In this document: piece by piece, positions 1-64,000 of the stretch | Layout: the number at the start of each line of letters is the position of its first letter | Numbering within the stretch: position 1 is the stretch's first letter | Notes under the pieces: model-generated | Told to the model about the DNA's origin: nothing | The model's database searches: none | What the model saw: only the letters and a program-made list of their open reading frames with translations | DNA from: an uncultured Nitrososphaerota archaeon | Lineage (GTDB): Archaea > Thermoproteota > Nitrososphaeria > Nitrososphaerales > Gagatemarchaeaceae | Direction of reading: 5' to 3' | Assembly (NCBI GenBank): GCA_963838925.1 | Contig: CAWISW010000003.1 | Span: 512,001 to 576,000, forward strand | Length of the DNA: 64,000 nt | Made by a program: the position numbers and the translations under genes

Positions 1-69
1 CTGCGCACCGTGGGCCTCGACCCGGGGATCAGGAAGGAGCTGGGGATCAAGCCAGCTGGGGCGGCCTGA
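1..69 (+). CDS. 3' end of FMN-binding glutamate synthase subunit (GltB2-type), partial
   Basis: Frame 1 reads LRTVGLDPGIRKELGIKPAGAA*, resembling the archaeal GltB2 C-terminus; directly upstream of the GltB1/3 gene. Confidence 0.6.
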   Translation: MRTVGLDPGIRKELGIKPAGAA

Positions 70-79
70 GCAAGGAGCG

Positions 80-2290
80 ATGAGTCACGGTTTGAGCGAT
101 TATCCGACCTACGACACGCGGTTCGGGCAGCCCGTCTACAAGGACGGCTGCGGAATCTTTGGGATCATCAGGAAGGACGGAGCGCCGAAGGTCTCCAACC
201 TGGACACCCTCACCGGCATCGCCTGCATAAAGTACAGGGGCAGCGACATGGGCGCAGGCTTCGCGCTCTTCGACCCCTCGCTGAGCAGCGGAGGGCACAC
301 CCACAAGGTGAAGGCCTTCGTGAGGAACCAGGGCATTGCCGACAACCTCGCCGACCAGCTCTCGGCCTCGGTCAGCTCCCCCAAGGACATCCACATGCTC
401 ATGCCCGAAGCCGTCAGCGGAAGGGAGCGCTTCGGAATCTGGGAGGCGAACGTCAGCACCTCCGACAACCCCAACCTCGAGAAGACAATCGACGGCATCA
501 ACGGAGGGCTCCTAGGCGACGGCAAGATCGACGGGCGGGTCTTCTCCTTCGGAAGGTACCTCGACGTCTTCAAGGAGGTGGGCTACCCGCTCGAGGTCGC
601 GAAGGAGTACCACCTTGACGCTGACACCAAGAAGGCCGACGCCTGGATAGCCCACACAAGGCAGCCGACGAACTCCCCGGGCCGCTACCCAATTTGGTCT
701 CACCCCTTCGCCTCCATGGACACGGCCATCGCCCACAACGGCGACATCAGCTCCTTCGGGGCGAACCTCGAGCAGCTCAACTCCTGGGGGCTGCGTAGCC
801 ACGTGGGGACTGACAGCGAAGTGATCGCTCGCCTCCTAGACCACCTCGTCAGGGTGGAGGGGCTCTCGCTCTTCGAGGCCGCCACGCTCCTCACCAACCC
901 CTTCGAGAGGCAGTTCTCCCCCGAGGTCCGCAAGCTCCTCATAAGATACAGGGGAGCGCGCCTCGACGGCCCGTTCGCGGTGGTCGCGGGCTTCTCGGAC
1001 GGCAACGACACGTACCTCCTCGCGCTCACCGACAGGTCCAAGTTCCGTCCTCTGCTCGTAGGTGAGGACGACCACAGGTTCTACGTCGCGAGCGAAGAGA
1101 ACCAGATCAGGAACCTCTCGAAGGACGCGGTCGTCTGGGCGCCAGAGCCGGGCTCCTTCTTCCTGGCTTCCGTGAAGAAGGGGATACTCGAGCCCGGCAC
1201 GAAGAGGAAGATTTACTCGTTCCAATCGGGTGGGAGCGCGAGCGGGGTCGCGTCTTCCCTCGGAGCTTACAAGCGCCCGGAGCAGACCATCCCGACCTCG
1301 CACGCGGCAGGCGCGGTCCCGACCCTCGACTCGTCAGGGGTGGGATTCGCAGAGATCAACGAGTTCCTGCGCAAGGCCTACCGCTCGGGAAGCGAGACCG
1401 TCAGGATAGACAACGCCAGCGGCCAGAGATACCTCGGCATGGGATTCTCCACCAAGCAGGAGGACGGGACGAGGCGGAAGTTCAAGGTCTTGATCAACGG
1501 GTATCCCGGGAACTGCCTCGCGAACCTCAACGACGGCGTCTCCTACGAGGTGCACGGGAACGTCTCCGACGACCTGGCCGACACGATGCACGCGGGCTCC
1601 GTCCTCATCCACGGCAGCGCCAGGGACGTCGCTGGCCAGACTCTCCAGGGCGGCCACATCTTCGTCAGGGGCTCCGTCGGTAACAGGGCTGGCATCCAGA
1701 TGCGCGAGTACAAGCAGGCGAAGCCCTACCTCATCGTGGGTGAGACTGCGGACGACTACCTCGGCGAGTACATGGCGGGCGGAATCCTGGCGGTCCTCAA
1801 CCTCTCGGGCTCCGACAGGCCGGTCGGGAAGTTCGCGGCAACAGGCCTCGTGGGCGGGACGATGTACATCAGGGGGGAGGTCGACCCCATCCAGCTTGGG
1901 CTCCCGCCGAGCGCCGAGGACATACTGGCGTACCTCCGGACGAGCGTCATCGACGGCGGGCTGTCGAAGGAGGCCTTCGAGACCATCTCAAAGCTCCGAT
2001 ATCCCAGCGAGCAGGACCTGGCAGCCGTCCTTCCCGCGGAGCTCCTCGCCAGGGTCAGATTCCTCTTCTTCACCAGCAAGTACACCAAGCCGCTTGTCAG
2101 GGAGTACAGGAACCTAAACTCCGCCGACCATGACGCGCTCAAGGGCGTGCTCGAGGCTTTCTTCCAGGCCTTCAGCCTCCCGCGCTCCCTCCTAGAGTCC
2201 GTCCTCGCTTCGAAGTTCACCGTGCTGAGGGCCGGAGACCACAAGCTCACGACGCCTATACCTCCACAGGAAATCCCCGTGGAAGAATAG
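80..2290 (+). CDS. Glutamate synthase subunit: class II glutamine amidotransferase domain fused to GXGXG (GltB3) domain
   Basis: DG-CGIFG Ntn start, HTRQPTNS, SHPF, HNGDISS, TDSEV motifs; C-terminal GQRYLG/GNCLA/VGNRAGIQM/DYLGEYMAGG repeats. Confidence 0.85.
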   Translation: MSHGLSDYPTYDTRFGQPVYKDGCGIFGIIRKDGAPKVSNLDTLTGIACIKYRGSDMGAGFALFDPSLSSGGHTHKVKAFVRNQGIADNLADQLSASVSSPKDIHMLMPEAVSGRERFGIWEANVSTSDNPNLEKTIDGINGGLLGDGKIDGRVFSFGRYLDVFKEVGYPLEVAKEYHLDADTKKADAWIAHTRQPTNSPGRYPIWSHPFASMDTAIAHNGDISSFGANLEQLNSWGLRSHVGTDSEVIARLLDHLVRVEGLSLFEAATLLTNPFERQFSPEVRKLLIRYRGARLDGPFAVVAGFSDGNDTYLLALTDRSKFRPLLVGEDDHRFYVASEENQIRNLSKDAVVWAPEPGSFFLASVKKGILEPGTKRKIYSFQSGGSASGVASSLGAYKRPEQTIPTSHAAGAVPTLDSSGVGFAEINEFLRKAYRSGSETVRIDNASGQRYLGMGFSTKQEDGTRRKFKVLINGYPGNCLANLNDGVSYEVHGNVSDDLADTMHAGSVLIHGSARDVAGQTLQGGHIFVRGSVGNRAGIQMREYKQAKPYLIVGETADDYLGEYMAGGILAVLNLSGSDRPVGKFAATGLVGGTMYIRGEVDPIQLGLPPSAEDILAYLRTSVIDGGLSKEAFETISKLRYPSEQDLAAVLPAELLARVRFLFFTSKYTKPLVREYRNLNSADHDALKGVLEAFFQAFSLPRSLLESVLASKFTVLRAGDHKLTTPIPPQEIPVEE

Positions 2291-2329
2291 CCGGTCGCAA
2301 TCGTAGAGACAATTGGGGAGATAACGAGA

Positions 2330-3310
2330 ATGCCGAGCAAGACCGAAGACCTCTGGTGGCTGTTCACCAGGCAGACCATCAAGGTGACCCCGAGGCAGAG
2401 CGTCCTCTCAGCATCGATGATCATGCAGAGGAGGAACTTCAGGCACCTCCCTGTCGTCGACGAGAAGGGGAGGATCATGGGGATGATCTCCGCGCAGGAC
2501 ATCATCGACTCGCTGAACTTCGCGCTCTCAAAGCCCGACGTCATGACAAAGGAGGTCTTGGAGTCCCTCGAGATCCCGGTAGAGAGGATCATGGTCTACA
2601 ACAGCATATGCGTGGAACCCGGGGACCGACTCGAAGAGATAACGAAGAAGATGACGTTCCACAACCTCGGCGGGATGCCCGTAGTTGACGAGCAGGGGGT
2701 CGTTCGGGGAATCATCACCCTGAGAGATCTCGTAGGGCTCATGGGGACGAGCTCGGACGAGATAGGAGTGCCAGTGTCCGAGGTGATGAACCCGAACGTC
2801 ATCACGATAGGGCAGGACCAGTACCTCTCTACTGCAGTCCGTCTCATGTCAGAACACCGAATCAGGCGGCTCCCCGTAGTCCCGGAGGGGAAGGGCCCAG
2901 ACGCCGCGACCCCGAAGGGGATCCTCTCCAACAAAGACGCGCTCGCGCGAATCGCGAAGTTTGCTCCCATGGGCACCCCAGGTCAGACTGGCGAAGGCGC
3001 AAGCGTCCCGACGCGCTTCGACACCCCCATCTCCGACTTTATGATCAGGGACGTGATCACAGTGAGCCAGGACGACGACATCAGGGTGGCGGCATCCAAG
3101 ATGATGATATTCGGGATCGGCGGGCTGGTGGTAGATGACTCCCCGACCGGGCGCGTGGCGCTCGTCACCGAGAGGGACCTCATCAGGACCCTCTCCCGAA
3201 AGAGGGGGAACGCGGTCTTGATGACCGCCCTCCAGTTCGAGCTGGAGGTCGAGAAGGCCAAGGCGCGCTCCACGGCCGGCTACGGCGCGAACCCGCGCTC
3301 GCGCCCCTGA
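2330..3310 (+). CDS. CBS-domain protein (four CBS repeats)
   Basis: RHLPVVD..GMIS, GGMPVVD..GIIT, RRLPVV..GILS, LVTERDL motifs. Confidence 0.85.
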   Translation: MPSKTEDLWWLFTRQTIKVTPRQSVLSASMIMQRRNFRHLPVVDEKGRIMGMISAQDIIDSLNFALSKPDVMTKEVLESLEIPVERIMVYNSICVEPGDRLEEITKKMTFHNLGGMPVVDEQGVVRGIITLRDLVGLMGTSSDEIGVPVSEVMNPNVITIGQDQYLSTAVRLMSEHRIRRLPVVPEGKGPDAATPKGILSNKDALARIAKFAPMGTPGQTGEGASVPTRFDTPISDFMIRDVITVSQDDDIRVAASKMMIFGIGGLVVDDSPTGRVALVTERDLIRTLSRKRGNAVLMTALQFELEVEKAKARSTAGYGANPRSRP

Positions 3311-3381
3311 CAGCCGCCCACCCGAACGCGAAAGTTTAAAGACTTAAGAAAAATCCGGGTTAACTTCTCGAGTGAGCTAGG

Positions 3382-4383
3382 ATGGGTCATAGGAAACATA
3401 GTGCACCACGCAGAGGAAGTCTCGCATACATCCCGAGAGGGAGGGTTGGAGACTTCTTCCCCACAGTGCACAACTGGCCCAAGATCAAGGCCGCCGCGCC
3501 CACGCTGCTCGGGCTTCCAGCGGTCAAGGTCAGCACGATTCACACGATTACCATTGACGACAGGGCGAAGACCCCTAACTTCGGCAAGCCCCGCTTCAAC
3601 CCCACCAGCGTCCTGGCTGTCCCGGACACCTCAGTGGTGGGGCTCCGCCTATACATCAGGGAGAACGGCGCCGAGAGAGCGGTCGGAGAGGCATACGCGA
3701 AGAGCCTCCCGAAGGGTGTCGAGAAGAAGTCCAACACCGACCCCGACAAGTTCATCGCAGCCTGGAAGCCGAAGCTCTCTGGCCTCACTCGCATCTCCGC
3801 CATCGTCGCGATAACCCCGAGAGACGCAGGGATATCGCAGAAGGTGCCGATAGTCTTCGAGGTAGGAATCGGAGGCGGCGACATCGCAGCCCAGTTCGAT
3901 TACGCAGCCAAGGTGATGGGAAAGGCCATCAAGTTCTCAGAGGTCTTCAAGGCCGGAGGCTACGTCGATATCATCGGAGTGACGAAAGGTCACGGCTACG
4001 AGGGCCCGGTCACAAGGATGGGCATCAAGAGGAAGCAGCACAAGTCGAGGAAGAGCGTCAGGGCTGTCGGAGTCATCGGCCCGTGGCACCCAGCGGCCGT
4101 CATGTACACGGTCGCGAGGGCAGGGCAGCACGGGTTCCACCAGAGGACCGAGTCTGGCAAGAGGATCCTTTCGATATCAAACGCAAAGGACGCGCCGATA
4201 ACCCCGAACGGGGGCTTCGAGCACTTCGGCGAGCTAAAAACCGACTACGCGCTGGTACGCGGGAGCGTCCCCGGCACCAACAGGCGCGTCGTAGTGGTGA
4301 GATATCCAATGAGGCCGCACCCGAAGGCCAACACGGCGCCGGTGCAGGTCCTCGAGGTCAGCACCAGGATAGCAAAGAGGTAG
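3382..4383 (+). CDS. rpl3: 50S ribosomal protein L3
   Basis: MGHRKHSAPRRGSL N-terminus; VTKGHGYEG, GPWHP, RAGQHGFHQRT motifs. Confidence 0.97.
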   Translation: MGHRKHSAPRRGSLAYIPRGRVGDFFPTVHNWPKIKAAAPTLLGLPAVKVSTIHTITIDDRAKTPNFGKPRFNPTSVLAVPDTSVVGLRLYIRENGAERAVGEAYAKSLPKGVEKKSNTDPDKFIAAWKPKLSGLTRISAIVAITPRDAGISQKVPIVFEVGIGGGDIAAQFDYAAKVMGKAIKFSEVFKAGGYVDIIGVTKGHGYEGPVTRMGIKRKQHKSRKSVRAVGVIGPWHPAAVMYTVARAGQHGFHQRTESGKRILSISNAKDAPITPNGGFEHFGELKTDYALVRGSVPGTNRRVVVVRYPMRPHPKANTAPVQVLEVSTRIAKR

Positions 4384-4389
4384 TAGCGA

Positions 4390-5205
4390 ATGGCAGGTTC
4401 TGCGAAGATACTCGACATGAGCGGCAAGCCCGGCAGTGAGATCGAGCTTCCATCAGTGTTCTCGACCCCGCTGAGGCCGGACATCGTCCAGAGGGCGTGG
4501 TGGATACTCCACTCGCACGGGATACAGCCGTACGGCCGCGACCCGATGGCGGGAAACAGGACCAGCGCCGAGACAGGCAACCCGCCCACCGGAAGAGGAA
4601 TCTCGAGAATCCCAAGGATAAAGGGCGCCGGGACCACCAAGGCAGGCCAGGCCGGAGGAGTGGCGAGCATCGTGGGAGGAAGGCTGCCTCACCCGCCCAG
4701 GTCTGAGAAGGTGATCTACCGCAAGATCAACGTCAAGGAGAGGAAGCTCGCGCTCGACACCGCGATTGCGTTCACCGGGGACGCCAACGCAGTCGCGTGG
4801 AGGGGGCACAAGACGGGGAAGCTAAAGTTCCCGATAGTAGTCTCAGACGACCTAGAGGCGCTGGAGAAGACCTCCGCCCTCGAGGCCTTCCTCAGAGACC
4901 TCGGACTCGCCGACGAGATGAAGCGCATCTACGGCGGAGTGAAGAGGCGCTCGGGGAAGCCCAGGTTGAGAGGGAGGACCACGAGGAAGAAGACCGGGCC
5001 GCTCATAGTCGTGAGCAACGACAGGGGCATAGGAAGGGCGGCCCCGTCAATCCCAGGAGTCGAGGTTTCCACGGTTGACAACCTTAGCGTCCTGCCTCTC
5101 GCGCCCGGAGGGGTCGCAGGAAGGCTCACGATCTGGACGAGCTCCGCGGTCGAGGTGCTGGGTACGAGGTCGAACAAGGGGGAGAGAATGAAAGTTGAGG
5201 CTTGA
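4390..5205 (+). CDS. rpl4: 50S ribosomal protein L4
   Basis: LPSVFSTPLRPD, QPYGRDPMAG..SAE, GRGISRIPR, LAPGG..GRLTIWT. Confidence 0.96.
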   Translation: MAGSAKILDMSGKPGSEIELPSVFSTPLRPDIVQRAWWILHSHGIQPYGRDPMAGNRTSAETGNPPTGRGISRIPRIKGAGTTKAGQAGGVASIVGGRLPHPPRSEKVIYRKINVKERKLALDTAIAFTGDANAVAWRGHKTGKLKFPIVVSDDLEALEKTSALEAFLRDLGLADEMKRIYGGVKRRSGKPRLRGRTTRKKTGPLIVVSNDRGIGRAAPSIPGVEVSTVDNLSVLPLAPGGVAGRLTIWTSSAVEVLGTRSNKGERMKVEA

Positions 5206-5461
5206 AGACGCTCAGAAGGTAATCATCCGTCCTTACATCACCGAAAGGACCTTTGACCAGATAGCGCGCGAGAACAAGCTCTGCTTCATGGTCGACAACA
5301 AGGCCTCCAAGACGCAGATTGCGAGCGCTGTCGAGGCTCTCTACGAGGTGAAGGTCAGGACTGTCAACACGCTCAGGTCGCTCGGAGGCAAGAAGGCGTT
5401 CGTGCGCCTCGTCCCAGAGGACTCAGCGACCGACCTCGCCACCAAGCTAGGGCTAGTGTAG
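5195..5461 (+). CDS. rpl23: 50S ribosomal protein L23
   Basis: PYITE, NKLCFMV, KKAFVRL, ATDLATKLG; operon position. Confidence 0.95.
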   Translation: MRLEDAQKVIIRPYITERTFDQIARENKLCFMVDNKASKTQIASAVEALYEVKVRTVNTLRSLGGKKAFVRLVPEDSATDLATKLGLV

Positions 5462-5466
5462 TAGAA

Positions 5467-6228
5467 ATGGGCAAGAGAATTCTACAGAGAAGGCGCGGCA
5501 AGGGCGGGCTCCAGTTCAGGGTCTCGCCCAGGGGTAAGATCGCACCAGTCCGGTATCCCCTCCTGGACCCAGCGGGGACGGTCCACGCGGGCAAGCTCAC
5601 GGTAAGGGCGATACTCGACGAGAAGGGGAGGAGCGCGCCCCTCGCGCAGCTGCAATACGGCGAGCACGGCGCGATATCCTACATCCCGGCCGTCAGCGGA
5701 ATATCCGTCGGGGCAGAGGTCCAACACGGCCCGGAGGCATCCATCGCCAACGGGAACATACTGCCTCTCAGGAAGATCCCAGAAGGCACCAGGATCTCGA
5801 ACATCGAGCTCCGCGCGGGCGACGGGGGGAAGCTCGTCCGTGCAGCGGGAGGCTCCGCGGTCCTCTTCTCAAAGGGCGAGGGGAGGGCGATAGTCAGGCT
5901 CCCGAGCGGGAAGAGCATGCTGATCAACGAGAACTGCAGGGCGACGGTCGGAGAGATAGCGGGAGGCGGAATGCAAGAGAAGCCGTTCATGCGCGCAGGG
6001 CCGAGGCACCACGCGATGAAGGCGAAGGGAATCCCCTACCCGAGGATGAGAGGAATCGCCATGGCAGTCGTTTACCACCCGTTCGGAGGAGGAAGGCACC
6101 AGCACCCGGGCAAGTCGACCAGCACCTCGCGCAACGCGCCGCCAGGAAGGAAGGTCGGCCTCATCGCGCCCAGGAAGACCGGAAGGAAGAGGCTGGCGAG
6201 GACGAGCGTAGAAGTTAAGGAGAAGTAG
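5467..6228 (+). CDS. rpl2: 50S ribosomal protein L2
   Basis: [55 protein letters not shown]. Confidence 0.97.
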
Positions 6229-6245
6229 GGAGAAGAGACAGGAGC

Positions 6246-6641
6246 ATGCCGAAAGAGTTCCGCTACCGGGGTTACACCGTCGAGCAGCTCAACGGGATGA
6301 GCACAGAGGCCATCCTGCAGCTCCTCCCTTCGAGGGCGAGGCGCTCCCTCAACAGGGGCATTTCAGACGACAAGAGGAAGCTCCTCGAGGACGTGCGGTC
6401 CCAGAAGGAGGGCAAGCTCGAGGGCCAGATCAAGACGCACGCGAGAGACATGATAGTCCTCCCCGTCATGGTGGGCGCCACGGTCGGCGTCTACACAGGC
6501 AAGGAGTTCCTTTCGATAGAGATCAAGCCCGACATGATAGGGCACTACCTCGGCGAGTACGCGATCACCAACAAGAAGGTCGTGCACGGGACTCCGGGCA
6601 TCGGCGCGAGCCGCTCGAGCCTCTACGTCCCGCTAAAGTAG
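6246..6641 (+). CDS. rps19: 30S ribosomal protein S19
   Basis: [38 protein letters not shown]. Confidence 0.97.
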
Positions 6642-6681
6642 CAAGACCCGGGTACGACCCGAGAAGACCGGGAGCACAACA

Positions 6682-7446
6682 TTGTCGCTCGCGAGAGGCG
6701 ATCGTTCGCTGCAGGAGGAGCTCGACTGGGCCATGGCGAGGCTGGACAAGGCAGGCTACCACGTGCGCTCGAAGGTAAGGCTTCTCGTCGACCCGAACCT
6801 CGACATCATGGGCTACGCGAACGAGGAGGACGGCGTCCAGCACATCGTCATAGCCGAGTGGGCGCTCCAGTCGGAGATGCTCGGCGGCCTCCTCTTCCAC
6901 GAGCTCGCCCACATCTACCACACCGAGAGGCGCTCGCCGTCGCACAAGTTCAAGGTCACCAACGCGATAATCACCGAGTTCACCCAGAGGGAGGGCCTCA
7001 ACGAGAGGGAGACCGGGTACCTCGTCGAGGGGTTCAACCACCTGCAGAACGTGATCGTCGACGACATCGTCTTCGCCGCCATGGAGGAGTCCGAGAGGAG
7101 GCAGGCCCAGAGGTTCTTCTCGGGGTGGCTCACGGAGGCACCCTCGGGCTACGCCCTCGTCGACGCCGCCGCCCTCTCGAGGAACGCGTTCGCCATGGCG
7201 TCCCTGAAGAGGCACGGCATGCTGAACGAGGAGGAGCCCAGCGCAAAGGAGATGGCCGCGAGGGGCCGGGCGCTCGTCAGGCAGCTCGGCGAGAAAACCC
7301 AGGAGAAGTACGACGCGATAGAGGAGTTCCTCGTCAAGGCGGAGGCTGGCTGGAACGAGGAGACTTTCCACAACAAGCTAGTCCAGTACCTCGACCTCCT
7401 CGTGGCCCTTCTCAGGGAGAAGGACCAGATGGAAGACCTAAGGTAG
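6682..7446 (+). CDS. Hypothetical HExxH (zincin-like) protein, DUF5781-like
   Basis: HELAHIY..E..PSH motif; host-like codon usage. Confidence 0.6.
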   Translation: MSLARGDRSLQEELDWAMARLDKAGYHVRSKVRLLVDPNLDIMGYANEEDGVQHIVIAEWALQSEMLGGLLFHELAHIYHTERRSPSHKFKVTNAIITEFTQREGLNERETGYLVEGFNHLQNVIVDDIVFAAMEESERRQAQRFFSGWLTEAPSGYALVDAAALSRNAFAMASLKRHGMLNEEEPSAKEMAARGRALVRQLGEKTQEKYDAIEEFLVKAEAGWNEETFHNKLVQYLDLLVALLREKDQMEDLR

Positions 7447-7487
7447 AAACAAGATAAAGCCCGGCCCGTCGCTGGAGGCGACCATCC

Positions 7488-7952
7488 ATGTCGCTGAAGA
7501 TCGGGACCCTGAGCATCGGAAGCAAGGCCTTCGAGCAGCACGGCAAGATCCCGCGGCAATACTCCGCGGACGGCGGAAACAAGTCGCCCCCGCTCACGTG
7601 GGACGGAGTCCCTCAAGGGACCAGACAGCTGGCGCTGGTCTGCCACGACCCAGACGCACCCATGCCAAACGGATTCACGCACTGGGTCCTCTACGGAATC
7701 CCTCCTGACGCGAAGGGCATCCCTGAGGGCGGGGGCAGCAGCTTCGTCCAGGGGCGCAACGGCATGGGCAAGCAAGGCTACTTCGGACCCGCGCCTCCTC
7801 CGGGGCACGGGGTGCACCACTACTACTTCTGGCTCTACGCGCTCGGCGAAGGCCCAGAACTGGAGCCGGACCTGAGCCGCGAAGAGCTCTTGGAAGCCAT
7901 CGCCGGTCGGGTCCTCGCCCAGGCACGGCTTGTCGGGGTCTACGAGCGCTAG
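7488..7952 (+). CDS. YbhB/YbcL family (PEBP, Raf kinase inhibitor-like) protein
   Basis: SPPLTW, DPDAP, FTHWV, GPAPPPGHGVHHYYF. Confidence 0.9.
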   Translation: MSLKIGTLSIGSKAFEQHGKIPRQYSADGGNKSPPLTWDGVPQGTRQLALVCHDPDAPMPNGFTHWVLYGIPPDAKGIPEGGGSSFVQGRNGMGKQGYFGPAPPPGHGVHHYYFWLYALGEGPELEPDLSREELLEAIAGRVLAQARLVGVYER

Positions 7953-7991
7953 GCCCGCCGGCTCCAAAGGCGCCCGGCTTCAGCTAGTTTA

Positions 7992-9116
7992 TTGGACGGC
8001 GCTCCCCCCGGAGCTAGTTTGCCGCAGAAGAACAGGCTGGAGCGGATCTTCGAGAACGCCCGCGAGGGTCTCGACGCCGTATGCATCGTCAACGGGAGCC
8101 ACCCCGACCCGAACTTCTTCTACGTCTCCGGCTACAGGAGCGGCCTCTTCGAGGGCAACATGCTCTTCTTGTTCCCCGACATGCACGTCGAGGTGCTCAC
8201 CAACCCCCTCGAAGAGGAGGCCGCGAGGCAGAGGCGCGACTACACCATCCACGTCGAGAAGGCCTACACCCCTTCAGGACGCCGGCAGGCGGTGTCCTCC
8301 ATCCTCAAGGGATGCAAGCGCGTCGGCATCAACTTCCAGGGCGTCTCGCACAAGGACTTCTTGGGGCTCCAAGCGACGCTCTCCTCGAAGAAGCTCGTCG
8401 ACGTGTCCGACGCCCTGATGGAGGCGAGGCTTGTGAAGGACCCGGACGAGCTCGAGGCGCTCTCGGGGGCCGCGAGGATCATCTCGAAGGTGGTCGACGA
8501 AGTGCCCGGGCTCTTGAAGGCTGGGATGACCGAGAAGGCGCTCAAGGCCGAGATAGACTACGCGATGGTCAAGGAGGGAGCGGACTCCCCCTCGTTCGAG
8601 AGCATCGTCGCCTTTGGGGAGAACTCAGCGATCCCCCACTACTCTGCGGGAGCGAGGCGCCTCAGCAAGGGAGACAACGTCCTCGTCGACGTGGGCGCGC
8701 GGTACCGCCTCTACTGCTCCGACATCACCAGGACGTTCTTCTTCGGCCGCGCCTCCCCGTCGCAGAGGGAGGTCTACTCCAAGGTCCTCGAGGCGCAGAC
8801 GAAGGCGTTGGAGGGGGTCAGAGAGGGCGTCAGCGGCAGGGCGGTCCACCAGATAGCGGCAAGGGTGATCGACGGGAGCAAGTTCAAGGGGAGATTCACC
8901 CACGGCCTCGGCCACTCCCTGGGCCTGGAGGTCCACGACGGCGTCGGGCTGACCCTGCGGAATACGCGCAAGCTGGCGCGTAACATGGTCTTGACGGTCG
9001 AGCCGGGGATATACCTCCCAGGGAAGGGAGGCGTCCGTATCGAGGACGACGTCGTGGTCACCAAGGATTCCTGCAGGCCGCTGACGACATCACCGAAGGC
9101 CCTTCTCGAGGTTTAG
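7992..9116 (+). CDS. Xaa-Pro peptidase (M24 family)
   Basis: DVGARY..YCSDITRT, HGLGHSLGLEVHD, TVEPGIY, GVRIEDD; exact start uncertain. Confidence 0.9.
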   Translation: MDGAPPGASLPQKNRLERIFENAREGLDAVCIVNGSHPDPNFFYVSGYRSGLFEGNMLFLFPDMHVEVLTNPLEEEAARQRRDYTIHVEKAYTPSGRRQAVSSILKGCKRVGINFQGVSHKDFLGLQATLSSKKLVDVSDALMEARLVKDPDELEALSGAARIISKVVDEVPGLLKAGMTEKALKAEIDYAMVKEGADSPSFESIVAFGENSAIPHYSAGARRLSKGDNVLVDVGARYRLYCSDITRTFFFGRASPSQREVYSKVLEAQTKALEGVREGVSGRAVHQIAARVIDGSKFKGRFTHGLGHSLGLEVHDGVGLTLRNTRKLARNMVLTVEPGIYLPGKGGVRIEDDVVVTKDSCRPLTTSPKALLEV

Positions 9117-9198
9117 AGGGAGCCTCCGGACGGGGGCTGAACGCGACGCAGCACTAGAAGCTCATTTATCCCGGTATCGCCCTGACGCAAGCAATCAG

Positions 9199-9423
9199 AT
9201 GGCTAGCTGCCGACTCTGCAAGAGGGAATGCGCGCAATCCTCGGACTTTTGCAGATACCATCTCACCGCCAAACGGAATCTGGAGTCTGGCTACAAGAAG
9301 TGGAGCGACGCCTATGGGGGCATGGCCTGGAAGGAGTATCTCAGGAAGGTCGGGCAGAACAAGGAGACAGGGCAGTGGGCAAAGGAAGTCGCGGAGATGC
9401 TCTCGAAGGAGCCCGAAGCGTGA
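9199..9423 (+). CDS. Small hypothetical protein with N-terminal CxxC..CxxH zinc-finger-like motif
   Basis: CRLC...FCRYH; TTTAT box upstream. Confidence 0.6.
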   Translation: MASCRLCKRECAQSSDFCRYHLTAKRNLESGYKKWSDAYGGMAWKEYLRKVGQNKETGQWAKEVAEMLSKEPEA

Positions 9424-9432
9424 AGCCGACTA

Positions 9433-9972
9433 TCAAGGAATGAGTACCGCTGCGGCGACCACGGACGTCCAAAGGCCCGACTTGTCTCCCTCGGCGGACT
9501 GTGAGACGTTCGAGGTCCTGATGATCAGCCCGCTTGACTTGAAGAGCTGCTTCCTCTCGTCCCAAGCCTTCGCGGAGTCGAAGGAGATTCCCATCGTCGT
9601 GGCCAGCATCGTGGCCGCGAGGTCCTCAGCGTAGTCTCCCGCGGTCTCCTCGGTCTGCCCGTAGGCGTGGTGCTCCGAGATGTAGCCGTAGGTCTTCGTG
9701 GAAGGGATAGCCAAGCCGACGGACGCGGCGATCAGCCTGTTAGGCTCCCGAGTGGCGTTCCTGGCGAGCATGACGAAGGTCACCTCTCCGGGCGTCAGCA
9801 TCTTTCTGCCCTTCTCCCTGGGGATGACCTTGGCGCCAGCGGGCACAATGCTCGAGACCTGGACCAGGTTGCAGTGCTGTATTCCCGCATCTCGAAGCGC
9901 CAGCTCGAACGACTGGAGCTTCTCCTTGTGTTTGCCGACACCATTGGTGAGGAAGAGGCGTCTTGGAATCAA
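9433..9972 (-). CDS. pdaD: Pyruvoyl-dependent arginine decarboxylase
   Basis: [19 protein letters not shown] self-cleavage site, GYISEHH. Confidence 0.9.
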
Positions 9973-10033
9973 CGTTTACTCCGCAAATCAACCGGTCGAG
10001 TATCGGACATTTTAGTCCTTCTGAAGGCCCGCG

Positions 10034-11650
10034 TCAGCCGCGATTCTTTCTGCCTTCCGCCCACTCCTTGGCAATTTCGACCTCGGGCGGCCTCTCTGTC
10101 GCGATGGCGACACTGCCGATGTAAACGTCGCCCGTGTTCCCGTCTATGGATACGAGCTCCCCCTCGGGAACTGCCCGTGACGCGATTGCGATCGCCCTCT
10201 TATCGCTGGATATCGACAGACCGCCACATCCGACAACGCAGACCTTGTCCATGTGCCTGGCGAGCAGCGCGGCGTGAGACGTCTTGCCGCCCAGCGCCGT
10301 GAGCACGCCGCTGCAAACCGCCATCGAGGACACGTCGCTCGTCGCGATGGTCCTCCTGACCATGATCACGGAATCGCCCGCCTCTGACATACGCTTCGCC
10401 CCTTCGTAGTCGACGGCGACCCGCCCCACCGCTACCCCGTGGCCCGCGGGCATGCCCTTCGCCACGGGTTGCTGCTCCGGCCTCCGAACCACGACCGTCC
10501 GCTTGATGGAGTCAAGGTCCAGGCCTTCCAACCGTCCGAGGGCGGTGTCCTGGTCGATGATCCCCTCCCTGACCAGGTCCACGGCTATCTTGACCGCGGC
10601 CCACGACGTCCGCTTTCCGTCCCTGCACTGCAACAGAAACAGCTTGCCTTCCTGGACTGTGAACTCCATGTCCTGCATGTCCTTGAACTCGGCTTCTAGG
10701 GTCGAGCCTATCGTCTGAAGCTCGGAATACACCATGGGCTGGACCAGGTTCAACCTCGCCGTCCCGTTCAGCGCCCGGGTGCCGGAGACTACGTCCTCTC
10801 CTTGCGCGTTGAAGAGGAAATCAAGATAGAACTGCTTCTCGCCCGTCGCCGGGTCTCTGGTGAAAGCGACTCCTGACCCAGACGTGGCTCCCATGTTCCC
10901 GTAGACCATCCTCTCGACGATCACAGCCGTCCCGTCAACGCCTCGGATGTCCTGGAGCCTACGGTATTCCGAGGCCCTCGTACCTCCCCAGGAGCGGAAG
11001 ACTGCCTTCACCGACTCCAACAGCTGGTCCATCGGCTCTTGGGGGAATGGCTCGCCCGCCTCGTCTTTGAACACCTTCAGGTAGTCGCTCACAAGGTTCC
11101 TCATCGAGAGCGCGTCGAGGTCAGCCCTCCTCTCCACGTGCTGCCTGTCGAGGTATTCCTTCGCTATATCATCGAACCTGTGGCCGCCATAGGAGCGGAT
11201 GACCTCAGCGTAGGTCTGTATCAGCCGCCGATAGGAGTCCCACACCAGGTTCGGGTTGCCCGTCATTCGTATCATCTCGCTCGCCGTCGAATCGCACATG
11301 CCGACGTCGAGAACCGTGTCCATCATGCCCGGCATGGAGACGGCGGCGCTCGAGCGAACCGAGACGAGCAGCGGCCTGCGCCCGCCGAACCCTAGGCCCG
11401 TCGAGTTCTCGAGGTTCTCCAGCCTACTCCTGATGGCTCGCACAAGCTCGTCGGGCAGGCCTCCCGTCGAAGCGCACTCCTCGCAAGCCTGGGCGCCTAT
11501 CACGAACCCGTCGGGAACTGGCAGCCCCAACCTCGCCATCCTCATCAGGTTCAACCCCTTCAGCCCCACCTCCTGCACGCCGGGCAGCTGTCCGGACGCG
11601 GAGGCGATCGGGAAGACGCTCGCGCTGTTTCTGCTTGCGGAGCTCTGCAT
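10034..11650 (-). CDS. PPDK-like protein (ATP-grasp plus phospho-His swivel domains, no C-terminal PEP-binding barrel)
   Basis: LGLPVPDGF, LLVSVRSS..SMPGMMDT, NAQGEDVV, DMQDMEFT, GGKTSHAA; ends after SIDGNTGDVY; ATG at 11650 overlaps upstream TGA. Confidence 0.85.
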   Translation of the reverse strand: MQSSASRNSASVFPIASASGQLPGVQEVGLKGLNLMRMARLGLPVPDGFVIGAQACEECASTGGLPDELVRAIRSRLENLENSTGLGFGGRRPLLVSVRSSAAVSMPGMMDTVLDVGMCDSTASEMIRMTGNPNLVWDSYRRLIQTYAEVIRSYGGHRFDDIAKEYLDRQHVERRADLDALSMRNLVSDYLKVFKDEAGEPFPQEPMDQLLESVKAVFRSWGGTRASEYRRLQDIRGVDGTAVIVERMVYGNMGATSGSGVAFTRDPATGEKQFYLDFLFNAQGEDVVSGTRALNGTARLNLVQPMVYSELQTIGSTLEAEFKDMQDMEFTVQEGKLFLLQCRDGKRTSWAAVKIAVDLVREGIIDQDTALGRLEGLDLDSIKRTVVVRRPEQQPVAKGMPAGHGVAVGRVAVDYEGAKRMSEAGDSVIMVRRTIATSDVSSMAVCSGVLTALGGKTSHAALLARHMDKVCVVGCGGLSISSDKRAIAIASRAVPEGELVSIDGNTGDVYIGSVAIATERPPEVEIAKEWAEGRKNRG

Positions 11651-13632
11651 CAAGATCCTATCATCTCCTCCAAGACGTAGTCTTTGAGGACGAGCGCGGA
11701 CCTCATCAAGGAGTCGGTCGAGTCTTCTATGTCCTCGGATATCTCTGACAGCGCGTGCAGCTGCCTGAAGTTCTTCGACTTGCTCAGAAGCGCCGCGATA
11801 ACGAGCCGAAGCCCGTCGTCCGCCTCGTGCTCCATCCCGAGCACGTCGTTGATCGCCTCGAGGAACTCCTCCATGTCCTCTCTTGAGCTCCACCTGCGGA
11901 TTCCCTTCGCGTTCTCCAATGCCCTCATGTGCGCCGACGCGCAACGAGACGCAGAATCCACGAGCGAGCTTATGGGCTCGAAGAAGTCGTCGGAGAGGTC
12001 ATCGCTCGACGTCAGGGTCAACAGAAACACGGCCTGCTCCAAGGAGTCCGCCGCGTCATCGGAGTAGCTCAGCATCCTCTCAAACGACTGCGAGGCGTGC
12101 GTCTTCTTGACTATCAGGCGAGTCTTGTTGAGGAGCGCGTCAGCCTCCGTCTCCCATCGTTTGGCCTTCTCGGCGCTCGCCCTCAGCGGGTCTGGCTCTC
12201 CCATCCTCACCTGGGCCAGGCAGTCCCTCACAGCGCCGATCATCTCCGTGACCAACGTGGCGTGGTCCGCGGCAATCTCGAGCAAGTCCTCGTTGAGGCT
12301 GTGGAAGTACTTGGTGAGTTCGACCCGGACTTCATCTCTGATGAGGAACTCTGACTTGCCGCTGAGCAGGCCGTCCGAGCACGTCTTCAGGCAGAACTCT
12401 AGAAAGTCGGTAGCCTTCTCTGTCCCCAGAATCTCCTCTAGCTTGACCCCGTAGCGCGGGACCCCCCGCGCCCCTTGCTCGATTGCGCCGTAGACGAGCT
12501 GCGCGCCTCCCATCTTCAGGAACCCGCAGTGCCCGACGTCGTTGTCCGCCCCCCACTTCAACACCGCCACCGTGGCCTTGTTGTTGAGGAACTCCTTCAG
12601 CTGCTTCCTTGCCTTGTTCCAATCGATGAGGAAGACTATCCTCGAGCCGAGATACGCCAGGTACTCTCTCAGGACATCCTCGTCCGCCGCCACGAAGACG
12701 CCGATGCTGAAGTGATAGGTCTCGGACTCCAGCCCTCCCCTTCCTTCCCTCGAAGAGGTCTGTGACCACTTGACCTCGAACTTCCCAGAGAGGGATTGGA
12801 GGAAGAAGACCCGCTGCAGGTGCACATCGGTGTAAGTCATCGACACGGTGGTCCCCCTGACCTTCAGCACGATGACGTGCGCGTCCGTGACGCCGATGTT
12901 GTTCTCGATCAGGAGGGTGTCCCCCCGACGGGTCGCAGTGGTCTCCAGGCCGGGGTGGTCGAACTTCAGCCCCGCGGTCCTGTTCACCCCGCTCATGAAC
13001 GCCCGCACGAGCTCCCTGTCGTGGTCTTCTAGCCCGTAGACCCTCGCGCCGTCGACGGACTCTTGGTAGAGCGTCGCCTGGAGGGCGTTGATTGCCTTGT
13101 GAAGGTCCATCACCAAGAGGTGGACGCTGTCCTCCTTCTGCCGGTCTGCAGACGTCATAGAGTCCAAGAACTGCACGTCAACGGCGTCGTTCCGCAAGTC
13201 GTCCCCCTGGACTAGGGCCGCAAGCCTCATGCTGAATTCAGCCTGGCTCTGGGCGTAGTCGCCGCCGGCTGCCCTGACCGCCGCGATCATCGCCTCCACA
13301 TCAGCGACCACGCCTTGGAAGATGCGGCCGACGCCCTTGATGTCGTAGCGACCATCATCCAGCTTCCTGCTCCCTTCCACTATCAGGTCCAGGGTCGCGT
13401 CGTCGACGCCGCAGAGCAGCCTCTCCCTCTGCAGGTTGGAGAACTCCTCGCCGGGCTCGTCCGCGTGCCCCCGCGCAGACTGGAGCAGGGTGAGCAGGTA
13501 CTTCGCCCTGTCGTTCGCTGCCAATGCGTCGGAGACCAGCCTCGGAAGCAGCAGCTCGTCGATCCCAAGCTCGCGAATGATGCCGTCCTTCCCCCCAACG
13601 GGAGGCTCGCTCGACTGGGATAGATTCGTCAT
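11650..13632 (-). CDS. Large protein with C-terminal DUF47/PhoU-like helical domain
   Basis: Repeated WETEAD/EHEADD..DxxD motifs at C-terminus; N-terminal ~440 aa unassigned. Confidence 0.65.
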   Translation of the reverse strand: MTNLSQSSEPPVGGKDGIIRELGIDELLLPRLVSDALAANDRAKYLLTLLQSARGHADEPGEEFSNLQRERLLCGVDDATLDLIVEGSRKLDDGRYDIKGVGRIFQGVVADVEAMIAAVRAAGGDYAQSQAEFSMRLAALVQGDDLRNDAVDVQFLDSMTSADRQKEDSVHLLVMDLHKAINALQATLYQESVDGARVYGLEDHDRELVRAFMSGVNRTAGLKFDHPGLETTATRRGDTLLIENNIGVTDAHVIVLKVRGTTVSMTYTDVHLQRVFFLQSLSGKFEVKWSQTSSREGRGGLESETYHFSIGVFVAADEDVLREYLAYLGSRIVFLIDWNKARKQLKEFLNNKATVAVLKWGADNDVGHCGFLKMGGAQLVYGAIEQGARGVPRYGVKLEEILGTEKATDFLEFCLKTCSDGLLSGKSEFLIRDEVRVELTKYFHSLNEDLLEIAADHATLVTEMIGAVRDCLAQVRMGEPDPLRASAEKAKRWETEADALLNKTRLIVKKTHASQSFERMLSYSDDAADSLEQAVFLLTLTSSDDLSDDFFEPISSLVDSASRCASAHMRALENAKGIRRWSSREDMEEFLEAINDVLGMEHEADDGLRLVIAALLSKSKNFRQLHALSEISEDIEDSTDSLMRSALVLKDYVLEEMIGS

Positions 13633-13737
13633 TTGAACCCTCGAAAACGGGGCCGTCAGGCCATAAAAACGAGTGGGTCGGTTCTCAACATTGACAATCT
13701 GAAGGTATCTGAGGCGAAGATGAAGAAGACGACTCGC

Positions 13738-14268
13738 CTACTCAGCCGCGCTGGGCTGGTAGACGAGCGAGGTCTCGCTAGCGATGACCCCATCGAGCTG
13801 GGATATCTTCTCTATGCTTCCTTCCAGGATGTCCTCGTAGGAGTCGCCGCGCAGGGTTACGAGGACGTCCCATTCGCCGGGGACCACCAGCACCTGGCTG
13901 ACGTTGGGGACCTTCTTCAGGGACTCGACCAACTCGTCGAGGGAACCTTCCGTCCTGAGGAAGACCTGGCCGAGGAACCCGGCCTCTTCCGTCTCCTTGC
14001 TTACGTAGCCCTGGAACGGGACCAAGGAAGTCGTGGCTTGGATGCCGTCGATCTCTCTGATTTGCTTGATTGTCGAGTAGACCTGCTTCGGGTCGCTTCC
14101 CTTGAAGGAAACAGTCAAGTCGTACCTGCCCGTCGTCGCCGCATGCCAGTCGACGTAGTCTATGTCTTCGATGCTCTCCTGGACTTCGTCTAGCTTCCGC
14201 CTCTCCACCTTCGCGAAAAGATAGGTCGGGAGTGCGTTCACGGTCTTTGTTATCGACGCGGTTTGCAT
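13738..14268 (-). CDS. Tandem Lrp/AsnC ligand-binding (RAM) domain protein
   Basis: TTGRYDL..IREIDGI..T and VPGEWDV..ISQLDGV..SET repeats; no HTH. Confidence 0.75.
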   Translation of the reverse strand: MQTASITKTVNALPTYLFAKVERRKLDEVQESIEDIDYVDWHAATTGRYDLTVSFKGSDPKQVYSTIKQIREIDGIQATTSLVPFQGYVSKETEEAGFLGQVFLRTEGSLDELVESLKKVPNVSQVLVVPGEWDVLVTLRGDSYEDILEGSIEKISQLDGVIASETSLVYQPSAAE

Positions 14269-14475
14269 TTTTCTCGGCGCTCTTGCATCGGGCCAGGCTC
14301 ATAAGAGTCGCCCACCTAGAACTGGATAGCAACATTGGGGCTATAGTGCTCGCATGAATAACAGAGGAGCGCCTTGCCTCGACCGGAGCGACATCGTGCC
14401 CAGGCGCTTGGGTTCGAGAGCCAGCCATCGACTGCGCTTATTAGTCGCCGCCGGACCTCGTCCGCAGCTTGCAGA

Positions 14476-14625
14476 ATGGCGTCTTACCACAAGCCGACGG
14501 ATGAGAAGGAGAAGAAGGGGCACAACCACCCGATCAAAGAGAAGTGCGGTCCTCACTGCCCCCGGAACGAGCACTACAAGGGTCCCGTGAAGAAGCTCAG
14601 CTTCTTGCAGAGAAGAAGGCGGTAG
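14476..14625 (+). CDS. Small basic His/Cys-containing peptide (49 aa)
   Basis: MASYHKPTDEKEKKGHNHPIKEKCGPHCPRNEHYKG...RRRR; strong GC3 bias and TTATTA upstream. Confidence 0.45.
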   Translation: MASYHKPTDEKEKKGHNHPIKEKCGPHCPRNEHYKGPVKKLSFLQRRRR

Positions 14626-14842
14626 CGAAGAGTCCGCGACGTCCCTTGGGAAAGATTGAAAGCGACTGACGCAATCTGAACCGCATAGGGTTGGTCGTCG
14701 TACTGCTTGCCCCGACTAGGAAGGCGACGCAAGGACCAGGAAGAAGGCGCGGCATCTCCCAGATCCTTACGAAGAGATCTGGCCGCGGTCCTATGGCTAG
14801 CTCGTGGTTCGACCATTATGGCTCAATCTTGGCTTGAAAGGA

Positions 14843-14858
14843 GTGGACCGGGGGACTC
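14843..14858 (-). repeat. att-like copy of tRNA-Ala(GGC) 3' end (most distal)
   Basis: + strand GTGGACCGGGGGACTC versus GTGGACCGGGGGGGACTC at the tRNA. Confidence 0.7.
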
Positions 14859-14981
14859 ACATGAATATTCAGGTGGAACTTGGACCTTTGAAGCCCAAAG
14901 CCCCGCTGTTCCCTACTGGGTCTAGAGCCGGAAATGACAAGGTTACAGATTCTAGCGGATCCTGTCCCAGAGGACCGTCCC

Positions 14982-15899
14982 TCAACCGACTTCCATCTTG
15001 GTGAACGCGTAGGTGCCGAGAAACAGCATGAAGAGAGCGAACCCAGCTATGACCGCGAAGTCTAGGAGCGGGGACATGAGATACACTCCGGTGAGGGCGC
15101 CCCTTATCCCGTCAACGCCGTAGGTGAGAGGGTTGACGAACTGGACCTGGTAGAGCACGGGTATGCCCTTGACCATGTTTATCGGGAACATGCCGCCAGA
15201 GAGGAAGAACAGCGGCATCTCAATCATGCTCACGAGGCTCATGAAGCCCTCCGTTCCCTCGATGAGAGCACCGAGCGTCAGACCGAAACCAACGAAGCTC
15301 AGGAAGGTGAGCACCATGAAGCCGAGCGCCAGCAGGAAACCGGTAACGCTGACGATGTGGAAGCCGAACCAAACGCCGAAGAGCAGCGCAATGGCAATCG
15401 TGAGCAGCCCCTGAAACATGGCGATGGTCATCGCGCCGAGGCTCCTGCCCATCATGAGCGAAGTGCGCCTGACGGGGGCGACCATAACCTCCTTCAGGAA
15501 ACCGAACTCCTTGTCCCAGAGAACGGTGACACCGCTGTTGGTGCCCGCGAAGAGCAGCCCCATGCCGATGATTCCAGGGACGACGAACGCAAAGAACGGA
15601 AGGCCCCCGAACACAGTTCCTGACGGGAAGAGCCTGCTCAGCGGCAACCCGAAGAGGATCATCCACGTGAACGGCGAGACAATCGCAGAGACGGTTCGAG
15701 TCTTCATTCGGAAGAATCGGATCAGCTCCCTGAGCCACATGCTGTAGATCGGCTGCGCTTCTAGGATGGGCCTCCTCCGCTTTGCGGCCCTCGTCATTCC
15801 GGTTGCGATTCCAACCTCAGCTGGTTTCTCCAGTACCTGCCGGGGGTATTCGTCCTCGGTGGCCCGAGACGTGTCTTCTGTAGAGGCAGGTTCTGCCAA
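14982..15899 (-). CDS. ABC-2 type (DrrB-like) permease
   Basis: WLRELIRF, PGIIGM, DKEFGFLKEVMVAP, NPLTYGVD. Confidence 0.88.
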   Translation of the reverse strand: MAEPASTEDTSRATEDEYPRQVLEKPAEVGIATGMTRAAKRRRPILEAQPIYSMWLRELIRFFRMKTRTVSAIVSPFTWMILFGLPLSRLFPSGTVFGGLPFFAFVVPGIIGMGLLFAGTNSGVTVLWDKEFGFLKEVMVAPVRRTSLMMGRSLGAMTIAMFQGLLTIAIALLFGVWFGFHIVSVTGFLLALGFMVLTFLSFVGFGLTLGALIEGTEGFMSLVSMIEMPLFFLSGGMFPINMVKGIPVLYQVQFVNPLTYGVDGIRGALTGVYLMSPLLDFAVIAGFALFMLFLGTYAFTKMEVG

Positions 15900-15901
15900 C
15901 T

Positions 15902-16906
15902 CTATCTTCCCCCTGACCTGACGCTTCTCCTCAGCCGCACATCCTTGGCGGCACCTTCGGCCTCCCGTATCGTCCTGCCAGTCAGTTGCACAAAGACATC
16001 CTCAAGGTTCGGTTCACGCTCGTCAACGGACGTAATCGCAAAGCCGTGTTTTTCCGCAAAGTCCACGAGCTCAGCTACCCTTCCCTCGCCCCGCTCCACG
16101 TCGAGCAGAACCCCGGTGCCGTATTCTTCCGCGCCCTTTATCCAGCCAAGCTGTCTTACTCTCTCCAGGAATTCAGCCCCCTTCTCTTTGGGGTTCTCTA
16201 TCCCGAGCGATATCAGATCCATGCCCACAGCTTCCTTGAGCCTTGCAGGCGTGTCCATCGCTATGATCTTTCCCTGGTCGATAATTGCTACGCGGTCGCA
16301 CAGGTAATCGGCCTCCTCGATATAGTGCGTTGTGAGCGAGACGGTCACGCCTTCGGTTTCCCTTGCCTTCTTTATCTGCGCCCACAAGTCCATCCTCGCC
16401 TTTATGTCGAATCCGATCGTCGGTTCGTCCAGGAAGACTACCTCGGGATAGGTCATGAAACCCCTGGCCACCTCGAACCTCCGTCGAACCCCCTCGGGAA
16501 GGTCGTGGAGCTTGACGTTCTCTTTGCCCTCCAAGTCGAGCAGAGCTAGGACCTCCTCTATCCTCCTCTTCCTGTCCTCGCTGCTCAGGTTGTACATCCT
16601 ACCATGGAAGTCGAGGTTTTCCCTGCCCGTAAGCCACCAGTCGCTCGAGCGGTCCTGAAAGACTATCCCAATCGAGTTCCTCACCTGGTCGCGGTCCTTG
16701 ACGATGTCATACCCGCATATCTTCGCAGAGCCCGACGTTGGGTACAGGAGGGTCGTCAGCATCTTTATCGTCGTGGACTTCCCAGCACCGTTGGGGCCGA
16801 GGAAGCCGAAGATTTCGCCCTTCTTGACTGCGAAGCTGACGCCATCAACGGCCGTGAAATCCCCGAACGTCTTGGTGAGGGCGACGGCCTCTATTGCCGC
16901 TTCCAA
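15902..16906 (-). CDS. ABC exporter ATP-binding protein (DrrA-like) with degenerate signature motif
   Basis: GPNGAGKST, FLDEPT, TTHY; LPEGV replaces LSGG; TTG start at 16906 inferred. Confidence 0.85.
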   Translation of the reverse strand: MEAAIEAVALTKTFGDFTAVDGVSFAVKKGEIFGFLGPNGAGKSTTIKMLTTLLYPTSGSAKICGYDIVKDRDQVRNSIGIVFQDRSSDWWLTGRENLDFHGRMYNLSSEDRKRRIEEVLALLDLEGKENVKLHDLPEGVRRRFEVARGFMTYPEVVFLDEPTIGFDIKARMDLWAQIKKARETEGVTVSLTTHYIEEADYLCDRVAIIDQGKIIAMDTPARLKEAVGMDLISLGIENPKEKGAEFLERVRQLGWIKGAEEYGTGVLLDVERGEGRVAELVDFAEKHGFAITSVDEREPNLEDVFVQLTGRTIREAEGAAKDVRLRRSVRSGGR

Positions 16907-16907
16907 C

Positions 16908-17939
16908 TCAGTCCTCGCCTCTCTCCCTCGCCGCTTTACCCGTGTAACGCAAGAGAACGTCATCCAGACTGGCCCTGTGGGATTTTATGGACGAGACGTC
17001 GAATCCGTGTTTCGTGGCAAACCTCACTATCTCCAGTATTCCGACGCTTCTGTCTTCCATGCTGAGGACCAACGAGGAGTCAATCTTCCTGACGTCTTTT
17101 ACCCATCCAAGCTCTCTCAACTGCCCCTCGAACTCTTGGTCCGAACCCTTGGATAGCCTGAGCGTTATCAGGTCCTCGCCCACCGAGGCCTTGAGCTGAT
17201 CTGGCGTGCCTATCGCTAGAATCCTGCCTTCGTCCATGATCCCTGTTCTGTTGCAGAGATAGTCAGCCTCGTCAAGGTACGACGTCGCCAGCAGGACTGT
17301 CGTACCTCTCTCCCTGTTTATCCTCTTGATGTAATCCCACACGTACCTTCTGGTCTGCACATCGAGGCCTATCGTCGGCTCGTCCAGGAAGAGGACCTCC
17401 GGAGCTGTCAGCATCCCCCTCGCTATCTCGAGCCTCCGCAGCATCCCTCCAGAGTAATCGTGCACTTCCGCATCTGCATGAGCTTCCAATCCCACTGTTC
17501 TTAGGACGTCGGCCACCCGCTTCTCTCTGACCTGTCTCGGTAGGTTGTACATGCGCGCCGCGAAATCGAGGTTCTCCTTCCCCGTAAGATAGATGTCGAC
17601 GGCCTCCTCCTCGAATACAAGCCCGATGGACCGCCTCACGCCGTCCTTGTCCTTCACGATGTCGTGGCCGCACACCGTGGCGCTCCCAGATTCCGGGTTC
17701 AGGAGGGAAGAGAGCATCATGACAGTCGTCGTCTTGCCAGCCCCGTTCAGGCCGACAAGCCCGAAGATCTCTCCCCGACGCACCTGGAAGCTGATGGAGT
17801 CAACCGCAGTAACATTTCCATAGCGTTTGGCGAGGTTCCTGACGTCGATGACCGCTTCGCTCTCACTACCGTCGGCGCTGCCAACAACAACGGCGATCGT
17901 CGCTATCGGGCGCTGTTGTCGTTGAGGAACGGTATCCAT
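16908..17939 (-). CDS. ABC exporter ATP-binding protein (DrrA-like)
   Basis: GLNGAGKTT, YSGGM, FLDEPT; H-loop reads ATSY. Confidence 0.85.
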   Translation of the reverse strand: MDTVPQRQQRPIATIAVVVGSADGSESEAVIDVRNLAKRYGNVTAVDSISFQVRRGEIFGLVGLNGAGKTTTVMMLSSLLNPESGSATVCGHDIVKDKDGVRRSIGLVFEEEAVDIYLTGKENLDFAARMYNLPRQVREKRVADVLRTVGLEAHADAEVHDYSGGMLRRLEIARGMLTAPEVLFLDEPTIGLDVQTRRYVWDYIKRINRERGTTVLLATSYLDEADYLCNRTGIMDEGRILAIGTPDQLKASVGEDLITLRLSKGSDQEFEGQLRELGWVKDVRKIDSSLVLSMEDRSVGILEIVRFATKHGFDVSSIKSHRASLDDVLLRYTGKAARERGED

Positions 17940-18181
17940 CTCGGTCGAAGTCCTAGAGCGCTTCGGTCGAGCAAACAGTTAAGCAGGACACACGTTTCTC
18001 AAGTTTGAGAAACGGTCTACCCGTTCTCCGAGGTGGTGCGCCGTCGTGCCTGCGCATATGGACGTAGCAGCAGTTCGCGCTGCACAACTGGCACATGAAA
18101 TGGTATCCGGACTTGTTGGGTTTCAATCGCGCAAGCCTAATATCTCCTGACAACGGAGCAGTTTAGTCAACTGGGGTTTGA

Positions 18182-20350
<2,169 letters not shown>

Positions 20351-21045
20351 AAGAATTCAAATGGCGGGCCCAGCAGGATAAGCTTGGAAAATCAAGCGAA
20401 TCCGATTGCTCAGCCAAGCAAGATGGGAAGTTCGATTGTCTGGAGGCGTTTGAGCGGACTCGTAGCGGTCTCCTACGGCTTAATGAAGTCATGGGGATTT
20501 CAAGGATAACACCGATCGAGAGCGAGTCCGGCATCTGTGATGCTAGGTTCTCAATCGTATTCGAAGTAGAGAGTGAGACGAGCGCTGAATAGGGTCTCCA
20601 CTCATTCTTGACGAGCGAAGATTTAACTATGAATTTGGCTTGAAACGGCTCGATTGATTCATGAAATGCTATTTTTGTGAAAATGATGCAAGAGGGACAT
20701 GCTCGGACTGCTCCAGGGGCGTGTGCAAGGCGCATTCAATCGTACATAATGCCGGTAGGGTAGGAGATGGAACGGCCCCGAGACTGATTTGCAAGGAATG
20801 CGAAGCGGCAATGTGAAGCCGGTGCGCCCATAACTTAGGTTAGAATCCTGCTGAAAAGTGACCACTTCATCAAGAAAACACCTCCCTTCGAGAGATAAGA
20901 TACAATATCTCAGAGATTATGCAGGCTATAAACAGGGCAGGGTACTCGAGTAGGCTGATCAGAAGAGAGGCGAAGTGAAAGCACGCGGAGGTAGAGGGTC
21001 TGAGCAAGCGTAAATACTACGCAGTCATCATGGCGGCCGAGTGTC

Positions 21046-21234
21046 ATGACCAAGGAATTCGCCTGCAAGGACATCGGCATGAGCTGCGGTTTCAAGGCTT
21101 CTGCCAAGACGGAGGATGAATTGATGCCGAAGATCGCCCAGCATGCGAAGGACGTACACAAGTTGGACCCGATTCCCGCAGAAACCTTACAGAAGGTCAA
21201 GGCCGCCATCAAGGACAAGAAAGGCTGGTTTTGA
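21046..21234 (+). CDS. DUF1059 family small metal-binding protein
   Basis: FACKDIGMSCGF..A.TEDEL...HA..VH. Confidence 0.8.
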   Translation: MTKEFACKDIGMSCGFKASAKTEDELMPKIAQHAKDVHKLDPIPAETLQKVKAAIKDKKGWF

Positions 21235-21408
21235 GAACCCCCATCAGCCGCCCTGAGTGACTCAACCGGGTAGCCTTGGCATCGTAGCAAAAGGGCGTCC
21301 TTTTGCCGTCGGTCACGAAATTCTATAAAGTAAAAGGGCACCTGCCTGGTGCCCCGCCAAATCCGCCGGCGATACCTGCAAAACAGCCGACTACAACTGC
21401 TAGCGTCC

Positions 21409-22644
21409 CTAGAGTTTGCCTTCAGGTCTGCTCGTGACCGCTGGTCTTTCGATTTCGTGCGGCTCGCTCGTCTCTCCGAAGTAAGCGTCCATCAGCCAGC
21501 TCCATCCTCCCTGAATCGTGGACCAGTATATCTTCGCGAACTCCCTTTTCATTTCGTATCGCAGGAACGTTGGCTCTTCCCGCTTCGGCGCGGCCTCGTA
21601 GGTTCCGGAGACAAACAGCGCTTTCCGTCCTCCCGTCTCCATCGGACAGTTGATTCTCCCATTGTATTCGAAGACTTCGCTGCTCCCCTTGAGGTCAGCG
21701 GCGACGTTCTTTGCGACAGCTTCAGCCTGCAGGTGAGCCACTACCCCTGACTTTGAGATCGCTATGTTGGTGGCGTCGCCGAGCGCATATCCATCCGGGT
21801 GGTCTTTCATTCTCATCGTGTGCTTATCGGCGGGTATCCATCCCTCCTCGTCGCCGATTCCCGAAGCTAAGACCACATCGGCTCCTCTGTGCGGAGGCAC
21901 CGCGATCAGCAGGTCGTAGTCCTCGCTCTCGCCCTCGAGACTGTAGATTTTCTTTGCCGCTGGGTCAACGTGGTCCGCGGCGAAAAAGGGGACTAGCTCG
22001 ATTCCCCTCTTCTCGAACATTGGTTGTATCACCTCCGAGATGTGCTCGGCGGGGTATGCCCTGGGGTAGGGAGTGAGGAACTTGACCTGCACTGATCCCC
22101 TGACGCCCCGCTTGCGGAAGAACTCGTCAAGCATGAACGCGGCCTCGTTCGGGGACGGCGGACACTTGTGGGGGACGCTAGTGATGGCTACCACCACCTT
22201 GCCGGTCTTGAACTGCTGAATGGCCTCCCAGATCTTAGACGCCTCCACAGCTCCCGTGTGGAAGTTTAACGAGGCCACAAGCAGCCCGGGCATCAGCTCT
22301 GGTCTGGCGACAGCGCCCGTAGCCAAGACGATGTAGTCGTATGACAAAGTTGAACCCCGCCGAGTCGTCACAACCTTCGCTTTCATATCGATACGGGCCG
22401 CTCCCTCGTTGACGTATTTCACGCCCTTCTTGAGGAGGGTCGTTTCGCGGCGAACGGCAATCTTGGGGTTTGCTCCCTTGAATGCAATGTCGAGGTTGGC
22501 AGGCTGGAAGGTGTGTTCGTCCCCTTCGCCGACGAGCTGAATGCTGATTTCTCCGAGGCGGATTTGCGCCTTGAACTCCTGCGCCAAGAGGTTCGCTAGG
22601 AGGGTGCCGCCCGCTCCTGCCCCAACTATCAGGACACGCTTCAA
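21409..22644 (-). CDS. Sulfide:quinone oxidoreductase-like flavoprotein (type III-like)
   Basis: GAGAGG FAD motif, KCPPSP and INCPMETG cysteines, YALGDAT..SKSG. Confidence 0.8.
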   Translation of the reverse strand: MKRVLIVGAGAGGTLLANLLAQEFKAQIRLGEISIQLVGEGDEHTFQPANLDIAFKGANPKIAVRRETTLLKKGVKYVNEGAARIDMKAKVVTTRRGSTLSYDYIVLATGAVARPELMPGLLVASLNFHTGAVEASKIWEAIQQFKTGKVVVAITSVPHKCPPSPNEAAFMLDEFFRKRGVRGSVQVKFLTPYPRAYPAEHISEVIQPMFEKRGIELVPFFAADHVDPAAKKIYSLEGESEDYDLLIAVPPHRGADVVLASGIGDEEGWIPADKHTMRMKDHPDGYALGDATNIAISKSGVVAHLQAEAVAKNVAADLKGSSEVFEYNGRINCPMETGGRKALFVSGTYEAAPKREEPTFLRYEMKREFAKIYWSTIQGGWSWLMDAYFGETSEPHEIERPAVTSRPEGKL

Positions 22645-22648
22645 GGCG

Positions 22649-22897
22649 TTACGCTTTCTTTTTGGTGACTCGAACGACTATCCGAGTGTAGCCCTTCTCT
22701 TCGGCAGTCTCGATGAGCTGGTTTCCCGTGTGCGCCGCCCAGGCCTGAATGTCGCTCTTCGCGGCGGGGTCGGTCGCCCAGACCTCGAGAACCGCGCCGA
22801 CCTCTGCGGTCCTATACGCCTTGAATAGGTCTGTTAGGGGGCCTGGACAGAAGCTACCCCTAGAGTCGATGACCTTCTTCTGGCTGGCCTGCGCCAT
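22649..22897 (-). CDS. tusA: TusA family sulfur carrier
   Basis: IDSRGSFCPGP, ATDP..DI.AW. Confidence 0.88.
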   Translation of the reverse strand: MAQASQKKVIDSRGSFCPGPLTDLFKAYRTAEVGAVLEVWATDPAAKSDIQAWAAHTGNQLIETAEEKGYTRIVVRVTKKKA

Positions 22898-22910
22898 TCC
22901 CTATCGCCGC

Positions 22911-23366
22911 TCAGATGAAGATCGTCTGGCCGTTCTCGGCAAGGTGGAGGAATGTGGACGCGCCCACGATATCGTCGACCTCGGGAATGAAGTCTTCCTT
23001 CTTGAGGCCCATCATCTCCATAGTGGTCGAGCAGGCATGGAAGTGAACACCCATGTCGTGAGCATTCGCTATCATCTCGGGTATCGTTGGGATCTTCAAC
23101 TGTCTTATCGCGCCCTTCACCATTGGAGTGGTCATGCCTGGGCTCGCATCGGGGCCGACCTCGAGACTGGCTTCTGTTTTTTTGTTAATCACAGCCATCC
23201 CCCAAAAAGTGAAGAATATGTGAACCTCCATTCCCATGGCGCCCCCTGCGTTCGCCAGCATGAACGCTGGATAGGCCATATCGAGCGATCCCTTTGAAAG
23301 GATTATCGAAAGTTTGCCTCCCTCCTTAGTTTCAGGTTCTGTCTTACCCGTTGTAATTTGTGCCAA
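22911..23366 (-). CDS. DsrE/DsrF/DrsH-like (DsrE2-type) protein
   Basis: IFFTFWG, ACSTTMEMMG, IVGASTFL. Confidence 0.85.
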   Translation of the reverse strand: MAQITTGKTEPETKEGGKLSIILSKGSLDMAYPAFMLANAGGAMGMEVHIFFTFWGMAVINKKTEASLEVGPDASPGMTTPMVKGAIRQLKIPTIPEMIANAHDMGVHFHACSTTMEMMGLKKEDFIPEVDDIVGASTFLHLAENGQTIFI

Positions 23367-23671
23367 TATGATTCACTGTCGTTACAATAAACGCATCGAA
23401 TTATTTAAACTGGGGACGCAATTCTCACCTTTGAGAAGGGCGCACTAGAGACGGGAGTTTCTCTTCTAGATTACTCCAAGCAGTAGATTGCTCGGCCGGA
23501 TGGGATTCGTCTCTTGTTCTCCTGTACGCGGACATTCTTTGGAGCTAGGTCCGACAACTCTCCATGGGCATGGACAGCGTTTGACAGGGGGGTTCATGGG
23601 CTGGTATCTGGGATCCTCGAAGCAATCTGCCTCACAGGGAAGCGTTTTATTTCATCATCCAGAAGAAGAGC

Positions 23672-24004
23672 ATGAGGAACATGAAGATTGGACTTGTGAT
23701 CTCCACGAGCGAGCCAGAGCTCGCATGGAACGCTTTCAGATATGGGGTGAAAGCCATCGAGAACAAGCATTCCGTAAGGGCCTTCCTGCTCGGAAGGGGC
23801 GTCGAGTGCGAAGAGATCGAGGATGACAAGTTCAACGTCAAGAAGATGATGGCCGAGTTTGTCGACGCAGGAGGAACCATCCTAGCTTGCGGAACCTGTC
23901 TGAAGATTCGGAAGAAGGGTGGGACAGAACTCTGTCCAATCTCCACAATGCAGGACATGGTGGACCTCACAGTGGACTCCGACCGAGTTCTCACGTTTGG
24001 CTGA
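23672..24004 (+). CDS. DsrE family protein
   Basis: WNAFR, FLLGRGVE, ACGTCL, CPISTM. Confidence 0.82.
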   Translation: MRNMKIGLVISTSEPELAWNAFRYGVKAIENKHSVRAFLLGRGVECEEIEDDKFNVKKMMAEFVDAGGTILACGTCLKIRKKGGTELCPISTMQDMVDLTVDSDRVLTFG

Positions 24005-24257
24005 ATAAAGGACGCACAAATTCCTCTGCTGAGCGTCGCAAAGGCGCGAACTCACAGGCAATCCGGAAACGGAGTCGACAAGTTGCAACAACCTCTACCA
24101 ATTACGCTCGCTTAGCGACGCCCCCTTCTCAGGTAACCCGCGTCATTCATTAGCAGTATAGTGCCGAGGCGCAATTGTCAAGGATTAGGACTTTCCTGGG
24201 TGAATTGTCATCGTTCGAGCCTTACGAGTCAAACAGAGTCTAAACTAGGCTATTTGC

Positions 24258-24276
24258 TGTGGACCGGGGGGACTCG
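24258..24276 (-). repeat. att-like copy of tRNA-Ala(GGC) 3' end
   Basis: + strand TGTGGACCGGGGGGACTCG; one G shorter than the tRNA copy. Confidence 0.8.
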
Positions 24277-24492
24277 CCCAAAATAATTAGGGTGTGCTTA
24301 TAGGGGATGGTATCCAATAACCTCTGAAAGCTCGAAAAATACTGCGATCGGTGGATGAATGCCGAAGGCAGGAATACAACCCGCGGGTTCAAATCTCCAG
24401 CGTATTTTCGACCGGTCATCAAATCATTTGACTAGAATCGAGCGCTTGTCGGTGAAGGATTCCTGGGTGGTTTTCGAAATCTTGACTGATTG

Positions 24493-25359
24493 CTAAGCTA
24501 CCACGATCGTTCCGGTTCCGCTCGTTGGGTGTTCCGTGTCCATGTATGTGTATGTCCCGCCTTGAGTGAGTGTGATGCTCCAAAGATTGTATGATGATAA
24601 CGTAGGAGAGGTCGTGCTTACTATGCTTGTGAAACTTATTGTCTTGTCACCCGAATCGGCCTCACCGCACCAATTATGCGGAGCATCTGTGTTGTAGAAG
24701 TAGACGGTCGAGCCCGTCGGCACAGTCACGTTGGACGGGTTGAATGCGTAATATGAGAGGTACACTAGGTACTGAACGACTCTCACTTGAATAGAGGTAG
24801 ACTCAACCTGATTTCCCGAAGTAGCCGTCACGTTTAGCGTGTAGTTGCCCGCGTTCTCCGAACTGGGGGCACTGAGAAAGATTTGGCTCATTTGGACCTG
24901 CCCACCACCAAGCGCGACCGAGGGGAATTCGAACGACACCCCCAGACCACCCGAAACTGTCCCGGTGAGGGATACTGTCTCGCTTCCACTGGTAACCGGA
25001 TTAATCGTTAGGACCAGATCGTTAGTGCTGTCGCCGGGTGCCAGGACAAACTGATTGGTGTTCGCCGTCAAGCTGAAAGCAAAAGCTGCCTGTGACGTCG
25101 ACGACTGAGTTGTAACCTTTGAGGTAGAAGAGGTAGACGTAGCATTGCCAGTGGTCGTTGTCGATGTTGTCACGCTGCTTGTTGAACTGGAACCCGTTGT
25201 GGTCGAAGTCGACTGCTCCGAAATCGAGCTAGTGGTGGTTGTATTCGACTTGGAACTCGCTCCAGAGAGTGCGAAGTATGCTCCTGCTGCGACGACGATT
25301 ATCACAACAAGTGCGACAGTCGCTATGATTGGGGTTCCGATGCCGGCCCGCGTCTTCAC
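24493..25359 (-). CDS. Membrane-anchored S/T-rich protein with Ig-like domain and C-terminal cupredoxin-like domain
   Basis: N-terminal TM helix, S/T linker, FNPSNVTVPTGSTV..NTD..H, GTYTY...HP..GTIVV. Confidence 0.7.
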   Translation of the reverse strand: MKTRAGIGTPIIATVALVVIIVVAAGAYFALSGASSKSNTTTTSSISEQSTSTTTGSSSTSSVTTSTTTTGNATSTSSTSKVTTQSSTSQAAFAFSLTANTNQFVLAPGDSTNDLVLTINPVTSGSETVSLTGTVSGGLGVSFEFPSVALGGGQVQMSQIFLSAPSSENAGNYTLNVTATSGNQVESTSIQVRVVQYLVYLSYYAFNPSNVTVPTGSTVYFYNTDAPHNWCGEADSGDKTISFTSIVSTTSPTLSSYNLWSITLTQGGTYTYMDTEHPTSGTGTIVVA

Positions 25360-25366
25360 GCGTTTC

Positions 25367-25957
25367 TCACCAATTCCGAACTTCGGTTCCAGTCTTTGGC
25401 GACCATTGCGAACGGCAACAGGTCGATAAACATGTATACATAAACGAACCTCCCCGGGCTACTTGTAGGTGCTCAGCGCCCACATTCCGAAGATGGATAC
25501 GGAAAAGAAAGAGCACTGTGGCACTTGCAAGAAGAGCTGAAGACCCTAGAACCGAGGTCCCTCCCAATGCTGTGACCAGCCCACCACTATTCGTCACACC
25601 GGCTGTCTGAGTCGAATTGCTGCTGGATGTCATGAGGAAAGTGAAGTGGAAAGACGGCATCTGCTCCGGATGGTCCTGCGGAGTCAGCAGCGGGTACCTG
25701 TACTCTACAACCTGCTGCGAGGCAAAGTTCGAGCCACCCCACCACTCCGACGGATACAGATCGATCGTGTGTATTCCAGGCTCACCCGTGGCGACGATCG
25801 TTACTGTCACGTTCCCGCCGCTGTTGAACCCGCACGCGTATCCGATGTACGAGTTGTCGTAATCGACGGCGACTATGTTTGTGTTGAAGTCCCATCCCAC
25901 TCCGTGCATTATGACCTGGATCTGCGTACCCTGCGGTCCTTGAGTCGTGCTCAGCAC
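25367..25957 (-). pseudogene. 5'-truncated fragment of a secreted/membrane-anchored protein
   Basis: Starts mid-domain next to the repeat arm at 25974; beta-rich domain, S/T linker and C-terminal hydrophobic stretch; no signal peptide. Confidence 0.5.
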
Positions 25958-25973
25958 GGCGCTTCTCTGGATG

Positions 25974-26044
25974 AAATAAGCTCAAATCTAGCCTATTTAG
26001 CCGTAAATAGCTCACTTTAAGCTCAAAAGTGTGGACCGGGGGGG
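25974..26044. repeat. Phased-repeat arm plus att copy; ~80% identical to 32286-32357
   Basis: AAATAAGCTCAAATCTAGCCTATTTAGCCGTAAATAGCTCACTTTAAGCTCAAAAGTGTGGACCGGGGGGG. Confidence 0.85.
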
Positions 26045-26288
26045 TTCCGCCCCTTGCAAGGGGCGAGTCCCTGGCCAAACTCTGAGTAGGTCTGGAACCC
26101 TTGCCGTTCCACACCTTTGTCCATTGGATATACTTGGAACGCCCCGTATTTATGCGCCTATTTCTAGAATCCGGGCCAAGCTTCGATACGACTTTGTCGC
26201 CATTGTGCTGGTCGACCTCGATGGGCACTCTGGGCATCACAGGACTTGTATAAACTTATATAGACAGTTAGCTTGCATTTACACAGGT

Positions 26289-26585
26289 ATGACGCTTCAG
26301 ACCGCACGTCACAGCGGCATCTTGATCAAGAGAGTGTTGCACGAGCCGAAGATATCTACCGTGATGATGATAGAGAAGGCAATCCTCGACCATGAGGACT
26401 ATCCAACGAGGACGGAGCTCTGGAACTCCCTCCCGAAGAAGGTCCAGTATCAGACCTTCCAGAGGGCCCTCCAATATCTCGAGAGTCACGGCACCATCGT
26501 CATCAACGACGAGGGACAGATTTTCTACACGGGGGTAAACAACCCGAAGCTCAGGAAGCTGCTCGCGACGAGCGTGCCGGCCTAA
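26289..26585 (+). CDS. Winged-HTH protein, putative antitoxin/regulator
   Basis: TELWNSLPKKVQYQTFQRALQYLESHGTI; TTATATA upstream of ATG 26289. Confidence 0.65.
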   Translation: MTLQTARHSGILIKRVLHEPKISTVMMIEKAILDHEDYPTRTELWNSLPKKVQYQTFQRALQYLESHGTIVINDEGQIFYTGVNNPKLRKLLATSVPA

Positions 26586-26589
26586 TACC

Positions 26590-26913
26590 TCAATAACCGA
26601 ACCTTTCCTCATAGCTCTTGTGATTCAGGGCTTCGAGCACAAGCACGGAAACCTCGTCGCCGTCCCGAACGAGCGTGTAAATCGCCCTGAAGCCCTCTGG
26701 GAGGTGGTAGCGGAACAGGTTGTTCACGCCGAACCTTCTCATGTAGCGCTGGGGAATCAGGTTCTTTCGGACGCTCTCGCCTGCGAACATGTTTTCCAGA
26801 AGGACTAGCTTCATGTCGTCAAGCCACTTCCGCTCCGCGTCGTTCTGCGGAAGACTGTCGAGGTGAGCCTGGAGCCCTCCTTCGAACTTGACTGATTTCG
26901 GGGCTCTAGCGAT
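26590..26913 (-). CDS. RelE/ParE-like toxin
   Basis: NNLFRYHLPEGFRAIYTL..HKSYEERFGY; frame open to 26916, first ATG only at 26814, so start uncertain. Confidence 0.6.
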   Translation of the reverse strand: MARAPKSVKFEGGLQAHLDSLPQNDAERKWLDDMKLVLLENMFAGESVRKNLIPQRYMRRFGVNNLFRYHLPEGFRAIYTLVRDGDEVSVLVLEALNHKSYEERFGY

Positions 26914-27533
26914 TGCTCATCCCGCCCATTCGAAAGACACCACCGGCATAGTAAAGCGTTCTGAGCCGGCCCGGATAGAAGACAGAGGAAGTGGCGGTAC
27001 TAGGAAGGCTGGCATACCCCTCCGCTCCTGATTTGAATAGAAGGCGGAGGGTTCCGCCTCTAAGCAGAAGTGGACGAGGAGGCTCGGCCGATTATTCGTC
27101 CGAGTCTTCGGCCTCCCATGCCCAAAGACCCGTTGCTCACCAATGAATGAGGTCGCGGCAATAAAAAGACCACGTCGGGCCAGGTATTCCGTCATCCAGC
27201 AAAGGGAGTTCAATTCCGGTGAGATTCAAACCTGAACGGGTTCAATTCCGCCGCGAAGATAGCCGAAATCCACTCGGGCCCCATGTCCAATCGATTCCCG
27301 AGAAGCAGTACCGACAGCTGCACCCGGGCTAGGCGATATGAACTGCGGACGCCATGGGATACAAGCAAGAGCCACCGCCACCATTACCCGGTCGTATTTC
27401 CTCGGACTTGAGCCACTCCGTGCGAGAAACAAGAGGCCCGTAATTGATGTTGAATGGCCGTGCAATATGGACTTGGAATCCACACGGCTTAAAGTCTTCA
27501 TTGCGGCCTTCGAGGAAGTAAGGCGACGCGGCC

Positions 27534-28493
27534 ATGAGCACATCGGAACAACCCCTGATCTCGGTCGAGCAAGTCACCAACGAGAGTTTGGTGGAATTCC
27601 GAGACGTCGATTGCAAGATTTCAGGCAAGAACATCCTGAGAGGAATCACACTAGGCATCGACCGCGGGGAAATAATGGGCATCCTCGGGAGAAACGGCGC
27701 AGGAAAGTCGACGCTTCTCTCCCTCATATCTGGGCTAAGGAGTAGTACATCTGGAGAAATCACAGTGCTGGGGAAAAGAATGCCTTCGCACGCAGACGAG
27801 TCTCGAAGAAGAATGGGCTTTGTCCTTCAAGAGGACGCGCTTTACCAAGAGCTAACCGTCTTCGAGAACTTGAAATTCGCTGCTAGTCTTTACAATCTAG
27901 AAGATTCGCGGAAGAGGATTCTCGAGGTGCTTGAGATTCTCGGCCTCTCAGACCGGCGCGACCAGGTCGTGAGCACTCTTTCAGGAGGCCTCAAGAGGCG
28001 CACTGCCATTGCCCGCGCTTTCCTTCACGACCCGGAGTTGTTCATCATTGATGAGCCTACGCTTGGAGTCGATGCAGATGCGCGTCACGCGGTTTGGGCT
28101 TACCTCCGCCTACTGAGATCGAGGAGGAGGACTGTCATCGTTGCTACCAATTATCTCGACGAGGCGCTGGCTTTGTGCGACCGCGTTGCGGTCTTGGAGA
28201 AAGGTAGGTTGTTGGCGGTCGAAGAGCCCCGCGAGCTGGTGATGCGTACGGGCAGTTGCATCGACGTAGATTGCGACGAGCAGACTGCCAAGAGGATTGC
28301 CTCGGGCCTGACGGGCGCAAGGCAGGTAACCCGCACCGACTTGACCTTGAGCGGGATTTCGCTGTTCTTGGCTAGAGGCACGAAACCAGACGAAGTCTTG
28401 CGGGAATTCGCATCGTACGGCGGCATTGAGGGATTCCGTTTGCGCGCACCTGATCTTTCGGAAGTCTTCAAGTCGTTCGGTACGAGTCCATGA
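27534..28493 (+). CDS. ABC transporter ATP-binding protein
   Basis: GRNGAGKST, LSGGLKRR, IIDEPT. Confidence 0.88.
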   Translation: MSTSEQPLISVEQVTNESLVEFRDVDCKISGKNILRGITLGIDRGEIMGILGRNGAGKSTLLSLISGLRSSTSGEITVLGKRMPSHADESRRRMGFVLQEDALYQELTVFENLKFAASLYNLEDSRKRILEVLEILGLSDRRDQVVSTLSGGLKRRTAIARAFLHDPELFIIDEPTLGVDADARHAVWAYLRLLRSRRRTVIVATNYLDEALALCDRVAVLEKGRLLAVEEPRELVMRTGSCIDVDCDEQTAKRIASGLTGARQVTRTDLTLSGISLFLARGTKPDEVLREFASYGGIEGFRLRAPDLSEVFKSFGTSP

Positions 28494-29593
28494 GCAACCA
28501 AGCGAGCGCCCTGCTTGGTGGGATCAATGCTGAGCTTAACAGGTTGCGCAGATCGCGCCTCCTCATCGCCCTGGTTCTGGTCCAGGCAGTAACGTTTCTC
28601 TTGCTCGTGACGCTTTTCGGCGTTACGGGCGGTTTCGCGCCCACTATAGTGGTGAATCACGACAATGGCACGCTTTCACAGGTGTTCATCACCAACCTAG
28701 AAAATGACCATCACTCGTTCGCCTTGACATTCATGAGCAACGAGACGAGCGCAAAGCAACAGGTTGCGCAGGGAAATTTCGTGGCGATGATCGTCATTCC
28801 ACCGGGGTTTTCGCAGAGCGTCCTTGATGGAAAGACCGTGCCCGTCACTGTCTTTATCGATAACATCAACACCGACATGACCTCGGACATCCAGCGCGCG
28901 ATGCCTTCGGCCATCTTGAGTTTTGGTGAGCAGCTCAAAGTCGAAGGCCTGAACGCGAGCGTGGCCGAGGCCGACACCTACCCACACGATACAAGCTTCA
29001 TCGACTACATGGTTGCGAGCGCTCTAGTGTTGGACGCTCTCATAATCGCAGGCACCTTAAGCGCTCTCTCGGTTGCCGAGGAGTTCGAGTCGAAGACTGC
29101 CAAGCTTCTCGCGGTGTCGCCAGTTCACCCTCTCGTTCCGTTGATAGGCCGGGTCATGGCAACGGCTTTGGTTTCGGCTGGGGCTCTAGCGATTACCGTT
29201 TTCGTTGCCCTCGCTGGTTACGGTATTTCGCCGGTTTACCCTCTTCAGATGGCGGCAGTCCTGCTCTTCTGCGTAGTAATTTTCAGCTGTATCGGCGCCG
29301 CGCTTGGCGCGGTTTTGAAGAGGACGCTTCCCGTGGCCTTGCTCGTTCTGGGCATCGCCCTTCCTTTATTTCTCTACAGCGGCTCATACGAACCGGAACG
29401 GTTCGACGGGACCTACATCTGGCTCGCGGCGCATTTTTCGCCAGAATACTATGCTGTTGGTCTGATGGAGCATGCGGTCTTCAATCTGAAGGTCACTCCT
29501 GAGCCGCTTAGCGTACTCGCCCTCGGCTTGGTCGGGTTTGGGATTGGAGCGTTAGCATTGGCGGGGTTTTACTCCAGAAGAGGGTTTCTATGA
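28490..29593 (+). CDS. ABC-2 (YhgE/YbhR-like) permease
   Basis: TM helix, extracellular domain (FVAMIVIPPGFS), further TM helices; ATGA overlap. Confidence 0.8.
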   Translation: MSNQASALLGGINAELNRLRRSRLLIALVLVQAVTFLLLVTLFGVTGGFAPTIVVNHDNGTLSQVFITNLENDHHSFALTFMSNETSAKQQVAQGNFVAMIVIPPGFSQSVLDGKTVPVTVFIDNINTDMTSDIQRAMPSAILSFGEQLKVEGLNASVAEADTYPHDTSFIDYMVASALVLDALIIAGTLSALSVAEEFESKTAKLLAVSPVHPLVPLIGRVMATALVSAGALAITVFVALAGYGISPVYPLQMAAVLLFCVVIFSCIGAALGAVLKRTLPVALLVLGIALPLFLYSGSYEPERFDGTYIWLAAHFSPEYYAVGLMEHAVFNLKVTPEPLSVLALGLVGFGIGALALAGFYSRRGFL

Positions 29594-30717
29594 AGCTCGG
29601 TTCGCTGTTTACAATCGCTCTGCATGACCTCGCCAGGTGGAGGAAGATGCCCCTCACTGCAGCTGCCGCGCTTGTCCCACCGATCACGATGATGCTGATC
29701 CTCGCGACATTGAGCATTGCAGTCACGCAACAGCCCGTTGCACTGGTTGTGCAAGGGAACGGCCCGGCGTCGACGCGAATGGCTCAAATCATCGAAAATG
29801 ACACCGAAGCATATTATCTCACGTTTACGAACGCGACTACTGCGAACTCGTTGCTCCAGAGCGAGCAGGTCGCTGCCGTCATCACCATCCCAGCAAACTT
29901 CTCAGCAGATGCGGCTAACGGAACTGGAAAGGTCCTCGTCAAGCTCAACAACGTCGACTACGACTTTTCTGACGACATTCGCAGAAGCGTAGACCGGTCT
30001 GTCGTGGAATTCGACGCCCCGACCCTCATCTCGGACAATCTGTTGAACACAACGGTGCCCAACGCGTACCATGTAACTCTCGAGGAGCAGGCCCTCAGGG
30101 TGACTAACGTTGACTGGTTCCACTACCAGCTAGTTCCCACTTTCGTGCTGCTGACCCTCAACGTCGGTCTCGTCGGAACTGCCTTACTGTGCGCGCTCGA
30201 TGAGGAGAGCAAGACCGCCCGTATGCTAGTCCTATCGCCTCAACGAGCTAGGACGCTAGTCTTCGGTCGCATCTTGGGAGGAGTCCTCACATGCTTCGTG
30301 ATCGTGACTCCCGCGGTACTGCTGTCAGTCCTGATCGGTTTCGTCAGCTTGCCAATTGAACAACTACCGGCCCTGTTCGGGATATTTTTGGGGACTGCAT
30401 TGTGTGCAGCAGGTACCGGTGCAATAATCGGTACCCTCGTAAAAGGCACAAGGTATGTCGCGTTTCTCTCCTCAATAGCCGCAACGTATCTGTTCCTCCT
30501 AGGGGGAGGGTTTACTGCGATTGAGTTTGCTCCCCGTTGGCTTCAGAATCTGAGCGCGTTCATCCCGACCCGATATTCTATAGACGCCTTACGGCAGGCC
30601 CTGTTCTATCCCAACCCCACTGGAATTCCCCTGTCGCTCTCGCTTCTTGCGATTTACGCCATCGCCTGCGTCGGGGTTGGCGCGCTCCTCATGAGGCGCT
30701 CTTGGTTGCGCAAATAA
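29590..30717 (+). CDS. ABC-2 permease
   Basis: AVITIPANFS, PRWLQNLSAFIPTRYSIDALR; ATGA overlap. Confidence 0.8.
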   Translation: MKLGSLFTIALHDLARWRKMPLTAAAALVPPITMMLILATLSIAVTQQPVALVVQGNGPASTRMAQIIENDTEAYYLTFTNATTANSLLQSEQVAAVITIPANFSADAANGTGKVLVKLNNVDYDFSDDIRRSVDRSVVEFDAPTLISDNLLNTTVPNAYHVTLEEQALRVTNVDWFHYQLVPTFVLLTLNVGLVGTALLCALDEESKTARMLVLSPQRARTLVFGRILGGVLTCFVIVTPAVLLSVLIGFVSLPIEQLPALFGIFLGTALCAAGTGAIIGTLVKGTRYVAFLSSIAATYLFLLGGGFTAIEFAPRWLQNLSAFIPTRYSIDALRQALFYPNPTGIPLSLSLLAIYAIACVGVGALLMRRSWLRK

Positions 30718-30901
30718 CCCTTCGATTGGGAAAAATAGAACTTGGCCTGCTTATATAACATAGGTCATACACATGCTCCCGTGTGAACTGAGAAGTTGAG
30801 TGACCATGTGATATTTCTTGGTTTACCTCTCCTCATTGAGGGGCTCGCCATTGGCCAGTCATGCGCCTTTGAGGCCGCACATTTTGCAGCACTCCTGATG
30901 A

Positions 30902-32158
30902 TTGGATCCAGAGCTCACAGCCCGCGGAGAGACTCGGCCAGCGTCTTGGAATGGCGTTTACATGCATGAAAGCAACCGCTCAAGGCTAACTGGCTGGTTC
31001 AGGAATTTCGGGCCTGCCTGGCTCGTCATGATGGCAGACATAGACGTCGCCTCCATCATAACGGCCCTCCAAGCCGGCTCGACCTGGGGGTACAGGATGG
31101 TGTTCATCATGCTGATGCTGGCTGTACCCCTCTTCATCATCCAGGATGCTGCTGGCCGTTTGGGAACGGCTTCGGGCGTCGGCCTGGGCGAAGCCATTCG
31201 CAAGTTCTTCGGCAGGCGGGCGGCTATCATCGCCGCTTTTCCCATGGGCGTGAGCGACTTTCTTGAGTATGTCGCTGAGTACGCGGGCATAGCAATCGGC
31301 CTCTATCTTCTGGGGCTGCCCGTTCTCTCTGGTCTTCTCTTCGTCTACGTTCTCCACACCATGATTGTGGTGGGCAGGCAGTACAGACACGCCGAGGTGG
31401 TGCTCATACCTCTGAGCTTCTTGCTTGTTGCCGCGATAGCAGCCTCAACATTCGTATTCCATATTGACGTGAGCAAGTTTCTCTCTGTCGGTCTCTCCCC
31501 GTTCCAGCCTTATGGCAATCCCTCGTTCGACTATCTGCTTGCGGCGAGCATAGGCGCCGTCGTGATGCCGTGGATGTTGTACTTTCATTCCGGTGCAAAC
31601 TCGCGTAGGAAGAAGCATCCGAAGGACCTGAAGAACGAGCGCATCGAAACCCTGGTGGGCGCCATCGTTTCCGAGGTCCTCATGGCCGTAATCGTTGTCG
31701 ACGGGCTGCACCTTTCCACCGGGGGCGGCCTGATTAGTCAATCGGAGCTGTCGGATGCGCTCCCCCTCTTCGGCCCGTACGCTTCCACAATCATGGGGTT
31801 GGGGTTCATATTCGCTGGCTTTCTCGCGCTAGTCGTGATATCCCTCGGCTCGGCTTGGGGCGTGCTCGAGGCGATAGGCCTGAGGTCAAAGGCTTCCTTC
31901 CTCTCGGTCTACGCGGTCGAGAGCCTGCCGGCCGTGATTCTCGTGGCGGTAGTGACGGGATATATCCAGCTCTTACTGAACCTGATGGTCCTCTTCACCA
32001 TAATCATCATACCGTCGTTGTACTTTCTCGGCAGGTTGGTCTCGGATGCCAAAGTGATGAATGGGAACCATTACAGCAGATACCAGATGGTGGCATTCTG
32101 GGTGGCGTCAGGCTCGATAGTCGTCGGGGGAATCCTAGGGCTGATTACGCTCCTTTAG
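30902..32158 (+). CDS. NRAMP-family divalent metal transporter (NRMT/Mg-type-like)
   Basis: GPAWLVMMADID, IGAVVMPWMLYFH; lacks canonical DPGN; start may be ATG 30962. Confidence 0.82.
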   Translation: MDPELTARGETRPASWNGVYMHESNRSRLTGWFRNFGPAWLVMMADIDVASIITALQAGSTWGYRMVFIMLMLAVPLFIIQDAAGRLGTASGVGLGEAIRKFFGRRAAIIAAFPMGVSDFLEYVAEYAGIAIGLYLLGLPVLSGLLFVYVLHTMIVVGRQYRHAEVVLIPLSFLLVAAIAASTFVFHIDVSKFLSVGLSPFQPYGNPSFDYLLAASIGAVVMPWMLYFHSGANSRRKKHPKDLKNERIETLVGAIVSEVLMAVIVVDGLHLSTGGGLISQSELSDALPLFGPYASTIMGLGFIFAGFLALVVISLGSAWGVLEAIGLRSKASFLSVYAVESLPAVILVAVVTGYIQLLLNLMVLFTIIIIPSLYFLGRLVSDAKVMNGNHYSRYQMVAFWVASGSIVVGGILGLITLL

Positions 32159-32285
32159 ACCTTCCATTTTCCTGGCAGAGAGGGATCAAGGTGCCCTCCT
32201 TGCGTCTCGTGGGCCGGAAGGGACCCATCCGCCCAGCACAAATTCTGCTAGGACTCGAACTCCCACCAACTAAGGGGAATTAGCC

Positions 32286-32357
32286 AAATAAGCTCGAATG
32301 TAGCCCATTTAGGGGCACATAGCTCAAAATAAGCTCTAAAGTTGTGGACCGGGGGGG
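32286..32357. repeat. Phased-repeat arm abutting tRNA-Ala(GGC) 3' end
   Basis: AAATAAGCTCGAATGTAGCCCATTTAGGGGCACATAGCTCAAAATAAGCTCTAAAGTTGTGGACCGGGGGGG. Confidence 0.85.
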
Positions 32358-32456
32358 ACTCGGACCCCCGACCTGTCCCAATCTGGACTCTTGGTTTGCC
32401 AAGGGATTGGACGACGCAACAATCGTCTCTATCCTACCAAACTAGACGACCGGCCC
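32345..32456 (-). tRNA. tRNA-Ala(GGC) with two BHB introns (27/28: 32407-32428; 37/38: 32381-32396)
   Basis: GGGCCGG/CCGGTCC acceptor with G3:U70; spliced arm GTCCC-TT-GGC-AT-GGGAC; both introns fold into BHB motifs; T-loop TCCGAGT is atypical. Confidence 0.85.
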
Positions 32457-32482
32457 ACTATCACGCGACTCCTGAAGTATGG

Positions 32483-32490
32483 AATAAAAG
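32483..32490 (-). promoter_or_regulatory. Putative TATA box for tRNA-Ala(GGC)
   Basis: CTTTTATT about 27 nt upstream of tRNA position 1. Confidence 0.5.
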
Positions 32491-32527
32491 AGTTGTCTGA
32501 GCTAATGCGGTCACTCGGAGAATTCCA

Positions 32528-33211
32528 TCAAAGTAGATGTCGCGACCACCAGACGTAAGGCACGACTGAAATCTGATAGCCTGCTTCAACCAGTTCCCCT
32601 GTGCTTCTTTCGCTTATTGACTGACCGACTTCGTTCTGAAAGTTGATTATCATGCCTGGCTTGACCACTCCTTCATTCGCCAGAAATATCCATGATTCTA
32701 TATCGCCAGCGCCTGGGGTCTTTCCCGTAAAGGCTTCGTGAGCAACCGGTGCTCCCCCGGTCGTCTCGGCTAGGTGATCGAAGTAGACCGTCTTGTGCGG
32801 CGCGTCGAACGCTCGTGCCGAAGTTGACCCTGCCACATAGTTGTTATTCGGGCTACGATTGTTTCCCCATCTCTGAAAGCGTTCTTCGAGGTATCTGATT
32901 GTGGCATTTTCAATCATTAGCCTGTCCGTAGTTCCTCGAGTTGCCTTGTTCCATTTCAAAGACACGTTTGGAAATGGACGATTGGGTTTCATTTCAATCT
33001 GCAATGAGGACTTTAGGTTCTGCCGATTGAGTCCAAATAATCGGCCAAGTTCCTCTTCCATCCAAGCCCTAACCAGAGTGCGCGCAATCTTGCGTATCAT
33101 CAGATTGCCCCGAGCCTCATCATTCAGAGCTCGAACCGGGCTCCCTAGTCCAAAGTATCCCCCTGGCCCGGTGCCTGGAAAAATCACATTGAGGACATGA
33201 ATCAGTTCCAC
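32528..33211 (-). CDS. Hypothetical low-GC protein, possible PD-(D/E)xK nuclease fold
   Basis: YFDHLAE..VAHEAFTGK resembles a D...E-x-x-x-K nuclease motif; AT-richer than flanks. Confidence 0.4.
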   Translation of the reverse strand: MELIHVLNVIFPGTGPGGYFGLGSPVRALNDEARGNLMIRKIARTLVRAWMEEELGRLFGLNRQNLKSSLQIEMKPNRPFPNVSLKWNKATRGTTDRLMIENATIRYLEERFQRWGNNRSPNNNYVAGSTSARAFDAPHKTVYFDHLAETTGGAPVAHEAFTGKTPGAGDIESWIFLANEGVVKPGMIINFQNEVGQSISERSTGELVEAGYQISVVPYVWWSRHLL

Positions 33212-33328
33212 AGGAGTTGAATCGTCATCATCACTCGCGATACCGCGACAGGTTCCGGTTTTCCTTCGCCGAAGCCTAGCCCTTGGGGGTGGACTCGTAG
33301 GAGAATAGGCGCGCCAAGTAGATATGCG

Positions 33329-33352
33329 CCTACCAGACTAGACGACCGGCCC
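33329..33352 (-). repeat. 24-bp copy of a tRNA 5' end (23/24 identical to tRNA-Ala(GGC) 32433-32456)
   Basis: GGGCCGGTCGTCTAGTCTGGTAGG; no T-arm or 3' acceptor strand follows. Confidence 0.8.
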
Positions 33353-33376
33353 GCTGTTGTCGCCTAATTCAGCCGG

Positions 33377-33384
33377 CTTAAAAA
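33377..33384 (-). promoter_or_regulatory. Putative TATA box upstream of the tRNA 5' fragment
   Basis: TTTTTAAG about 25 nt upstream of 33352. Confidence 0.55.
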
Positions 33385-33433
33385 TAGTCCAAGGCCAGAG
33401 AAGCTTCAAGCGACTCAGTAGATTGCCTCGATT

Positions 33434-33973
33434 CTAGCGCTTCTTGACCGGCTTCTTGCCGGACTGCGGCAGTGCCGCCTTAATCAATGCCTTTGCGAAT
33501 CTCGCATCCTCCCACTTGCCTATCTTCACGAACTTGTCTGGCTCAGACTCCTTGTAGTGGCTGAAGAAGTGTTCGATCTGCTTTCGCACGAACTCGGGGA
33601 TTTGCATGATCGTCTCGACGTCGGAGTAGATCGGGTCGATGTGCCGGGTAGGGACTGCGACGAGCTTCGCGTCAGGCCCCTCCTCATCCTCCATGAGCAA
33701 CACCCCTATCGGCCTGGAGCGGATTACCGACATCGGGTAGACCGGTTCTTCCGTAATCACCAGAGCGTCGAGCGGGTCGCCATCTTCTCCCTTGGTCTGC
33801 GGGATGAACCCGTAGTTGAATGGGTAATGCGTGGACGTGTAGAGGAACCGGTCCACGAAGACGAAACCCGTCTTTTCATCAATCTCGTACTTGACGTCGC
33901 TTCCTCTGGGGATCTCTATCACGACGTTGACCTGATTGGGGACGTCGTCTCCCGCTTCTATTCGATGAGGCAT
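33434..33973 (-). CDS. ppa: Inorganic pyrophosphatase (family I)
   Basis: IEIP..KYE, YPFNYGFIP, DGDPLD, HFFSHYK. Confidence 0.95.
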   Translation of the reverse strand: MPHRIEAGDDVPNQVNVVIEIPRGSDVKYEIDEKTGFVFVDRFLYTSTHYPFNYGFIPQTKGEDGDPLDALVITEEPVYPMSVIRSRPIGVLLMEDEEGPDAKLVAVPTRHIDPIYSDVETIMQIPEFVRKQIEHFFSHYKESEPDKFVKIGKWEDARFAKALIKAALPQSGKKPVKKR

Positions 33974-34077
33974 ACCATCTACCGCCCGCTCTTTCGCGGG
34001 CTCCCCTCGGACACTCTTTAAGGCTTAGTGCGGCTTGCGACGCACACGACTCCGCTCCCCGCGAGCCAAGGCTTATT

Positions 34078-34470
34078 TTGGGGAGCGGCGAGCGCGACCC
34101 CGTGTCAGCACCCGCAGCACCCACCGAGGCTCCCGCGCCCCCGAAGATCCCCTTTCAGGCGTTCGCCCAGCTCGACTTCAGGGTCGGAAAGATCTTGACG
34201 GTCGACGACATCCCCACGGCGAGGAAGCCACTCTACAAGCTCACCATCGACTTCGGCGCCCTCGGCATCAAGCAGTGCGCCGGAGGCATCAAGGCATACT
34301 ACACGAAGGAGCAGTTGGTGGGCAAGCAGGTCGTCGCGGTCCTCAACCTCGAGCCGAAGCCCATAGCAGGGGTGCTGTCGGAGTGCATGATGCTCGCCTC
34401 ATTCACCGAGAACGACCTCTCGCTCCTCCGCCCGGACAAGGAGATGCCTCCCGGCACCAAGGTAGCGTAA
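34078..34470 (+). CDS. tRNA-binding OB-fold protein (CsaA/Trbp111-like)
   Basis: LDFRVGKI, LYKLTIDFG, NLEPKPIAGVLSECMML. Confidence 0.85.
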   Translation: MGSGERDPVSAPAAPTEAPAPPKIPFQAFAQLDFRVGKILTVDDIPTARKPLYKLTIDFGALGIKQCAGGIKAYYTKEQLVGKQVVAVLNLEPKPIAGVLSECMMLASFTENDLSLLRPDKEMPPGTKVA

Positions 34471-34516
34471 TCCCGTCGTCACCCTTTTATCCGGTCAATT
34501 TCTCGACGGGAACTGC

Positions 34517-34609
34517 GCGGTCGTCGTCTAGCCTGGTAGGACACCAAGCCTGAAGAAGGCGTGCAAGCTTGCCAAGCTGGTAGCCAGGGTTCAATTCCCT
34601 GCGACCGCA
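34517..34609 (+). tRNA. tRNA-Gly(GCC) with intron at 29/30 (34547-34566)
   Basis: GCGGTCG/CGACCGC acceptor; spliced arm CCAGC-TT-GCC-AA-GCTGG; TTCAATT T-loop; relaxed BHB. Confidence 0.9.
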
Positions 34610-34614
34610 CTTAT

Positions 34615-35598
34615 TCAACCCATCTTCGCTTCCAGATAGCCTTGCGCATTATTCCATCTGGACGATGTGTTAAATCCGACACACAGGCTTTGCATCTTGC
34701 GTGCAACCTCCCTCATCTCGGGCCCGCGCGCGAGTCTGGCTTGACATTGCTGAATCTTGGTTGGATAGACCCTTACGGAGTTGATGCCTCGGCTGGAACC
34801 TTCCAGCACAAATACGCAGGACTGGTCGTTGCGTTCGACAGAGTCAACAGCATAATCATCGATAAAGTCGCCCACGCAGTAAAGAATCGGTCTATGTCTA
34901 TAGATCTCGATTCCTCGGATTACATGACCCGAATGCCCGAACACGACGTCAGCGCCCGCGTCGACCATGGCGTGCGCGAAGGGGACGTGCTCTGGCGGAG
35001 GCTCGTATCCCCAGTTTGGTCCCCAATGAGCCGACACAATGAGTAGGTCGACCATATTCTTGGTCTGCTTGATGAGTTCGAGGAGGTGGACTGCGCGCGG
35101 GTCTCTCGGCTCGATTGGCACGTAGAAGACTCCTGGCTTCTCTGAAGTAGACCCCCAAGCCGGTTCATTGTCCGTGAACGCTATGAAACCGACCTTGTCT
35201 TCTCCGGTCTTCATGATGGCGGGTCGCTCGGCTTCCGAGAGAGTGCGTCCAGCCCCTGCGTGATAGATCGAGGCGCCATCAAGAAGGTCGAGCGTGTCGA
35301 TGAGTGCGTCATAGCCGTAGTCAAGGGCATGGTTGTTTGCCAGGGACACGGCATTCACGTTGGCGGCGCGCAAGACCTCGATGTTCTTGGCGTCCGAACG
35401 GAAGTGAAACGGCTTTGGCGTCTCCGCCCATGCCTCCCCCCTGTCCGAGATCGCGCACTCCAGGTTGCACATGCGGACGTCGGCGCCGCGAAGAAGAGGT
35501 AGAGTGTCGCCCCATGGATAGTCTGGCGCTCTTTCCTTCAGGACTTCGTTGACAAGGCGCCCAAGCATCACGTCGCCGACCATCGCGAGACGCGTCAT
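34615..35598 (-). CDS. CapA family metallophosphoesterase-fold protein
   Basis: GDVMLGR, NLEC, SLANNHALDYG, HWG, GHSGHV. Confidence 0.88.
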   Translation of the reverse strand: MTRLAMVGDVMLGRLVNEVLKERAPDYPWGDTLPLLRGADVRMCNLECAISDRGEAWAETPKPFHFRSDAKNIEVLRAANVNAVSLANNHALDYGYDALIDTLDLLDGASIYHAGAGRTLSEAERPAIMKTGEDKVGFIAFTDNEPAWGSTSEKPGVFYVPIEPRDPRAVHLLELIKQTKNMVDLLIVSAHWGPNWGYEPPPEHVPFAHAMVDAGADVVFGHSGHVIRGIEIYRHRPILYCVGDFIDDYAVDSVERNDQSCVFVLEGSSRGINSVRVYPTKIQQCQARLARGPEMREVARKMQSLCVGFNTSSRWNNAQGYLEAKMG

Positions 35599-36248
35599 CG
35601 GGCGTTACCCGATTCCCTGCCAAGCCGGACATCGAGTTTCTTGCCGTGCCTGATGAAGTCCTTCCCTAGCCTTAACAGAGCGGTCTCCAGCCACCTTGTG
35701 TCCACGCCGCTCTCTCTTGCGAGTCTCTTGATGTCCTTGATGCCCAGCTCCTTCATCGCCAGCCTGACCAGAGGCGATGGCTCGGGGTCTGCCTTGGGCC
35801 AGACGCCTCTCATGTCTCTCAGGAAGATGGAGACCGTAGTGGCACCTATCCCTTTGCCCAGCTCTCTCAGCCTCTTCTCGAGGTCGTCGCTGTCCGACGC
35901 AGCATCGTGAAGGCGGTTCAGGTCGCCGCCGTAGTTCTTCTGGAGGTTCCCGAACACCTGAAGGAGCTTGCTGGCGGTGCTGAAATCGTACCGCGTGTAC
36001 CCTCCCTCGTCGAGCAGCGAGACGAGCCCCTCCCAGCCGGTCTCAACGATCTTGGCGGGCGAGAGGACTTCGTTCTCTTCAAACACCTGGTAGGTGATCG
36101 TCGCAGTGGACTCCCTGATCGGCTTGCTATAGAGCACCGCGGCAAGGAACCACTTCGACACCTCGCCGCTCTTCTGCGATCCCAGGTCGATTCCCAACAG
36201 CTCGGAGAACGGCCGCCCATACCGTTGGACGAACTCGCGAAGTCTCAT
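35595..36248 (-). CDS. HhH-GPD superfamily (DNA glycosylase-like) protein
   Basis: KWFLAAVLY, LLDEGGYTRYD, KGIGATTVSIFLRD. Confidence 0.7.
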   Translation of the reverse strand: MRLREFVQRYGRPFSELLGIDLGSQKSGEVSKWFLAAVLYSKPIRESTATITYQVFEENEVLSPAKIVETGWEGLVSLLDEGGYTRYDFSTASKLLQVFGNLQKNYGGDLNRLHDAASDSDDLEKRLRELGKGIGATTVSIFLRDMRGVWPKADPEPSPLVRLAMKELGIKDIKRLARESGVDTRWLETALLRLGKDFIRHGKKLDVRLGRESGNAR

Positions 36249-38071
36249 CTTCGCCCGCGTCTGTGGTGGTGCTTCCGTGGCGAGTTCATGGCGACGATGT
36301 CGAAGAGTATCCGCCTGTAGTTGATGGTCAGCGTCCTCGCGAAGAACGGGCCCTCGATGACCATGTCGTGCAGGTTGTGCTCCCTCTTCTCGTGCTCCTC
36401 GAACTTGGCGAACGACAGGCAGTCTTCGAGGTACGGCCTGAGCCTGAAGGCGTCAGGGTTGGCCACCACCTCCGCCGGAACGGGGTCCTTCCCGGAGGAG
36501 ACGAGCAGGTCGTTCAACGCCTCCCTTGCGGAGTTGTAGTTCTTCCAAGCCTCCTCGACGAACCCGAGGTAGACTCCGTGTCCGATCAGCCTCGAGCGGA
36601 ACGTCCCCTCCTTGTCCTCCGAGTACCTCTTCAGGAGGAGGGCCTTGATGTTCAGCTCGCTCGTCTTGTCCATGCCGTACAGGAGCTGGCGGGCGATGCC
36701 CTCCATGTCGGTCTTCCAAGCGTGGTTGAGCGAGTCTCCGAACGCGCCGCTCGCGAGGAGGAACCTGGCCATGTCGTAGTCGCCCCCGATCAGGGCGCTC
36801 GAGATCATGTGCGCAAAGTCGGGGTCGTAGGGGACCTCGCTCATCAGCAGGCCCTTCTCCGTGATTCCGTGGGACCTGCGGTCTATCGCCCCTATCTGGA
36901 TCAGCCAGTCCTCGGCGAAGGAGACCTCGCGGTGGTTGACCTTGGACATGAACTCCAGGTCCGAGAGCTTGAGGCCGTACTTGGACATGAGCAGCACGAG
37001 GTCGAAGGGCGTCTCGGTCTCGAGGGCCTTCCGCACGGGAACCGGGACAATCTTCTTTGGGATGGGCGTGTCGCTGATGATGACCGCCCTCCCCGGCTTG
37101 AAGCGTCCGATCCTCCCGATCATCTGCAGGAGTGAGTTGTTGTCTATCTTCTTGTAGTGGAGGGTCTTCTGACCCTCCTTCTCCTTCCCGTCGATGACCT
37201 CGTTGAATATCAGCACGTTGTCGACGTAGATGTTCACTGAGGAGGCTATCACGTTGGTGGCGAATATCCTGAGGTTCTTGTCGATCTCCGCCCTCGCCTG
37301 GATCTTGTTGATCTCGGAGCCTTCGAGCCCTCCGTGGATGTAGGTGCCGCCGTAGCTCGAGGCGTACTTCTCGACCAGCCTGCGCGTCGGCAGGAAGACC
37401 AGCCACGACTCGTCGTGAGGCTGGGTGTAGAGGTAGAGCGATAGCCTCTTGAACATGTCGTCGACGTCCCTCGCGAGCTCCACCTCGATCGCCACTGGGT
37501 AACGCCGGCCGCTGAGCGAGTACAGCTTTGAGATCCCGAGGAACGCGAGGAACTCCTTAGGGTCGATGGTGGCGCTCATCACCCGGAACAGGTTCCCCGC
37601 CTTCGCCTCTTCCTTCTTGGCGAGAGAGAGACACAGCTCAAGCTGCGAGGACATCTGGTGGCTCTCGTCGAAGTAGATTGAGCAGTTGAAGACCGAGTTC
37701 TCCGCGAGCATCCTCAGCAGGACGCCGTCCGTGACGATCTTGATCCTGCCGCCGATGTTGATCTTGGTGTCCTTGGTGATGACCGCAAGCTCGTGCTTTA
37801 CCTCCGGGTGGAGCGCCTCGAGCGAGTAGAACAGCGCGCTGCACGCCGCCCTCGAAGGCTCGCGGATGATGATCTGCCGGTTCCTTCCGGACAGCTCAAA
37901 CTCATGGATCGGCGTCACCGTGCTCTTCCCGGTCCCGACGTCTCCGATGATCACAAAGTGGTCGGAGAAGTCTATCGTCCCCAGGATCGAAAAGATTGGC
38001 AGGCGCGGCTTTCCCTCCTTCCTAGTCGCTTCCGCTTCCGTGGGGCTCAACAGGCGTCGACCAGCCGTCAT
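36245..38071 (-). CDS. DExH-box SF2 helicase, HrpA/HrpB-like
   Basis: GDVGTGKST, EPSR, TDGVLLR, DESH, MSAT, LVFLP, ATNVIASS, QMIGRIGR; HA2-like TEKGLLMSEVP. Confidence 0.85.
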   Translation of the reverse strand: MTAGRRLLSPTEAEATRKEGKPRLPIFSILGTIDFSDHFVIIGDVGTGKSTVTPIHEFELSGRNRQIIIREPSRAACSALFYSLEALHPEVKHELAVITKDTKINIGGRIKIVTDGVLLRMLAENSVFNCSIYFDESHQMSSQLELCLSLAKKEEAKAGNLFRVMSATIDPKEFLAFLGISKLYSLSGRRYPVAIEVELARDVDDMFKRLSLYLYTQPHDESWLVFLPTRRLVEKYASSYGGTYIHGGLEGSEINKIQARAEIDKNLRIFATNVIASSVNIYVDNVLIFNEVIDGKEKEGQKTLHYKKIDNNSLLQMIGRIGRFKPGRAVIISDTPIPKKIVPVPVRKALETETPFDLVLLMSKYGLKLSDLEFMSKVNHREVSFAEDWLIQIGAIDRRSHGITEKGLLMSEVPYDPDFAHMISSALIGGDYDMARFLLASGAFGDSLNHAWKTDMEGIARQLLYGMDKTSELNIKALLLKRYSEDKEGTFRSRLIGHGVYLGFVEEAWKNYNSAREALNDLLVSSGKDPVPAEVVANPDAFRLRPYLEDCLSFAKFEEHEKREHNLHDMVIEGPFFARTLTINYRRILFDIVAMNSPRKHHHRRGRR

Positions 38072-38118
38072 ACGGTTAAAGTATGCGCGTCTCGCGCCGT
38101 GGATGGGCGATTAGATCG

Positions 38119-38532
38119 TTGGCCAAAGACAAGCTCGCAAACTGGAAGAAGGCGGCAAAGAAGCCTCAGCTGCTGAAGTGGGCTGAGGTGAAGGAGGAGA
38201 AGATGAACGACAAGATAACTAGGAAGCTCGCCGTCGGACAGAACGAGATGATAGGCCGCCTCCGGCTCGCGAAGGGCGCGATCGTCCCTCCGCACAAGCA
38301 CCTGGCCGAGCAGATCACCATGGTGATGAGCGGAGCCATCAAGTTCAGCATAGGCGGCAAAGGCATCACCGTCCGAGCGGGAGAGGTGCTCGTGATCCCA
38401 CCGAACGTCGTCCACTCCGCGGTCGCCCTTGAGGACTCGGACGACATCGACAGCTTCAGCCCCCTCCGCGAGGACTGGCTCACGGGCGACGACGCCTACC
38501 TCAAGACCGGCAAATCCGCGCTCAAGAAGTAG
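38119..38532 (+). CDS. Cupin domain protein
   Basis: HKHLAEQ..G, IPPNVVH, DSFSPLREDW; TTG start inferred. Confidence 0.85.
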   Translation: MAKDKLANWKKAAKKPQLLKWAEVKEEKMNDKITRKLAVGQNEMIGRLRLAKGAIVPPHKHLAEQITMVMSGAIKFSIGGKGITVRAGEVLVIPPNVVHSAVALEDSDDIDSFSPLREDWLTGDDAYLKTGKSALKK

Positions 38533-38671
38533 GCGCGGCCCCCACGGACTACACAGCGGAGGCCTTGTTCCCTGCCGGATTCGCAAGTTTGCCGCCGGTA
38601 GGTTCTGATTTTCATAAGACTTAAGTGCCGCGAAGCCCCTTTTTTCGTCGGGCTGTTGGTCTAAAATTTCA

Positions 38672-39574
38672 ATGCTCAACGAGCCTCTTTCGGAACTCTT
38701 TCCTGACCTCTTCAGCGTCCCGCGTCCAATAACCACGCCTGACGTCCCCGTGATAGTCGCAGCATCGGTGTTGACGACGTACGACGCCCCGATGCTACCA
38801 ATCGTAAAGATCGGGGACTCTCCCACCCTCGAGAAGGAGGGCGTCAAGCTCTTTCAGGCCATCGGAAGCTTCCCAATCATCAGCCTGTTGATGGAGACCG
38901 CGCCGACCGACTACTACAGGGTGATTTGGAACTCCTGCACGACCACGAGCATATGGATAGGGTCCCTGCACTATCGAGACTCACTGGACGCCCTCCTGAG
39001 GATATTCCAGCTCACGGGCTTCGGCGATGCAAAGGTCGATGGCTCAGCGGCGCCGCCCGCGCTGATAACCCTGAACTCGGTCGTCTCACTCTTCCAAGAG
39101 CGGAAGCTCAACTGCAAGATCCCGGTCAGCGAGGTCGCGTCGAAGGCTGTGATGGTAGATCCGGACATCACCTTGACCGAGGCGATGAACCTGATGTGCG
39201 AGAGAAGGATCAGGAGGGTATTCCTGCGGGGAAGGCATGGAGAGTTCGTCTCCGACAGGAACGTCCTCGCATACCTCTTCTCACCAAAGGCGTTGAGGGT
39301 CGCTAGGGACACCCCCGAATTCTGGCTCGACCTGAACCTACGAGCGATCCAGTCCATGAAGGCGCACACCATCTCCCCGGACGCGCTGGTCGAGGACGTA
39401 GGACGCCTCGTCGAGCCCGGCCGTGACGTCTTCATGCTGACGGACGGACTGTCAATGATCTCCAGGTGGGACCTCGTGATGAAGCCCTGGAAGTTGGGGC
39501 ATCTCAGCATCTCGCCTCCAATGAGGAAGCCCCAATCGGCCTCAAGATACGAGGCAATCCCCAGCCGCGAGTAG
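38672..39574 (+). CDS. Divergent CBS-domain protein
   Basis: AMNLMCERRIRRVF..FVSDRNVL CBS-like repeat. Confidence 0.6.
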   Translation: MLNEPLSELFPDLFSVPRPITTPDVPVIVAASVLTTYDAPMLPIVKIGDSPTLEKEGVKLFQAIGSFPIISLLMETAPTDYYRVIWNSCTTTSIWIGSLHYRDSLDALLRIFQLTGFGDAKVDGSAAPPALITLNSVVSLFQERKLNCKIPVSEVASKAVMVDPDITLTEAMNLMCERRIRRVFLRGRHGEFVSDRNVLAYLFSPKALRVARDTPEFWLDLNLRAIQSMKAHTISPDALVEDVGRLVEPGRDVFMLTDGLSMISRWDLVMKPWKLGHLSISPPMRKPQSASRYEAIPSRE

Positions 39575-39743
39575 CCGCCCGCTCTCGGTTGTGGGAAGCG
39601 TCTGTCAAAGTTTTAAGGGGTCGAGCACTCCGCCAGGCGCATGCGCCGCGTTCTCCCCCCCGGCGAGGGCCACCTTCCCGATTACTCGTCGAATGCCGCC
39701 ATGTCGGGTTCTAGCGCGCGGCAGTAGAGGCCGGAGTCGAGGA

Positions 39744-40634
39744 ATGACGACGCAAGAACTCTCCAAAGTCGCGCCAGAGGAGGCTAGGGACGAGATGACG
39801 GACTACACGACGTACAAGCGCTTAGCCGGCTCTGAGAAGAACCAGAGCAACCGGGACATGTTCGAGAAGCTGAGCGGCATGGAGCACAACCACTACACTC
39901 TCTGGATGAAGTACTTGCCCCCCGGCACAAAGGAGATCGGACCGAAGAAAGGGACGGTCTACCTCGTCCTGTTCCTCCGGCTCATCTTCGGCGCCTCATT
40001 CGCCATCAAGTTCCTCGAGCGCCGCGAAAAGTCGACGATTGGAAAGTACGATGCCCTGAAGCCATCAGTCCCAGCGGAGGACATGGCCGCGTTCCAGTCC
40101 ATGATAGAAGACGAGAAAGGGCACGAGACCGCCTTCGCGGATGTCGTCGCTGGGAGCTACGTCAAGTACATCTCGTTCATCGTCCTCGGCCTAGCCGACG
40201 CGCTGGTAGAGATAGCCGGAATCCACGCCGGGTCGCTAGGAATCTACGACTCGACCGAGCTGACGGGCCTGGCCGGGATCGTAGCAGGGGCCGCGGCCTC
40301 CGTGGCCATGGCGTCGGCGGCCTTCGCCCAAGCCAAACAGGGATTCGAAGGCTCGCCAGGGCTGGCAGCGGGCTACACCGGCGGGTCCTACTTTGTCGCC
40401 GCCGTCGCGCTAGCCCTCCCCTACTTCCTGACCCACACGATGCTGGTGGCGATCACCTCTTCCGTGTTCGTGGGCCTAACCATCATCGCGTTCGTGACCT
40501 GGTACAACTCCATCATCGTGGGCAGCCGGTTCCTGAGGGAGTTCTTCGTGCTCGCGGGCGTGATGCTAGGGGCGACCTTTGCGCTCTACGTCTTCGGCAG
40601 CGTGATCCGCGTCGCCTTCGGGATATCGATCTAA
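39744..40634 (+). CDS. Rubrerythrin/ferritin-like domain fused to VIT1/CCC1 transporter domain
   Basis: ExxH motifs (MEHNH, DEKGHE) followed by VLGLADALVE and TM helices. Confidence 0.82.
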   Translation: MTTQELSKVAPEEARDEMTDYTTYKRLAGSEKNQSNRDMFEKLSGMEHNHYTLWMKYLPPGTKEIGPKKGTVYLVLFLRLIFGASFAIKFLERREKSTIGKYDALKPSVPAEDMAAFQSMIEDEKGHETAFADVVAGSYVKYISFIVLGLADALVEIAGIHAGSLGIYDSTELTGLAGIVAGAAASVAMASAAFAQAKQGFEGSPGLAAGYTGGSYFVAAVALALPYFLTHTMLVAITSSVFVGLTIIAFVTWYNSIIVGSRFLREFFVLAGVMLGATFALYVFGSVIRVAFGISI

Positions 40635-40645
40635 CCGGACGGACC

Positions 40646-42277
40646 CTAGAATACTCCGGCGATGACGCCGTCGTCGCTGAGCGTAATCCTCTCCGCGGCA
40701 GGGGACGACGGGAGCCCGGGCATCCTCGATATCTCGCCCATCTCGACTATCACGTATCCCGCCCCGGCGGCCAGCTCGGCGTCGTGCACCGTGGCGGTGA
40801 ACCCTTGAGGCCTCCCGGCCTTCTTCGGGTCGTCTGAGAGCGAGGTGGCCGTCTTGGCGACGCAGACCGGGATTCCCCCATATCCGAGCCTCGTTATCTT
40901 CTCAAGCTCCGCGGATGCGACCTCGGTGTAAGAGACGCCGTCTCCCCCGTACATCGCCCTTACGATCTTCCCTACCTTGTCGCGGATGGAGTCGTCGAGC
41001 GCGTAGACCGGCCTGCAGGTCCCGCCCTTGCCTGCCTCCTCCACGACGAGCTGGGCCAGGCGCCGAGACCCCTCGCCTCCCTCCGCGAAGGCCGAAATGG
41101 TCGAGAACGGGACGCCCTCTCCCGCGCAAAAGCCGGAGACGGCGCGCACCTCCTCGTCCGTGTCTCCGTCGAACAGGTTCAGCGCGACAACTGGCCTGAG
41201 CCCCAGGGCGCGCACGTTCTCGATGTGCTTTGCGAGGTTGGCCAGCCCGGCTCTCACCGCCTCGGGGTCTGGCCCCTCCGCGACGGGGGGCGCTCCTGCG
41301 TCGGTGCCTTTCCCATGGTGCCTCAACGCCCTGATTGTCGCGACGATGACCGCCGCGTCGACGCCCACACCGGCCACGCGCGTGACGATGTCGATGAACT
41401 TCTCAGCACCGAGGTCGCTCCCGAAGCCTGCCTCAACCACCGCGTAGTCGGCGGACTGCAACGCGAGCGCTATCGAGATCACGCTGCAAGTGCCGTGCGC
41501 GATGTTCCCGAAAGGCCCCCCGTGCACGAGCGCGGGCGTGCCCTCGCTCGTCTGGACCAGGTTCGGCTGGAGGGCGTCCCTCAGCAGGGCCGCCATCGCG
41601 CCCACTATCCTCAGGTCAGCCGCGGTGACGGGCCGCCCATCCTTGGTGTACGCAACCATCATCCTCCCCAGCCGAGACTTCAGGTCCGGGTAGTCCTTGC
41701 TCAGGCAGAGGATCGCCATCACCTCGGACGCGGCCGTGATGATGAACTTCCCCTCGTGAGGGGTCCCGTTCTTGTCCCCCATCGCGACCCTCACCTCTCT
41801 TAGCGCCCGGTCCTCGACGTCGAGGACCCTAGGCCAGAGGATGGCCTCGGGGTCTATGCCCAAGGCGTTGCCGTGGAATATGTGGTTGTCCACAGCCGCC
41901 GCGAGGAGGTTGTGGGCGGAGGTGATCGCCTCCATGTCTCCAGTGAGCCGCATGTTCACCTCCTGCATCGGCTCGAGCGTGGACCTCCCCCCTCCCGCGC
42001 CCCCTCCCTTTATCCCGAAGACCGGCCCGAGGGAAGGCTGCCTGATGCAGGCGACCGAGAGCTTGCCGAGCTTGGCGAGCCCCATCGCGAGCCCGATCGA
42101 GACCACGGTCTTCCCCTCCCCATGGGATGTGGGGGTCATCCCCGTCACTAGCACCAGCTTTCCCCTGGCGGGGCGCCCGAGCGAGGAGAGCGATATCTTG
42201 GCCTTGTACTTGCCGAAGTGAGTCGCGAGCCCGTCATCCAGGCCCAGCTCAGCGACGATTTCTTCGATGAGTCGCAT
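40646..42277 (-). CDS. fhs: Formate--tetrahydrofolate ligase
   Basis: TPTSHGEGKT, GIKGGGAGGG, HGGPFGNIAHG, EAGFGSDLGAEKF, MPGLP; ATG at 42277. Confidence 0.95.
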   Translation of the reverse strand: MRLIEEIVAELGLDDGLATHFGKYKAKISLSSLGRPARGKLVLVTGMTPTSHGEGKTVVSIGLAMGLAKLGKLSVACIRQPSLGPVFGIKGGGAGGGRSTLEPMQEVNMRLTGDMEAITSAHNLLAAAVDNHIFHGNALGIDPEAILWPRVLDVEDRALREVRVAMGDKNGTPHEGKFIITAASEVMAILCLSKDYPDLKSRLGRMMVAYTKDGRPVTAADLRIVGAMAALLRDALQPNLVQTSEGTPALVHGGPFGNIAHGTCSVISIALALQSADYAVVEAGFGSDLGAEKFIDIVTRVAGVGVDAAVIVATIRALRHHGKGTDAGAPPVAEGPDPEAVRAGLANLAKHIENVRALGLRPVVALNLFDGDTDEEVRAVSGFCAGEGVPFSTISAFAEGGEGSRRLAQLVVEEAGKGGTCRPVYALDDSIRDKVGKIVRAMYGGDGVSYTEVASAELEKITRLGYGGIPVCVAKTATSLSDDPKKAGRPQGFTATVHDAELAAGAGYVIVEMGEISRMPGLPSSPAAERITLSDDGVIAGVF

Positions 42278-42389
42278 CTTCCCAGCGCGCGGTATCCCAG
42301 CGCTCCTTATTGTTGGTTCGGAGTGGCCGGTTATCCAAAGTGGGAATCGCCTCGCCTCCTTAAATAAACGGCAAGGCTCTCGGCAGCCC

Positions 42390-42824
42390 ATGACAGAGAT
42401 CATGGTGGCAGTAGACGGCTGCGAGCACTCAGACAGGATCGTGGACACGGCAATCGGCCTGGCCAAGATGATGTCCGCGAAGATCGTCCTCGCCTACGCG
42501 TCGCCCAAGATCGCCGTCCCCGAGCAGTACGTCGACGCCATCAAGGCGGACGAGCCAGACATCGAGGGATACTACCAGGAGTTCTCCGAGAGGATGCTCG
42601 GTGGGCTCGACGAGAGGGTGAGGAAGCAAAAGGTCCCTGTCGAGACGATCTTCGGCACCGGAAACGCGTCCGACTTCATATTATCGAAGGCAAAAGAGAG
42701 GAAGGACAGCATGATAGTCATAGGGGTGCACGGCCTCCACAACCTCGGCAGGCTTCGGGCTCTCGGCAGCACGTCTAGGCGCGTGATCGAGAACTCGTCG
42801 ATACCCGTAGTCGCTGTCCCGTAA
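42390..42824 (+). CDS. Universal stress protein
   Basis: IMVAVDG, IVIGVHG..LGSTSRRVI..PVVAV. Confidence 0.9.
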   Translation: MTEIMVAVDGCEHSDRIVDTAIGLAKMMSAKIVLAYASPKIAVPEQYVDAIKADEPDIEGYYQEFSERMLGGLDERVRKQKVPVETIFGTGNASDFILSKAKERKDSMIVIGVHGLHNLGRLRALGSTSRRVIENSSIPVVAVP

Positions 42825-43048
42825 GCTCTAGGCCTGAGGGTCTCCATCGCGGATGTGGGGCTCAGCTCGACGGCGACCCTCGCCCCCGGCCCCTCCTTCT
42901 CGTTGAAGAAGTCGATGTTGACCCCCTGCGGCATCGAGGTGTGGTACGTGCAGTCGTACATGACGCTGACCTCCTCGAGCTTGAACCATCCCTCGGCTGA
43001 CTTGCCCGCGCCCGAGACCTTCGCCCTCTGGACCAGCCCTGTGCACAT
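42572..43048 (-). CDS. DUF6295-like protein, 3' end apparently disrupted (reads through into the usp antisense strand)
   Basis: MCT..GAGK..GWF..NIDF..GPGARVAVEL; similarity ends at ~42840. Confidence 0.5.
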   Translation of the reverse strand: MCTGLVQRAKVSGAGKSAEGWFKLEEVSVMYDCTYHTSMPQGVNIDFFNEKEGPGARVAVELSPTSAMETLRPRAYGTATTGIDEFSITRLDVLPRARSLPRLWRPCTPMTIMLSFLSFAFDNMKSDAFPVPKIVSTGTFCFLTLSSSPPSILSENSW

Positions 43049-43060
43049 GCCGATGGCCCC

Positions 43061-43846
43061 CTAAGAGCTCCCCGTCGCCGAGAGGTTCTTCTCTAGGAAG
43101 GCGAATATCTTCTTCCAGCCCTCGACTGCCTGCTCCTGCCTGTACGCGGGCTTGTCATAGTAGAAGAAGCCGTGGCCCGCCTTTGGAAACATGTGGAACT
43201 CGTAGGTCTTCCCGAACTTCTTGAGCGCCTCCTCGTGCTGTGCGACCTGCTGGGGAGTGGGGAACTGGTCCTCCTCACCGAAGATGCCGAGAAGCGGACA
43301 AGAGAGGTCCTTGGTGTAATCTATGGGCGCGACCGGGGTCTTGGGGGTGAGCTCAGACGGGGCCATGACAACGCGGCCTCCCCAGCAGTCGACGACCGCG
43401 CTGAAGCCCTTGCTCCTGCAGCCCGCGAGGTAAGCGTGGCGCCCTCCGGAGCACGTCCCAAAGACGCCGACCTTGCCGTTCGACGTTGGGAGCGCGGTCA
43501 CGTAGTCCCTCGCTCCCGCCGCGTCGCCGACCACCTGGTCGTCTGCAGCGCCTCCCGCTGCGCGGGCCTTGGCGGCCACGTCCTCGGGGGACCCGTGGCC
43601 GAAGCGATAGAAGATGTTGGGGCTGATCGCCTGGTAGCCGTGGTGCGCGAACCTCCGCGTGGCCTCGCGATACCACTCGTCCCACCCCGGCATGTGGTTG
43701 ATCAAGACCATCCCGGGGAAGGGGCCAGGTCCCAGAGGTCGGGCGAAGTAGGCGTTGATCACTTCGCCGTTGTATCCCTTCAGCGTCACGGTCTCTGCGA
43801 GCATCCCCTCGTACATGTCCGTCCGATACTGCTGGTGGTGCGACAA
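43061..43846 (-). CDS. Dienelactone hydrolase family protein
   Basis: GTCSGG nucleophile elbow, FGEED, AGHGFF. Confidence 0.9.
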   Translation of the reverse strand: MSHHQQYRTDMYEGMLAETVTLKGYNGEVINAYFARPLGPGPFPGMVLINHMPGWDEWYREATRRFAHHGYQAISPNIFYRFGHGSPEDVAAKARAAGGAADDQVVGDAAGARDYVTALPTSNGKVGVFGTCSGGRHAYLAGCRSKGFSAVVDCWGGRVVMAPSELTPKTPVAPIDYTKDLSCPLLGIFGEEDQFPTPQQVAQHEEALKKFGKTYEFHMFPKAGHGFFYYDKPAYRQEQAVEGWKKIFAFLEKNLSATGSS

Positions 43847-43898
43847 GTCAGCCGCGTCTCAGACCCCCAGCGCTTAAAGGGTTACGAGGCCTTGCCGG

Positions 43899-44642
43899 CT
43901 ACGCTTCCTTCCATCTGGCGTTCCTGGAGACCACCACCAAGAGCACGACGGTGAGGCCGGCAAGGATCGCCCAGTCGATTATCACGCTGGCCTCGCTCAC
44001 CTGCAGGAACCCGGCCGCGTTCTGCATGATCTCGGCCGCGTAGGTGGTCGGAGAGAAGTACGCGAGGTACCTGAACGGGAGCGGGATGTATGTGATGGGA
44101 TAGTAGACGGGCGTTATCGCAGTGAATATCGTCGTGAGGAGCCTCGACCACGCGAAGCTCTGGACGATGTCGCTGGAGAGGGTGGCGAACATGAACCCGA
44201 TGGTGATCGACGTGAGGAACATGAGCAGGAGCGCAGCGGTGAGCTCGAGGGCTTGCACCAGGCCGGGGTGGATGTATATCGCCCCGAGCGCCACCAGTAT
44301 CGCCAGGGCCGGAAGGTTGTAGATTATCTCCGAGGCCGCCATCCCGACCACGTACGCCGCCGGCGAGGCGGGCGAGCTGACGAGCATGTCCTGGAGCTTG
44401 AAGTCGTTCTTCAGGTGGGAGATGTCCCCCTGGAGCGACATCCCGCTCTGGAACATGCTCATGATCAGGCCCCCCTCTATCGCCTGGCCGATCAGCGCTC
44501 CCCTGCTGACGAAGTCTATGACGATCAGGAAGGAGAGGGGGGAGAGCACCGTGTTGACCAGGTTGATCGGGTAATTCTTCATCTCGTAGACGGAGTTGAC
44601 CAGGATCGCCGCGACCAGCTGGCTCGAGAGGCTCCTCTTCAT
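43899..44642 (-). CDS. ABC-2 type permease
   Basis: Six TM helices, PVYYPITYIP..SPTTYAA; coupled to ATPase. Confidence 0.8.
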   Translation of the reverse strand: MKRSLSSQLVAAILVNSVYEMKNYPINLVNTVLSPLSFLIVIDFVSRGALIGQAIEGGLIMSMFQSGMSLQGDISHLKNDFKLQDMLVSSPASPAAYVVGMAASEIIYNLPALAILVALGAIYIHPGLVQALELTAALLLMFLTSITIGFMFATLSSDIVQSFAWSRLLTTIFTAITPVYYPITYIPLPFRYLAYFSPTTYAAEIMQNAAGFLQVSEASVIIDWAILAGLTVVLLVVVSRNARWKEA

Positions 44643-45589
44643 GCATGCCAGCCTCCGTCGTTCGAGGCGGCCTCTTGCTCTGCCTGCGTCGACTCCCCCA
44701 CGAGCTGGAAGAATATGTCGTCGAGCGAGACCGGCCCGATCGAGAACTTGGACCCGGCGACCGAGAGCTTCTTCGATATCGCGAAGGCCTCGTCCTCGTT
44801 CGTAAGGATCTGGACCTCGCCGTTCCGGCCGGTCGTGACCTCGCCATGCGAGACGCCGGGCACTAGGGAGTTTGCGGGGAGCTTGACGCTGTATTGGTAC
44901 CTGATCCTGCCGCGGATCGCCGGAACCGACCCGACCGCGACGAGGCGCCCCTCGCCGAGTATCCCCAGGGTGTCCGCGAGCTGCTCGGCCTCCTCAAGGT
45001 AGTGCGTCGTGAGGAAGATGAATCGGTCCTTGGCGAGCTCGCGAAGTATCTCCCAAAAGTCCTTCCTCGAGATGGGGTCGAGGCCCGTCGTCGGCTCGTC
45101 CAGGAATATGATGTCGGCCTCCGAGGCGAGCACCATTGCCGCCAGAGCCTTCCGCTTCGTCCCTCCTGACAGCCTGCGGTTGAGCGTGTCCGCGACCTTG
45201 TCCAGCTTCAGCCTGGCGAGCGACTCTTCGGCCCTCTTCTTGGCCTCCGAGTACTCGAAGCCCCTCCACATCAGATACGTGAGCGTGGCCTGCTTCGGCG
45301 TCATCCACGAAATCGTTCTCGCCTCTTGGGGGACGATGGCTATCCTCTCGCGGAGCCTCTTGTCCTCTTTGACGACGTCTATGCCGTTTATCGAGGCGCT
45401 CCCCGACGTTGGAGCCAGCTCCGTCGCGAGGATCCTGACGAGGGTCGTCTTCCCCGCCCCGTTCCTCCCGATGAGCGCGAAGATCCCTGACGAGGGGGCG
45501 GAAAGGGTCACGTCCTGGAGGGCGAACGTCGCCCCTCCGTACTTCTTGGATAGGCCCTTCGTGATGAGCTGGTCCATTCCTCTCCTCAA
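44639..45589 (-). CDS. ABC transporter ATP-binding protein
   Basis: GRNGAGKTT, LSGG, FLDEPT, TTHY. Confidence 0.9.
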   Translation of the reverse strand: MRRGMDQLITKGLSKKYGGATFALQDVTLSAPSSGIFALIGRNGAGKTTLVRILATELAPTSGSASINGIDVVKEDKRLRERIAIVPQEARTISWMTPKQATLTYLMWRGFEYSEAKKRAEESLARLKLDKVADTLNRRLSGGTKRKALAAMVLASEADIIFLDEPTTGLDPISRKDFWEILRELAKDRFIFLTTHYLEEAEQLADTLGILGEGRLVAVGSVPAIRGRIRYQYSVKLPANSLVPGVSHGEVTTGRNGEVQILTNEDEAFAISKKLSVAGSKFSIGPVSLDDIFFQLVGESTQAEQEAASNDGGWHA

Positions 45590-45784
45590 TCTCTCTGCAG
45601 TTCGCTCGCGCCGCGGGCTCTATTTAATGGAATCACGAGGCGGCCTCTTGTCTCGGGGCTCCGGAGCGCCTGACGGGGGCGCACTTTAGTAAGGGAGCCG
45701 CCCTGAGGCAGAGAGGCGCCGAGTAAACTGGATGGGATTCGAGCCGGCAAGTACATCTTCCGTGCGGCGTACCTCGTCGTCTCT

Positions 45785-46213
45785 TTGTTCATCCTGCTCG
45801 TCCTCGCCGCCCCCATATTGGGCGCGATCACCCCTCAGGTCTCCGCGCAAAACGAATACGGCTTGGGGGTAAACCTCCAGACCGTCCAACCCCAATTGCA
45901 ACAGGTCTTCTCCTCGGCTTCCAGTCAGTCCGGCCTTTCCTCCGTGCTCACAGTCCCCGCGTTCAACAACTGGTTCCTCTCAGGGAGCGTCACGCTCTCG
46001 CTCAGCCTCGGCGTGAACGGGACCACCCTTTACCAGAGCCCGAAGGCCACCGAGAGCCTGGCGCCCTTCCATTCCGGGGTCGTCAGCCTGCCCATCGACA
46101 TCCCTGCCAGCACGCTACAACAGATGTCTGGCCAGCAGATTAGCGGAGGAGGGCAGATGACAATTCAGGAGGCGGGCTTGTGGACGATCACGGTGAATCT
46201 GGGGCAAGGTTGA
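45785..46213 (+). CDS. Hypothetical membrane-anchored/secreted protein
   Basis: Hydrophobic N-terminus then beta-rich domain; start may lie further upstream. Confidence 0.55.
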   Translation: MFILLVLAAPILGAITPQVSAQNEYGLGVNLQTVQPQLQQVFSSASSQSGLSSVLTVPAFNNWFLSGSVTLSLSLGVNGTTLYQSPKATESLAPFHSGVVSLPIDIPASTLQQMSGQQISGGGQMTIQEAGLWTITVNLGQG

Positions 46214-46220
46214 TCTGACT

Positions 46221-46694
46221 TTGGTGAAAATCCTCAAGGGAGTCGCGTCTGCCGCAGTCAACTTCGTCGGCGTGGGCATAGTGGCCCCGTTCGCCGTGAC
46301 CTATCTCTCTCCGCTGATTTCGAAGTACATCGCGCTCCCTCCGTCCTTCGAGATATGGGAGGTCCTCCTCCTCTTCGGCGCGGTCTTCGCTGTCACCGGC
46401 TTTCTCCAGAGCGGATACTCGAAGGGGGACTTCCCATGGCTGTTCGGAAAGATCGGGGGCGGCTTGGCGGGCATCGGCTTCTTCTACTACCTCTTCCTCC
46501 AGCTGCCGAGCTCGGTCGGGTCCGCGGGGGGCGTCGAGAGCTCGGGGCTCTTACTCCTCGTAGGCCTTGCCATCGCTCTCTCCTACGGATACATGGGCTT
46601 CGACTTTTGGGACGCCAGGCGAAAGAACAACGCGACGAAGGCAGGGAGGAGCGGCATGGCCGGCGCGACCCCACCGGCCCCGAGCGGCAACTGA
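46221..46694 (+). CDS. Hypothetical membrane protein
   Basis: Four hydrophobic segments; host codon usage. Confidence 0.65.
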   Translation: MVKILKGVASAAVNFVGVGIVAPFAVTYLSPLISKYIALPPSFEIWEVLLLFGAVFAVTGFLQSGYSKGDFPWLFGKIGGGLAGIGFFYYLFLQLPSSVGSAGGVESSGLLLLVGLAIALSYGYMGFDFWDARRKNNATKAGRSGMAGATPPAPSGN

Positions 46695-46699
46695 GGATT

Positions 46700-46825
46700 C
46701 TACTTCTTCGTCAGCCCGTCGAGGATTTCCTTGGCCCTGTCCATCCTGATCTTCTTCTCTGCGACCAATTGGTCGGCTATCTGGTCGACCATCTTCCCCG
46801 TGGCTCCCACGGACGCTGCGATGTT
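46700..46825 (-). pseudogene. Stranded original 3' end of hmgA (41 codons plus TAG)
   Basis: NIAASVGATGKMVDQIADQLVAEKKIRMDRAKEILDGLTKK*, 24/41 identical to the C-terminus of the hmgA ORF; preceded by in-frame TGA. Confidence 0.9.
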
Positions 46826-48081
46826 TCAAGTGTTGGCGCTTATCAACCTCAGGCGGATTCTTCGGCGTGACCGGCGCCCAGCTTTCGATTGACCGCATGA
46901 TTGATCTCTACGTCAATCAAGGTCGGTCGCTTCACGCAATTTCACGCGAGTTTGGACTCCAAAGGAGAACAATAGCAAGAAATCTAAGGAAGAACGGAGT
47001 GAGACTAAGATCCTACGAAGAATCAATCGATCTTCTGAGAAGAGTCCGTCAAGCCGAAGTTGAGAAGATTAGAACAATGTATTCGGTGGACAAGCTGAGT
47101 TCATTGAAGATTGGCCGTAGGTTGGGGATTAGCGGTTCATGGGTGAGGCAAGTTATGGACAGGTCTGGTATCCCTAGGAGGACTGTTTCGCAGGCATGCA
47201 TGCGATTCACTAAGGTTGGTTTTTCAGGCGATGAACACGAAAGGGCCTACTTGATGGGTCTACGGGCAGGCGACCTAAATTCTGCTGTCTATGGAAACCA
47301 AGTCAGAGTAGCTACCTCGACGACTCATCCGGCAATGTGGCGGCTATTGGTTTCGGCATTCGGAAAGAACGGTCGAGTCAACAAGACGGCTGCGAGGAGC
47401 AAACACGGTTTCGGGTGGTTGACCTATGCATATCTCGACAGAAGCTTCGACTTCTTGCTTTCTAAGACTGTTAGTATCCCTAAGGTTTTCCTAGAAAGAG
47501 AGGATTTGTTCCTTAGCTTTCTAGCTGGATACGTTGACGCCGAGGGCTCGTTCAGAGTATATCTCAATTCGACTCACAAGGCGATGTCATTTCGTATCAA
47601 CTCAGAGGACAGACTTCTTCTAAAGGACATTCGTGACGGGCTTCGAAAAATGGGATACCATGTGTATTGGGCGCTCGCAGCAAAACGAGGATTAAACAAC
47701 GGGAAGAGATATCGCCGAAGCCTATGGTCTCTCGGAATGTTTCGTGAATCCGAAATCATTGACCTGATTCAAAAATTGCCGATTCGGCATGACGAGAAGA
47801 CAAGACAAGTACGGCTGCTGTCTTGGAGCGTAAGAAGGAGTTGGGACATCGTAGAGCCTCGGGCAATTGCACTCAGATCTTCAATAAAGAATGAAGTATC
47901 AAGATTCGTGGGAGAAGCCAAGAAAGTCTATCTCTCGAAGCATTCATTGGCTGGATGATTTCTTCGATAACTCAGCAAACAATTCCTTCGCCCTGTCAAA
48001 TCTGATTTTCCTCTCCTCAATCATTATATCCGCTATCTTGTCCACGAGCTTCCCCTCCGCGCCTGTGTTCGCTGCAAGGTT
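46826..48081. mobile_element. Free-standing homing-endonuclease element carrying a replacement hmgA 3' end
   Basis: Low-GC block between two versions of the hmgA C-terminus; contains a LAGLIDADG gene. Confidence 0.82.
46867..47958 (+). CDS. LAGLIDADG homing endonuclease with two N-terminal HTH repeats
   Basis: AYLMGLRAGD and FLAGYVDAEG motifs; LY....SL..I...G HTH repeats; AT-rich codons. Confidence 0.88.
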   Translation: MTGAQLSIDRMIDLYVNQGRSLHAISREFGLQRRTIARNLRKNGVRLRSYEESIDLLRRVRQAEVEKIRTMYSVDKLSSLKIGRRLGISGSWVRQVMDRSGIPRRTVSQACMRFTKVGFSGDEHERAYLMGLRAGDLNSAVYGNQVRVATSTTHPAMWRLLVSAFGKNGRVNKTAARSKHGFGWLTYAYLDRSFDFLLSKTVSIPKVFLEREDLFLSFLAGYVDAEGSFRVYLNSTHKAMSFRINSEDRLLLKDIRDGLRKMGYHVYWALAAKRGLNNGKRYRRSLWSLGMFRESEIIDLIQKLPIRHDEKTRQVRLLSWSVRRSWDIVEPRAIALRSSIKNEVSRFVGEAKKVYLSKHSLAG

Positions 48082-49224
48082 CCGCGCGTGGAGCTTCATG
48101 TGCCCCCTCTGGATGCCCTCGGAGGCCAGGGCCCTCAGGGCGGCGAAGTTCTGCGCCAGGCCCACCGCCCCCATGACCTCTGCGAGCTCGATTGCCGTCT
48201 TTATCCCAAGTATCTTCACGTTGACCTTCGCTGCGGGGTGCACCTTCGCCGCGCCTCCCACAAGGCCCACGGCCATCGGCATCTCCAGCGTCCCGAACAG
48301 GTCTCCGTCCTTATTCACCTTCCAGATGGTGAGCGGCTTGTAGGCGCCCGAGCGGGCGGCGTAGCTGTGCGCGCCCGCCTCCAGAGCCCTCCAGTCCTGC
48401 CCGCAGGCGAGCGCGACCGCGCTGACCCCGTTCATGATCCCCTTGTTGTGGGTCGCGCATCGGTACGGGTCGGCGTCGGCAAAGGCGTATGCGAAGAGGA
48501 TGCCCTCGACGACCTCCTCGCCCCCGAGCGCCTCCTTGTCGAAGACCGCGGTCGCCTTCACCAGCCTCCTGTCTGCCAGGTTCGAGATTATCCTGAGGTA
48601 GACCTTCCCCCCGCTGATCGTCTCGACCAGGGGAGCCACCGCCTCGGCCATCGTGTTCACGGCGTTCGCCCCCATCGCGTCGCCGCAGTTGACGAACAGC
48701 TCTACTATCACCATCGGCCCCTTGAGCGTCTCGATGACCTTCACGTTGAGGTCCTTCGCCCCTCCGCCCAGAGACACCAGCATCGGGTCCTGCTCGTTGG
48801 CCTTCGCGAGCAGCGCCTTCTTCTTGGCCATCAGCTTCTTCGCCGCCTTTCGCGGGTCGCGGACTCCCACCGTCTGAATCTGCCCTATCATGATCGGGCC
48901 AGTGTTGGTGACCTTGAACCCGCCCTTGACCCTGGCGATCTTCGCGGCGTTGCTCGCGGCCGCCACCACCGACGGCTCTTCGATGGCCATGGGAACGATG
49001 TAGTCCTTGCCGTTGACCAGGAAGTTCGTCGCCATCCCGAGCGGGAGGGTCATCCCGCCCACGACGTTCTCGATCATCCTGTTCGCGACGTCGCCGGGCA
49101 GCCCTCCCGTGTTGGCGAGGACCTTGACCTCCTCATCGCTCAGCCCTGCGAGCTTCTGCAGGAGCTTGAGCCTGTCCTCCACGCTCAGCTTGTAGAACCC
49201 CGGAATCTCGGATCCTCCCTGCAT
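47944..49224 (-). CDS. hmgA: HMG-CoA reductase (class II/degradative-type family)
   Basis: ENVVG, PMAIEEPSVVAA, DAMGAN, THNKGIMNG, GIQRGHMKLH. Confidence 0.95.
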   Translation of the reverse strand: MQGGSEIPGFYKLSVEDRLKLLQKLAGLSDEEVKVLANTGGLPGDVANRMIENVVGGMTLPLGMATNFLVNGKDYIVPMAIEEPSVVAAASNAAKIARVKGGFKVTNTGPIMIGQIQTVGVRDPRKAAKKLMAKKKALLAKANEQDPMLVSLGGGAKDLNVKVIETLKGPMVIVELFVNCGDAMGANAVNTMAEAVAPLVETISGGKVYLRIISNLADRRLVKATAVFDKEALGGEEVVEGILFAYAFADADPYRCATHNKGIMNGVSAVALACGQDWRALEAGAHSYAARSGAYKPLTIWKVNKDGDLFGTLEMPMAVGLVGGAAKVHPAAKVNVKILGIKTAIELAEVMGAVGLAQNFAALRALASEGIQRGHMKLHARNLAANTGAEGKLVDKIADIMIEERKIRFDRAKELFAELSKKSSSQ

Positions 49225-49290
49225 CTGTGCTCTAGGGCCGCTTCCCGGCCGACCATGTATTAAGTCTGAGAACCCGAATCTGTCGGCGGG

Positions 49291-50223
49291 TCAGGACGTC
49301 TGGGAGTCGGCCTGGCGCTGGGAAGGGCCCGGCTTGCCCACTATCCCGCGCGACGACAGCTCCCTCAGGATGGCCTTCAGGTCCTGCCCCCTCCCCACGG
49401 CGCTCCTCAGCATTGACACCGCCTCCTTGGTCTCGCCCTGCCGCATCATCCCCAGGGCGAGCCTGAGCTTCAGCTCCGAGCTGTCAGGAGCGAGGGAGAT
49501 CGCCTTCGAGAACTCCCTCGTTCCCCTCTCTAGGTCTCCCCTCGCGAGCAGCTCCTCGCCCGTCTCGGCGTGGGAGTATGCCTCCTGCACCTTGAGCATC
49601 CCCCTTAGCTCCCTCAGGGGCGCGTCGCAGTCCTCCACGCGGAGGTCCAGCAGCCTCCCCTCCCATGGCGTGTTGGTGGGGACTGCGGACACGACCGTCA
49701 CAGCAGCAGACCTGGGGCCGCCCCCCCTCCTGGCTCCCCTCGATGCCTGCTCTCCCGCCTCAAGTGCGGCGACCATCCTCTCCGCCAGCGGCCCCTTCGA
49801 GCTCCGGAACGCGGCCGCCGTCGACCTCCAGACCCTCTTCGCGCCCACGAAGCTGGCCTGGACGCAGAACCCCCTGCCCGCGACGAACCCCGACTCCGGC
49901 ATGCTGCTCTTGCCCGTGTGCGCCGCGGCGCGGCCCCTCGAGTCGATCACCATCACCTGCCTCACGGCCGGGCGCGGGTCCGTCGCGAGGAGGGACTTCA
50001 GCGCCTGGGGCGGGGTCTTCCCTCCCTTCAAGAGGGCCAGCCCGAGCGGACCGTAGGTCGGCTCGACCGTGCCTTGCGCGACCACTACGCCGACTCCAGG
50101 CTCGGCCCAGAGCGTCTTCGGGCCGACCGAGAACGACTGTGAGACGACGGCAGCGCCAATCTCCCCCGACCTCCTGTCGGCCGCGACGATTGACAGGGTT
50201 CCGCCGAGAGGCATCGGGACCAT
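49291..50223 (-). CDS. DUF1028 (Ntn-hydrolase-like) protein with C-terminal TPR
   Basis: TLSIVA.D, AEPGVG, RQV, AAHTG, DLRVED; TPR-like tail; start inferred. Confidence 0.8.
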   Translation of the reverse strand: MVPMPLGGTLSIVAADRRSGEIGAAVVSQSFSVGPKTLWAEPGVGVVVAQGTVEPTYGPLGLALLKGGKTPPQALKSLLATDPRPAVRQVMVIDSRGRAAAHTGKSSMPESGFVAGRGFCVQASFVGAKRVWRSTAAAFRSSKGPLAERMVAALEAGEQASRGARRGGGPRSAAVTVVSAVPTNTPWEGRLLDLRVEDCDAPLRELRGMLKVQEAYSHAETGEELLARGDLERGTREFSKAISLAPDSSELKLRLALGMMRQGETKEAVSMLRSAVGRGQDLKAILRELSSRGIVGKPGPSQRQADSQTS

Positions 50224-50311
50224 CGACAAGTCGGCTCGAACACCGAATAAAAGCACTCGCTCCGGCTTCAAGTAAGAATAAAAACCGCTGTTTGCCGGCT
50301 GGCAATTCGGC

Positions 50312-50409
50312 GGGCCGGTCGTCTAGTCTGGTCAGGACGCCGCTCTGACACGGCGGATACGCGAAAAGCGTCGCTAAGGTCGAGAGTTCAATTCTCTCCC
50401 GGCCCACCA
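50312..50409 (+). tRNA. tRNA-Val(GAC) with variable-loop intron at 44/45 (50358-50377), CCA encoded
   Basis: GGGCCGG/CCGGCCC; CCGCT-CT-GAC-AC-GGCGG; BHB GGCG/CGCT with GA^T and AA^G bulges. Confidence 0.92.
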
Positions 50410-50465
50410 CCCTCTCCCTTGCTTCCGCGATTACGTTTTAACGCTCAGGCGCCGGACCTCCCTCG

Positions 50466-51854
50466 TTGGACAAAGTAGGCATCCTGGTCGTCTCCAAGTC
50501 GCTGAGCTCAGCGGCAATCATCGACACCTTCGCGAGGAGCGAGAGGTACTCCACGGAGTTCTACGTCGCCGAGAAGCAGGTCAACCCGCGCAACTTCAGC
50601 CGTGCCAAGGTCCACAAGGTGGTCCCCGACCTCGACGTGGGCGAGGTCGCGAAGTTCGCGCGCAAGCACAGGAATGAGCTCGCCTTCGGCCTGACGGACA
50701 CCGAGGACTTCGTCACGGCCGGGGGGAGGGACGTCGTGGAGAAGGAGTCCGGGGTCCCCATGCTGTGCGTGACGAAGGAGTTCGCGGTCGAGGCGAGCAA
50801 GGCAGACCAGCGTCTCCTCTTCGAGCGGATATGCCCCGAGGCCAATCCCCGCTACAGGGTCTTCGACCCGAAGAAGTACAAGGGCGACGCGGCCGCCGTC
50901 GCCGACCTGCGCGACCTCTCGAGGGAGCTCACCGACGGGTTCGTGATTAAGCCAGACGCTCCCGCTAGGGGGGCGGGCGTGGGCGTCTGGGGGAAGGACT
51001 TCATGACCGAGGACGAAGCAGTCGAGTTCTTCCTGAACGTCTACTCGAAGGGAAGGGTCGTCGTCGAGGAGCGAATCGAGGGGGAAGAGTCGAGCTTCCA
51101 CGCCTTCAGCGACGGGCGCCACTTCGTCCCCGCTCCCCTGACACGCGACTACAAGCGAGCACTTGACGGGGACAAGGGGAAGCTCACCGGCGGGATGGGG
51201 AGCTACCGCGGCCCCAAGATGGTCCTGCCCTTCCTGCCACCATCCGAGTGGGAGCGGGTCGTCCGCATGGAGCGGGACGCCTTCGAACGCTGGAAGGGAA
51301 GGGGCTCGAACCCGGGCCTCCGCGGGATCGTCCTCTACGACGCGCTCATGCACACCCGCGGGGGGTTCAAGATCCTCGAGAGAAACAGCAGGGGAGGGAA
51401 CACCGAGCAGATCTGCATCCTGACGACGATGCTCGACGACTATGTCGACGTGTGCTACCGCATGATCGACGGCAGCCTCAAGGGTATCAGGTTCTCCAAC
51501 AAGGCCTCGGTGGTGACCTGCGCCGTCCCTCCCGGATACGGTGGGGCCCCCTCCAAGGGAGTCGGGCAGCCGACGGTAGACCTGGGACGAGCCTACGCGC
51601 TCGAGAAGCGCGGCGGCGACCTTCGGGTATTCCCGATGGACCTCAAGCTGGACGAGGCTGGAGAGAGGGCCCTCGTCGGGACCTCCCGGTCGGTGGCGGT
51701 CGCGGGGATCGCGCCGTCGCTCGAAGACGCGCACGACACCTCTCTCCTGGGAGTGAGGGCGCTAGGGAGCGGGTTCCGACACAGGGACGACGTAGGCAGC
51801 GCAGCCGACGTCGCGAGGAGCAGGGAGCACCTCCAGAGCATCAGGAGCGCGTGA
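50466..51854 (+). CDS. Phosphoribosylamine--glycine ligase-like ATP-grasp protein (divergent)
   Basis: VEASKA, VIKPD, VEERIEGEE, DYKRALDGD.G..TGGMGSY; N-terminal GGREHA motif missing. Confidence 0.75.
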   Translation: MDKVGILVVSKSLSSAAIIDTFARSERYSTEFYVAEKQVNPRNFSRAKVHKVVPDLDVGEVAKFARKHRNELAFGLTDTEDFVTAGGRDVVEKESGVPMLCVTKEFAVEASKADQRLLFERICPEANPRYRVFDPKKYKGDAAAVADLRDLSRELTDGFVIKPDAPARGAGVGVWGKDFMTEDEAVEFFLNVYSKGRVVVEERIEGEESSFHAFSDGRHFVPAPLTRDYKRALDGDKGKLTGGMGSYRGPKMVLPFLPPSEWERVVRMERDAFERWKGRGSNPGLRGIVLYDALMHTRGGFKILERNSRGGNTEQICILTTMLDDYVDVCYRMIDGSLKGIRFSNKASVVTCAVPPGYGGAPSKGVGQPTVDLGRAYALEKRGGDLRVFPMDLKLDEAGERALVGTSRSVAVAGIAPSLEDAHDTSLLGVRALGSGFRHRDDVGSAADVARSREHLQSIRSA

Positions 51855-51868
51855 GGAGCTTCCCCGGC

Positions 51869-52786
51869 CTACTGCACGTAGACGCCCATCTGCTGGCCTA
51901 TCTTCCTCAGGCGCTCGACCCTGTGCTGCATGGACGGGTGCGTCGAGAAGAGCTCCAGCATCGAGCTGCCCCTGAAAGGGTTCACAATCCAGAGCGACGC
52001 GGTAGCGGGCGAGGGGGCCCCGGCCTGACCCTGCCCGCCAGAGGACATGCCCCTCGTCTGGACCCTCGAGCTGATCTTCTGGAGCGCGGAGGCCAGGGCG
52101 CCGGGATTCTGAGTCAGCTTCGCGCCGTACTCGTCAGCGTTGTACTCCAGGCCGCGGGATATCCCGAGCTGGACGAACGTGGCGCCGAGTGGCACGAGTA
52201 TCACCGCCATGAGCAGCGCGAGGGGGTTCCCGTTCTGCCTGTTGTTCCCGCTGCCACCGAACATCATCGAGAACATCGCGATGTTTCCGACGTAGGAGAT
52301 CACACCCGCCATCGTCGCTGCGACGCTCGACGTGAGGACGTCCCTGTGCACGACGTGGCCGATCTCGTGCCCTATCACCGCCTCGAGCTCGGTCGGAGTG
52401 AGGGTCTGGAGTATGCTCGAGGTCGCGACGACCACCGCCTTGCTTGGCCCTCTCCCCGTGGCGAAAGCGTTGGGCTGCTGCGAGCTGACTATCCCAACCC
52501 TCGGCATCGGGATCTGGGCCTTCTGGGCGACGCTCTGGACGGCCGCGAAAAGCGTCGGGTTGTCGCTCTGCTGGATTATCCTGGCCCTGCTCATCTTCAC
52601 CACTATCGTGTCGCTCCAGTAGTACGAGACGAAGTTCACTACGCCCGCGAGCACTAGCCCTAGAAGCATGAAGGCGAGCGGGTCCCCGAAGTAGAGCCCG
52701 ATGGCGTACCCTACCAGCATCAACAGTCCGGTCAGGACGAAGAAGAGCGCCGCCATGCGTGTGTATAATCCCATGAACCTTGGCAC
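51869..52786 (-). CDS. htpX: Zinc metalloprotease HtpX
   Basis: PNAFATGR, HEIGH, EYNAD, LFSTHP. Confidence 0.92.
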   Translation of the reverse strand: MPRFMGLYTRMAALFFVLTGLLMLVGYAIGLYFGDPLAFMLLGLVLAGVVNFVSYYWSDTIVVKMSRARIIQQSDNPTLFAAVQSVAQKAQIPMPRVGIVSSQQPNAFATGRGPSKAVVVATSSILQTLTPTELEAVIGHEIGHVVHRDVLTSSVAATMAGVISYVGNIAMFSMMFGGSGNNRQNGNPLALLMAVILVPLGATFVQLGISRGLEYNADEYGAKLTQNPGALASALQKISSRVQTRGMSSGGQGQAGAPSPATASLWIVNPFRGSSMLELFSTHPSMQHRVERLRKIGQQMGVYVQ

Positions 52787-52875
52787 CGAAGAATCTTCGT
52801 GGAGCGAGAGACGCGTAAAAACCTTTTCCGAAAGGATTTATAGAATCTGGCAGTAGTTTTCTCCCGAAGATTCCA

Positions 52876-53463
52876 ATGGCGTCAGACGACGACTGGGTCA
52901 AGCGGTGGAGGCGGGTCATGCCCTTCGGCCCCTGGTCTTTCCCAGAGGTGGAGGAGATGATGAGGGAGATGGAGAAGAGCTTCATGGACTTCCAAGACAT
53001 CGAGGAGGTGCCCAAGGACCTCGTGAGGGAGAAGCGCGCCAAGGACGGGAGCGTTACGCGCGAGATCGGACCCATTGTCTACGGATACTCTATGACGGTC
53101 GGCCCTGACGGGAAGCCGGTCATACGCGAGTTCGGCAACGTCAAGCCCGGCCCGCACAAGAAGTGGCAGGAGGCGCTCACGGACACGAGGGAGCCCCTGG
53201 TGGACGTCGTCGACGGGGACAAGGAGATCCGGGTCATCGCCGAGCTGCCGGGGGTGCAGAAGGAGGACATCAAGCTCACCGCCGAGGGGAAGAGCCTCGA
53301 GATATGCGCGGAGACGCCAACAAGGAAGTACTGCAAGGAGCTGGAGCTCCCGGCCTCCGTAGACCTTCAGGGATCAAAGTCGACCTTCAACAACGGCATC
53401 CTCGAAGTGACCTTCCAGAAGCGGAAGGGCGGCTCCTCGGGCGTCCGGATCAGGGTAGACTGA
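52876..53463 (+). CDS. hsp20: Archaeal small heat shock protein Hsp20
   Basis: YGYSMTVGPDGKPVIREFGNV, AELPGV, FNNGILEV. Confidence 0.92.
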   Translation: MASDDDWVKRWRRVMPFGPWSFPEVEEMMREMEKSFMDFQDIEEVPKDLVREKRAKDGSVTREIGPIVYGYSMTVGPDGKPVIREFGNVKPGPHKKWQEALTDTREPLVDVVDGDKEIRVIAELPGVQKEDIKLTAEGKSLEICAETPTRKYCKELELPASVDLQGSKSTFNNGILEVTFQKRKGGSSGVRIRVD

Positions 53464-53469
53464 GCGGAG

Positions 53470-53922
53470 TCACCGGTAGGGCCCCCCTTCTTCCTTCTTC
53501 AGCCTCGCCAGCGCGTTGAGCGCGACGTCCTGGAAGTCGTTCATCTTTGCGAGCCACCTGGCCAGCTCGAGCGAAGTGATGACGCCCGCTAGCTCCCCAG
53601 ACTCGTCGATGACGGGGAGCTTCCTCACTCCGTAGTCGCTCATTATCTGGGCCGCCTGCGCGATGGTCGCCGTGACGTTGACCGTTATGACGGGCGTGGA
53701 CATGATGTCCCTGACGTAGACCTTGGCGGGGTTGGCTCCGACGGCTATCACCTTCTCGATCATGTCGGTCGACGTCACTATCCCGACCACGATGTCGTCC
53801 GAGGCCACGATGAGGCACTGCTCGCTCCGCTTGGCGATGATTCCGGCCGCCTTGGTCACGGTCATGTCGGGTTCGACCGCCTCCGGCTTCTTCCTCATTA
53901 TGGAGTCGACGAGCGCTTCCAT
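53470..53922 (-). CDS. CBS-domain protein
   Basis: VGIVTSTD, DIMSTPVI, RKLPV..GVIT. Confidence 0.85.
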   Translation of the reverse strand: MEALVDSIMRKKPEAVEPDMTVTKAAGIIAKRSEQCLIVASDDIVVGIVTSTDMIEKVIAVGANPAKVYVRDIMSTPVITVNVTATIAQAAQIMSDYGVRKLPVIDESGELAGVITSLELARWLAKMNDFQDVALNALARLKKEEGGPYR

Positions 53923-54018
53923 CGCATCCGTTCTTGAAGCCGGGCGGGTTAAACGTTTGGAGCGCCCGATTGGGGTTTGGGAAAACGCTTATTACCGAAA
54001 AGCATAGAAAATTCCACC

Positions 54019-54174
54019 ATGGCCAAGATGATGTCATGCGAGTGCGGTTGGACTCTCATCACCCCTATGGGCGAGAGCGACCTGAAGAAGCACGCGATGA
54101 TGCACATCGCGGACGCGCACCCCGGGATGCACGTCACCGATGACATGATGAAGAAAATGATGAAGACTGTCTAG
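54019..54174 (+). CDS. DUF1059-like small metal-binding protein
   Basis: CECGW...H...HP. Confidence 0.65.
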   Translation: MAKMMSCECGWTLITPMGESDLKKHAMMHIADAHPGMHVTDDMMKKMMKTV

Positions 54175-54218
54175 CCGCCAGCCGGCGGCCGCCCGCCTCT
54201 GTCTTTCGCGCGGCTTCC

Positions 54219-55055
54219 CTATCTGGGGAACGCGGCTTCGAGCTGCGCCCTGTCCTCGGGCCTCAGCTCCCATCCGCTGGCGCCCAGGTTCTCCCTTACG
54301 TGTTCCGCCCTGGACGCTCGGGGGATCGCGAAGACGTTTCGTCCGGTCACGAGCCAGTTCAGGTCGACCTGCGCTGACGTCTTCGAATACGACTTGCAGA
54401 TGGCCTCCATCTTGCTCCTCGCTCCCGCCCCTGTCACCTTCCCGTGGCCCAGCGGGTAGTAGCAGATCACCGATATCTTGCTGCTCTCGCAGTAGGGCAG
54501 GAGGTCTGCCTCTATGTCTCTGTGGACGAGGGAGTACTGGACCTGGTTGGAGGCGAGCTGGGACTTCTTCAGCGCCGAGTTCGCGTCCTTCATCTGCTGG
54601 AGGGAGAAGTTGCTCACCCCGATGGAGAGGATCTTCCCCTTCTCCTTCATCTCCTCCATCGCACCCATCGTCTCCTCTATCGGCACCCTAGAGTTCGGGA
54701 AGTGCACCTGGTAGAGGTCCACGTAGGAGGTCTCGAGCCTCTTCAGGCTCTTCTCGAGCGCGCGCACGAGCGCGTCCCTCTTCAGGTGGTTTGGCCAGAC
54801 CTTCGTCGCTACGAAGATGTCCTCCCTCTTCCTTCCCTTGATGGCCCTGGCCACGAGGGTCTCGGAGCCGTAGAGCTCAGCGGTGTCGATGAAGTTGATC
54901 CCGCCGTCGAGCCCCGCCTTCAAGGCCTCCACCTTGGACGAGGCGCCCCTCATCCACCCGATGGACTTCGCCGTCGTTATCCACTGGGGGTCGTAGTACG
55001 TCCCCATCCCTATCTCGGAGACCCGAGGCGAGCTCCCCAACGTCTTGTAGTTCAA
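54219..55055 (-). CDS. Aldo/keto reductase
   Basis: IDTAELYG, ATKV, DLYQVH, IGVSNF. Confidence 0.92.
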   Translation of the reverse strand: MNYKTLGSSPRVSEIGMGTYYDPQWITTAKSIGWMRGASSKVEALKAGLDGGINFIDTAELYGSETLVARAIKGRKREDIFVATKVWPNHLKRDALVRALEKSLKRLETSYVDLYQVHFPNSRVPIEETMGAMEEMKEKGKILSIGVSNFSLQQMKDANSALKKSQLASNQVQYSLVHRDIEADLLPYCESSKISVICYYPLGHGKVTGAGARSKMEAICKSYSKTSAQVDLNWLVTGRNVFAIPRASRAEHVRENLGASGWELRPEDRAQLEAAFPR

Positions 55056-55106
55056 ATTCCGCTACCGCTCCCATCTTCTCAGGGGACTTCTCCTAGCTAA
55101 ACCTTG

Positions 55107-55550
55107 TCAGACTACCTTTCTTGATTTCGCCATGTCCAAGACCTCCCTGTGCCCCTCTCTGAGCTCCGGAGGCAGCTTGGCGATGTCGAAGTAGTCGGCC
55201 TTGTCGAAGTCGTCCCTCAGCTTCCCGACGCTTGGAATCTCGGCCTCGAACAGGAAGCAAAGGTCCCAGTGCTTGTCCCCGAAGGACTGGACGTCAAGGA
55301 GCTTCAAGGCTGTTGGCGTGGCGCCGAGCTGCTCCCGGACGATTCTGATTGCCGCGGCACCGGGGTCCTCTCCGTAATTGATGACGGCACTCGGGAGTGA
55401 CCAGCCCGCAGCGCGTTCTGGCTTCACCCTCCTCACAAGGAGGAGATGCGTCCCCTTCCTTGCCAGGACGAACGAGGAGATGTGCATGACCTCCTCGGGT
55501 TGTGTGCCCTCGGGCTGTGGCACTAGCTTAGCGGTCTTCGGGGTGCTCAT
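55107..55550 (-). CDS. NUDIX-fold protein (degenerate Nudix box)
   Basis: WSLPS....GEDP..AA.R..REQLG; ATG at 55550. Confidence 0.7.
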   Translation of the reverse strand: MSTPKTAKLVPQPEGTQPEEVMHISSFVLARKGTHLLLVRRVKPERAAGWSLPSAVINYGEDPGAAAIRIVREQLGATPTALKLLDVQSFGDKHWDLCFLFEAEIPSVGKLRDDFDKADYFDIAKLPPELREGHREVLDMAKSRKVV

Positions 55551-55677
55551 CAGCCTCGTGGACGCGCGTCCGCCATATAAGCCGTGAATCCGGACCGGGC
55601 CCAATGTCTCAGAGGATTCACGCCGTGCCCCATCGTCTCCTTTTTGTAAGGCCGCGAGGCAGGCTCAGAGTGAAACC

Positions 55678-55911
55678 ATGACGCTTATGAGCGACATCAA
55701 GGCCGGATTCAAAGCCAAGGGCTTGGAGTTCGTCTCCATCACAGAGTCGACGAAAGATCCCGACAAGTCGACGCTTACCTACAAGGATGCATCCGGAGCA
55801 ACCGCCACCAGGGAGGTCAGCATCAGGCTCGAGGACCTCGAGGACACGGTCATGGCGGTGGAGGGCCTCGATCCGGAGGACATCGCGACCTTTCTTCTGG
55901 GCAATTCCTAG
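55678..55911 (+). CDS. Small acidic hypothetical protein
   Basis: Host-like codon usage; TTTTTGTAA upstream. Confidence 0.55.
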   Translation: MTLMSDIKAGFKAKGLEFVSITESTKDPDKSTLTYKDASGATATREVSIRLEDLEDTVMAVEGLDPEDIATFLLGNS

Positions 55912-55963
55912 CAGGCAAAGTCCCAGCAACGGCCCATACTCCCGTCTCTGAAGGGAGAAGTGA

Positions 55964-56059
55964 TGGTGGACCGGAAGGGACTTGAACCCTTGACCTTGGG
56001 GAGTGTTGACACTCTCTCCCGCGTGCAAGGCGGGCGTTCTACCGCTGAACTACCGGCCC
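55964..56059 (-). tRNA. tRNA-Ala(TGC) with 21-nt variable-loop intron (~55996-56016), CCA encoded
   Basis: G3:U70 acceptor; CCCGC-CT-TGC-AC-GCGGG; TTCAAGT T-loop; intron hairpin GAGTG/CACTC. Confidence 0.9.
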
Positions 56060-56125
56060 ATCGCCAAAGAGGCCCAAACGACCGCTCTTATCTTTTCCAA
56101 TCGTATTTGTAACTGACAAACCGAT

Positions 56126-56296
56126 TTACAAGAGCGCCAAGGCACGCTTTATGACTGGAACCGAGTACCCGTAGCGTCTGGATAGTTCAAGAAGTGTCAA
56201 GGACCGTAGTCTGCTAGGGCGCTGCAAGTCCTGTAGATTGGCAACGTTTCTTGAGTGAGAGCAATCGGCCAGGCATCCATGTGTAATCTCCTCCAA
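56126..56296 (-). CDS. Possible 56-aa ORF with HTH-like end
   Basis: Hand translation from TTG: MEEITHGCLADC...LTLLELSRRYGYSVPVIKRALALL*; below the ORF-track length cutoff. Confidence 0.3.
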   Translation of the reverse strand: MEEITHGCLADCSHSRNVANLQDLQRPSRLRSLTLLELSRRYGYSVPVIKRALALL

Positions 56297-56416
56297 TACC
56301 ACTTAACCACCCACAAGTACCCGCGAATTTGCGTGTGCCGCACTCACTATAAGCCGCGGGCACGAAAGACCCGATGTTTACGCTTATAGACAGTTAATCA
56401 GCCACCTGAGACCCGT

Positions 56417-56515
56417 GGGCCGGTAGCTCAGAGTCAAAATTCTCCTGACGAGCAGTTTGGCTAGAGCACTCGACTGATAATCGAGAGGTCGAGGGTTCGA
56501 ATCCCTTCCGGCCCA
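56417..56515 (+). tRNA. tRNA-Ile(GAT) with D-loop intron at 15/16 (56432-56455)
   Basis: CTCGA-CT-GAT-AA-TCGAG; TTCGAAT; strict BHB GCTC/GAGC with AG^A and AG^T bulges and GTCA/TGAC helix. Confidence 0.92.
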
Positions 56516-56523
56516 TTCTACTT

Positions 56524-56745
56524 TCAAAGTGCCACCTCGAGCACCTTTTCCCTAGACTTCGCCCCGCTCACGATGACCACCTTCGACTTCGATACCCCGA
56601 AGTGCTCGGCCATGATCTCGACCAGCCTCCTGTTCGCCCTCCCGTCGATCGCCTTCGCGTCCACCTTGACCTCGAAGCTCAGCTCGCCGACCTTGGTGAC
56701 TCGCGCCTGCCTCGAGTTCGGCGTCACATGGACGTGGATGAGCAT
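56524..56745 (-). CDS. DUF167 (YggU) family protein
   Basis: V.V.PNS, DGRAN, IVSGAKSREK. Confidence 0.85.
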   Translation of the reverse strand: MLIHVHVTPNSRQARVTKVGELSFEVKVDAKAIDGRANRRLVEIMAEHFGVSKSKVVIVSGAKSREKVLEVAL

Positions 56746-56787
56746 CTCTCGAAGGCCACGGCCTGCGCATCCTTAACGTTACGACAG

Positions 56788-57282
56788 TCACGGGCGCACG
56801 GCTTTCGCGCTCTCCAGCAGGGCGGCTCCGACCTGCTTCCCGACCTGCTGGAACCGCAGCTCCTCTCCCGCCTTGAGGACTGTGGCCTCCGCTCTGTCCT
56901 TTCTTATCGGGCTGACAACGACCGCTGACTCGTGCGGGGCGAGGAGCCTGAGGCCGAGGCCCTTCAGCGCCTTCTCGATGAACTTGGCCGCGCTGCCAGA
57001 GATGCGCGAACCAACCTTGGTGTCGAACGCGAAACCATACTTTCCGGACAGCCCTGCCCCATCGAGCTTCGCAATGAAGTCCTTGATCGGTTTGGACGCG
57101 CTGAACGCCTCCGTCGGAGCCCCGATGCAAAGCAGGTCGTATTCCTTGAGAGAGTCTACCTCCACATCCTTCCAGTTGAGGCAATCCGTCTGGACGCCGC
57201 CCTCTCCGATTCCCGACTGGATGGCCCGGGCAATCTTTTCAGTGTTCCCGAACCGCGTGTCGTAGATGACGCAGGCTCTCAA
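56788..57282 (-). CDS. Flavodoxin family protein
   Basis: IYDTRFGNTEKIA, IGAPT, FAFDT. Confidence 0.85.
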   Translation of the reverse strand: MRACVIYDTRFGNTEKIARAIQSGIGEGGVQTDCLNWKDVEVDSLKEYDLLCIGAPTEAFSASKPIKDFIAKLDGAGLSGKYGFAFDTKVGSRISGSAAKFIEKALKGLGLRLLAPHESAVVVSPIRKDRAEATVLKAGEELRFQQVGKQVGAALLESAKAVRP

Positions 57283-57294
57283 GCGCCAGGCCTC

Positions 57295-57909
57295 CTACGT
57301 GTGCGCCGGAGCTGCTTGGAGAGGTTGGCCCGCCGGCATTGGCGGTTTGTCCTCTATCGAGAAGAACGCGACGACGACCAAGACCTGGGCAACGAACAGG
57401 AGAAGGAAACCTACCAGAATTATCGTGGTCGCGGCTCCTATGAGGTAGACCAGACCCGCGGTCTCAAACATCCCTACGCCCAGCTTCGAAGAGATCGACT
57501 TGTAGCTCCTCCTGACGTAGACGGCCGAGACGAGCAGCATCGCCCAGACGACGGCAAGGCCGATGAGTAAGGAGCCTATGAGGGCGATCCAGTCCCCTGT
57601 CGGGACGGTAGACGGGTTGAAGCTGTAGTTGGGCCCAAAGTTGAGGTTGTTGAGGCCCACGAACCGAAGGACGCTTCCTACAACGACCAGCGCGCCCACC
57701 ACTATCCCTGCGATGGCCAGCCCCACCGAGACGAGCATGTTGCTGAAGATGGACTTGTCGCCGACGATTTGGGAGATGTCCCTTATCGCCACCAGCATCA
57801 GGACGAAGCCGACTATGCCGAGAACCGATCCCACGCTAGGAACCGCGGTGAGGAGCACAAAGATCGAGCCGACGGCCCCGAGGGTCTTCGCCTGTGACAG
57901 GTTCGGCAT
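57295..57909 (-). CDS. DUF996 family membrane protein
   Basis: AKTLGAVGSI, FETAGLVYLIGA..IILVG..VAFFSI. Confidence 0.8.
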   Translation of the reverse strand: MPNLSQAKTLGAVGSIFVLLTAVPSVGSVLGIVGFVLMLVAIRDISQIVGDKSIFSNMLVSVGLAIAGIVVGALVVVGSVLRFVGLNNLNFGPNYSFNPSTVPTGDWIALIGSLLIGLAVVWAMLLVSAVYVRRSYKSISSKLGVGMFETAGLVYLIGAATTIILVGFLLLFVAQVLVVVAFFSIEDKPPMPAGQPLQAAPAHT

Positions 57910-58063
57910 CTACTTCACCGCGTTTGTTTGGAGCTGACCAGGATAAGAAGCGGGCATACGATTCTCAGTCCTTGGAATGTCAGGCTTCCGAGCGAGGAGC
58001 CGTGAAAGCGTCTTAAGCCGGCCGAGTCGAGAAGGCCTGATGACGGCGCGAGGAGACATCATA

Positions 58064-59071
58064 ATGGATGCTGACCAAGAGAGGCCGAGGGCCATCCTTG
58101 TCGAGGACCTCGTGAAGGCGTACTCCCCGGAGATGAGGGCCGTCGACTCGATCTCCTTCTCCGTGGCTTCCGGAGGGATCTTTGGGCTCCTCGGGCCGAA
58201 CGGGGCCGGAAAGACTACGACGATCAAGATGATCACGGGACTCATCAAGCCGACCTCCGGGTACCTCCGCCTGTTCGGAGTCGACGTGGCGAGGTCGCCC
58301 CAAGCTGCAAGGAGGCTAATGGGGTACGTCCCCCAAAACATTTCGGTCGACGGCGACCTCTCCGGATACGAGAACCTCCTGATATTCTCGAAGCTCTCCT
58401 ACGTCGACAGGGCGGTGCGGAAGGAAAGGATAGCCAGCGCCCTGGAGTACGTCGGGCTGAGCGGGAGGGAGAACGAGCTGGTCAAGCACTACTCAGGCGG
58501 CATGATGCGCCGCCTGGAGGTCGCCCAGTCGCTCGTGAACCGGCCCAAGATCCTTTTCCTCGACGAGCCGGCGATAGGCCTCGACCCCGGCTCGAGGAGG
58601 GAGATCTGGGCGAGCATAAGGCAGCTGAGGAAGGACTTCGGGACCACCATATTCATCACCACGCACGACATGAGCGAGGCAGACTATCTCTGCGACCGGG
58701 TGGCGATAATGGACTCTGGCAAGATAGTCGTGATGGGGTCGCCCGAATCGTTGAAGGAGTCCCTGGGCGGCGACATGGTGACCTTCCAGCTCGCGCAACC
58801 GGGCAAGCCGGTAGCCCTGCCCTCAGACCTCGGCCAGCTGGTGCACCAGGACGACTCGACCATAAAGGTCCTCACGCGCGACGGCCCGGAGTCCGCGCCG
58901 AAGATGGTCGTCCTCCTCAAGGACCAGGGGATCGGAATCCAGTCGATGTCGATCGACATACCGAGCCTCGACGACGTCTTCCTGAAGTACACGAAGAAGC
59001 GGCTCGACGAGCACGGGAGCATAGTCGAGGCGAGGGCGGTCCGGAGAAGCATCGCGAGGTACTCCAAATGA
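58064..59071 (+). CDS. ABC exporter ATP-binding protein (DrrA-like)
   Basis: GPNGAGKTT, YSGGM, FLDEP, TTHDM; start inferred. Confidence 0.88.
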   Translation: MDADQERPRAILVEDLVKAYSPEMRAVDSISFSVASGGIFGLLGPNGAGKTTTIKMITGLIKPTSGYLRLFGVDVARSPQAARRLMGYVPQNISVDGDLSGYENLLIFSKLSYVDRAVRKERIASALEYVGLSGRENELVKHYSGGMMRRLEVAQSLVNRPKILFLDEPAIGLDPGSRREIWASIRQLRKDFGTTIFITTHDMSEADYLCDRVAIMDSGKIVVMGSPESLKESLGGDMVTFQLAQPGKPVALPSDLGQLVHQDDSTIKVLTRDGPESAPKMVVLLKDQGIGIQSMSIDIPSLDDVFLKYTKKRLDEHGSIVEARAVRRSIARYSK

Positions 59072-59838
59072 CCCTCGAGGAGAGGGTGTCGAGCGCCCTC
59101 ACGATCGCAGACATGGAGGCGAGGAAGATACACCACGACTCGACCGAGCTCTGGACGAGGCTGGTACAGCCTGCCCTCTGGCTCCTCATCTTCGGGGAGG
59201 TCATGAACGGCATCAGGGGCCTGTCCACGGGCAGCCTGTCCTACATCGAGTTCATCACCCCGGGCGTTCTCGCCCAGTCTGTCCTCTTCGTCGCGATCTT
59301 CTACGGGATAAACATCGTCTGGGAGAAGGACGTCGGCGTCCTCACGAAGCTCCTCTCGACGCCCTCCCCCTACTCGTCCATCGTCGTCGGCAAGGCGCTC
59401 GCGGCGGGCGTGAGGGGCGTCTTTCAGGCGATCATGATCTTCGGGCTCGCCCTGGTCATCGGGGTCAACGTGAGGCTCGACGTGCCCGACGTCGCGGGGG
59501 TCTTCGTGGCCATAGTCGCGTTCGCAATGTGCTTCTCGAGCCTCTCCATGCTCCTCGCGTCCTTCCTCAAGACGAGGGACAGGATGATGGGCATAGGCCA
59601 GCTGATCACCATGCCTCTCTTCTTCGCGAGCAACGCCATCTACCCGCTCTCAATAATGCCCGCGTGGCTCCAATACGTCGCCATGGTGAACCCCGTCAGC
59701 TACACCGTGGACGCGATGCGCGCGATGCTCCTCACGGGGGACTACTCCAACCTCGGAATCGACGTTGCTGCGATCTCGCTCTCGACCGTCGTCTTCGTGG
59801 CGCTCGCCTCGCTCGCGATAAAGCGGATGCTCGAGTGA
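59068..59838 (+). CDS. ABC-2 type permease
   Basis: QPALWLLIFG, PGVLAQ, PLFFASNAIYP, NPVSY. Confidence 0.88.
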   Translation: MTLEERVSSALTIADMEARKIHHDSTELWTRLVQPALWLLIFGEVMNGIRGLSTGSLSYIEFITPGVLAQSVLFVAIFYGINIVWEKDVGVLTKLLSTPSPYSSIVVGKALAAGVRGVFQAIMIFGLALVIGVNVRLDVPDVAGVFVAIVAFAMCFSSLSMLLASFLKTRDRMMGIGQLITMPLFFASNAIYPLSIMPAWLQYVAMVNPVSYTVDAMRAMLLTGDYSNLGIDVAAISLSTVVFVALASLAIKRMLE

Positions 59839-59841
59839 GGG

Positions 59842-60246
59842 CTAGACAATGCCCATTGCCAGGTCGTACCCGATCACGAACACGCCCAGCAGCACGAGGG
59901 CCACTCCTATTGCGATGAAGAACCAGTTGAGGTTCCACCATTCAAGCGGCGTGTAGTTCCTGCCCCGGCCGTCCGGGTTGGCCTCCGTCCCCTTCTCCAG
60001 GCCCCTGGCCAGGAACGGGACGTAGACGTGCTCCTCCCCACGCCTCGCGGCGTCGAAAGCGAAGTCGGCACCCCAGAACCCGAAGGGGATGAGGAACGCT
60101 CCGAGCAGCGACGAGAAGAGGGCCACAAGGAAGAGCAGGAGGCGGTCCGTGTAGACGACCCACGCGAGGAGGTAGAGGCCGCCCACGAAGACGCACAGAG
60201 CGACGGCTAGGAGATACTCGAAGGTGATGTTGAGCTTCTGCGCCAT
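59842..60246 (-). CDS. Hypothetical membrane protein
   Basis: Three hydrophobic segments. Confidence 0.55.
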   Translation of the reverse strand: MAQKLNITFEYLLAVALCVFVGGLYLLAWVVYTDRLLLFLVALFSSLLGAFLIPFGFWGADFAFDAARRGEEHVYVPFLARGLEKGTEANPDGRGRNYTPLEWWNLNWFFIAIGVALVLLGVFVIGYDLAMGIV

Positions 60247-60253
60247 CTGGCGA

Positions 60254-60826
60254 TCATCCCGCTGCCCTTTCGCCCCTGAAGAACACGTGATACCTCACGT
60301 AGTGTAGTATCACCCATGTCAGGAAGTAGGCGATGAAGGCGTCGTAGCTCGTCCACCACTGCTGATATACGAAGAGCACCTGGCCTATCAGGAGCCTCTC
60401 GCCGAGAGCCCCGAAAGCCGCGAAGACCAGGCAGTCGCTAACGGAGTGCCAGAGGTTGAACTTCCTCGGAAGGTAGAGCGCCCACGCAGCCCCCCCGAAG
60501 AACGCTATCCCCATGATCTGCAACGGCACCACCCCGACGTGGAACTCGCTCGTGGTGTACCAGAGCCTCTCGACCCAGCCGGAGTTCTCGAAGATGAAGT
60601 CGAAGATGAGGAGGAACGCCCCCACCTTCAGGGCGCTGGAGATCCTCCCGCGGTTCTCCCTCGCCTCGAGCCCGAACCACACGAGCGCGCTCGCCAGGAT
60701 GACGTACCACGATAGCTGACCCAGTTGGACGTAGACGAGAATCGCCGCGAGAATCACGAAGTAGACCGTGAGGAGCGCCAGTTTTCTGAACTCCCTGGTG
60801 CTCGTGAACCTGCCCGTAGCGGTCAT
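60254..60826 (-). CDS. Hypothetical membrane protein
   Basis: Multiple TM segments; host codon usage. Confidence 0.6.
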   Translation of the reverse strand: MTATGRFTSTREFRKLALLTVYFVILAAILVYVQLGQLSWYVILASALVWFGLEARENRGRISSALKVGAFLLIFDFIFENSGWVERLWYTTSEFHVGVVPLQIMGIAFFGGAAWALYLPRKFNLWHSVSDCLVFAAFGALGERLLIGQVLFVYQQWWTSYDAFIAYFLTWVILHYVRYHVFFRGERAAG

Positions 60827-60990
60827 CCAAGAGGACGAGCCGAAGCGCTCCGCATAAAAGGGCGACGGGCGATTCTCAATTGTGACACCGAACCCTCCAA
60901 TCGCCAGCGGGAGATGATTCAGTTCTTGCGCTTGGGAATCGTCCTCCCGTTTAAGTAGAAGAGCGACCTCTCGGACATACGAAGATAGCT

Positions 60991-61782
60991 TTGCAGTCTA
61001 CAAGTGAATCCGGAAAGGGCGGTAAGGCGTTGGAAGGCAAGATCGCTCTCATAACAGGGGCGGGGTCGGGCGTCGGCAGGGCGACGGCGAACCTGTTCGC
61101 AAAGAACGGATGCGCTGTGCTCGTGGTCGACCTCATCCCCGACAGAGTGAATCAGGTCGTCGCGGAGATCAAGGCTGCTGGAGGGAAGGCGACGGGCATG
61201 GCGATGGACCTCTCGCTCAGGGCCGAGGTCGACCGCATGGTCGACGAGGCGCTGAAGACGCTCGGGAGGGTCGACATACTCTGCAACAACGCGGGCATAA
61301 TGGACGGCGTGAGGCCGGTCGCCGAGACCACCGACGACGTCTGGGAGAAGGTGCTGAGCATCAACCTCAACGCCCCATTCTGGGCGAGCAGGAGGGTCAT
61401 CCCGTCGATGCTCAAGGTGGGAGCCGGGGTCATAATCAACACGTCTTCCGTGGCCGGACTCTTCGGGGGCGTTGCGGGCGCCGCCTACACGGTCTCCAAG
61501 CATGGGCTGATCGGGCTCACCAGGAACATCGCGGCATTCTACGGGACCAAGGGCATAAGGTGCAACGCAATGGTGCTGGGTGCGGTGAACACGAACATCG
61601 GGGTTGGAAGCGGCCAGCCCAGCGCCAGCGGGATGGAGCAACTCGGCAAGGTCGCCGCGATGATTCCAAGGATGGCCGAGCCGGCCGAGATTGCCGAGCT
61701 GGCTCTTTTCCTGGCATCCGCAAAGTCGAGCTACATGAACGGGTCGTGTGTGGTGATCGATGGCGGCTGGACCGTGTTCTAG
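60991..61782 (+). CDS. SDR family oxidoreductase
   Basis: TGAGSGVG, NNAG, YTVSK, DGG. Confidence 0.92.
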   Translation: MQSTSESGKGGKALEGKIALITGAGSGVGRATANLFAKNGCAVLVVDLIPDRVNQVVAEIKAAGGKATGMAMDLSLRAEVDRMVDEALKTLGRVDILCNNAGIMDGVRPVAETTDDVWEKVLSINLNAPFWASRRVIPSMLKVGAGVIINTSSVAGLFGGVAGAAYTVSKHGLIGLTRNIAAFYGTKGIRCNAMVLGAVNTNIGVGSGQPSASGMEQLGKVAAMIPRMAEPAEIAELALFLASAKSSYMNGSCVVIDGGWTVF

Positions 61783-61857
61783 CGCCCATCACCGCTACGA
61801 GACCTGACTCTGAAGACGCGCTTCAGGACTGAAATCGTCGGATCGGCAGCCGCCTCA

Positions 61858-62706
61858 TCAGGCGGGTTGCATCAGGCTCTCGACGAGTCTCGAGATGTCC
61901 ACGATCCTGATCAACCTCGACTTGTATCTTGGTCGGATTGAATTGGTCACAAACACTGCCTTGATGCTGCTACCCTCCAGATCCTTCACGGCGTCGCCTG
62001 AGAAGACTCCGTGAGTCGCGATAACGCTGACTTCCTTCGCCCCCGAGGCGATCAGCCTTTGGCTCGCTTTGATCACAGTTTTCCCTGTAGAGATCATGTC
62101 GTCCACGATGAGCGCCTTCCTTCCCCTGACGTTCCCGACGAGTCTGGTGATTTCGACCTCCTCCATCTCGGGTCTGAACTTCTCCATGTGTGCGAGGGCC
62201 AGGCCGTATCTCTCGCTGACCTTCTTGGCTAGATTCATAGCACCCCTGTCCGGAGCTACCACGACCTCCATCTTCCGTATGACTGCCGAAAACAGGTCTA
62301 TCGGAATCACATCTTCATAGTCCAAGAACTTCCTTATCCTAGTGCTGTGCATGTGAATCACGAAGATTCTCTTCAAGTTGAAGCTCTGAAGTAGGTCAGA
62401 GACCACCTTGGAGGTGAGCGCCTCGCCCTTCTTGACTATCCTGTCCTGCCTCGCGTAGGCGAAGTACGGAATGATCAGGTTCACCTTGGCGCCTCCCCTG
62501 GTCAGCGAGTCGAGCAGGAAAGCCAGTTCCAAGAGGTTGTCGCCAGGCGGCTGGGTGGAAGCAAGCACCCAGACATCCTTGCCTCTCACATCATCTTCCA
62601 CTCTCGAGTATATCTCGCCGTCGCTGAACTTTGTCAGAATGAAGACCCCTTTCTTCGTTTTCATCCTGTTTGCAATGTGCTCCGAGGATCCTGTGTAGAA
62701 GAGCAT
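61858..62706 (-). CDS. prs: Ribose-phosphate pyrophosphokinase
   Basis: FSDGE, PYFAYARQDR, APDRGA, IVDDMISTG, ATHGVF; ATG 62706 inferred. Confidence 0.88.
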   Translation of the reverse strand: MLFYTGSSEHIANRMKTKKGVFILTKFSDGEIYSRVEDDVRGKDVWVLASTQPPGDNLLELAFLLDSLTRGGAKVNLIIPYFAYARQDRIVKKGEALTSKVVSDLLQSFNLKRIFVIHMHSTRIRKFLDYEDVIPIDLFSAVIRKMEVVVAPDRGAMNLAKKVSERYGLALAHMEKFRPEMEEVEITRLVGNVRGRKALIVDDMISTGKTVIKASQRLIASGAKEVSVIATHGVFSGDAVKDLEGSSIKAVFVTNSIRPRYKSRLIRIVDISRLVESLMQPA

Positions 62707-62782
62707 CTGCTTTCTCACCGCCGAGAATCGTCTCCCCGCTTTAAGAGCAACCCCTTCGAATCTGAACTCAAGTAGAGTTGCC

Positions 62783-63313
62783 ATGGCAGAGAAGCAGAAG
62801 GTTCCTGTGAGGAAGGGGCGGAAAGAGCCAACAGCGATTGCGCCGTGGCGTCCCGAAGACTACCAAAGCAGCATGGACCGGATGTTTGGGGACTTCGAGT
62901 CGCGGTTTCAGCGCCTGTTGGCGCCCTTCCCCGCGGGAGGCTGGCTCGGACCGGGAAGGCGCCGGTGGCTGGAGACGCAAGACGTCAGGCTGCCCTACGC
63001 CGACCTAATCGACTCCGGCAAGGAGTACCGCGTAGTGGCCGAGGTTCCGGGCATCCCGAGAGAGAAGCTGGACATAACCGTGACCGACCGAGAGATCAAG
63101 ATCGAAGGCGAGGCGAAGACGGATCTGCGTGAAGAGAAGGAGGGGTTCGTACGCCAAGAGAGAGGCTACTCTAGGGTCTCCAGGAGGCTGGCCTTCCCCG
63201 AACCTGTGGTGGCCGACAAGGCCGAAGCAAGCCTCAACAACGGCGTGCTCGAGGTCAAGGTCCCCAAGAAGACGCCCACAACCTTCGCAAGGCGCAAGGT
63301 AGCCGTCAGATAG
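62783..63313 (+). CDS. Hsp20/alpha-crystallin family protein
   Basis: AEVPG, ERGY....R, ASLNNGVLEVKVPK. Confidence 0.9.
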   Translation: MAEKQKVPVRKGRKEPTAIAPWRPEDYQSSMDRMFGDFESRFQRLLAPFPAGGWLGPGRRRWLETQDVRLPYADLIDSGKEYRVVAEVPGIPREKLDITVTDREIKIEGEAKTDLREEKEGFVRQERGYSRVSRRLAFPEPVVADKAEASLNNGVLEVKVPKKTPTTFARRKVAVR

Positions 63314-63318
63314 CCGAC

Positions 63319-63540
63319 ATGGTCCCGGCAGAGACCGCCAAGGAGTTCCTTAGCTTGGGAGCGGAAGTGAATCCATCAGACGTCCGAAGGGGGAGGAGAA
63401 AGCTCCTCGAAGAGCTTGCGAAGGACCTCGATCCTGCCACTAGGGAAGCCGTCACCAAGCTGTACGAGAACTGGAAGGGACAGGAATCCGAAGAAGAGCT
63501 CAAGAAGCTGCTCCAGAAGCGTCGTCGTTCCCAACCCTGA
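63319..63540 (+). CDS. Small hypothetical protein
   Basis: ORF 5 nt downstream of the hsp20 gene, same strand. Confidence 0.45.
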   Translation: MVPAETAKEFLSLGAEVNPSDVRRGRRKLLEELAKDLDPATREAVTKLYENWKGQESEEELKKLLQKRRRSQP

Positions 63541-63600
63541 AAATCGTGTTGTCTCCTTAAGAGTCCGCGGGGTCAGGTTGTCTCCCGTGTTGGGTGACTA

Positions 63601-64000
63601 GTGGAGTTGACAGGAAAGGGCGCCGGCCTGAGCGGGATCGCAGTGAGCGACGTGAAGGTCGAAGCACGCTCGGTCACTCTTCCCGGAATATTGGCGATGC
63701 CGAAGAAGAATCCGAGGGCGGTCGTCCTGTTCGCGCACGGGAGCGGCAGCAGTCGGCTCAGTCCGAGGAACTCCTACGTCGCGACGGTCCTCCACAAGTC
63801 CGGCTTTGGAACCTTGCTCTTCGACCTGCTCACGAGCAGGGAAGACCTGGTCTACGACAACCGTTTCGACATCAACCTTCTCGCTGAGAGACTGACGGCA
63901 GCCACAGAGTGGCTGCGAGAGCAGAAGGGATTCGCCGACCTCGATGTCGGATACTTTGGCGCAAGCACGGGGGCCGCGGCGGCGCTGCAGGCTTCGGTCG
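63601..64000 (+). CDS. Dienelactone hydrolase-like alpha/beta hydrolase, partial (runs off window)
   Basis: Hand translation: VVLFAHGSGSSRLSPRN, LFDLLT, GYFGASTGAAAAL. Confidence 0.85.
   Translation, partial: MELTGKGAGLSGIAVSDVKVEARSVTLPGILAMPKKNPRAVVLFAHGSGSSRLSPRNSYVATVLHKSGFGTLLFDLLTSREDLVYDNRFDINLLAERLTAATEWLREQKGFADLDVGYFGASTGAAAALQASV

Follow-up and report, generated by a model that had tools for sequence, protein, structure and literature searches.

Islands built by repeated site-specific integration are already known, and the array described here is probably an archaeal member of that kind. Among the iMGEs of Thaumarchaeota, 57% of integrations are at tRNA genes, att sites have a median length of 17 bp and can be as short as 8 bp, and elements with tyrosine recombinases re-use one site to form arrays (Krupovic et al. 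2019, PMC6563490). The array shares with the iMGEs of that survey an archaeal host, tRNA targets, short att sites (14–20 bp here), the probable use of tyrosine integrases, and a cargo that includes auxiliary metabolic genes, stress genes and copper proteins. Those iMGEs are defined by their integrases and have a median size of 17 kb, whereas the segments in our window all lack an integrase and span 1.0–9.4 kb; a pattern of conserved arms around variable cargo does not appear to be described in that survey, its supplementary tables aside (PMC6563490).

In the tycheposon islands of Prochlorococcus newcomers push older elements inward, and extra partial tRNAs are dispersed across the islands (Hackl et al., bioRxiv 10.1101/2020.12.28.424599). 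As that preprint describes them, these islands resemble the array in their partial-tRNA unit borders, degenerate remnants, environment-reflecting cargo and population heterogeneity between excised and tandem forms, whereas tycheposons are bacterial and carry an integrase and a replication module, neither of which the array has, and there is no sequence relationship. No integrase with a replication module was found by Pfam in the 58 island ORFs, and the array works like the remnant of a tycheposon island, yet is not a member of that group. Casposons have a Cas1 casposase, PolB, TIRs and target-site duplications, and neither Cas1 nor PolB was found by Pfam among the same 58 ORFs. Integrons carry IntI beside attI and cassettes ending in attC, whereas the array has no integrase and its repeats are a tRNA end; the likeness is one of cassette-like layout only. 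Archaeal gene capture by SSV-type integrases was reportedly set out by She et al. in 2001. As in such capture, integrated elements that cannot excise become fixed host genes beside tRNAs, whereas the SSV-type mechanism splits the integrase gene and no split integrase was found in the array. With pNOB8-type (class II) integrases the gene stays intact on integration, following the lambda paradigm, and the Sulfolobales pNOB8 integrase cores are 40–50 bp in a review that sorts 17 families (PMC8371274).

The window, by which we mean the whole 64,000-nucleotide stretch that was analysed, belongs to an assembly of metagenome type (3 contigs, 87% complete), and the order of segments is taken from the contigs. 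It contains four segments and five att cores leading up to a tRNA-Ala(GGC) gene, as follows (protein names from Pfam unless stated otherwise).

14843..14859, + strand: core R1, GTGGACCGGGGGACTC, with five Gs, at the array's distal end
14861..24258: segment A, 9.4 kb, 56.9% GC
14860..14942, + strand: delta left arm of segment A, imperfect palindrome CATGAATATTCAGG
14982-15899, - strand: ABC-2 permease, segment A
15902-16963 and 16908-17939, both - strand: ABC ATPases, segment A
18185-20350, + strand: katG
21409-22644, - strand: SQR-like
22649-22897, - strand: TusA
22911-23366, - strand: DsrE
23672-24004, + strand: DsrE-like
24259..24277, + strand: core R2, GTGGACCGGGGGGACTCG, with six Gs
24278..26030: segment B, 1.75 kb, 52.1% GC
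24278-24418: gamma left arm of segment B, 141 nt
24419-25975: cargo of segment B, 1557 nt
24493-25359, - strand: Copper-bind domain protein
25367-25957, - strand: 196-aa ORF of segment B
25976-26030: short T1 right arm of segment B, 55 nt
26031..26044, + strand: core R3, GTGGACCGGGGGGG, with seven Gs; identity to the tRNA stops past the G-run
26045..27069: segment C1, 1.0 kb, 54.4% GC
26045-26175: alpha left arm of C1
26364-26585, + strand: 73-aa ORF of C1, winged-helix by eye, no family match
26590-26814, - strand: 74-aa RelE/ParE-like ORF of C1, an ESM Atlas lead
27011-27069: right arm of C1
27070..27087, + strand: fifth core, degenerate, GTGGACGAGGAGGCTCGG
27088..32343: segment C2, 5.3 kb, 55.5% GC
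27088-27178: beta left arm of C2, the same arm as in the integrase-bearing element of genome G018
27534-28493, + strand: ABC ATPase, C2
28490-29593 and 29590-30717, both + strand: ABC-2 permeases, C2
30902-32158, + strand: Nramp, C2
about 32211-32343: long T1 right arm of C2, with three AAGCTC-like boxes
32345..32456, - strand: tRNA-Ala(GGC), carrying G3:U70 and two introns, the att core being formed by its 3' end
32457..33352, - strand: second event, across the tRNA from the array: insert of 873 nt, 50.9% GC
32528-33211, - strand: 227-aa ORF in the 873-nt insert

The tRNA at 32345-32456 is not called by ARAGORN or Rfam; its introns are 22 nt at 27/28 and 16 nt in the anticodon loop. With introns allowed ARAGORN identifies the orthologue in genome G009 as tRNA-Ala(GGC), and it gives the same result for the window gene once the 22 nt at 27/28 are removed by script. 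The core at 32344 is the 3' end of this minus-strand gene, and the outer part of the adjoining T1 arm resembles a tRNA 3' end. Beyond the 873-nt insert, at 33329-33352, the tRNA's first 24 nt recur as a displaced copy, together with the old promoter region.

The first-pass annotation of this DNA had reported that the tRNA 3' end recurs in one orientation, and this is real and not a chance resemblance. The 12-mer GTGGACCGGGGG is present on the + strand at 14843, 24259, 26031 and 32344, and these are the only copies in the genome (1,843,972 bp, both strands), all four lying inside the 17.5-kb array. The repeat at 14843 had been placed correctly and those at 24259 and 26031 each one base off, at 24258 and 26030. 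The G-run lengths of 5, 6, 7 and 7 along the array are as first reported, whereas the general form Gn-ACTC fails at 26031, where TTCC comes after the G-run; those bases open a conserved element arm and are not decay. The degenerate core at 27070, giving four exact copies and one degenerate, had been overlooked, and it divides a segment described as ~6.3 kb into 1.0 and 5.3 kb; the segments of ~9.4 and ~1.8 kb stand. To the left of core R1, 25 nt bear a weak likeness to the T1 arm's end.

All four segments have a foreign base composition (52.1–56.9% GC, versus 61–62% in the flanks and 61% in the genome), and an integrase-bearing element with a 20-nt direct repeat elsewhere in the same genome (G000:C3:436826-449459) is similar, at 54.9%. 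Protein homologues of the island are labelled Nitrososphaerota or Bathyarchaeia. Pfam was run on the 58 island ORFs, out of 113 listed ORFs of at least 60 aa, and bears out the proposed cargo of two ABC-2 exporter sets, katG, SQR-TusA-DsrE, a Copper-bind domain protein and Nramp. For the supposed toxin-antitoxin pair only the toxin half has a lead, the RelE/ParE-type ESM Atlas match of the 74-aa ORF, which has no HMM match and no identified partner. The reported lack of a recombinase also withstood each search: none was found by Pfam among the 58 ORFs, and none in the island by the six-frame search of the genome for remnants with PF00589 and PF16795, the single PF00589 protein of the genome lying outside it. 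With locally relevant integrases as tblastn queries, the best match in the window (E 0.17) is inside an Lrp/AsnC gene, and neither an intact nor a broken integrase could be detected in the array.

Alignment with relatives, which the first-pass annotation had proposed as a check, revealed segment-by-segment differences with breakpoints at the repeats, both in genomes and in soil-metagenome contigs. Extra cores are present at the same tRNA in G018 (two), G009 (three) and G034 (one), as well as in metagenome contigs. Homology between genomes starts at the cores, extends 55–140 nt into the arms and then ends, the cargo being different. In the four metagenome loci L063, L069, L071 and L072 a core is likewise followed by the delta arm, which L058 and L076 have in a weaker form. 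Between species, identity is 89–91% for katG, 88–89% for the C1 interior and 87–94% for the segment B cargo, versus 76–81% for the neighbouring pyrophosphatase gene. A point that weighs against the integration reading favoured below is that the left chromosomal flank is unlike that of the relatives; five other contexts have ribosomal protein S10 as left neighbour, a gene not found in the window's assembly.

Two segments appear to be composites or derivatives. The katG module of segment A (18114-20865) is a ~91% match to L058, and the SQR module (20903-24005) a ~91% match to L063; judged from these alignments, segment A is a fusion of modules that are found elsewhere as separate att-bounded cassettes. 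C1 is part of a region (26031-27136) collinear with G009 at 88%, and its right arm is homologous to the arm that separates the tRNA from the integrase start codon in genomes G006 and G031, with the homology reaching the integrase start and the integrase itself absent. C1 seems to derive by deletion from an element that bore an integrase. The T1-ended segments give no such impression: none has an integrase in the data examined, and since their right arm is not that of the integrase-bearing elements, they are not explained by an integrase simply being lost.

Because the window's array has no integrase, its link to an integrase family rests on other genomes. G018 contains a 12.6-kb element bounded by the same 20-nt core, within which is a 473-aa ORF (P0001) whose 5′ end is 67 nt from the tRNA. 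An integrase family predicted to use exactly the core of the array is present in relatives, and a truncated integrase abuts the middle core of G018. P0001 has no match in Pfam, NCBIfam or PHROGs, and none to PF00589 at E up to 10; tblastn relates it to the only PF00589 protein of the window genome (E 1e-20), a profile of 16 family sequences matches the XerA structures 4a8e (E 9.7e-7) and 5hxy (E 2.8e-4), and R159, Y310, R313 and Y348 are invariant across the 16. P0001 and its relatives, none of them a window gene, thus have the fold and catalytic signature of a pNOB8-type tyrosine integrase, and certain homologues carry the name 'site-specific integrase'. The family shares with the pNOB8-type of the review (PMC8371274) the signature R...YxxR...Y and an intact gene, and is unlike it in its far shorter core and its lack of a PF00589 match, the assignment being made by signature. 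It is present in 21 of the 23 genomes of the genus and lies directly beside tRNA-Ala(GGC) in three (G018, G006, G031), where the genes are intact and wholly inside the element.

We consider that the array is probably an archaeal tRNA-anchored island that arose by serial tyrosine-integrase integration, with later deletion of the integrases. The 3' end of tRNA-Ala(GGC) in this soil archaeon would be an integration hot spot, at which divergent pNOB8-type integrases, common in the genus, recombine the 14–20-bp core, each integration adding one core copy. Subsequent deletions would strip the integrases and now and then fuse neighbouring units, leaving four segments and five cores, free of recombinases, with each segment retaining short conserved att arms around cellular-type cargo. 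We infer that integrases of this family made the window's own array, and the cargo, short of help from an integrase provided by another element, would by now be fixed as host DNA. The serial gene capture first proposed fits the tandem, one-orientation, att-bounded arrangement, the foreign GC and the absence of recombinases. The age gradient that accompanied it is unsupported: the most decayed core, at 27070, is the second nearest to the tRNA, the G-run of non-tRNA cores in other genomes varies from 4 to 13 and tends to track the neighbouring arm type, and all three cores of L058 have six Gs.

A tentative alternative, which overlaps the preferred reading on the origin of the array and differs on the present mobility of its units, is that the segments are non-autonomous cassettes (left arm, cargo, T1 right arm) that are excised, inserted and so exchanged at the tRNA core through an integrase that another element provides in trans. 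Among 17 complete att-bounded segments (from the window, G018, G009, G034 and loci L058, L063, L064, L073 and L077), 15 have no integrase, one has an intact and one a truncated copy, and sizes go down to 0.4–3 kb, too small for an integrase plus cargo. The same arms surround differing cargo, and katG is by itself between two cores in L058; katG, SQR and Nramp are also found in nine other loci with no core within 1.5 kb, which argues against this reading. The cargo of segment B is 86–94% identical to an armless locus on contig C2 of G009, with an abrupt end to the homology at each arm. The three AAGCTC-like boxes of the T1 arm are kept across 23 non-identical copies; however, conservation of the arms does not exceed that of shared interiors (80–85% versus 88%). 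In 21 metagenome loci T1 plus core is joined to at least six partner types (tRNA 7, beta 3, gamma 4, delta 4, epsilon 2, other 1), although these loci were chosen by a T1-plus-core search, such that T1 dominance is built in, and at least six locus pairs look redundant. Soil-metagenome contigs have joints exactly at cores, in support of the preferred reading too, and one of them, T1 arm, core and beta arm, has the layout expected of a C2 circle; against this, the joints are from single contigs of one study (sides of 28–38 nt, depth 2–9) and not from the window's own strain, and both joints around C2 have an intact G7 core and so cannot be reciprocal products of the window's degenerate core. The window genome holds only one other integrase of the family, which shares 42% identity with P0001 and whose 20-nt repeat is a different one, a point against this reading. 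The broader proposal, that soil archaea swap alpha-, beta-, gamma- and delta-armed, T1-ended cassettes of one to a few cellular genes at tRNA-Ala(GGC) using pNOB8-type integrases provided by virus- or plasmid-like elements aimed at the same core, is possible and on balance doubtful.

It is very unlikely that the array is an artefact, with strain variants concatenated at the repeat, or the work of casposon-like transposons with target-site duplications. The assembly is incomplete, in three contigs, and its contig C2 begins exactly at a tRNA 3' end matching the outer T1 arm at 21 of 21 positions, but similar arrays are present in independent assemblies, including the 3-contig G009 and JGI and ENA contigs, and the repeats shared at junctions are short and ~80% alike and thus poor substrates for misjoining. 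Palindromes in left arms and inverted repeats flanking the core in G018 could suggest transposons, but no Cas1, PolB or transposase was found by Pfam among the 58 island ORFs, and, as with site-specific recombination, every duplication is of one and the same tRNA end. Suicidal SSV-type capture, with the integrase gene split on integration and fragments left beside each segment, is the classical archaeal gene-capture mechanism and could be read into the ORF at 26031-26585 that starts inside a core, but is extremely improbable, as PF16795 has no six-frame match genome-wide, core-abutting ORFs have no family matches, this ORF looks non-coding by eye up to an internal Met, the integrases of relatives are intact inside their elements, and the cores are 14–20 bp versus the 40–50 bp given for suicidal integrases in the review (PMC8371274).

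With serial integration and later integrase deletion as the favoured reading, the locus illustrates how oxidative-stress, sulfide, metal and export genes gather in one variable island in uncultured soil archaea, the mechanism in view being repeated site-specific insertion at a single tRNA, with the mobility genes lost afterwards. The integrase family concerned is abundant and is missed by standard Pfam, NCBIfam and PHROGs models, and integrase-first searches will therefore overlook such islands. Movement of the cassettes in trans, if it occurs, would give archaea a new route of gene flow, and the shuffling of cassettes would, if true, be comparable in effect to that of integrons or tycheposon islands.

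The 12-mer GTGGACCGGGGG occurs at 14843, 24259, 26031 and 32344, each time on the + strand, and these are its sole copies on either strand of the 1,843,972-bp genome. Its confinement to four island sites excludes chance, and the 3′ end of the tRNA does recur in one orientation as proposed in the first-pass annotation, with G-runs of 5, 6, 7 and 7, respectively, also as reported there. The copy (core) at 32344 forms the 3′ terminus of a tRNA-Ala(GGC) gene (32345–32456, − strand) that was missed both by ARAGORN and by Rfam (E up to 1). Its identity is based on an alignment with eight related sequences, in which the exons, G3:U70 and a TTGGCAA anticodon loop are conserved, and on intron-aware ARAGORN, which reports tRNA-Ala(GGC) for the orthologue in the related genome G009, lacking the first intron, and for the window gene after removal by script of a 22-nt stretch at 27/28. 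In the whole source genome (G000, with an assembly completeness rating of 87%) Rfam RF00005 finds only 29 tRNAs, four of them under the cut-off and tRNA-Ala(GGC) among those missed, and ARAGORN mislabels or misses intron-bearing tRNAs. Another tRNA-Ala gene, with an anticodon that reads as TGC in G007 and G001, has a similar 3′ end (TGGACCGGGGGGGAAT...). Extra partial copies of that end lie nearby in G001 (locus L024, contig C6, at 1090 and 2017) and G015 (locus L026, contig C4, at 10783, 12344 and 14691), so arrays are not confined to the GGC isoacceptor.

The stretch 32457–33352, on the 5′ side of tRNA-Ala(GGC), contains an 873-nt insert (GC 0.509) with an ORF of 227 aa that has no known family. 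Next to the insert come a displaced copy of the tRNA's first 24 nt, with one mismatch, and the old promoter region. The insert is also present in G017 and G031 and absent from G006, G034 and locus L064, and metagenome contigs without it join 32406 to 33329 (depth 12.3 and 6.2).

BLAST comparison of the island with the loci of relatives shows that 27011–27075 matches the arm and core start adjoining the tRNA in G006 and G031, and that G018 and G009 have a core and next arm that match 27070–27138. A decayed fifth core, GTGGACGAGGAGGCTCGG, is present at 27070. The tandem, core-bounded array described earlier stands, but the segment nearest the tRNA is split into two (C1 and C2), giving the following order:

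14843, + strand: core R1
R1 to R2: segment A, 9.4 kb, GC 0.569
24259, + strand: core R2
R2 to R3: segment B, 1.75 kb, GC 0.521
26031, + strand: core R3
R3 to 27070: segment C1, 1.0 kb, GC 0.544
27070: degenerate core
27070 to the tRNA: segment C2, 5.3 kb, GC 0.555
32344, + strand: core within tRNA-Ala(GGC)

The 10-kb flanks of the array have a GC of 0.620 and 0.611. Synteny of the left flank with relatives is unusable because the neighbours vary among genomes. In five other contexts the gene for ribosomal protein S10 is the immediate left neighbour of the array; tblastn did not find it in the G000 assembly, so the left flank of the window may be rearranged, or the assembly incomplete there. 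A single-copy 49-aa Lys/His-rich ORF without a family match (14476–14625, + strand) has 77–87% DNA identity in G012, G018, G009 and G015.

The G-runs had also been read as an age gradient, with shorter runs farther from the tRNA, and this is not supported. Counting from the tRNA, the most decayed core (27070) comes second. Among 47 exact cores in 31 sequences the tRNA-owned copy is G7 in 15 of 16 and the others range from G4 to G13, with a length that tends to track arm type; all three cores of metagenome locus L058 are G6 at any position. The TTCC following the G-run at 26031 belongs to the alpha arm and is seen after the G-run in three genomes. Homopolymer length is no usable clock here.

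The DNA beside the cores falls into recurring arm types.

Arm types beside the cores (left arms follow a core, right arms precede one).
alpha, left: window 26045; G009, G034
beta, left: window 27088; G018, G009
gamma, left: window 24278; G031 contig C7
delta, left: window 14860
epsilon, left: G018
T1, right, with three AAGCTC-like boxes: window 25976–26030 and about 32211–32343; G018, G031, G034
integrase-promoter arms, right: G018 type; G006/G031 type
further type, right: G008, G034

The right arm of C1 is of the G006/G031 type, and since this arm is kept and homology stops at the would-be integrase start, C1 is most readily explained as a deletion derivative. The layout of segment B is strikingly cassette-like: its 1557-nt interior has 86–94% identity to a locus on G009 contig C2, and this similarity ends abruptly at the 141-nt gamma arm on one side and the 55-nt T1 arm on the other. 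We scanned JGI metagenome contigs for a T1 end plus a core and obtained 21 loci, in all of which T1 is thus present by selection, including at least six apparent duplicate pairs (L058/L076, L063/L072, L061/L062, L066/L067, L068/L075 and L073/L074). The core is followed by the tRNA body in seven, gamma in four, delta in four, beta in three, epsilon in two and another sequence in one. L058 has the order S10, T1, core, delta-like arm, katG, T1, core, beta arm with an ABC-2 exporter, core, so that katG by itself (90.7% identity to the window katG over 2255 nt) makes up a 3.1-kb att-bounded unit in that locus. The SQR-TusA-DsrE module likewise forms a unit of its own in L063, with 91% identity over 2619 nt. 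The segment A junction at 20865–20903 is without the T1-core-arm that parts the two modules elsewhere. As the katG and SQR modules are separate units in L058 and L063, segment A is a fusion, made up of a delta arm, an ABC-2 set and these two modules.

In the data examined, no T1-ended unit has an integrase; integrase-bearing elements end in another arm. We considered whether T1 is instead the ancestral chromosomal flank of the tRNA, as S10 lies 0.2–2.7 kb left of T1 in G031, G018, L058/L076 and L073, but T1 also ends internal segments (L058, L063, L064 and segment B of the window). The outer part of T1 (window about 32211–32262) looks like the 3′ end of a tRNA, acceptor and T-arm included, over 45 nt. 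That it could be a complete second tRNA gene is rejected, a 28-nt pattern search of 23 genomes having given a match in one, G031 itself. Contig C2 of G000 opens with a tRNA-like 3′ end that the outer T1 consensus (23 copies) matches at 21 of 21 positions, its only match in G000; the contig therefore breaks exactly at a tRNA-like end.

Island parts are scattered among 18 genomes of the same genus. The tRNA and its pyrophosphatase neighbour are kept in G018 and G009, and extra cores in tRNA orientation adjoin the same tRNA in G018 (two), G009 (three) and G034 (one); the content next to the cores differs, in agreement with the segment-wise variation expected of such an array. The G018 unit adjoining the tRNA is 12.6 kb long, has the identical 20-nt sequence GTGGACCGGGGGGGACTCGG at both ends, and encodes a 473-aa protein (P0001) with its start 67 nt from the core. 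P0001 has no match in Pfam (E up to 10), NCBIfam or PHROGs. It is nevertheless a tyrosine recombinase, as it matches the only PF00589 protein of G000 (E 1e-20), a profile of 16 family sequences matches XerA structures over the catalytic region (4a8e, E 9.7e-7; 5hxy, E 2.8e-4), residues R159, Y310, R313 and Y348 are invariant in the family, and several homologues in Nitrososphaerota and Bathyarchaeia MAGs are labelled ‘site-specific integrase’, a few with a precomputed PF00589 match. These residues make up the R...YxxR...Y signature given for pNOB8-type integrases in a 2021 review (PMC8371274).

Of the 23 genomes of the genus, 21 have P0001-family members, often in numerous copies. Members also directly adjoin tRNA-Ala(GGC) in G006 and G031, with the 5′ end toward the tRNA, and in G018 a truncated integrase, its N-terminal half, lies against the middle core. 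In the G031 element with an integrase, 16 ORFs were scanned, integrase included, and none has a family match; ORFs without family matches are typical of archaeal viruses and plasmids. G000 has one full-length member (C3:436914–438194, 42% identity to P0001). It lies at the left end of a 12.6-kb region with a GC of 0.549 (C3:436826–449459). This region, ~75 kb to the left of the window, which spans C3:512001–576000, is flanked by a 20-nt direct repeat, CCGGCGGGTCTGCCACCATT, that differs from the tRNA-Ala(GGC) core. Complete two-core units number four in the window, two in G018, three in G009, one in G034, two each in L058 and L063, and one each in L064, L073 and L077. By tblastn and Pfam, 15 of these 17 are without an integrase; of the other two, one has an intact copy and one a truncated copy.

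The absence of a recombinase from the island, as first noted, is confirmed by several searches. Pfam was run on 58 of the 113 window ORFs of at least 60 aa, and no recombinase, capsid or replication protein was found among the 58. Six-frame searches of the whole genome gave no match to PF16795 and a single PF00589 locus ~500 kb away from the window, and tblastn with P0001-family integrases found none in the window (best E 0.17, within an Lrp/AsnC gene). An 80-aa ORF (14574–14816) at the place of an integrase start was rejected as a remnant, with no similarity found. PHROGs and NCBIfam gave no match for ten unannotated proteins each. The cargo list of the first-pass annotation stands for two ABC-2 exporter sets, katG, an SQR-like flavoprotein with TusA and DsrE, a Copper-bind domain protein and Nramp, all matched by Pfam, but the ‘TA pair’ is doubtful: the 74-aa ORF (26590–26814) has no HMM match and no PDB match by phmmer, its one lead being from the ESM Atlas to RelE/ParE/YoeB-type toxins (score 0.92), and the adjacent 73-aa ORF is convergent, with no shared operon. 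The 196-aa ORF (25367–25957, − strand) and cupredoxin-domain gene of segment B have paralogues at G000:C2:404327–409586 (72–81% DNA identity), and the 196-aa ORF is multi-copy throughout the genus.

Island parts are more alike between species than is the adjacent housekeeping gene, which speaks for exchange between species. Identities are 89–91% for katG (G010, G001, G007, G015), 88–89% for the C1 interior (G009, G018), 87–94% for segment B cargo (G009) and 88% for Nramp (G012), and the pyrophosphatase region has 81%, 80% and 76% with G018, G009 and G015, respectively. G017 and G031 are closest by flank identity (~91% over 1 kb), and the DNA beside the tRNA differs. At nine other loci with katG, Nramp or SQR there is no core within 1.5 kb, so this cargo lives also outside such arrays.

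We also mapped Logan contigs from four soil-metagenome runs of one study (X1–X4) onto 13500–33400 at 90% identity. X3 and X4 cover only small shares of the stretch and are left out of statements on habitat or absence. Joints at the cores are seen, each in a single low-depth contig with short sides and suggestive only:

X1 (depth 4.4, side 28; a single contig): 27069 joined to 32344, with 5274 nt omitted
X2 (depth 3.75, side 38; a single contig): 32358 joined backwards to 27083
X1 (side 32): 27100 joined backwards to 26039
X3 (depth 2): 25991 joined via 33 variant letters to 32337

The first two joints share only 6 and 5 letters, respectively, making repeat-induced misassembly unlikely. Both carry an intact G7 core, unlike the decayed core at 27070 in the window, and so are not a reciprocal pair from the window genome itself; they stem instead from other strains or relatives in which the array order differs, or from circles in those strains. 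In two of the runs katG (18148–20139) has a summed depth of 72–272 versus about 1–9 for the rest of the island, and many organisms in that soil thus have a katG at least 90% identical.

Gene capture beside archaeal tRNAs reportedly dates back to She et al. 2001. Thaumarchaeota integrated elements are described in PMC6563490 as having short att sites, tRNA targets and stress and metabolic cargo, with tyrosine-recombinase elements building arrays at one site. For the tycheposon islands of Prochlorococcus, serial integration is described as moving older elements inward and leaving partial tRNAs and degenerate remnants (bioRxiv 10.1101/2020.12.28.424599). We claim no priority here for the cassette pattern. 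The array is a well-documented archaeal instance of these already-described tRNA-anchored serial-integration islands, and the more interesting reading is the possibility that its units are cassettes mobilised in trans.

What the first reader, a model, noticed from the sequence alone, without database searches (positions are those of the whole stretch)
46700..49224. Intronless homing element that invades HMG-CoA reductase and replaces its C-terminus
Seen: after ...GHMKLHAR the hmgA ORF ends NLAANTGAEGKLVDKIADIMIEERKIRFDRAKELFAELSKKSSSQ*. About 1.25 kb downstream a second version, NIAASVGATGKMVDQIADQLVAEKKIRMDRAKEILDGLTKK* (46700-46825, 24/41 identical, ungapped), starts at the same Asn codon behind an in-frame TGA. 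By hand count the stranded copy has host-like GC3 (35/41) and abuts the next convergent gene, whereas the in-use copy is AT-richer (26/41), like the antisense HTH-HTH-double-LAGLIDADG gene between them, whose 3' end overlaps it by 15 nt. Known: HEGs carrying a duplicated gene 3' end occur in fungal mitochondria (e.g. atp6, rps3), whereas archaeal LAGLIDADGs are mainly known from introns and inteins. Inference: a splicing-independent selfish element that cuts near the conserved catalytic-His region of an essential lipid gene, restores it with a recoded cleavage-resistant tail and so makes the enzyme chimeric. The intact stranded copy suggests a recent insertion.
Basis: partly seen in the sequence, partly recalled or inferred. 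Interest (0 to 1): 0.88.

Follow-up and report, generated by a model that had tools for sequence, protein, structure and literature searches.

The report
Homing endonuclease cassette replacing hmgA's tail
A selfish endonuclease gene sits inside the end of an essential lipid-synthesis gene of a soil archaeon and brings its own replacement for the part it displaces, an arrangement so far described mainly in fungal mitochondria.

Summary
The single-copy class-II HMG-CoA reductase gene (hmgA, 47944-49224, minus) ends in an AT-richer 45-codon tail. That tail overlaps by 15 nt an antisense 363-aa gene for a two-HTH, double-motif LAGLIDADG endonuclease (46867-47958). The native 41-codon tail (46700-46825) lies stranded next to the ancestral neighbour.

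Nine syntenic relatives have the empty arrangement, and 0 of 22 congeners carry this endonuclease. No intron signature was found.

Three things are new.
- A second species (metagenome contig L066, about 81% nt identity) has the same cassette with the same junction. The endonuclease's dS (0.76) matches host genes, so the insertion is not simply recent.
- The stranded tail differs between the two species almost only synonymously (dN/dS 0.04; neutral drift rejected). This fits a long-running homing cycle with empty alleles, or a retained function.
- Homologous endonucleases elsewhere in the family carry a whole replacement tyrS, or a replacement 5' end of a DUF255 gene. Each break lies at a catalytic motif.

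Best reading: an intronless homing cassette with a built-in rescue piece. It is an archaeal, chromosomal variant of fungal mitochondrial mobile ORFs. Cleavage and mobility are inferred, not shown.

The parts
48082..49224 (-). hmgA body, codons 1-381, ending ...EGIQRGHMKLHAR. Class-II HMG-CoA reductase, the only copy found in the genome.
   Evidence: Pfam PF00368 E 1.8e-111. GC3 0.91. The genome search gave only this gene plus the stranded tail. dN/dS 0.081 against L066.
47944..48081 (-). In-use replacement tail: 45 codons (NLAANTGAEG...KKSSSQ) plus TGA, in frame with the body. Part of the inserted cassette.
   Evidence: GC3 0.62 against 0.91 for the body; in L066 0.42 against 0.83. dN/dS 0.044 between the two species. 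76-87% identical over 38 aa to the tails of G008, P0070, P0074 and P0076.
46867..47958 (+). Free-standing homing endonuclease gene, 363 aa: two N-terminal helix-turn-helix modules, then a monomeric double-motif LAGLIDADG core and a long C-terminal helix. The start codon is uncertain (GTG 46867 or ATG 46897).
   Evidence: Pfam HTH_23/HTH_38 above cut-off; LAGLIDADG_3 at 21.2 bits, just under the 22.5 cut-off. PDB phmmer 4efj E 1e-4. G135-D136 and G221/D224 invariant, G227 at 90% or more, in 27 homologues. E226 invariant in the 5 own-genome paralogues. AF2 pLDDT 91.7. Foldseek top hits I-AniI, bI3 maturase, I-DmoI, I-Tsp061I, E 1e-9 to 1e-7. dN/dS 0.149, dS 0.757 against L066.
47944..47958 (.). 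15-nt overlap of the convergent 3' ends of the endonuclease gene and the in-use hmgA tail. The two are one interlocked unit.
   Evidence: ORF coordinates. The overlap is kept in L066, at 12 nt.
46826..46866 (-). Junction spacer. 46826-46841 is a degenerate remnant of the native K-L-H-A-R codons with a 1-nt insertion and TGA (46826-46828). The rest is the leader/promoter region of the endonuclease gene.
   Evidence: Codon-register alignment with 17 relatives and L066. The blastn alignment to G008 reaches 46841. L066 keeps ...N-A-R-N without the stop.
46700..46825 (-). Stranded native tail: 41 codons (NIAASVGATG...LTKK) plus TAG, in the ancestral position.
   Evidence: GC3 0.85. 92.5% aa and 85% nt identical to G009's working tail. 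Collinear with G009 through the stop into the next gene. dN/dS 0.043 against L066. Neutral drift rejected: 0 of 20000 simulations; binomial 2e-7.
46221..46694 (+). Convergent 157-aa membrane-protein gene, the ancestral downstream neighbour of hmgA.
   Evidence: The same neighbour follows hmgA directly in G020, G006, G019, G014, G017, G018, G008, G009, G022 and L066.

Best explanation
This is an intronless homing cassette of about 1.25 kb, inserted into the 3' end of the essential, single-copy hmgA gene.

The cassette has two interlocked parts. One is a gene for a monomeric double-LAGLIDADG endonuclease with two HTH modules, on the opposite strand. The other is the cassette's own version of the last 45 codons of hmgA, fused in frame after ...GHMKLHAR.

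Inferred mechanism: the endonuclease cuts cassette-free hmgA alleles in or just after the conserved GHMKLHAR-N coding stretch. The break is repaired from an occupied allele, using the hmgA body on one side and the native tail plus downstream gene on the other. This copies the cassette in. The imported tail keeps the enzyme working and interrupts the target. The native tail is left untranslated downstream.

The cassette has been associated with this host lineage since before two species split. The synonymous-only divergence of the stranded tail, and purifying selection on the endonuclease, are best explained by a long-running gain/loss cycle. In that cycle cassette-free alleles, whose working tail is the 'stranded' type, persist in the populations and are re-invaded.

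Shown: the anatomy, the composition, the empty alleles in relatives, the second occupied species, the selection signatures, the fold, and parallel cassettes on other genes. Inferred: cleavage, the target site, homing, and the cycle.
For: Anatomy and duplication.

Foreign composition of the cassette including the in-use tail, in two species.

The endonuclease is a double-motif LAGLIDADG enzyme with conserved acidic residues.

No intron:
- The Rfam E<=10 scan of 46400-48400 gave no intron family.
- Pairing between the two junctions is no better than shuffles, -36.5 against -33.7 +/- 4.7 kcal/mol.
- The endonuclease gene is antisense.

Empty alleles:
- 9 syntenic relatives have hmgA directly abutting the same neighbour.
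- 0 of 22 other genomes of the genus match this endonuclease at E<=1e-40.
- None of the 29 relatives' hmgA loci searched has the endonuclease or a second tail.
- The stranded tail is collinear with G009's working tail and its downstream DNA.

Second occupied species, L066:
- 80.7% nt identity over 8 kb, with the same order and the same junction.
- dN/dS: endonuclease 0.149, in-use tail 0.044, stranded tail 0.043.
- The neutral model for the stranded tail is rejected.

A probable third lineage: endonuclease P0002 (74% identical) and an hmgA with the same tail type, P0071, are each reported from a contig of 243350 nt.

Family-level parallels:
- In G121/G128 a cassette of endonuclease plus a complete AT-richer tyrS replaces the N-terminal two-thirds of native tyrS. 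A native C-terminal fragment is left starting at KMSKS. It is 85% identical to a congener's TyrRS and 42% to the cassette's.
- In G078 the order is: stranded 5' piece of a DUF255 gene ending at its CxxC motif and carrying a stop, then the endonuclease, then the full gene.
Against: - No cleavage, mobility or expression data exist. No RNA run was listed.
- No cassette-free allele of the same population was seen. There were no joints in 4 runs, but these are contigs at depth 2-5, which drop rare variants.
- The two tails differ at only 2 of the first 11 bases after the Arg codon. In L066 the borders share a perfect 19-nt repeat, so immunity of the occupied allele is not obvious unless the target extends downstream.
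- L066's endonuclease has a premature stop at codon 317.
- Pfam LAGLIDADG_3 scores just under its cut-off for the window's protein.
- The relatives nearest in the hmgA body carry a third tail type, so the history is more complex than one insertion into a B-type gene.
- Most family members show no flank duplication: 26 of the 29 distinct loci, counting L057/L058 as one, and 4 of the 5 own-genome loci.
- Purifying selection on the stranded tail could instead mean it is still used.
Confidence: 0.72

Rival explanations
1. The insertion is ancient, fixed and vertically inherited, and the downstream tail is still used by the cell. For example, the insert could be removed from some hmgA transcripts by an unrecognised splicing or processing route, or the tail could be expressed separately. 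The enzyme would then have two alternative C-termini and the endonuclease would be domesticated or merely tolerated.
For: The stranded tail has dN/dS 0.043 at dS about 1.0 between two species, as low as the in-use tail, and neutrality is rejected. The endonuclease's dS equals host dS, and its identity falls in step with hmgA across three lineages: 80/91% and 74/81%. The junction, including a 1-nt insertion, is shared. No cassette-free allele was seen in the reads.
Against: No group I, group II or other intron family appears at E<=10. No bulge-helix-bulge-like pairing of the junctions exceeds shuffles. The in-use tail is itself under purifying selection and in frame. The window has an in-frame TGA and an out-of-frame remnant just before the stranded tail. 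The insert carries an antisense gene full of stops in the hmgA frame. The same pattern, a native C-terminus differing only synonymously from relatives, was reported for fungal mobile ORFs where the native piece was not in the mRNA (PMC3630166, passages read).
Confidence: 0.12
2. The cassette is the other way round. The in-use tail is native, and what was inserted downstream of hmgA's stop codon is the endonuclease gene plus a hitch-hiking fragment of a donor's hmgA tail. This would be an ordinary intergenic free-standing endonuclease with co-converted flank.
For: At protein level the in-use tail is about as similar to the tails of several clade members (P0070 87%, P0074 84%, P0076 79%, G008 76%) as the bodies are (81-86%). 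The stranded tail's nearest match (G009) is more distant in the body. Most family members appear to sit between genes.
Against: The in-use tail has the cassette's composition in both species (GC3 0.62 and 0.42 against bodies of 0.91 and 0.83), while the stranded tail is host-like at 0.85 and 0.76. The stranded tail is collinear with G009's tail, stop, intergenic DNA and neighbour gene, so it is in place and not imported. The endonuclease stop overlaps the in-use tail in both species.
Confidence: 0.08
3. The endonuclease is a dead or unrelated passenger. The tail duplication arose by illegitimate recombination with foreign DNA, and nothing here is or was mobile by homing.
For: There is no functional evidence for cleavage. 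L066's copy has a nonsense codon. Pfam LAGLIDADG_3 is under its cut-off.
Against: The endonuclease has been under purifying selection (dN/dS 0.149 over dS 0.76), and the catalytic Asp/Glu positions are kept. Three different genes are broken exactly at conserved catalytic motifs next to homologous endonucleases. That is the expected signature of endonuclease targeting, not of random recombination.
Confidence: 0.06
4. Assembly chimera: the two tails come from two strains wrongly joined.
For: The genome is a metagenome-derived assembly, and related strains are present in the same runs.
Against: Error-free Logan contigs bridge both junctions. An independent metagenome contig has the same arrangement at 81% nt identity.
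Confidence: 0.01

Closest known systems
Fungal mitochondrial mobile ORFs with a duplicated gene C-terminus (Allomyces macrogynus atp6; Glomus sp. atp6, atp9, cox2, nad3; Rhizopus atp9; Mortierella cox2)
   Same: A free-standing endonuclease ORF travels with a foreign in-frame C-terminus of the invaded gene. The native C-terminus is left downstream and resembles close relatives, with mostly synonymous differences. Hybrid genes result. (PMC3630166, passages read; the Allomyces case is cited there as its reference 48.)
   Different: Here the host is an archaeal chromosome and a lipid-pathway gene, not an organelle respiratory gene. The endonuclease is convergent/antisense and overlaps the new stop, rather than lying downstream in phase. 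It carries two HTH modules. The arrangement is shared by species at dS about 0.7. Relatives of the endonuclease also carry a 5' replacement piece or a whole replacement gene.
Intronless homing by free-standing endonucleases of T-even phages (SegF, SegG, MobE; recalled, plus abstracts listed)
   Same: Homing without intron or intein, with co-conversion of flanking gene sequence.
   Different: The phage genes sit between genes, and no duplicated or stranded gene end is produced. They belong to other nuclease families (GIY-YIG, HNH).
Archaeal intron- and intein-borne LAGLIDADG endonucleases (I-DmoI, I-Tsp061I, PI-type inteins)
   Same: The same fold and double-motif architecture (Foldseek hits 2vs8, 2dch, 1ef0).
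   Different: There is no rRNA/tRNA intron or intein around it. The host gene's integrity is restored by a DNA-level replacement piece instead of splicing.
Synthetic Cleave-and-Rescue gene drives (PMC6442612, abstract seen in the listing)
   Same: The logic: a nuclease against an essential gene, tightly linked to an uncleavable version of that gene.
   Different: This one is natural and prokaryotic, sits at the target locus itself, and in hmgA the rescue is only the gene's end. The tyrS cassette of G121 carries a whole gene and is the closer parallel.

Membership tests
LAGLIDADG homing endonucleases (monomeric, double-motif) | Two LAGLIDADG helices, each ending in a conserved acidic residue | tested here: met
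   YLMGLRAGD(136) and FLAGYVDAE(226)G. G135, D136, D224, E226 and G227 are invariant in the 5 own-genome paralogues. G135, D136, G221 and D224 are invariant and G227 is at 90% or more in 27 homologues.
LAGLIDADG homing endonucleases (monomeric, double-motif) | Two alpha-beta-beta-alpha-beta-beta-alpha domains forming the DNA saddle | tested here: met
   AF2 model with pLDDT 91.7 and that order of elements in residues 123-303. Foldseek gives 148 PDB chains at E<=0.001, and every chain shown (ranks 1-50) is a LAGLIDADG enzyme, maturase or intein.
LAGLIDADG homing endonucleases (monomeric, double-motif) | Curated profile match (Pfam LAGLIDADG_1/2/3) | tested here: inconclusive
   LAGLIDADG_3 scores 21.2 bits against a cut-off of 22.5. 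Close homologues P0003 and P0004 carry PF14528 in the precomputed table.
LAGLIDADG homing endonucleases (monomeric, double-motif) | Site-specific cleavage of a 20-24 bp target in the cassette-free allele | not testable with these tools
   Needs a biochemical assay.
Mobile endonuclease ORF with duplicated host-gene terminus (fungal mitochondrial type) | Endonuclease ORF inside a protein gene, without intron or intein | tested here: met
   The ORF is on the opposite strand. No Rfam intron family at E<=10. No junction pairing above shuffles.
Mobile endonuclease ORF with duplicated host-gene terminus (fungal mitochondrial type) | An imported in-frame terminus of different origin, with the native terminus retained downstream | tested here: met
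   Tails 24/41 identical. GC3 0.62 against 0.85. The stranded tail is collinear with a relative's working tail and neighbour.
Mobile endonuclease ORF with duplicated host-gene terminus (fungal mitochondrial type) | Close relatives have the uninterrupted gene | tested here: met
   9 syntenic empty loci. 0 of 22 congeners carry the endonuclease.
Mobile endonuclease ORF with duplicated host-gene terminus (fungal mitochondrial type) | Demonstrated mobility, or polymorphism for presence within a species | tested here: inconclusive
   No joints in 4 runs of low-depth contigs. Indirect support comes from selection on the stranded tail and on the endonuclease.
Archaeal bulge-helix-bulge intron / group I or II intron | Recognisable intron RNA structure at the borders or inside the insert | tested here: not met
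   These tests cannot exclude an unknown kind of intron.
Intein | In-frame insertion on the host gene's strand with splicing blocks | tested here: not met
   The endonuclease ORF is antisense to hmgA, and no Hint/intein Pfam hit was found.

The most novel reading that the evidence does not exclude
One family of HTH-LAGLIDADG elements in soil Nitrososphaeria acts as a natural 'cut the essential gene and bring the replacement' drive on chromosomal protein genes. The replacement varies: a 3' end (hmgA), a 5' end (DUF255) or a whole gene (tyrS), always broken at a catalytic motif. By cycling between occupied and empty alleles over long times, and sometimes being lost on either side of the duplication, these elements would repeatedly swap the ends of core enzymes between species. 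The three unrelated hmgA tail types found among relatives whose enzyme bodies are 85-90% identical would be footprints of such swaps.
Probability: 0.35. Interest if true: 0.8.

Novelty: new variant of a known kind. Interest (0 to 1): 0.62.

Why it matters
Free-standing homing endonuclease genes are usually said to be confined to intergenic sites, because they cannot splice themselves out of a gene. A 2026 preprint states this (PMC13405050, passage read).

The known exception, endonuclease ORFs that carry a replacement gene end, comes from fungal mitochondria. Five searches of the paper library that bore on archaea, duplication or hmgA found no report of this arrangement in an archaeal or bacterial chromosome, nor of any endonuclease in HMG-CoA reductase. 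The library does not hold most subscription journals.

If the reading holds, three things follow. Archaeal core genes can be invaded without introns or inteins. The catalytic ends of essential enzymes can be exchanged between species by a selfish element. And nature has a prokaryotic counterpart of the cut-and-rescue design of synthetic gene drives. The stranded tail also offers a built-in clock and test for whether empty alleles persist.

Tried and rejected
- Intron hypotheses. An Rfam scan at E<=10 over 46400-48400 gave only two chance-level hits, neither an intron. RNA duplex and cofold of the two junctions gave -36.5 kcal/mol against -33.7 +/- 4.7 for 200 shuffles, so there is no bulge-helix-bulge support.
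- RNA evidence. No RNA holder was listed for the stretch, so expression and splicing could not be examined.
- Cassette-free alleles in reads. Four DNA runs of one study were laid as Logan contigs at depth about 2-5. No joints were seen. Contigs drop rare variants, so this is not evidence of absence.
- Flank-duplication test on the 4 other paralogues of the own genome: no match.
- tRNA duplication next to the L002 paralogue: none found.
- GC3 drop at gene ends next to endonuclease genes across 33 loci: only the hmgA loci stand out clearly, so this is not a general signature.
- The search for related loci with the endonuclease in genome contigs: 43 pattern matches, none a relative.
- Assembly artefact: rejected.
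- The reading that the stranded tail is a neutral relic: rejected.
- Supplementary files of papers were not consulted. Those of PMC3630166 may hold the alignments behind its identity figures.
Therefore the contigs of P0002/P0071, P0004, P0070, P0075 and P0076 could not be inspected, and the adjacency of P0002 and P0071 rests only on an identical reported contig length.


Full report
**What is there**

On the minus strand, an ORF at 47944..49224 encodes a 426-aa class-II HMG-CoA reductase (Pfam PF00368, E 1.8e-111). It is the only hmgA found in the 1.84-Mb genome.

After ...EGIQRGHMKLHAR the protein continues with 45 residues, NLAANTGAEG...KKSSSQ. About 1.25 kb downstream, behind an in-frame TGA, a second version of 41 codons (NIAASVGATG...LTKK, 46700-46825) ends 5 nt from the stop of a convergent membrane-protein gene (46221..46694). 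The two tails are 24/41 identical. A tblastx of the two flanks of the intervening gene gives E 6.6e-13.

Between the tails, on the plus strand, lies a 363-aa ORF (46867..47958). Its last 15 nt overlap the last 15 nt of hmgA. GC drops from about 0.64 to about 0.47 across roughly 46850-48050. GC3 is 0.62 for the in-use tail, 0.85 for the stranded tail and 0.91 for the hmgA body.

One refinement: the stranded copy retains about 16 further degenerate bases (46826-46841). These derive from the K-L-H-A-R codons and carry a 1-nt insertion.

**The intervening gene**

Pfam finds two HTH regions (HTH_23/HTH_38 at residues 11-43; Sigma70_r4-like at 72-99). It also finds a LAGLIDADG_3 match just under its cut-off. 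phmmer against PDB sequences finds LAGLIDADG enzymes at E 1e-4.

Both LAGLIDADG helices, with their acidic residues, are invariant or nearly so. This holds in the 5 paralogues of the own genome and in 27 family members.

An AlphaFold2 model has pLDDT 91.7 and the expected order of helices and strands. Its best PDB matches are I-AniI, the bI3 maturase, I-DmoI, I-Tsp061I and I-OnuI variants.

**Not an intron, intein or artefact**

- The gene is antisense to hmgA.
- An Rfam scan at E<=10 finds no intron family.
- The two junctions do not pair better than shuffled controls.
- Error-free contigs from public run X1 bridge both junctions.
- An independent metagenome contig has the same arrangement.

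**Relatives**

The nearest named relatives are Nitrososphaeria/Nitrososphaerales MAGs, and the runs that hold the window are soil and sediment metagenomes.

- hmgA was found in 37 of the 40 related genomes searched. None of the 29 relatives' loci then examined has the endonuclease or a second tail.
- Nine relatives share the local gene order, and in all nine hmgA runs straight into the same convergent neighbour.
- None of the 22 other genomes of the genus has this endonuclease at E<=1e-40.
- G009's working tail is 37/40 identical to the stranded tail. The window aligns with G009 continuously from the last base of the Arg codon, through the tail and stop, into the neighbour gene.

The stranded tail is therefore native and in place, and the in-use tail arrived with the endonuclease. 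The opposite reading, that the in-use tail is native, is contradicted by composition in two species and by this collinearity.

**A second occupied species, and what it changes**

Metagenome contig L066 is collinear with window 44002-51940 at 80.7% nt identity. It has the same endonuclease (80% aa) in the same place, both tails, and the same junction including the 1-nt insertion.

Nei-Gojobori estimates between the two species:

| Segment | dS | dN/dS |
|---|---|---|
| hmgA body | 0.63 | 0.081 |
| Neighbour genes | 0.65-1.47 | 0.06-0.22 |
| Endonuclease | 0.76 | 0.149 |
| In-use tail | 1.09 | 0.044 |
| Stranded tail | 1.0 | 0.043 |

The stranded tail shows 15 synonymous against 4 non-synonymous differences. 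Placing 19 random substitutions in it never gave 3 or fewer amino-acid changes in 20,000 trials at any of three transition biases. It created a stop in 36-44% of trials. The binomial P is 2e-7.

A third B-type tail variant appears on a contig of run X2. It differs from the window at 9 listed positions. By my reading of the codon register, all 9 are synonymous.

So the insertion is not simply recent:
- the endonuclease has diverged as long as the host genes and has stayed under purifying selection;
- the 'stranded' tail has not drifted.

Endonuclease identity also falls in step with hmgA identity across three lineages (80/91% and 74/81%). The third lineage is known only from proteins P0002 and P0071, which are each reported from a contig of the same length.

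**Interpretation of the constraint**

A fixed, functionless relic is excluded.

The most economical account is the standard homing cycle. Cassette-free alleles, in which the B-type tail is the working tail, persist in these populations and are re-invaded. The tail behind the endonuclease has then always been stranded only recently, and the endonuclease stays under selection for activity.

The fungal literature reports the same signature and reads it as recent insertion. In Glomus the native C-terminus differed from a relative only synonymously and was absent from the mRNA (PMC3630166, passages read).

The alternative, that the downstream tail is still expressed by some unrecognised route, cannot be excluded without RNA data. 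I give it about 0.12.

L066's endonuclease has a nonsense codon at position 317, and its borders share a perfect 19-nt direct repeat. This would fit a copy entering the decay/loss phase, with the repeat offering a route to precise loss.

**Target site**

The duplication starts in the codons for K-L-H-A-R, inside the motif GHMKLHAR. That motif is invariant in protein and nearly invariant in DNA across 17 relatives. From memory, not from a call: this motif holds the catalytic histidine of class-II reductases, and the tail is most of the C-terminal flap.

The two tails differ at only 2 of the first 11 bases after the Arg codon and diverge strongly after that. If the occupied allele is immune, the recognition site must extend downstream.

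**Generality**

The endonuclease family is concentrated in the host's family. At E<=1e-10, 24 of 40 genomes of that family matched, plus 3 of 13 in one other family, out of the 200 other genomes of the order searched.

A flank test on 30 loci was positive for the hmgA locus and for two further distinct cases.

- **tyrS (G121 and G128).** The two genomes are 99.94% identical here, so this is one case. A 2.5-kb AT-richer cassette carries the endonuclease plus a complete tyrS, with GC3 0.58-0.59 against about 0.8 for host genes. It replaces the N-terminal two-thirds of the native tyrS. The surviving native fragment begins at the KMSKS loop. It is 85% identical to a congener's enzyme but only 42% to the cassette's.
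- **DUF255 (G078, another family).** The order is: a stranded 5' piece of a DUF255/thioredoxin-like gene with an in-frame stop, ending right after its CxxC motif; then the endonuclease; then the full gene. The two copies are 78% identical. Homologous endonucleases sit just upstream of the same gene in G136 and G104, without a detectable stranded piece.

The remaining 26 distinct loci showed no duplication. Several share a fixed site convergent to a roughly 150-aa ferredoxin-like gene. Carrying a replacement piece is thus a recurrent option in this family, not its rule.

**Tail mosaic**

Relatives whose enzyme bodies are 85-90% identical to the window's carry a third tail type, SLAMSAGAKG.... 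It is only 45-60% identical to either tail of the window. Other relatives (P0070, P0074, P0075, P0076, G008) carry tails 74-87% identical to the in-use type.

Loss of the cassette on one or the other side of the duplication would leave exactly such a patchwork. This is inference. The DNA of most of these genes could not be fetched.

**Comparison with what is known**

The arrangement works like the endonuclease ORFs of fungal mitochondria that carry a duplicated gene C-terminus (Allomyces atp6; Glomus atp6, atp9, cox2, nad3). It meets the structural criteria of that class. Mobility is untested.

It differs in several ways:
- the host is an archaeal chromosome;
- the target is an essential lipid gene;
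- the endonuclease is convergent and overlaps the new stop;
- it has HTH modules;
- the arrangement persists across species;
- sister elements carry a 5' piece or a whole gene.

A 2026 preprint states that free-standing endonuclease genes are generally limited to intergenic sites (PMC13405050, passage read). Five searches of the held library that bore on archaea, duplication or hmgA found no archaeal or bacterial chromosomal example. The logic resembles the synthetic Cleave-and-Rescue drives (PMC6442612, abstract seen).

**Verdict**

- Observation: confirmed.
- Interpretation: largely supported, except for 'recent insertion'.
- Novelty: new variant of a known kind.
- Confidence in the homing-cassette reading: 0.72.
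- Interest: 0.62.

Noticed in passing
L070 (G121:C22:137000-150000) 5444-8542; also L071 (G128): An endonuclease of the same family (5948-7057) is followed by a complete AT-richer tyrS (7085-8227). Together they replace most of the native tyrS. Only the native C-terminal 144 codons from the KMSKS loop remain, on the opposite strand (5444-5878).
   Followed up: yes
L060 (G078:C6) 1172-2589; L062 (G136), L063 (G104): A homologous endonuclease sits between a stranded 5' piece of a DUF255/thioredoxin-like gene (stop inside, ending at CxxC) and the full gene. In two other genomes the endonuclease sits upstream of the same gene without a detectable stranded piece.
   Followed up: partly
L002 (G000:C2:216039-219917) 2398-2471: A paralogous endonuclease gene of the own genome ends 15 nt inside a tRNA-Gln(UUG) gene on the same strand. 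No duplicated tRNA piece was found upstream.
   Followed up: partly
L003 (G000:C3:414203-417901) about 1330-1420: Downstream of an N-terminally truncated paralogue (259 aa, no HTH) lies a sequence that looks like a tRNA T-arm, acceptor 3' strand and CCA. Neither ARAGORN nor the Rfam tRNA model called it.
   Followed up: no
L005, L037-L043, L046, L047: A subgroup of the endonuclease family sits at one conserved site, convergent to a roughly 145-155-aa gene. In L005 that gene reads like a ferredoxin (C-x2-C-x2-C-x3-CP).
   Followed up: no
hmgA loci L007-L013, L030, L035; proteins P0070-P0076: Three unrelated hmgA tail types (SLAMSAGAKG, NLAANTGA.G, NIAASVGATG) occur among relatives whose enzyme bodies are 81-91% identical. 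The region downstream of hmgA (orf142) in the window is closer to G009's than to G020's, whereas the body is closer to G020's.
   Followed up: partly
L066 3748-4836 and its two cassette borders: The second species' endonuclease has a nonsense codon at position 317 but continues in frame. Its cassette is flanked by a perfect 19-nt direct repeat (ACGCTCGAAATCTTGCAGC).
   Followed up: partly
window 46703-46823, run X2: A contig at higher depth (7.8 against about 3) matches the stranded-tail stretch with 9 listed differences. By codon register all 9 are synonymous. The contig then diverges downstream of 46703. It may be a related population's working tail.
   Followed up: no
G009:C3:1364738-1366004, G021:C4, G022:C10: hmgA in three congeners is read in two frames or with internal stops. 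I could not tell whether these are assembly indel errors or real breaks.
   Followed up: no
window 49291-50271: hmgA's upstream neighbour is a DUF1028 protein fused to TPR repeats. This neighbour is conserved across the genus.
   Followed up: no
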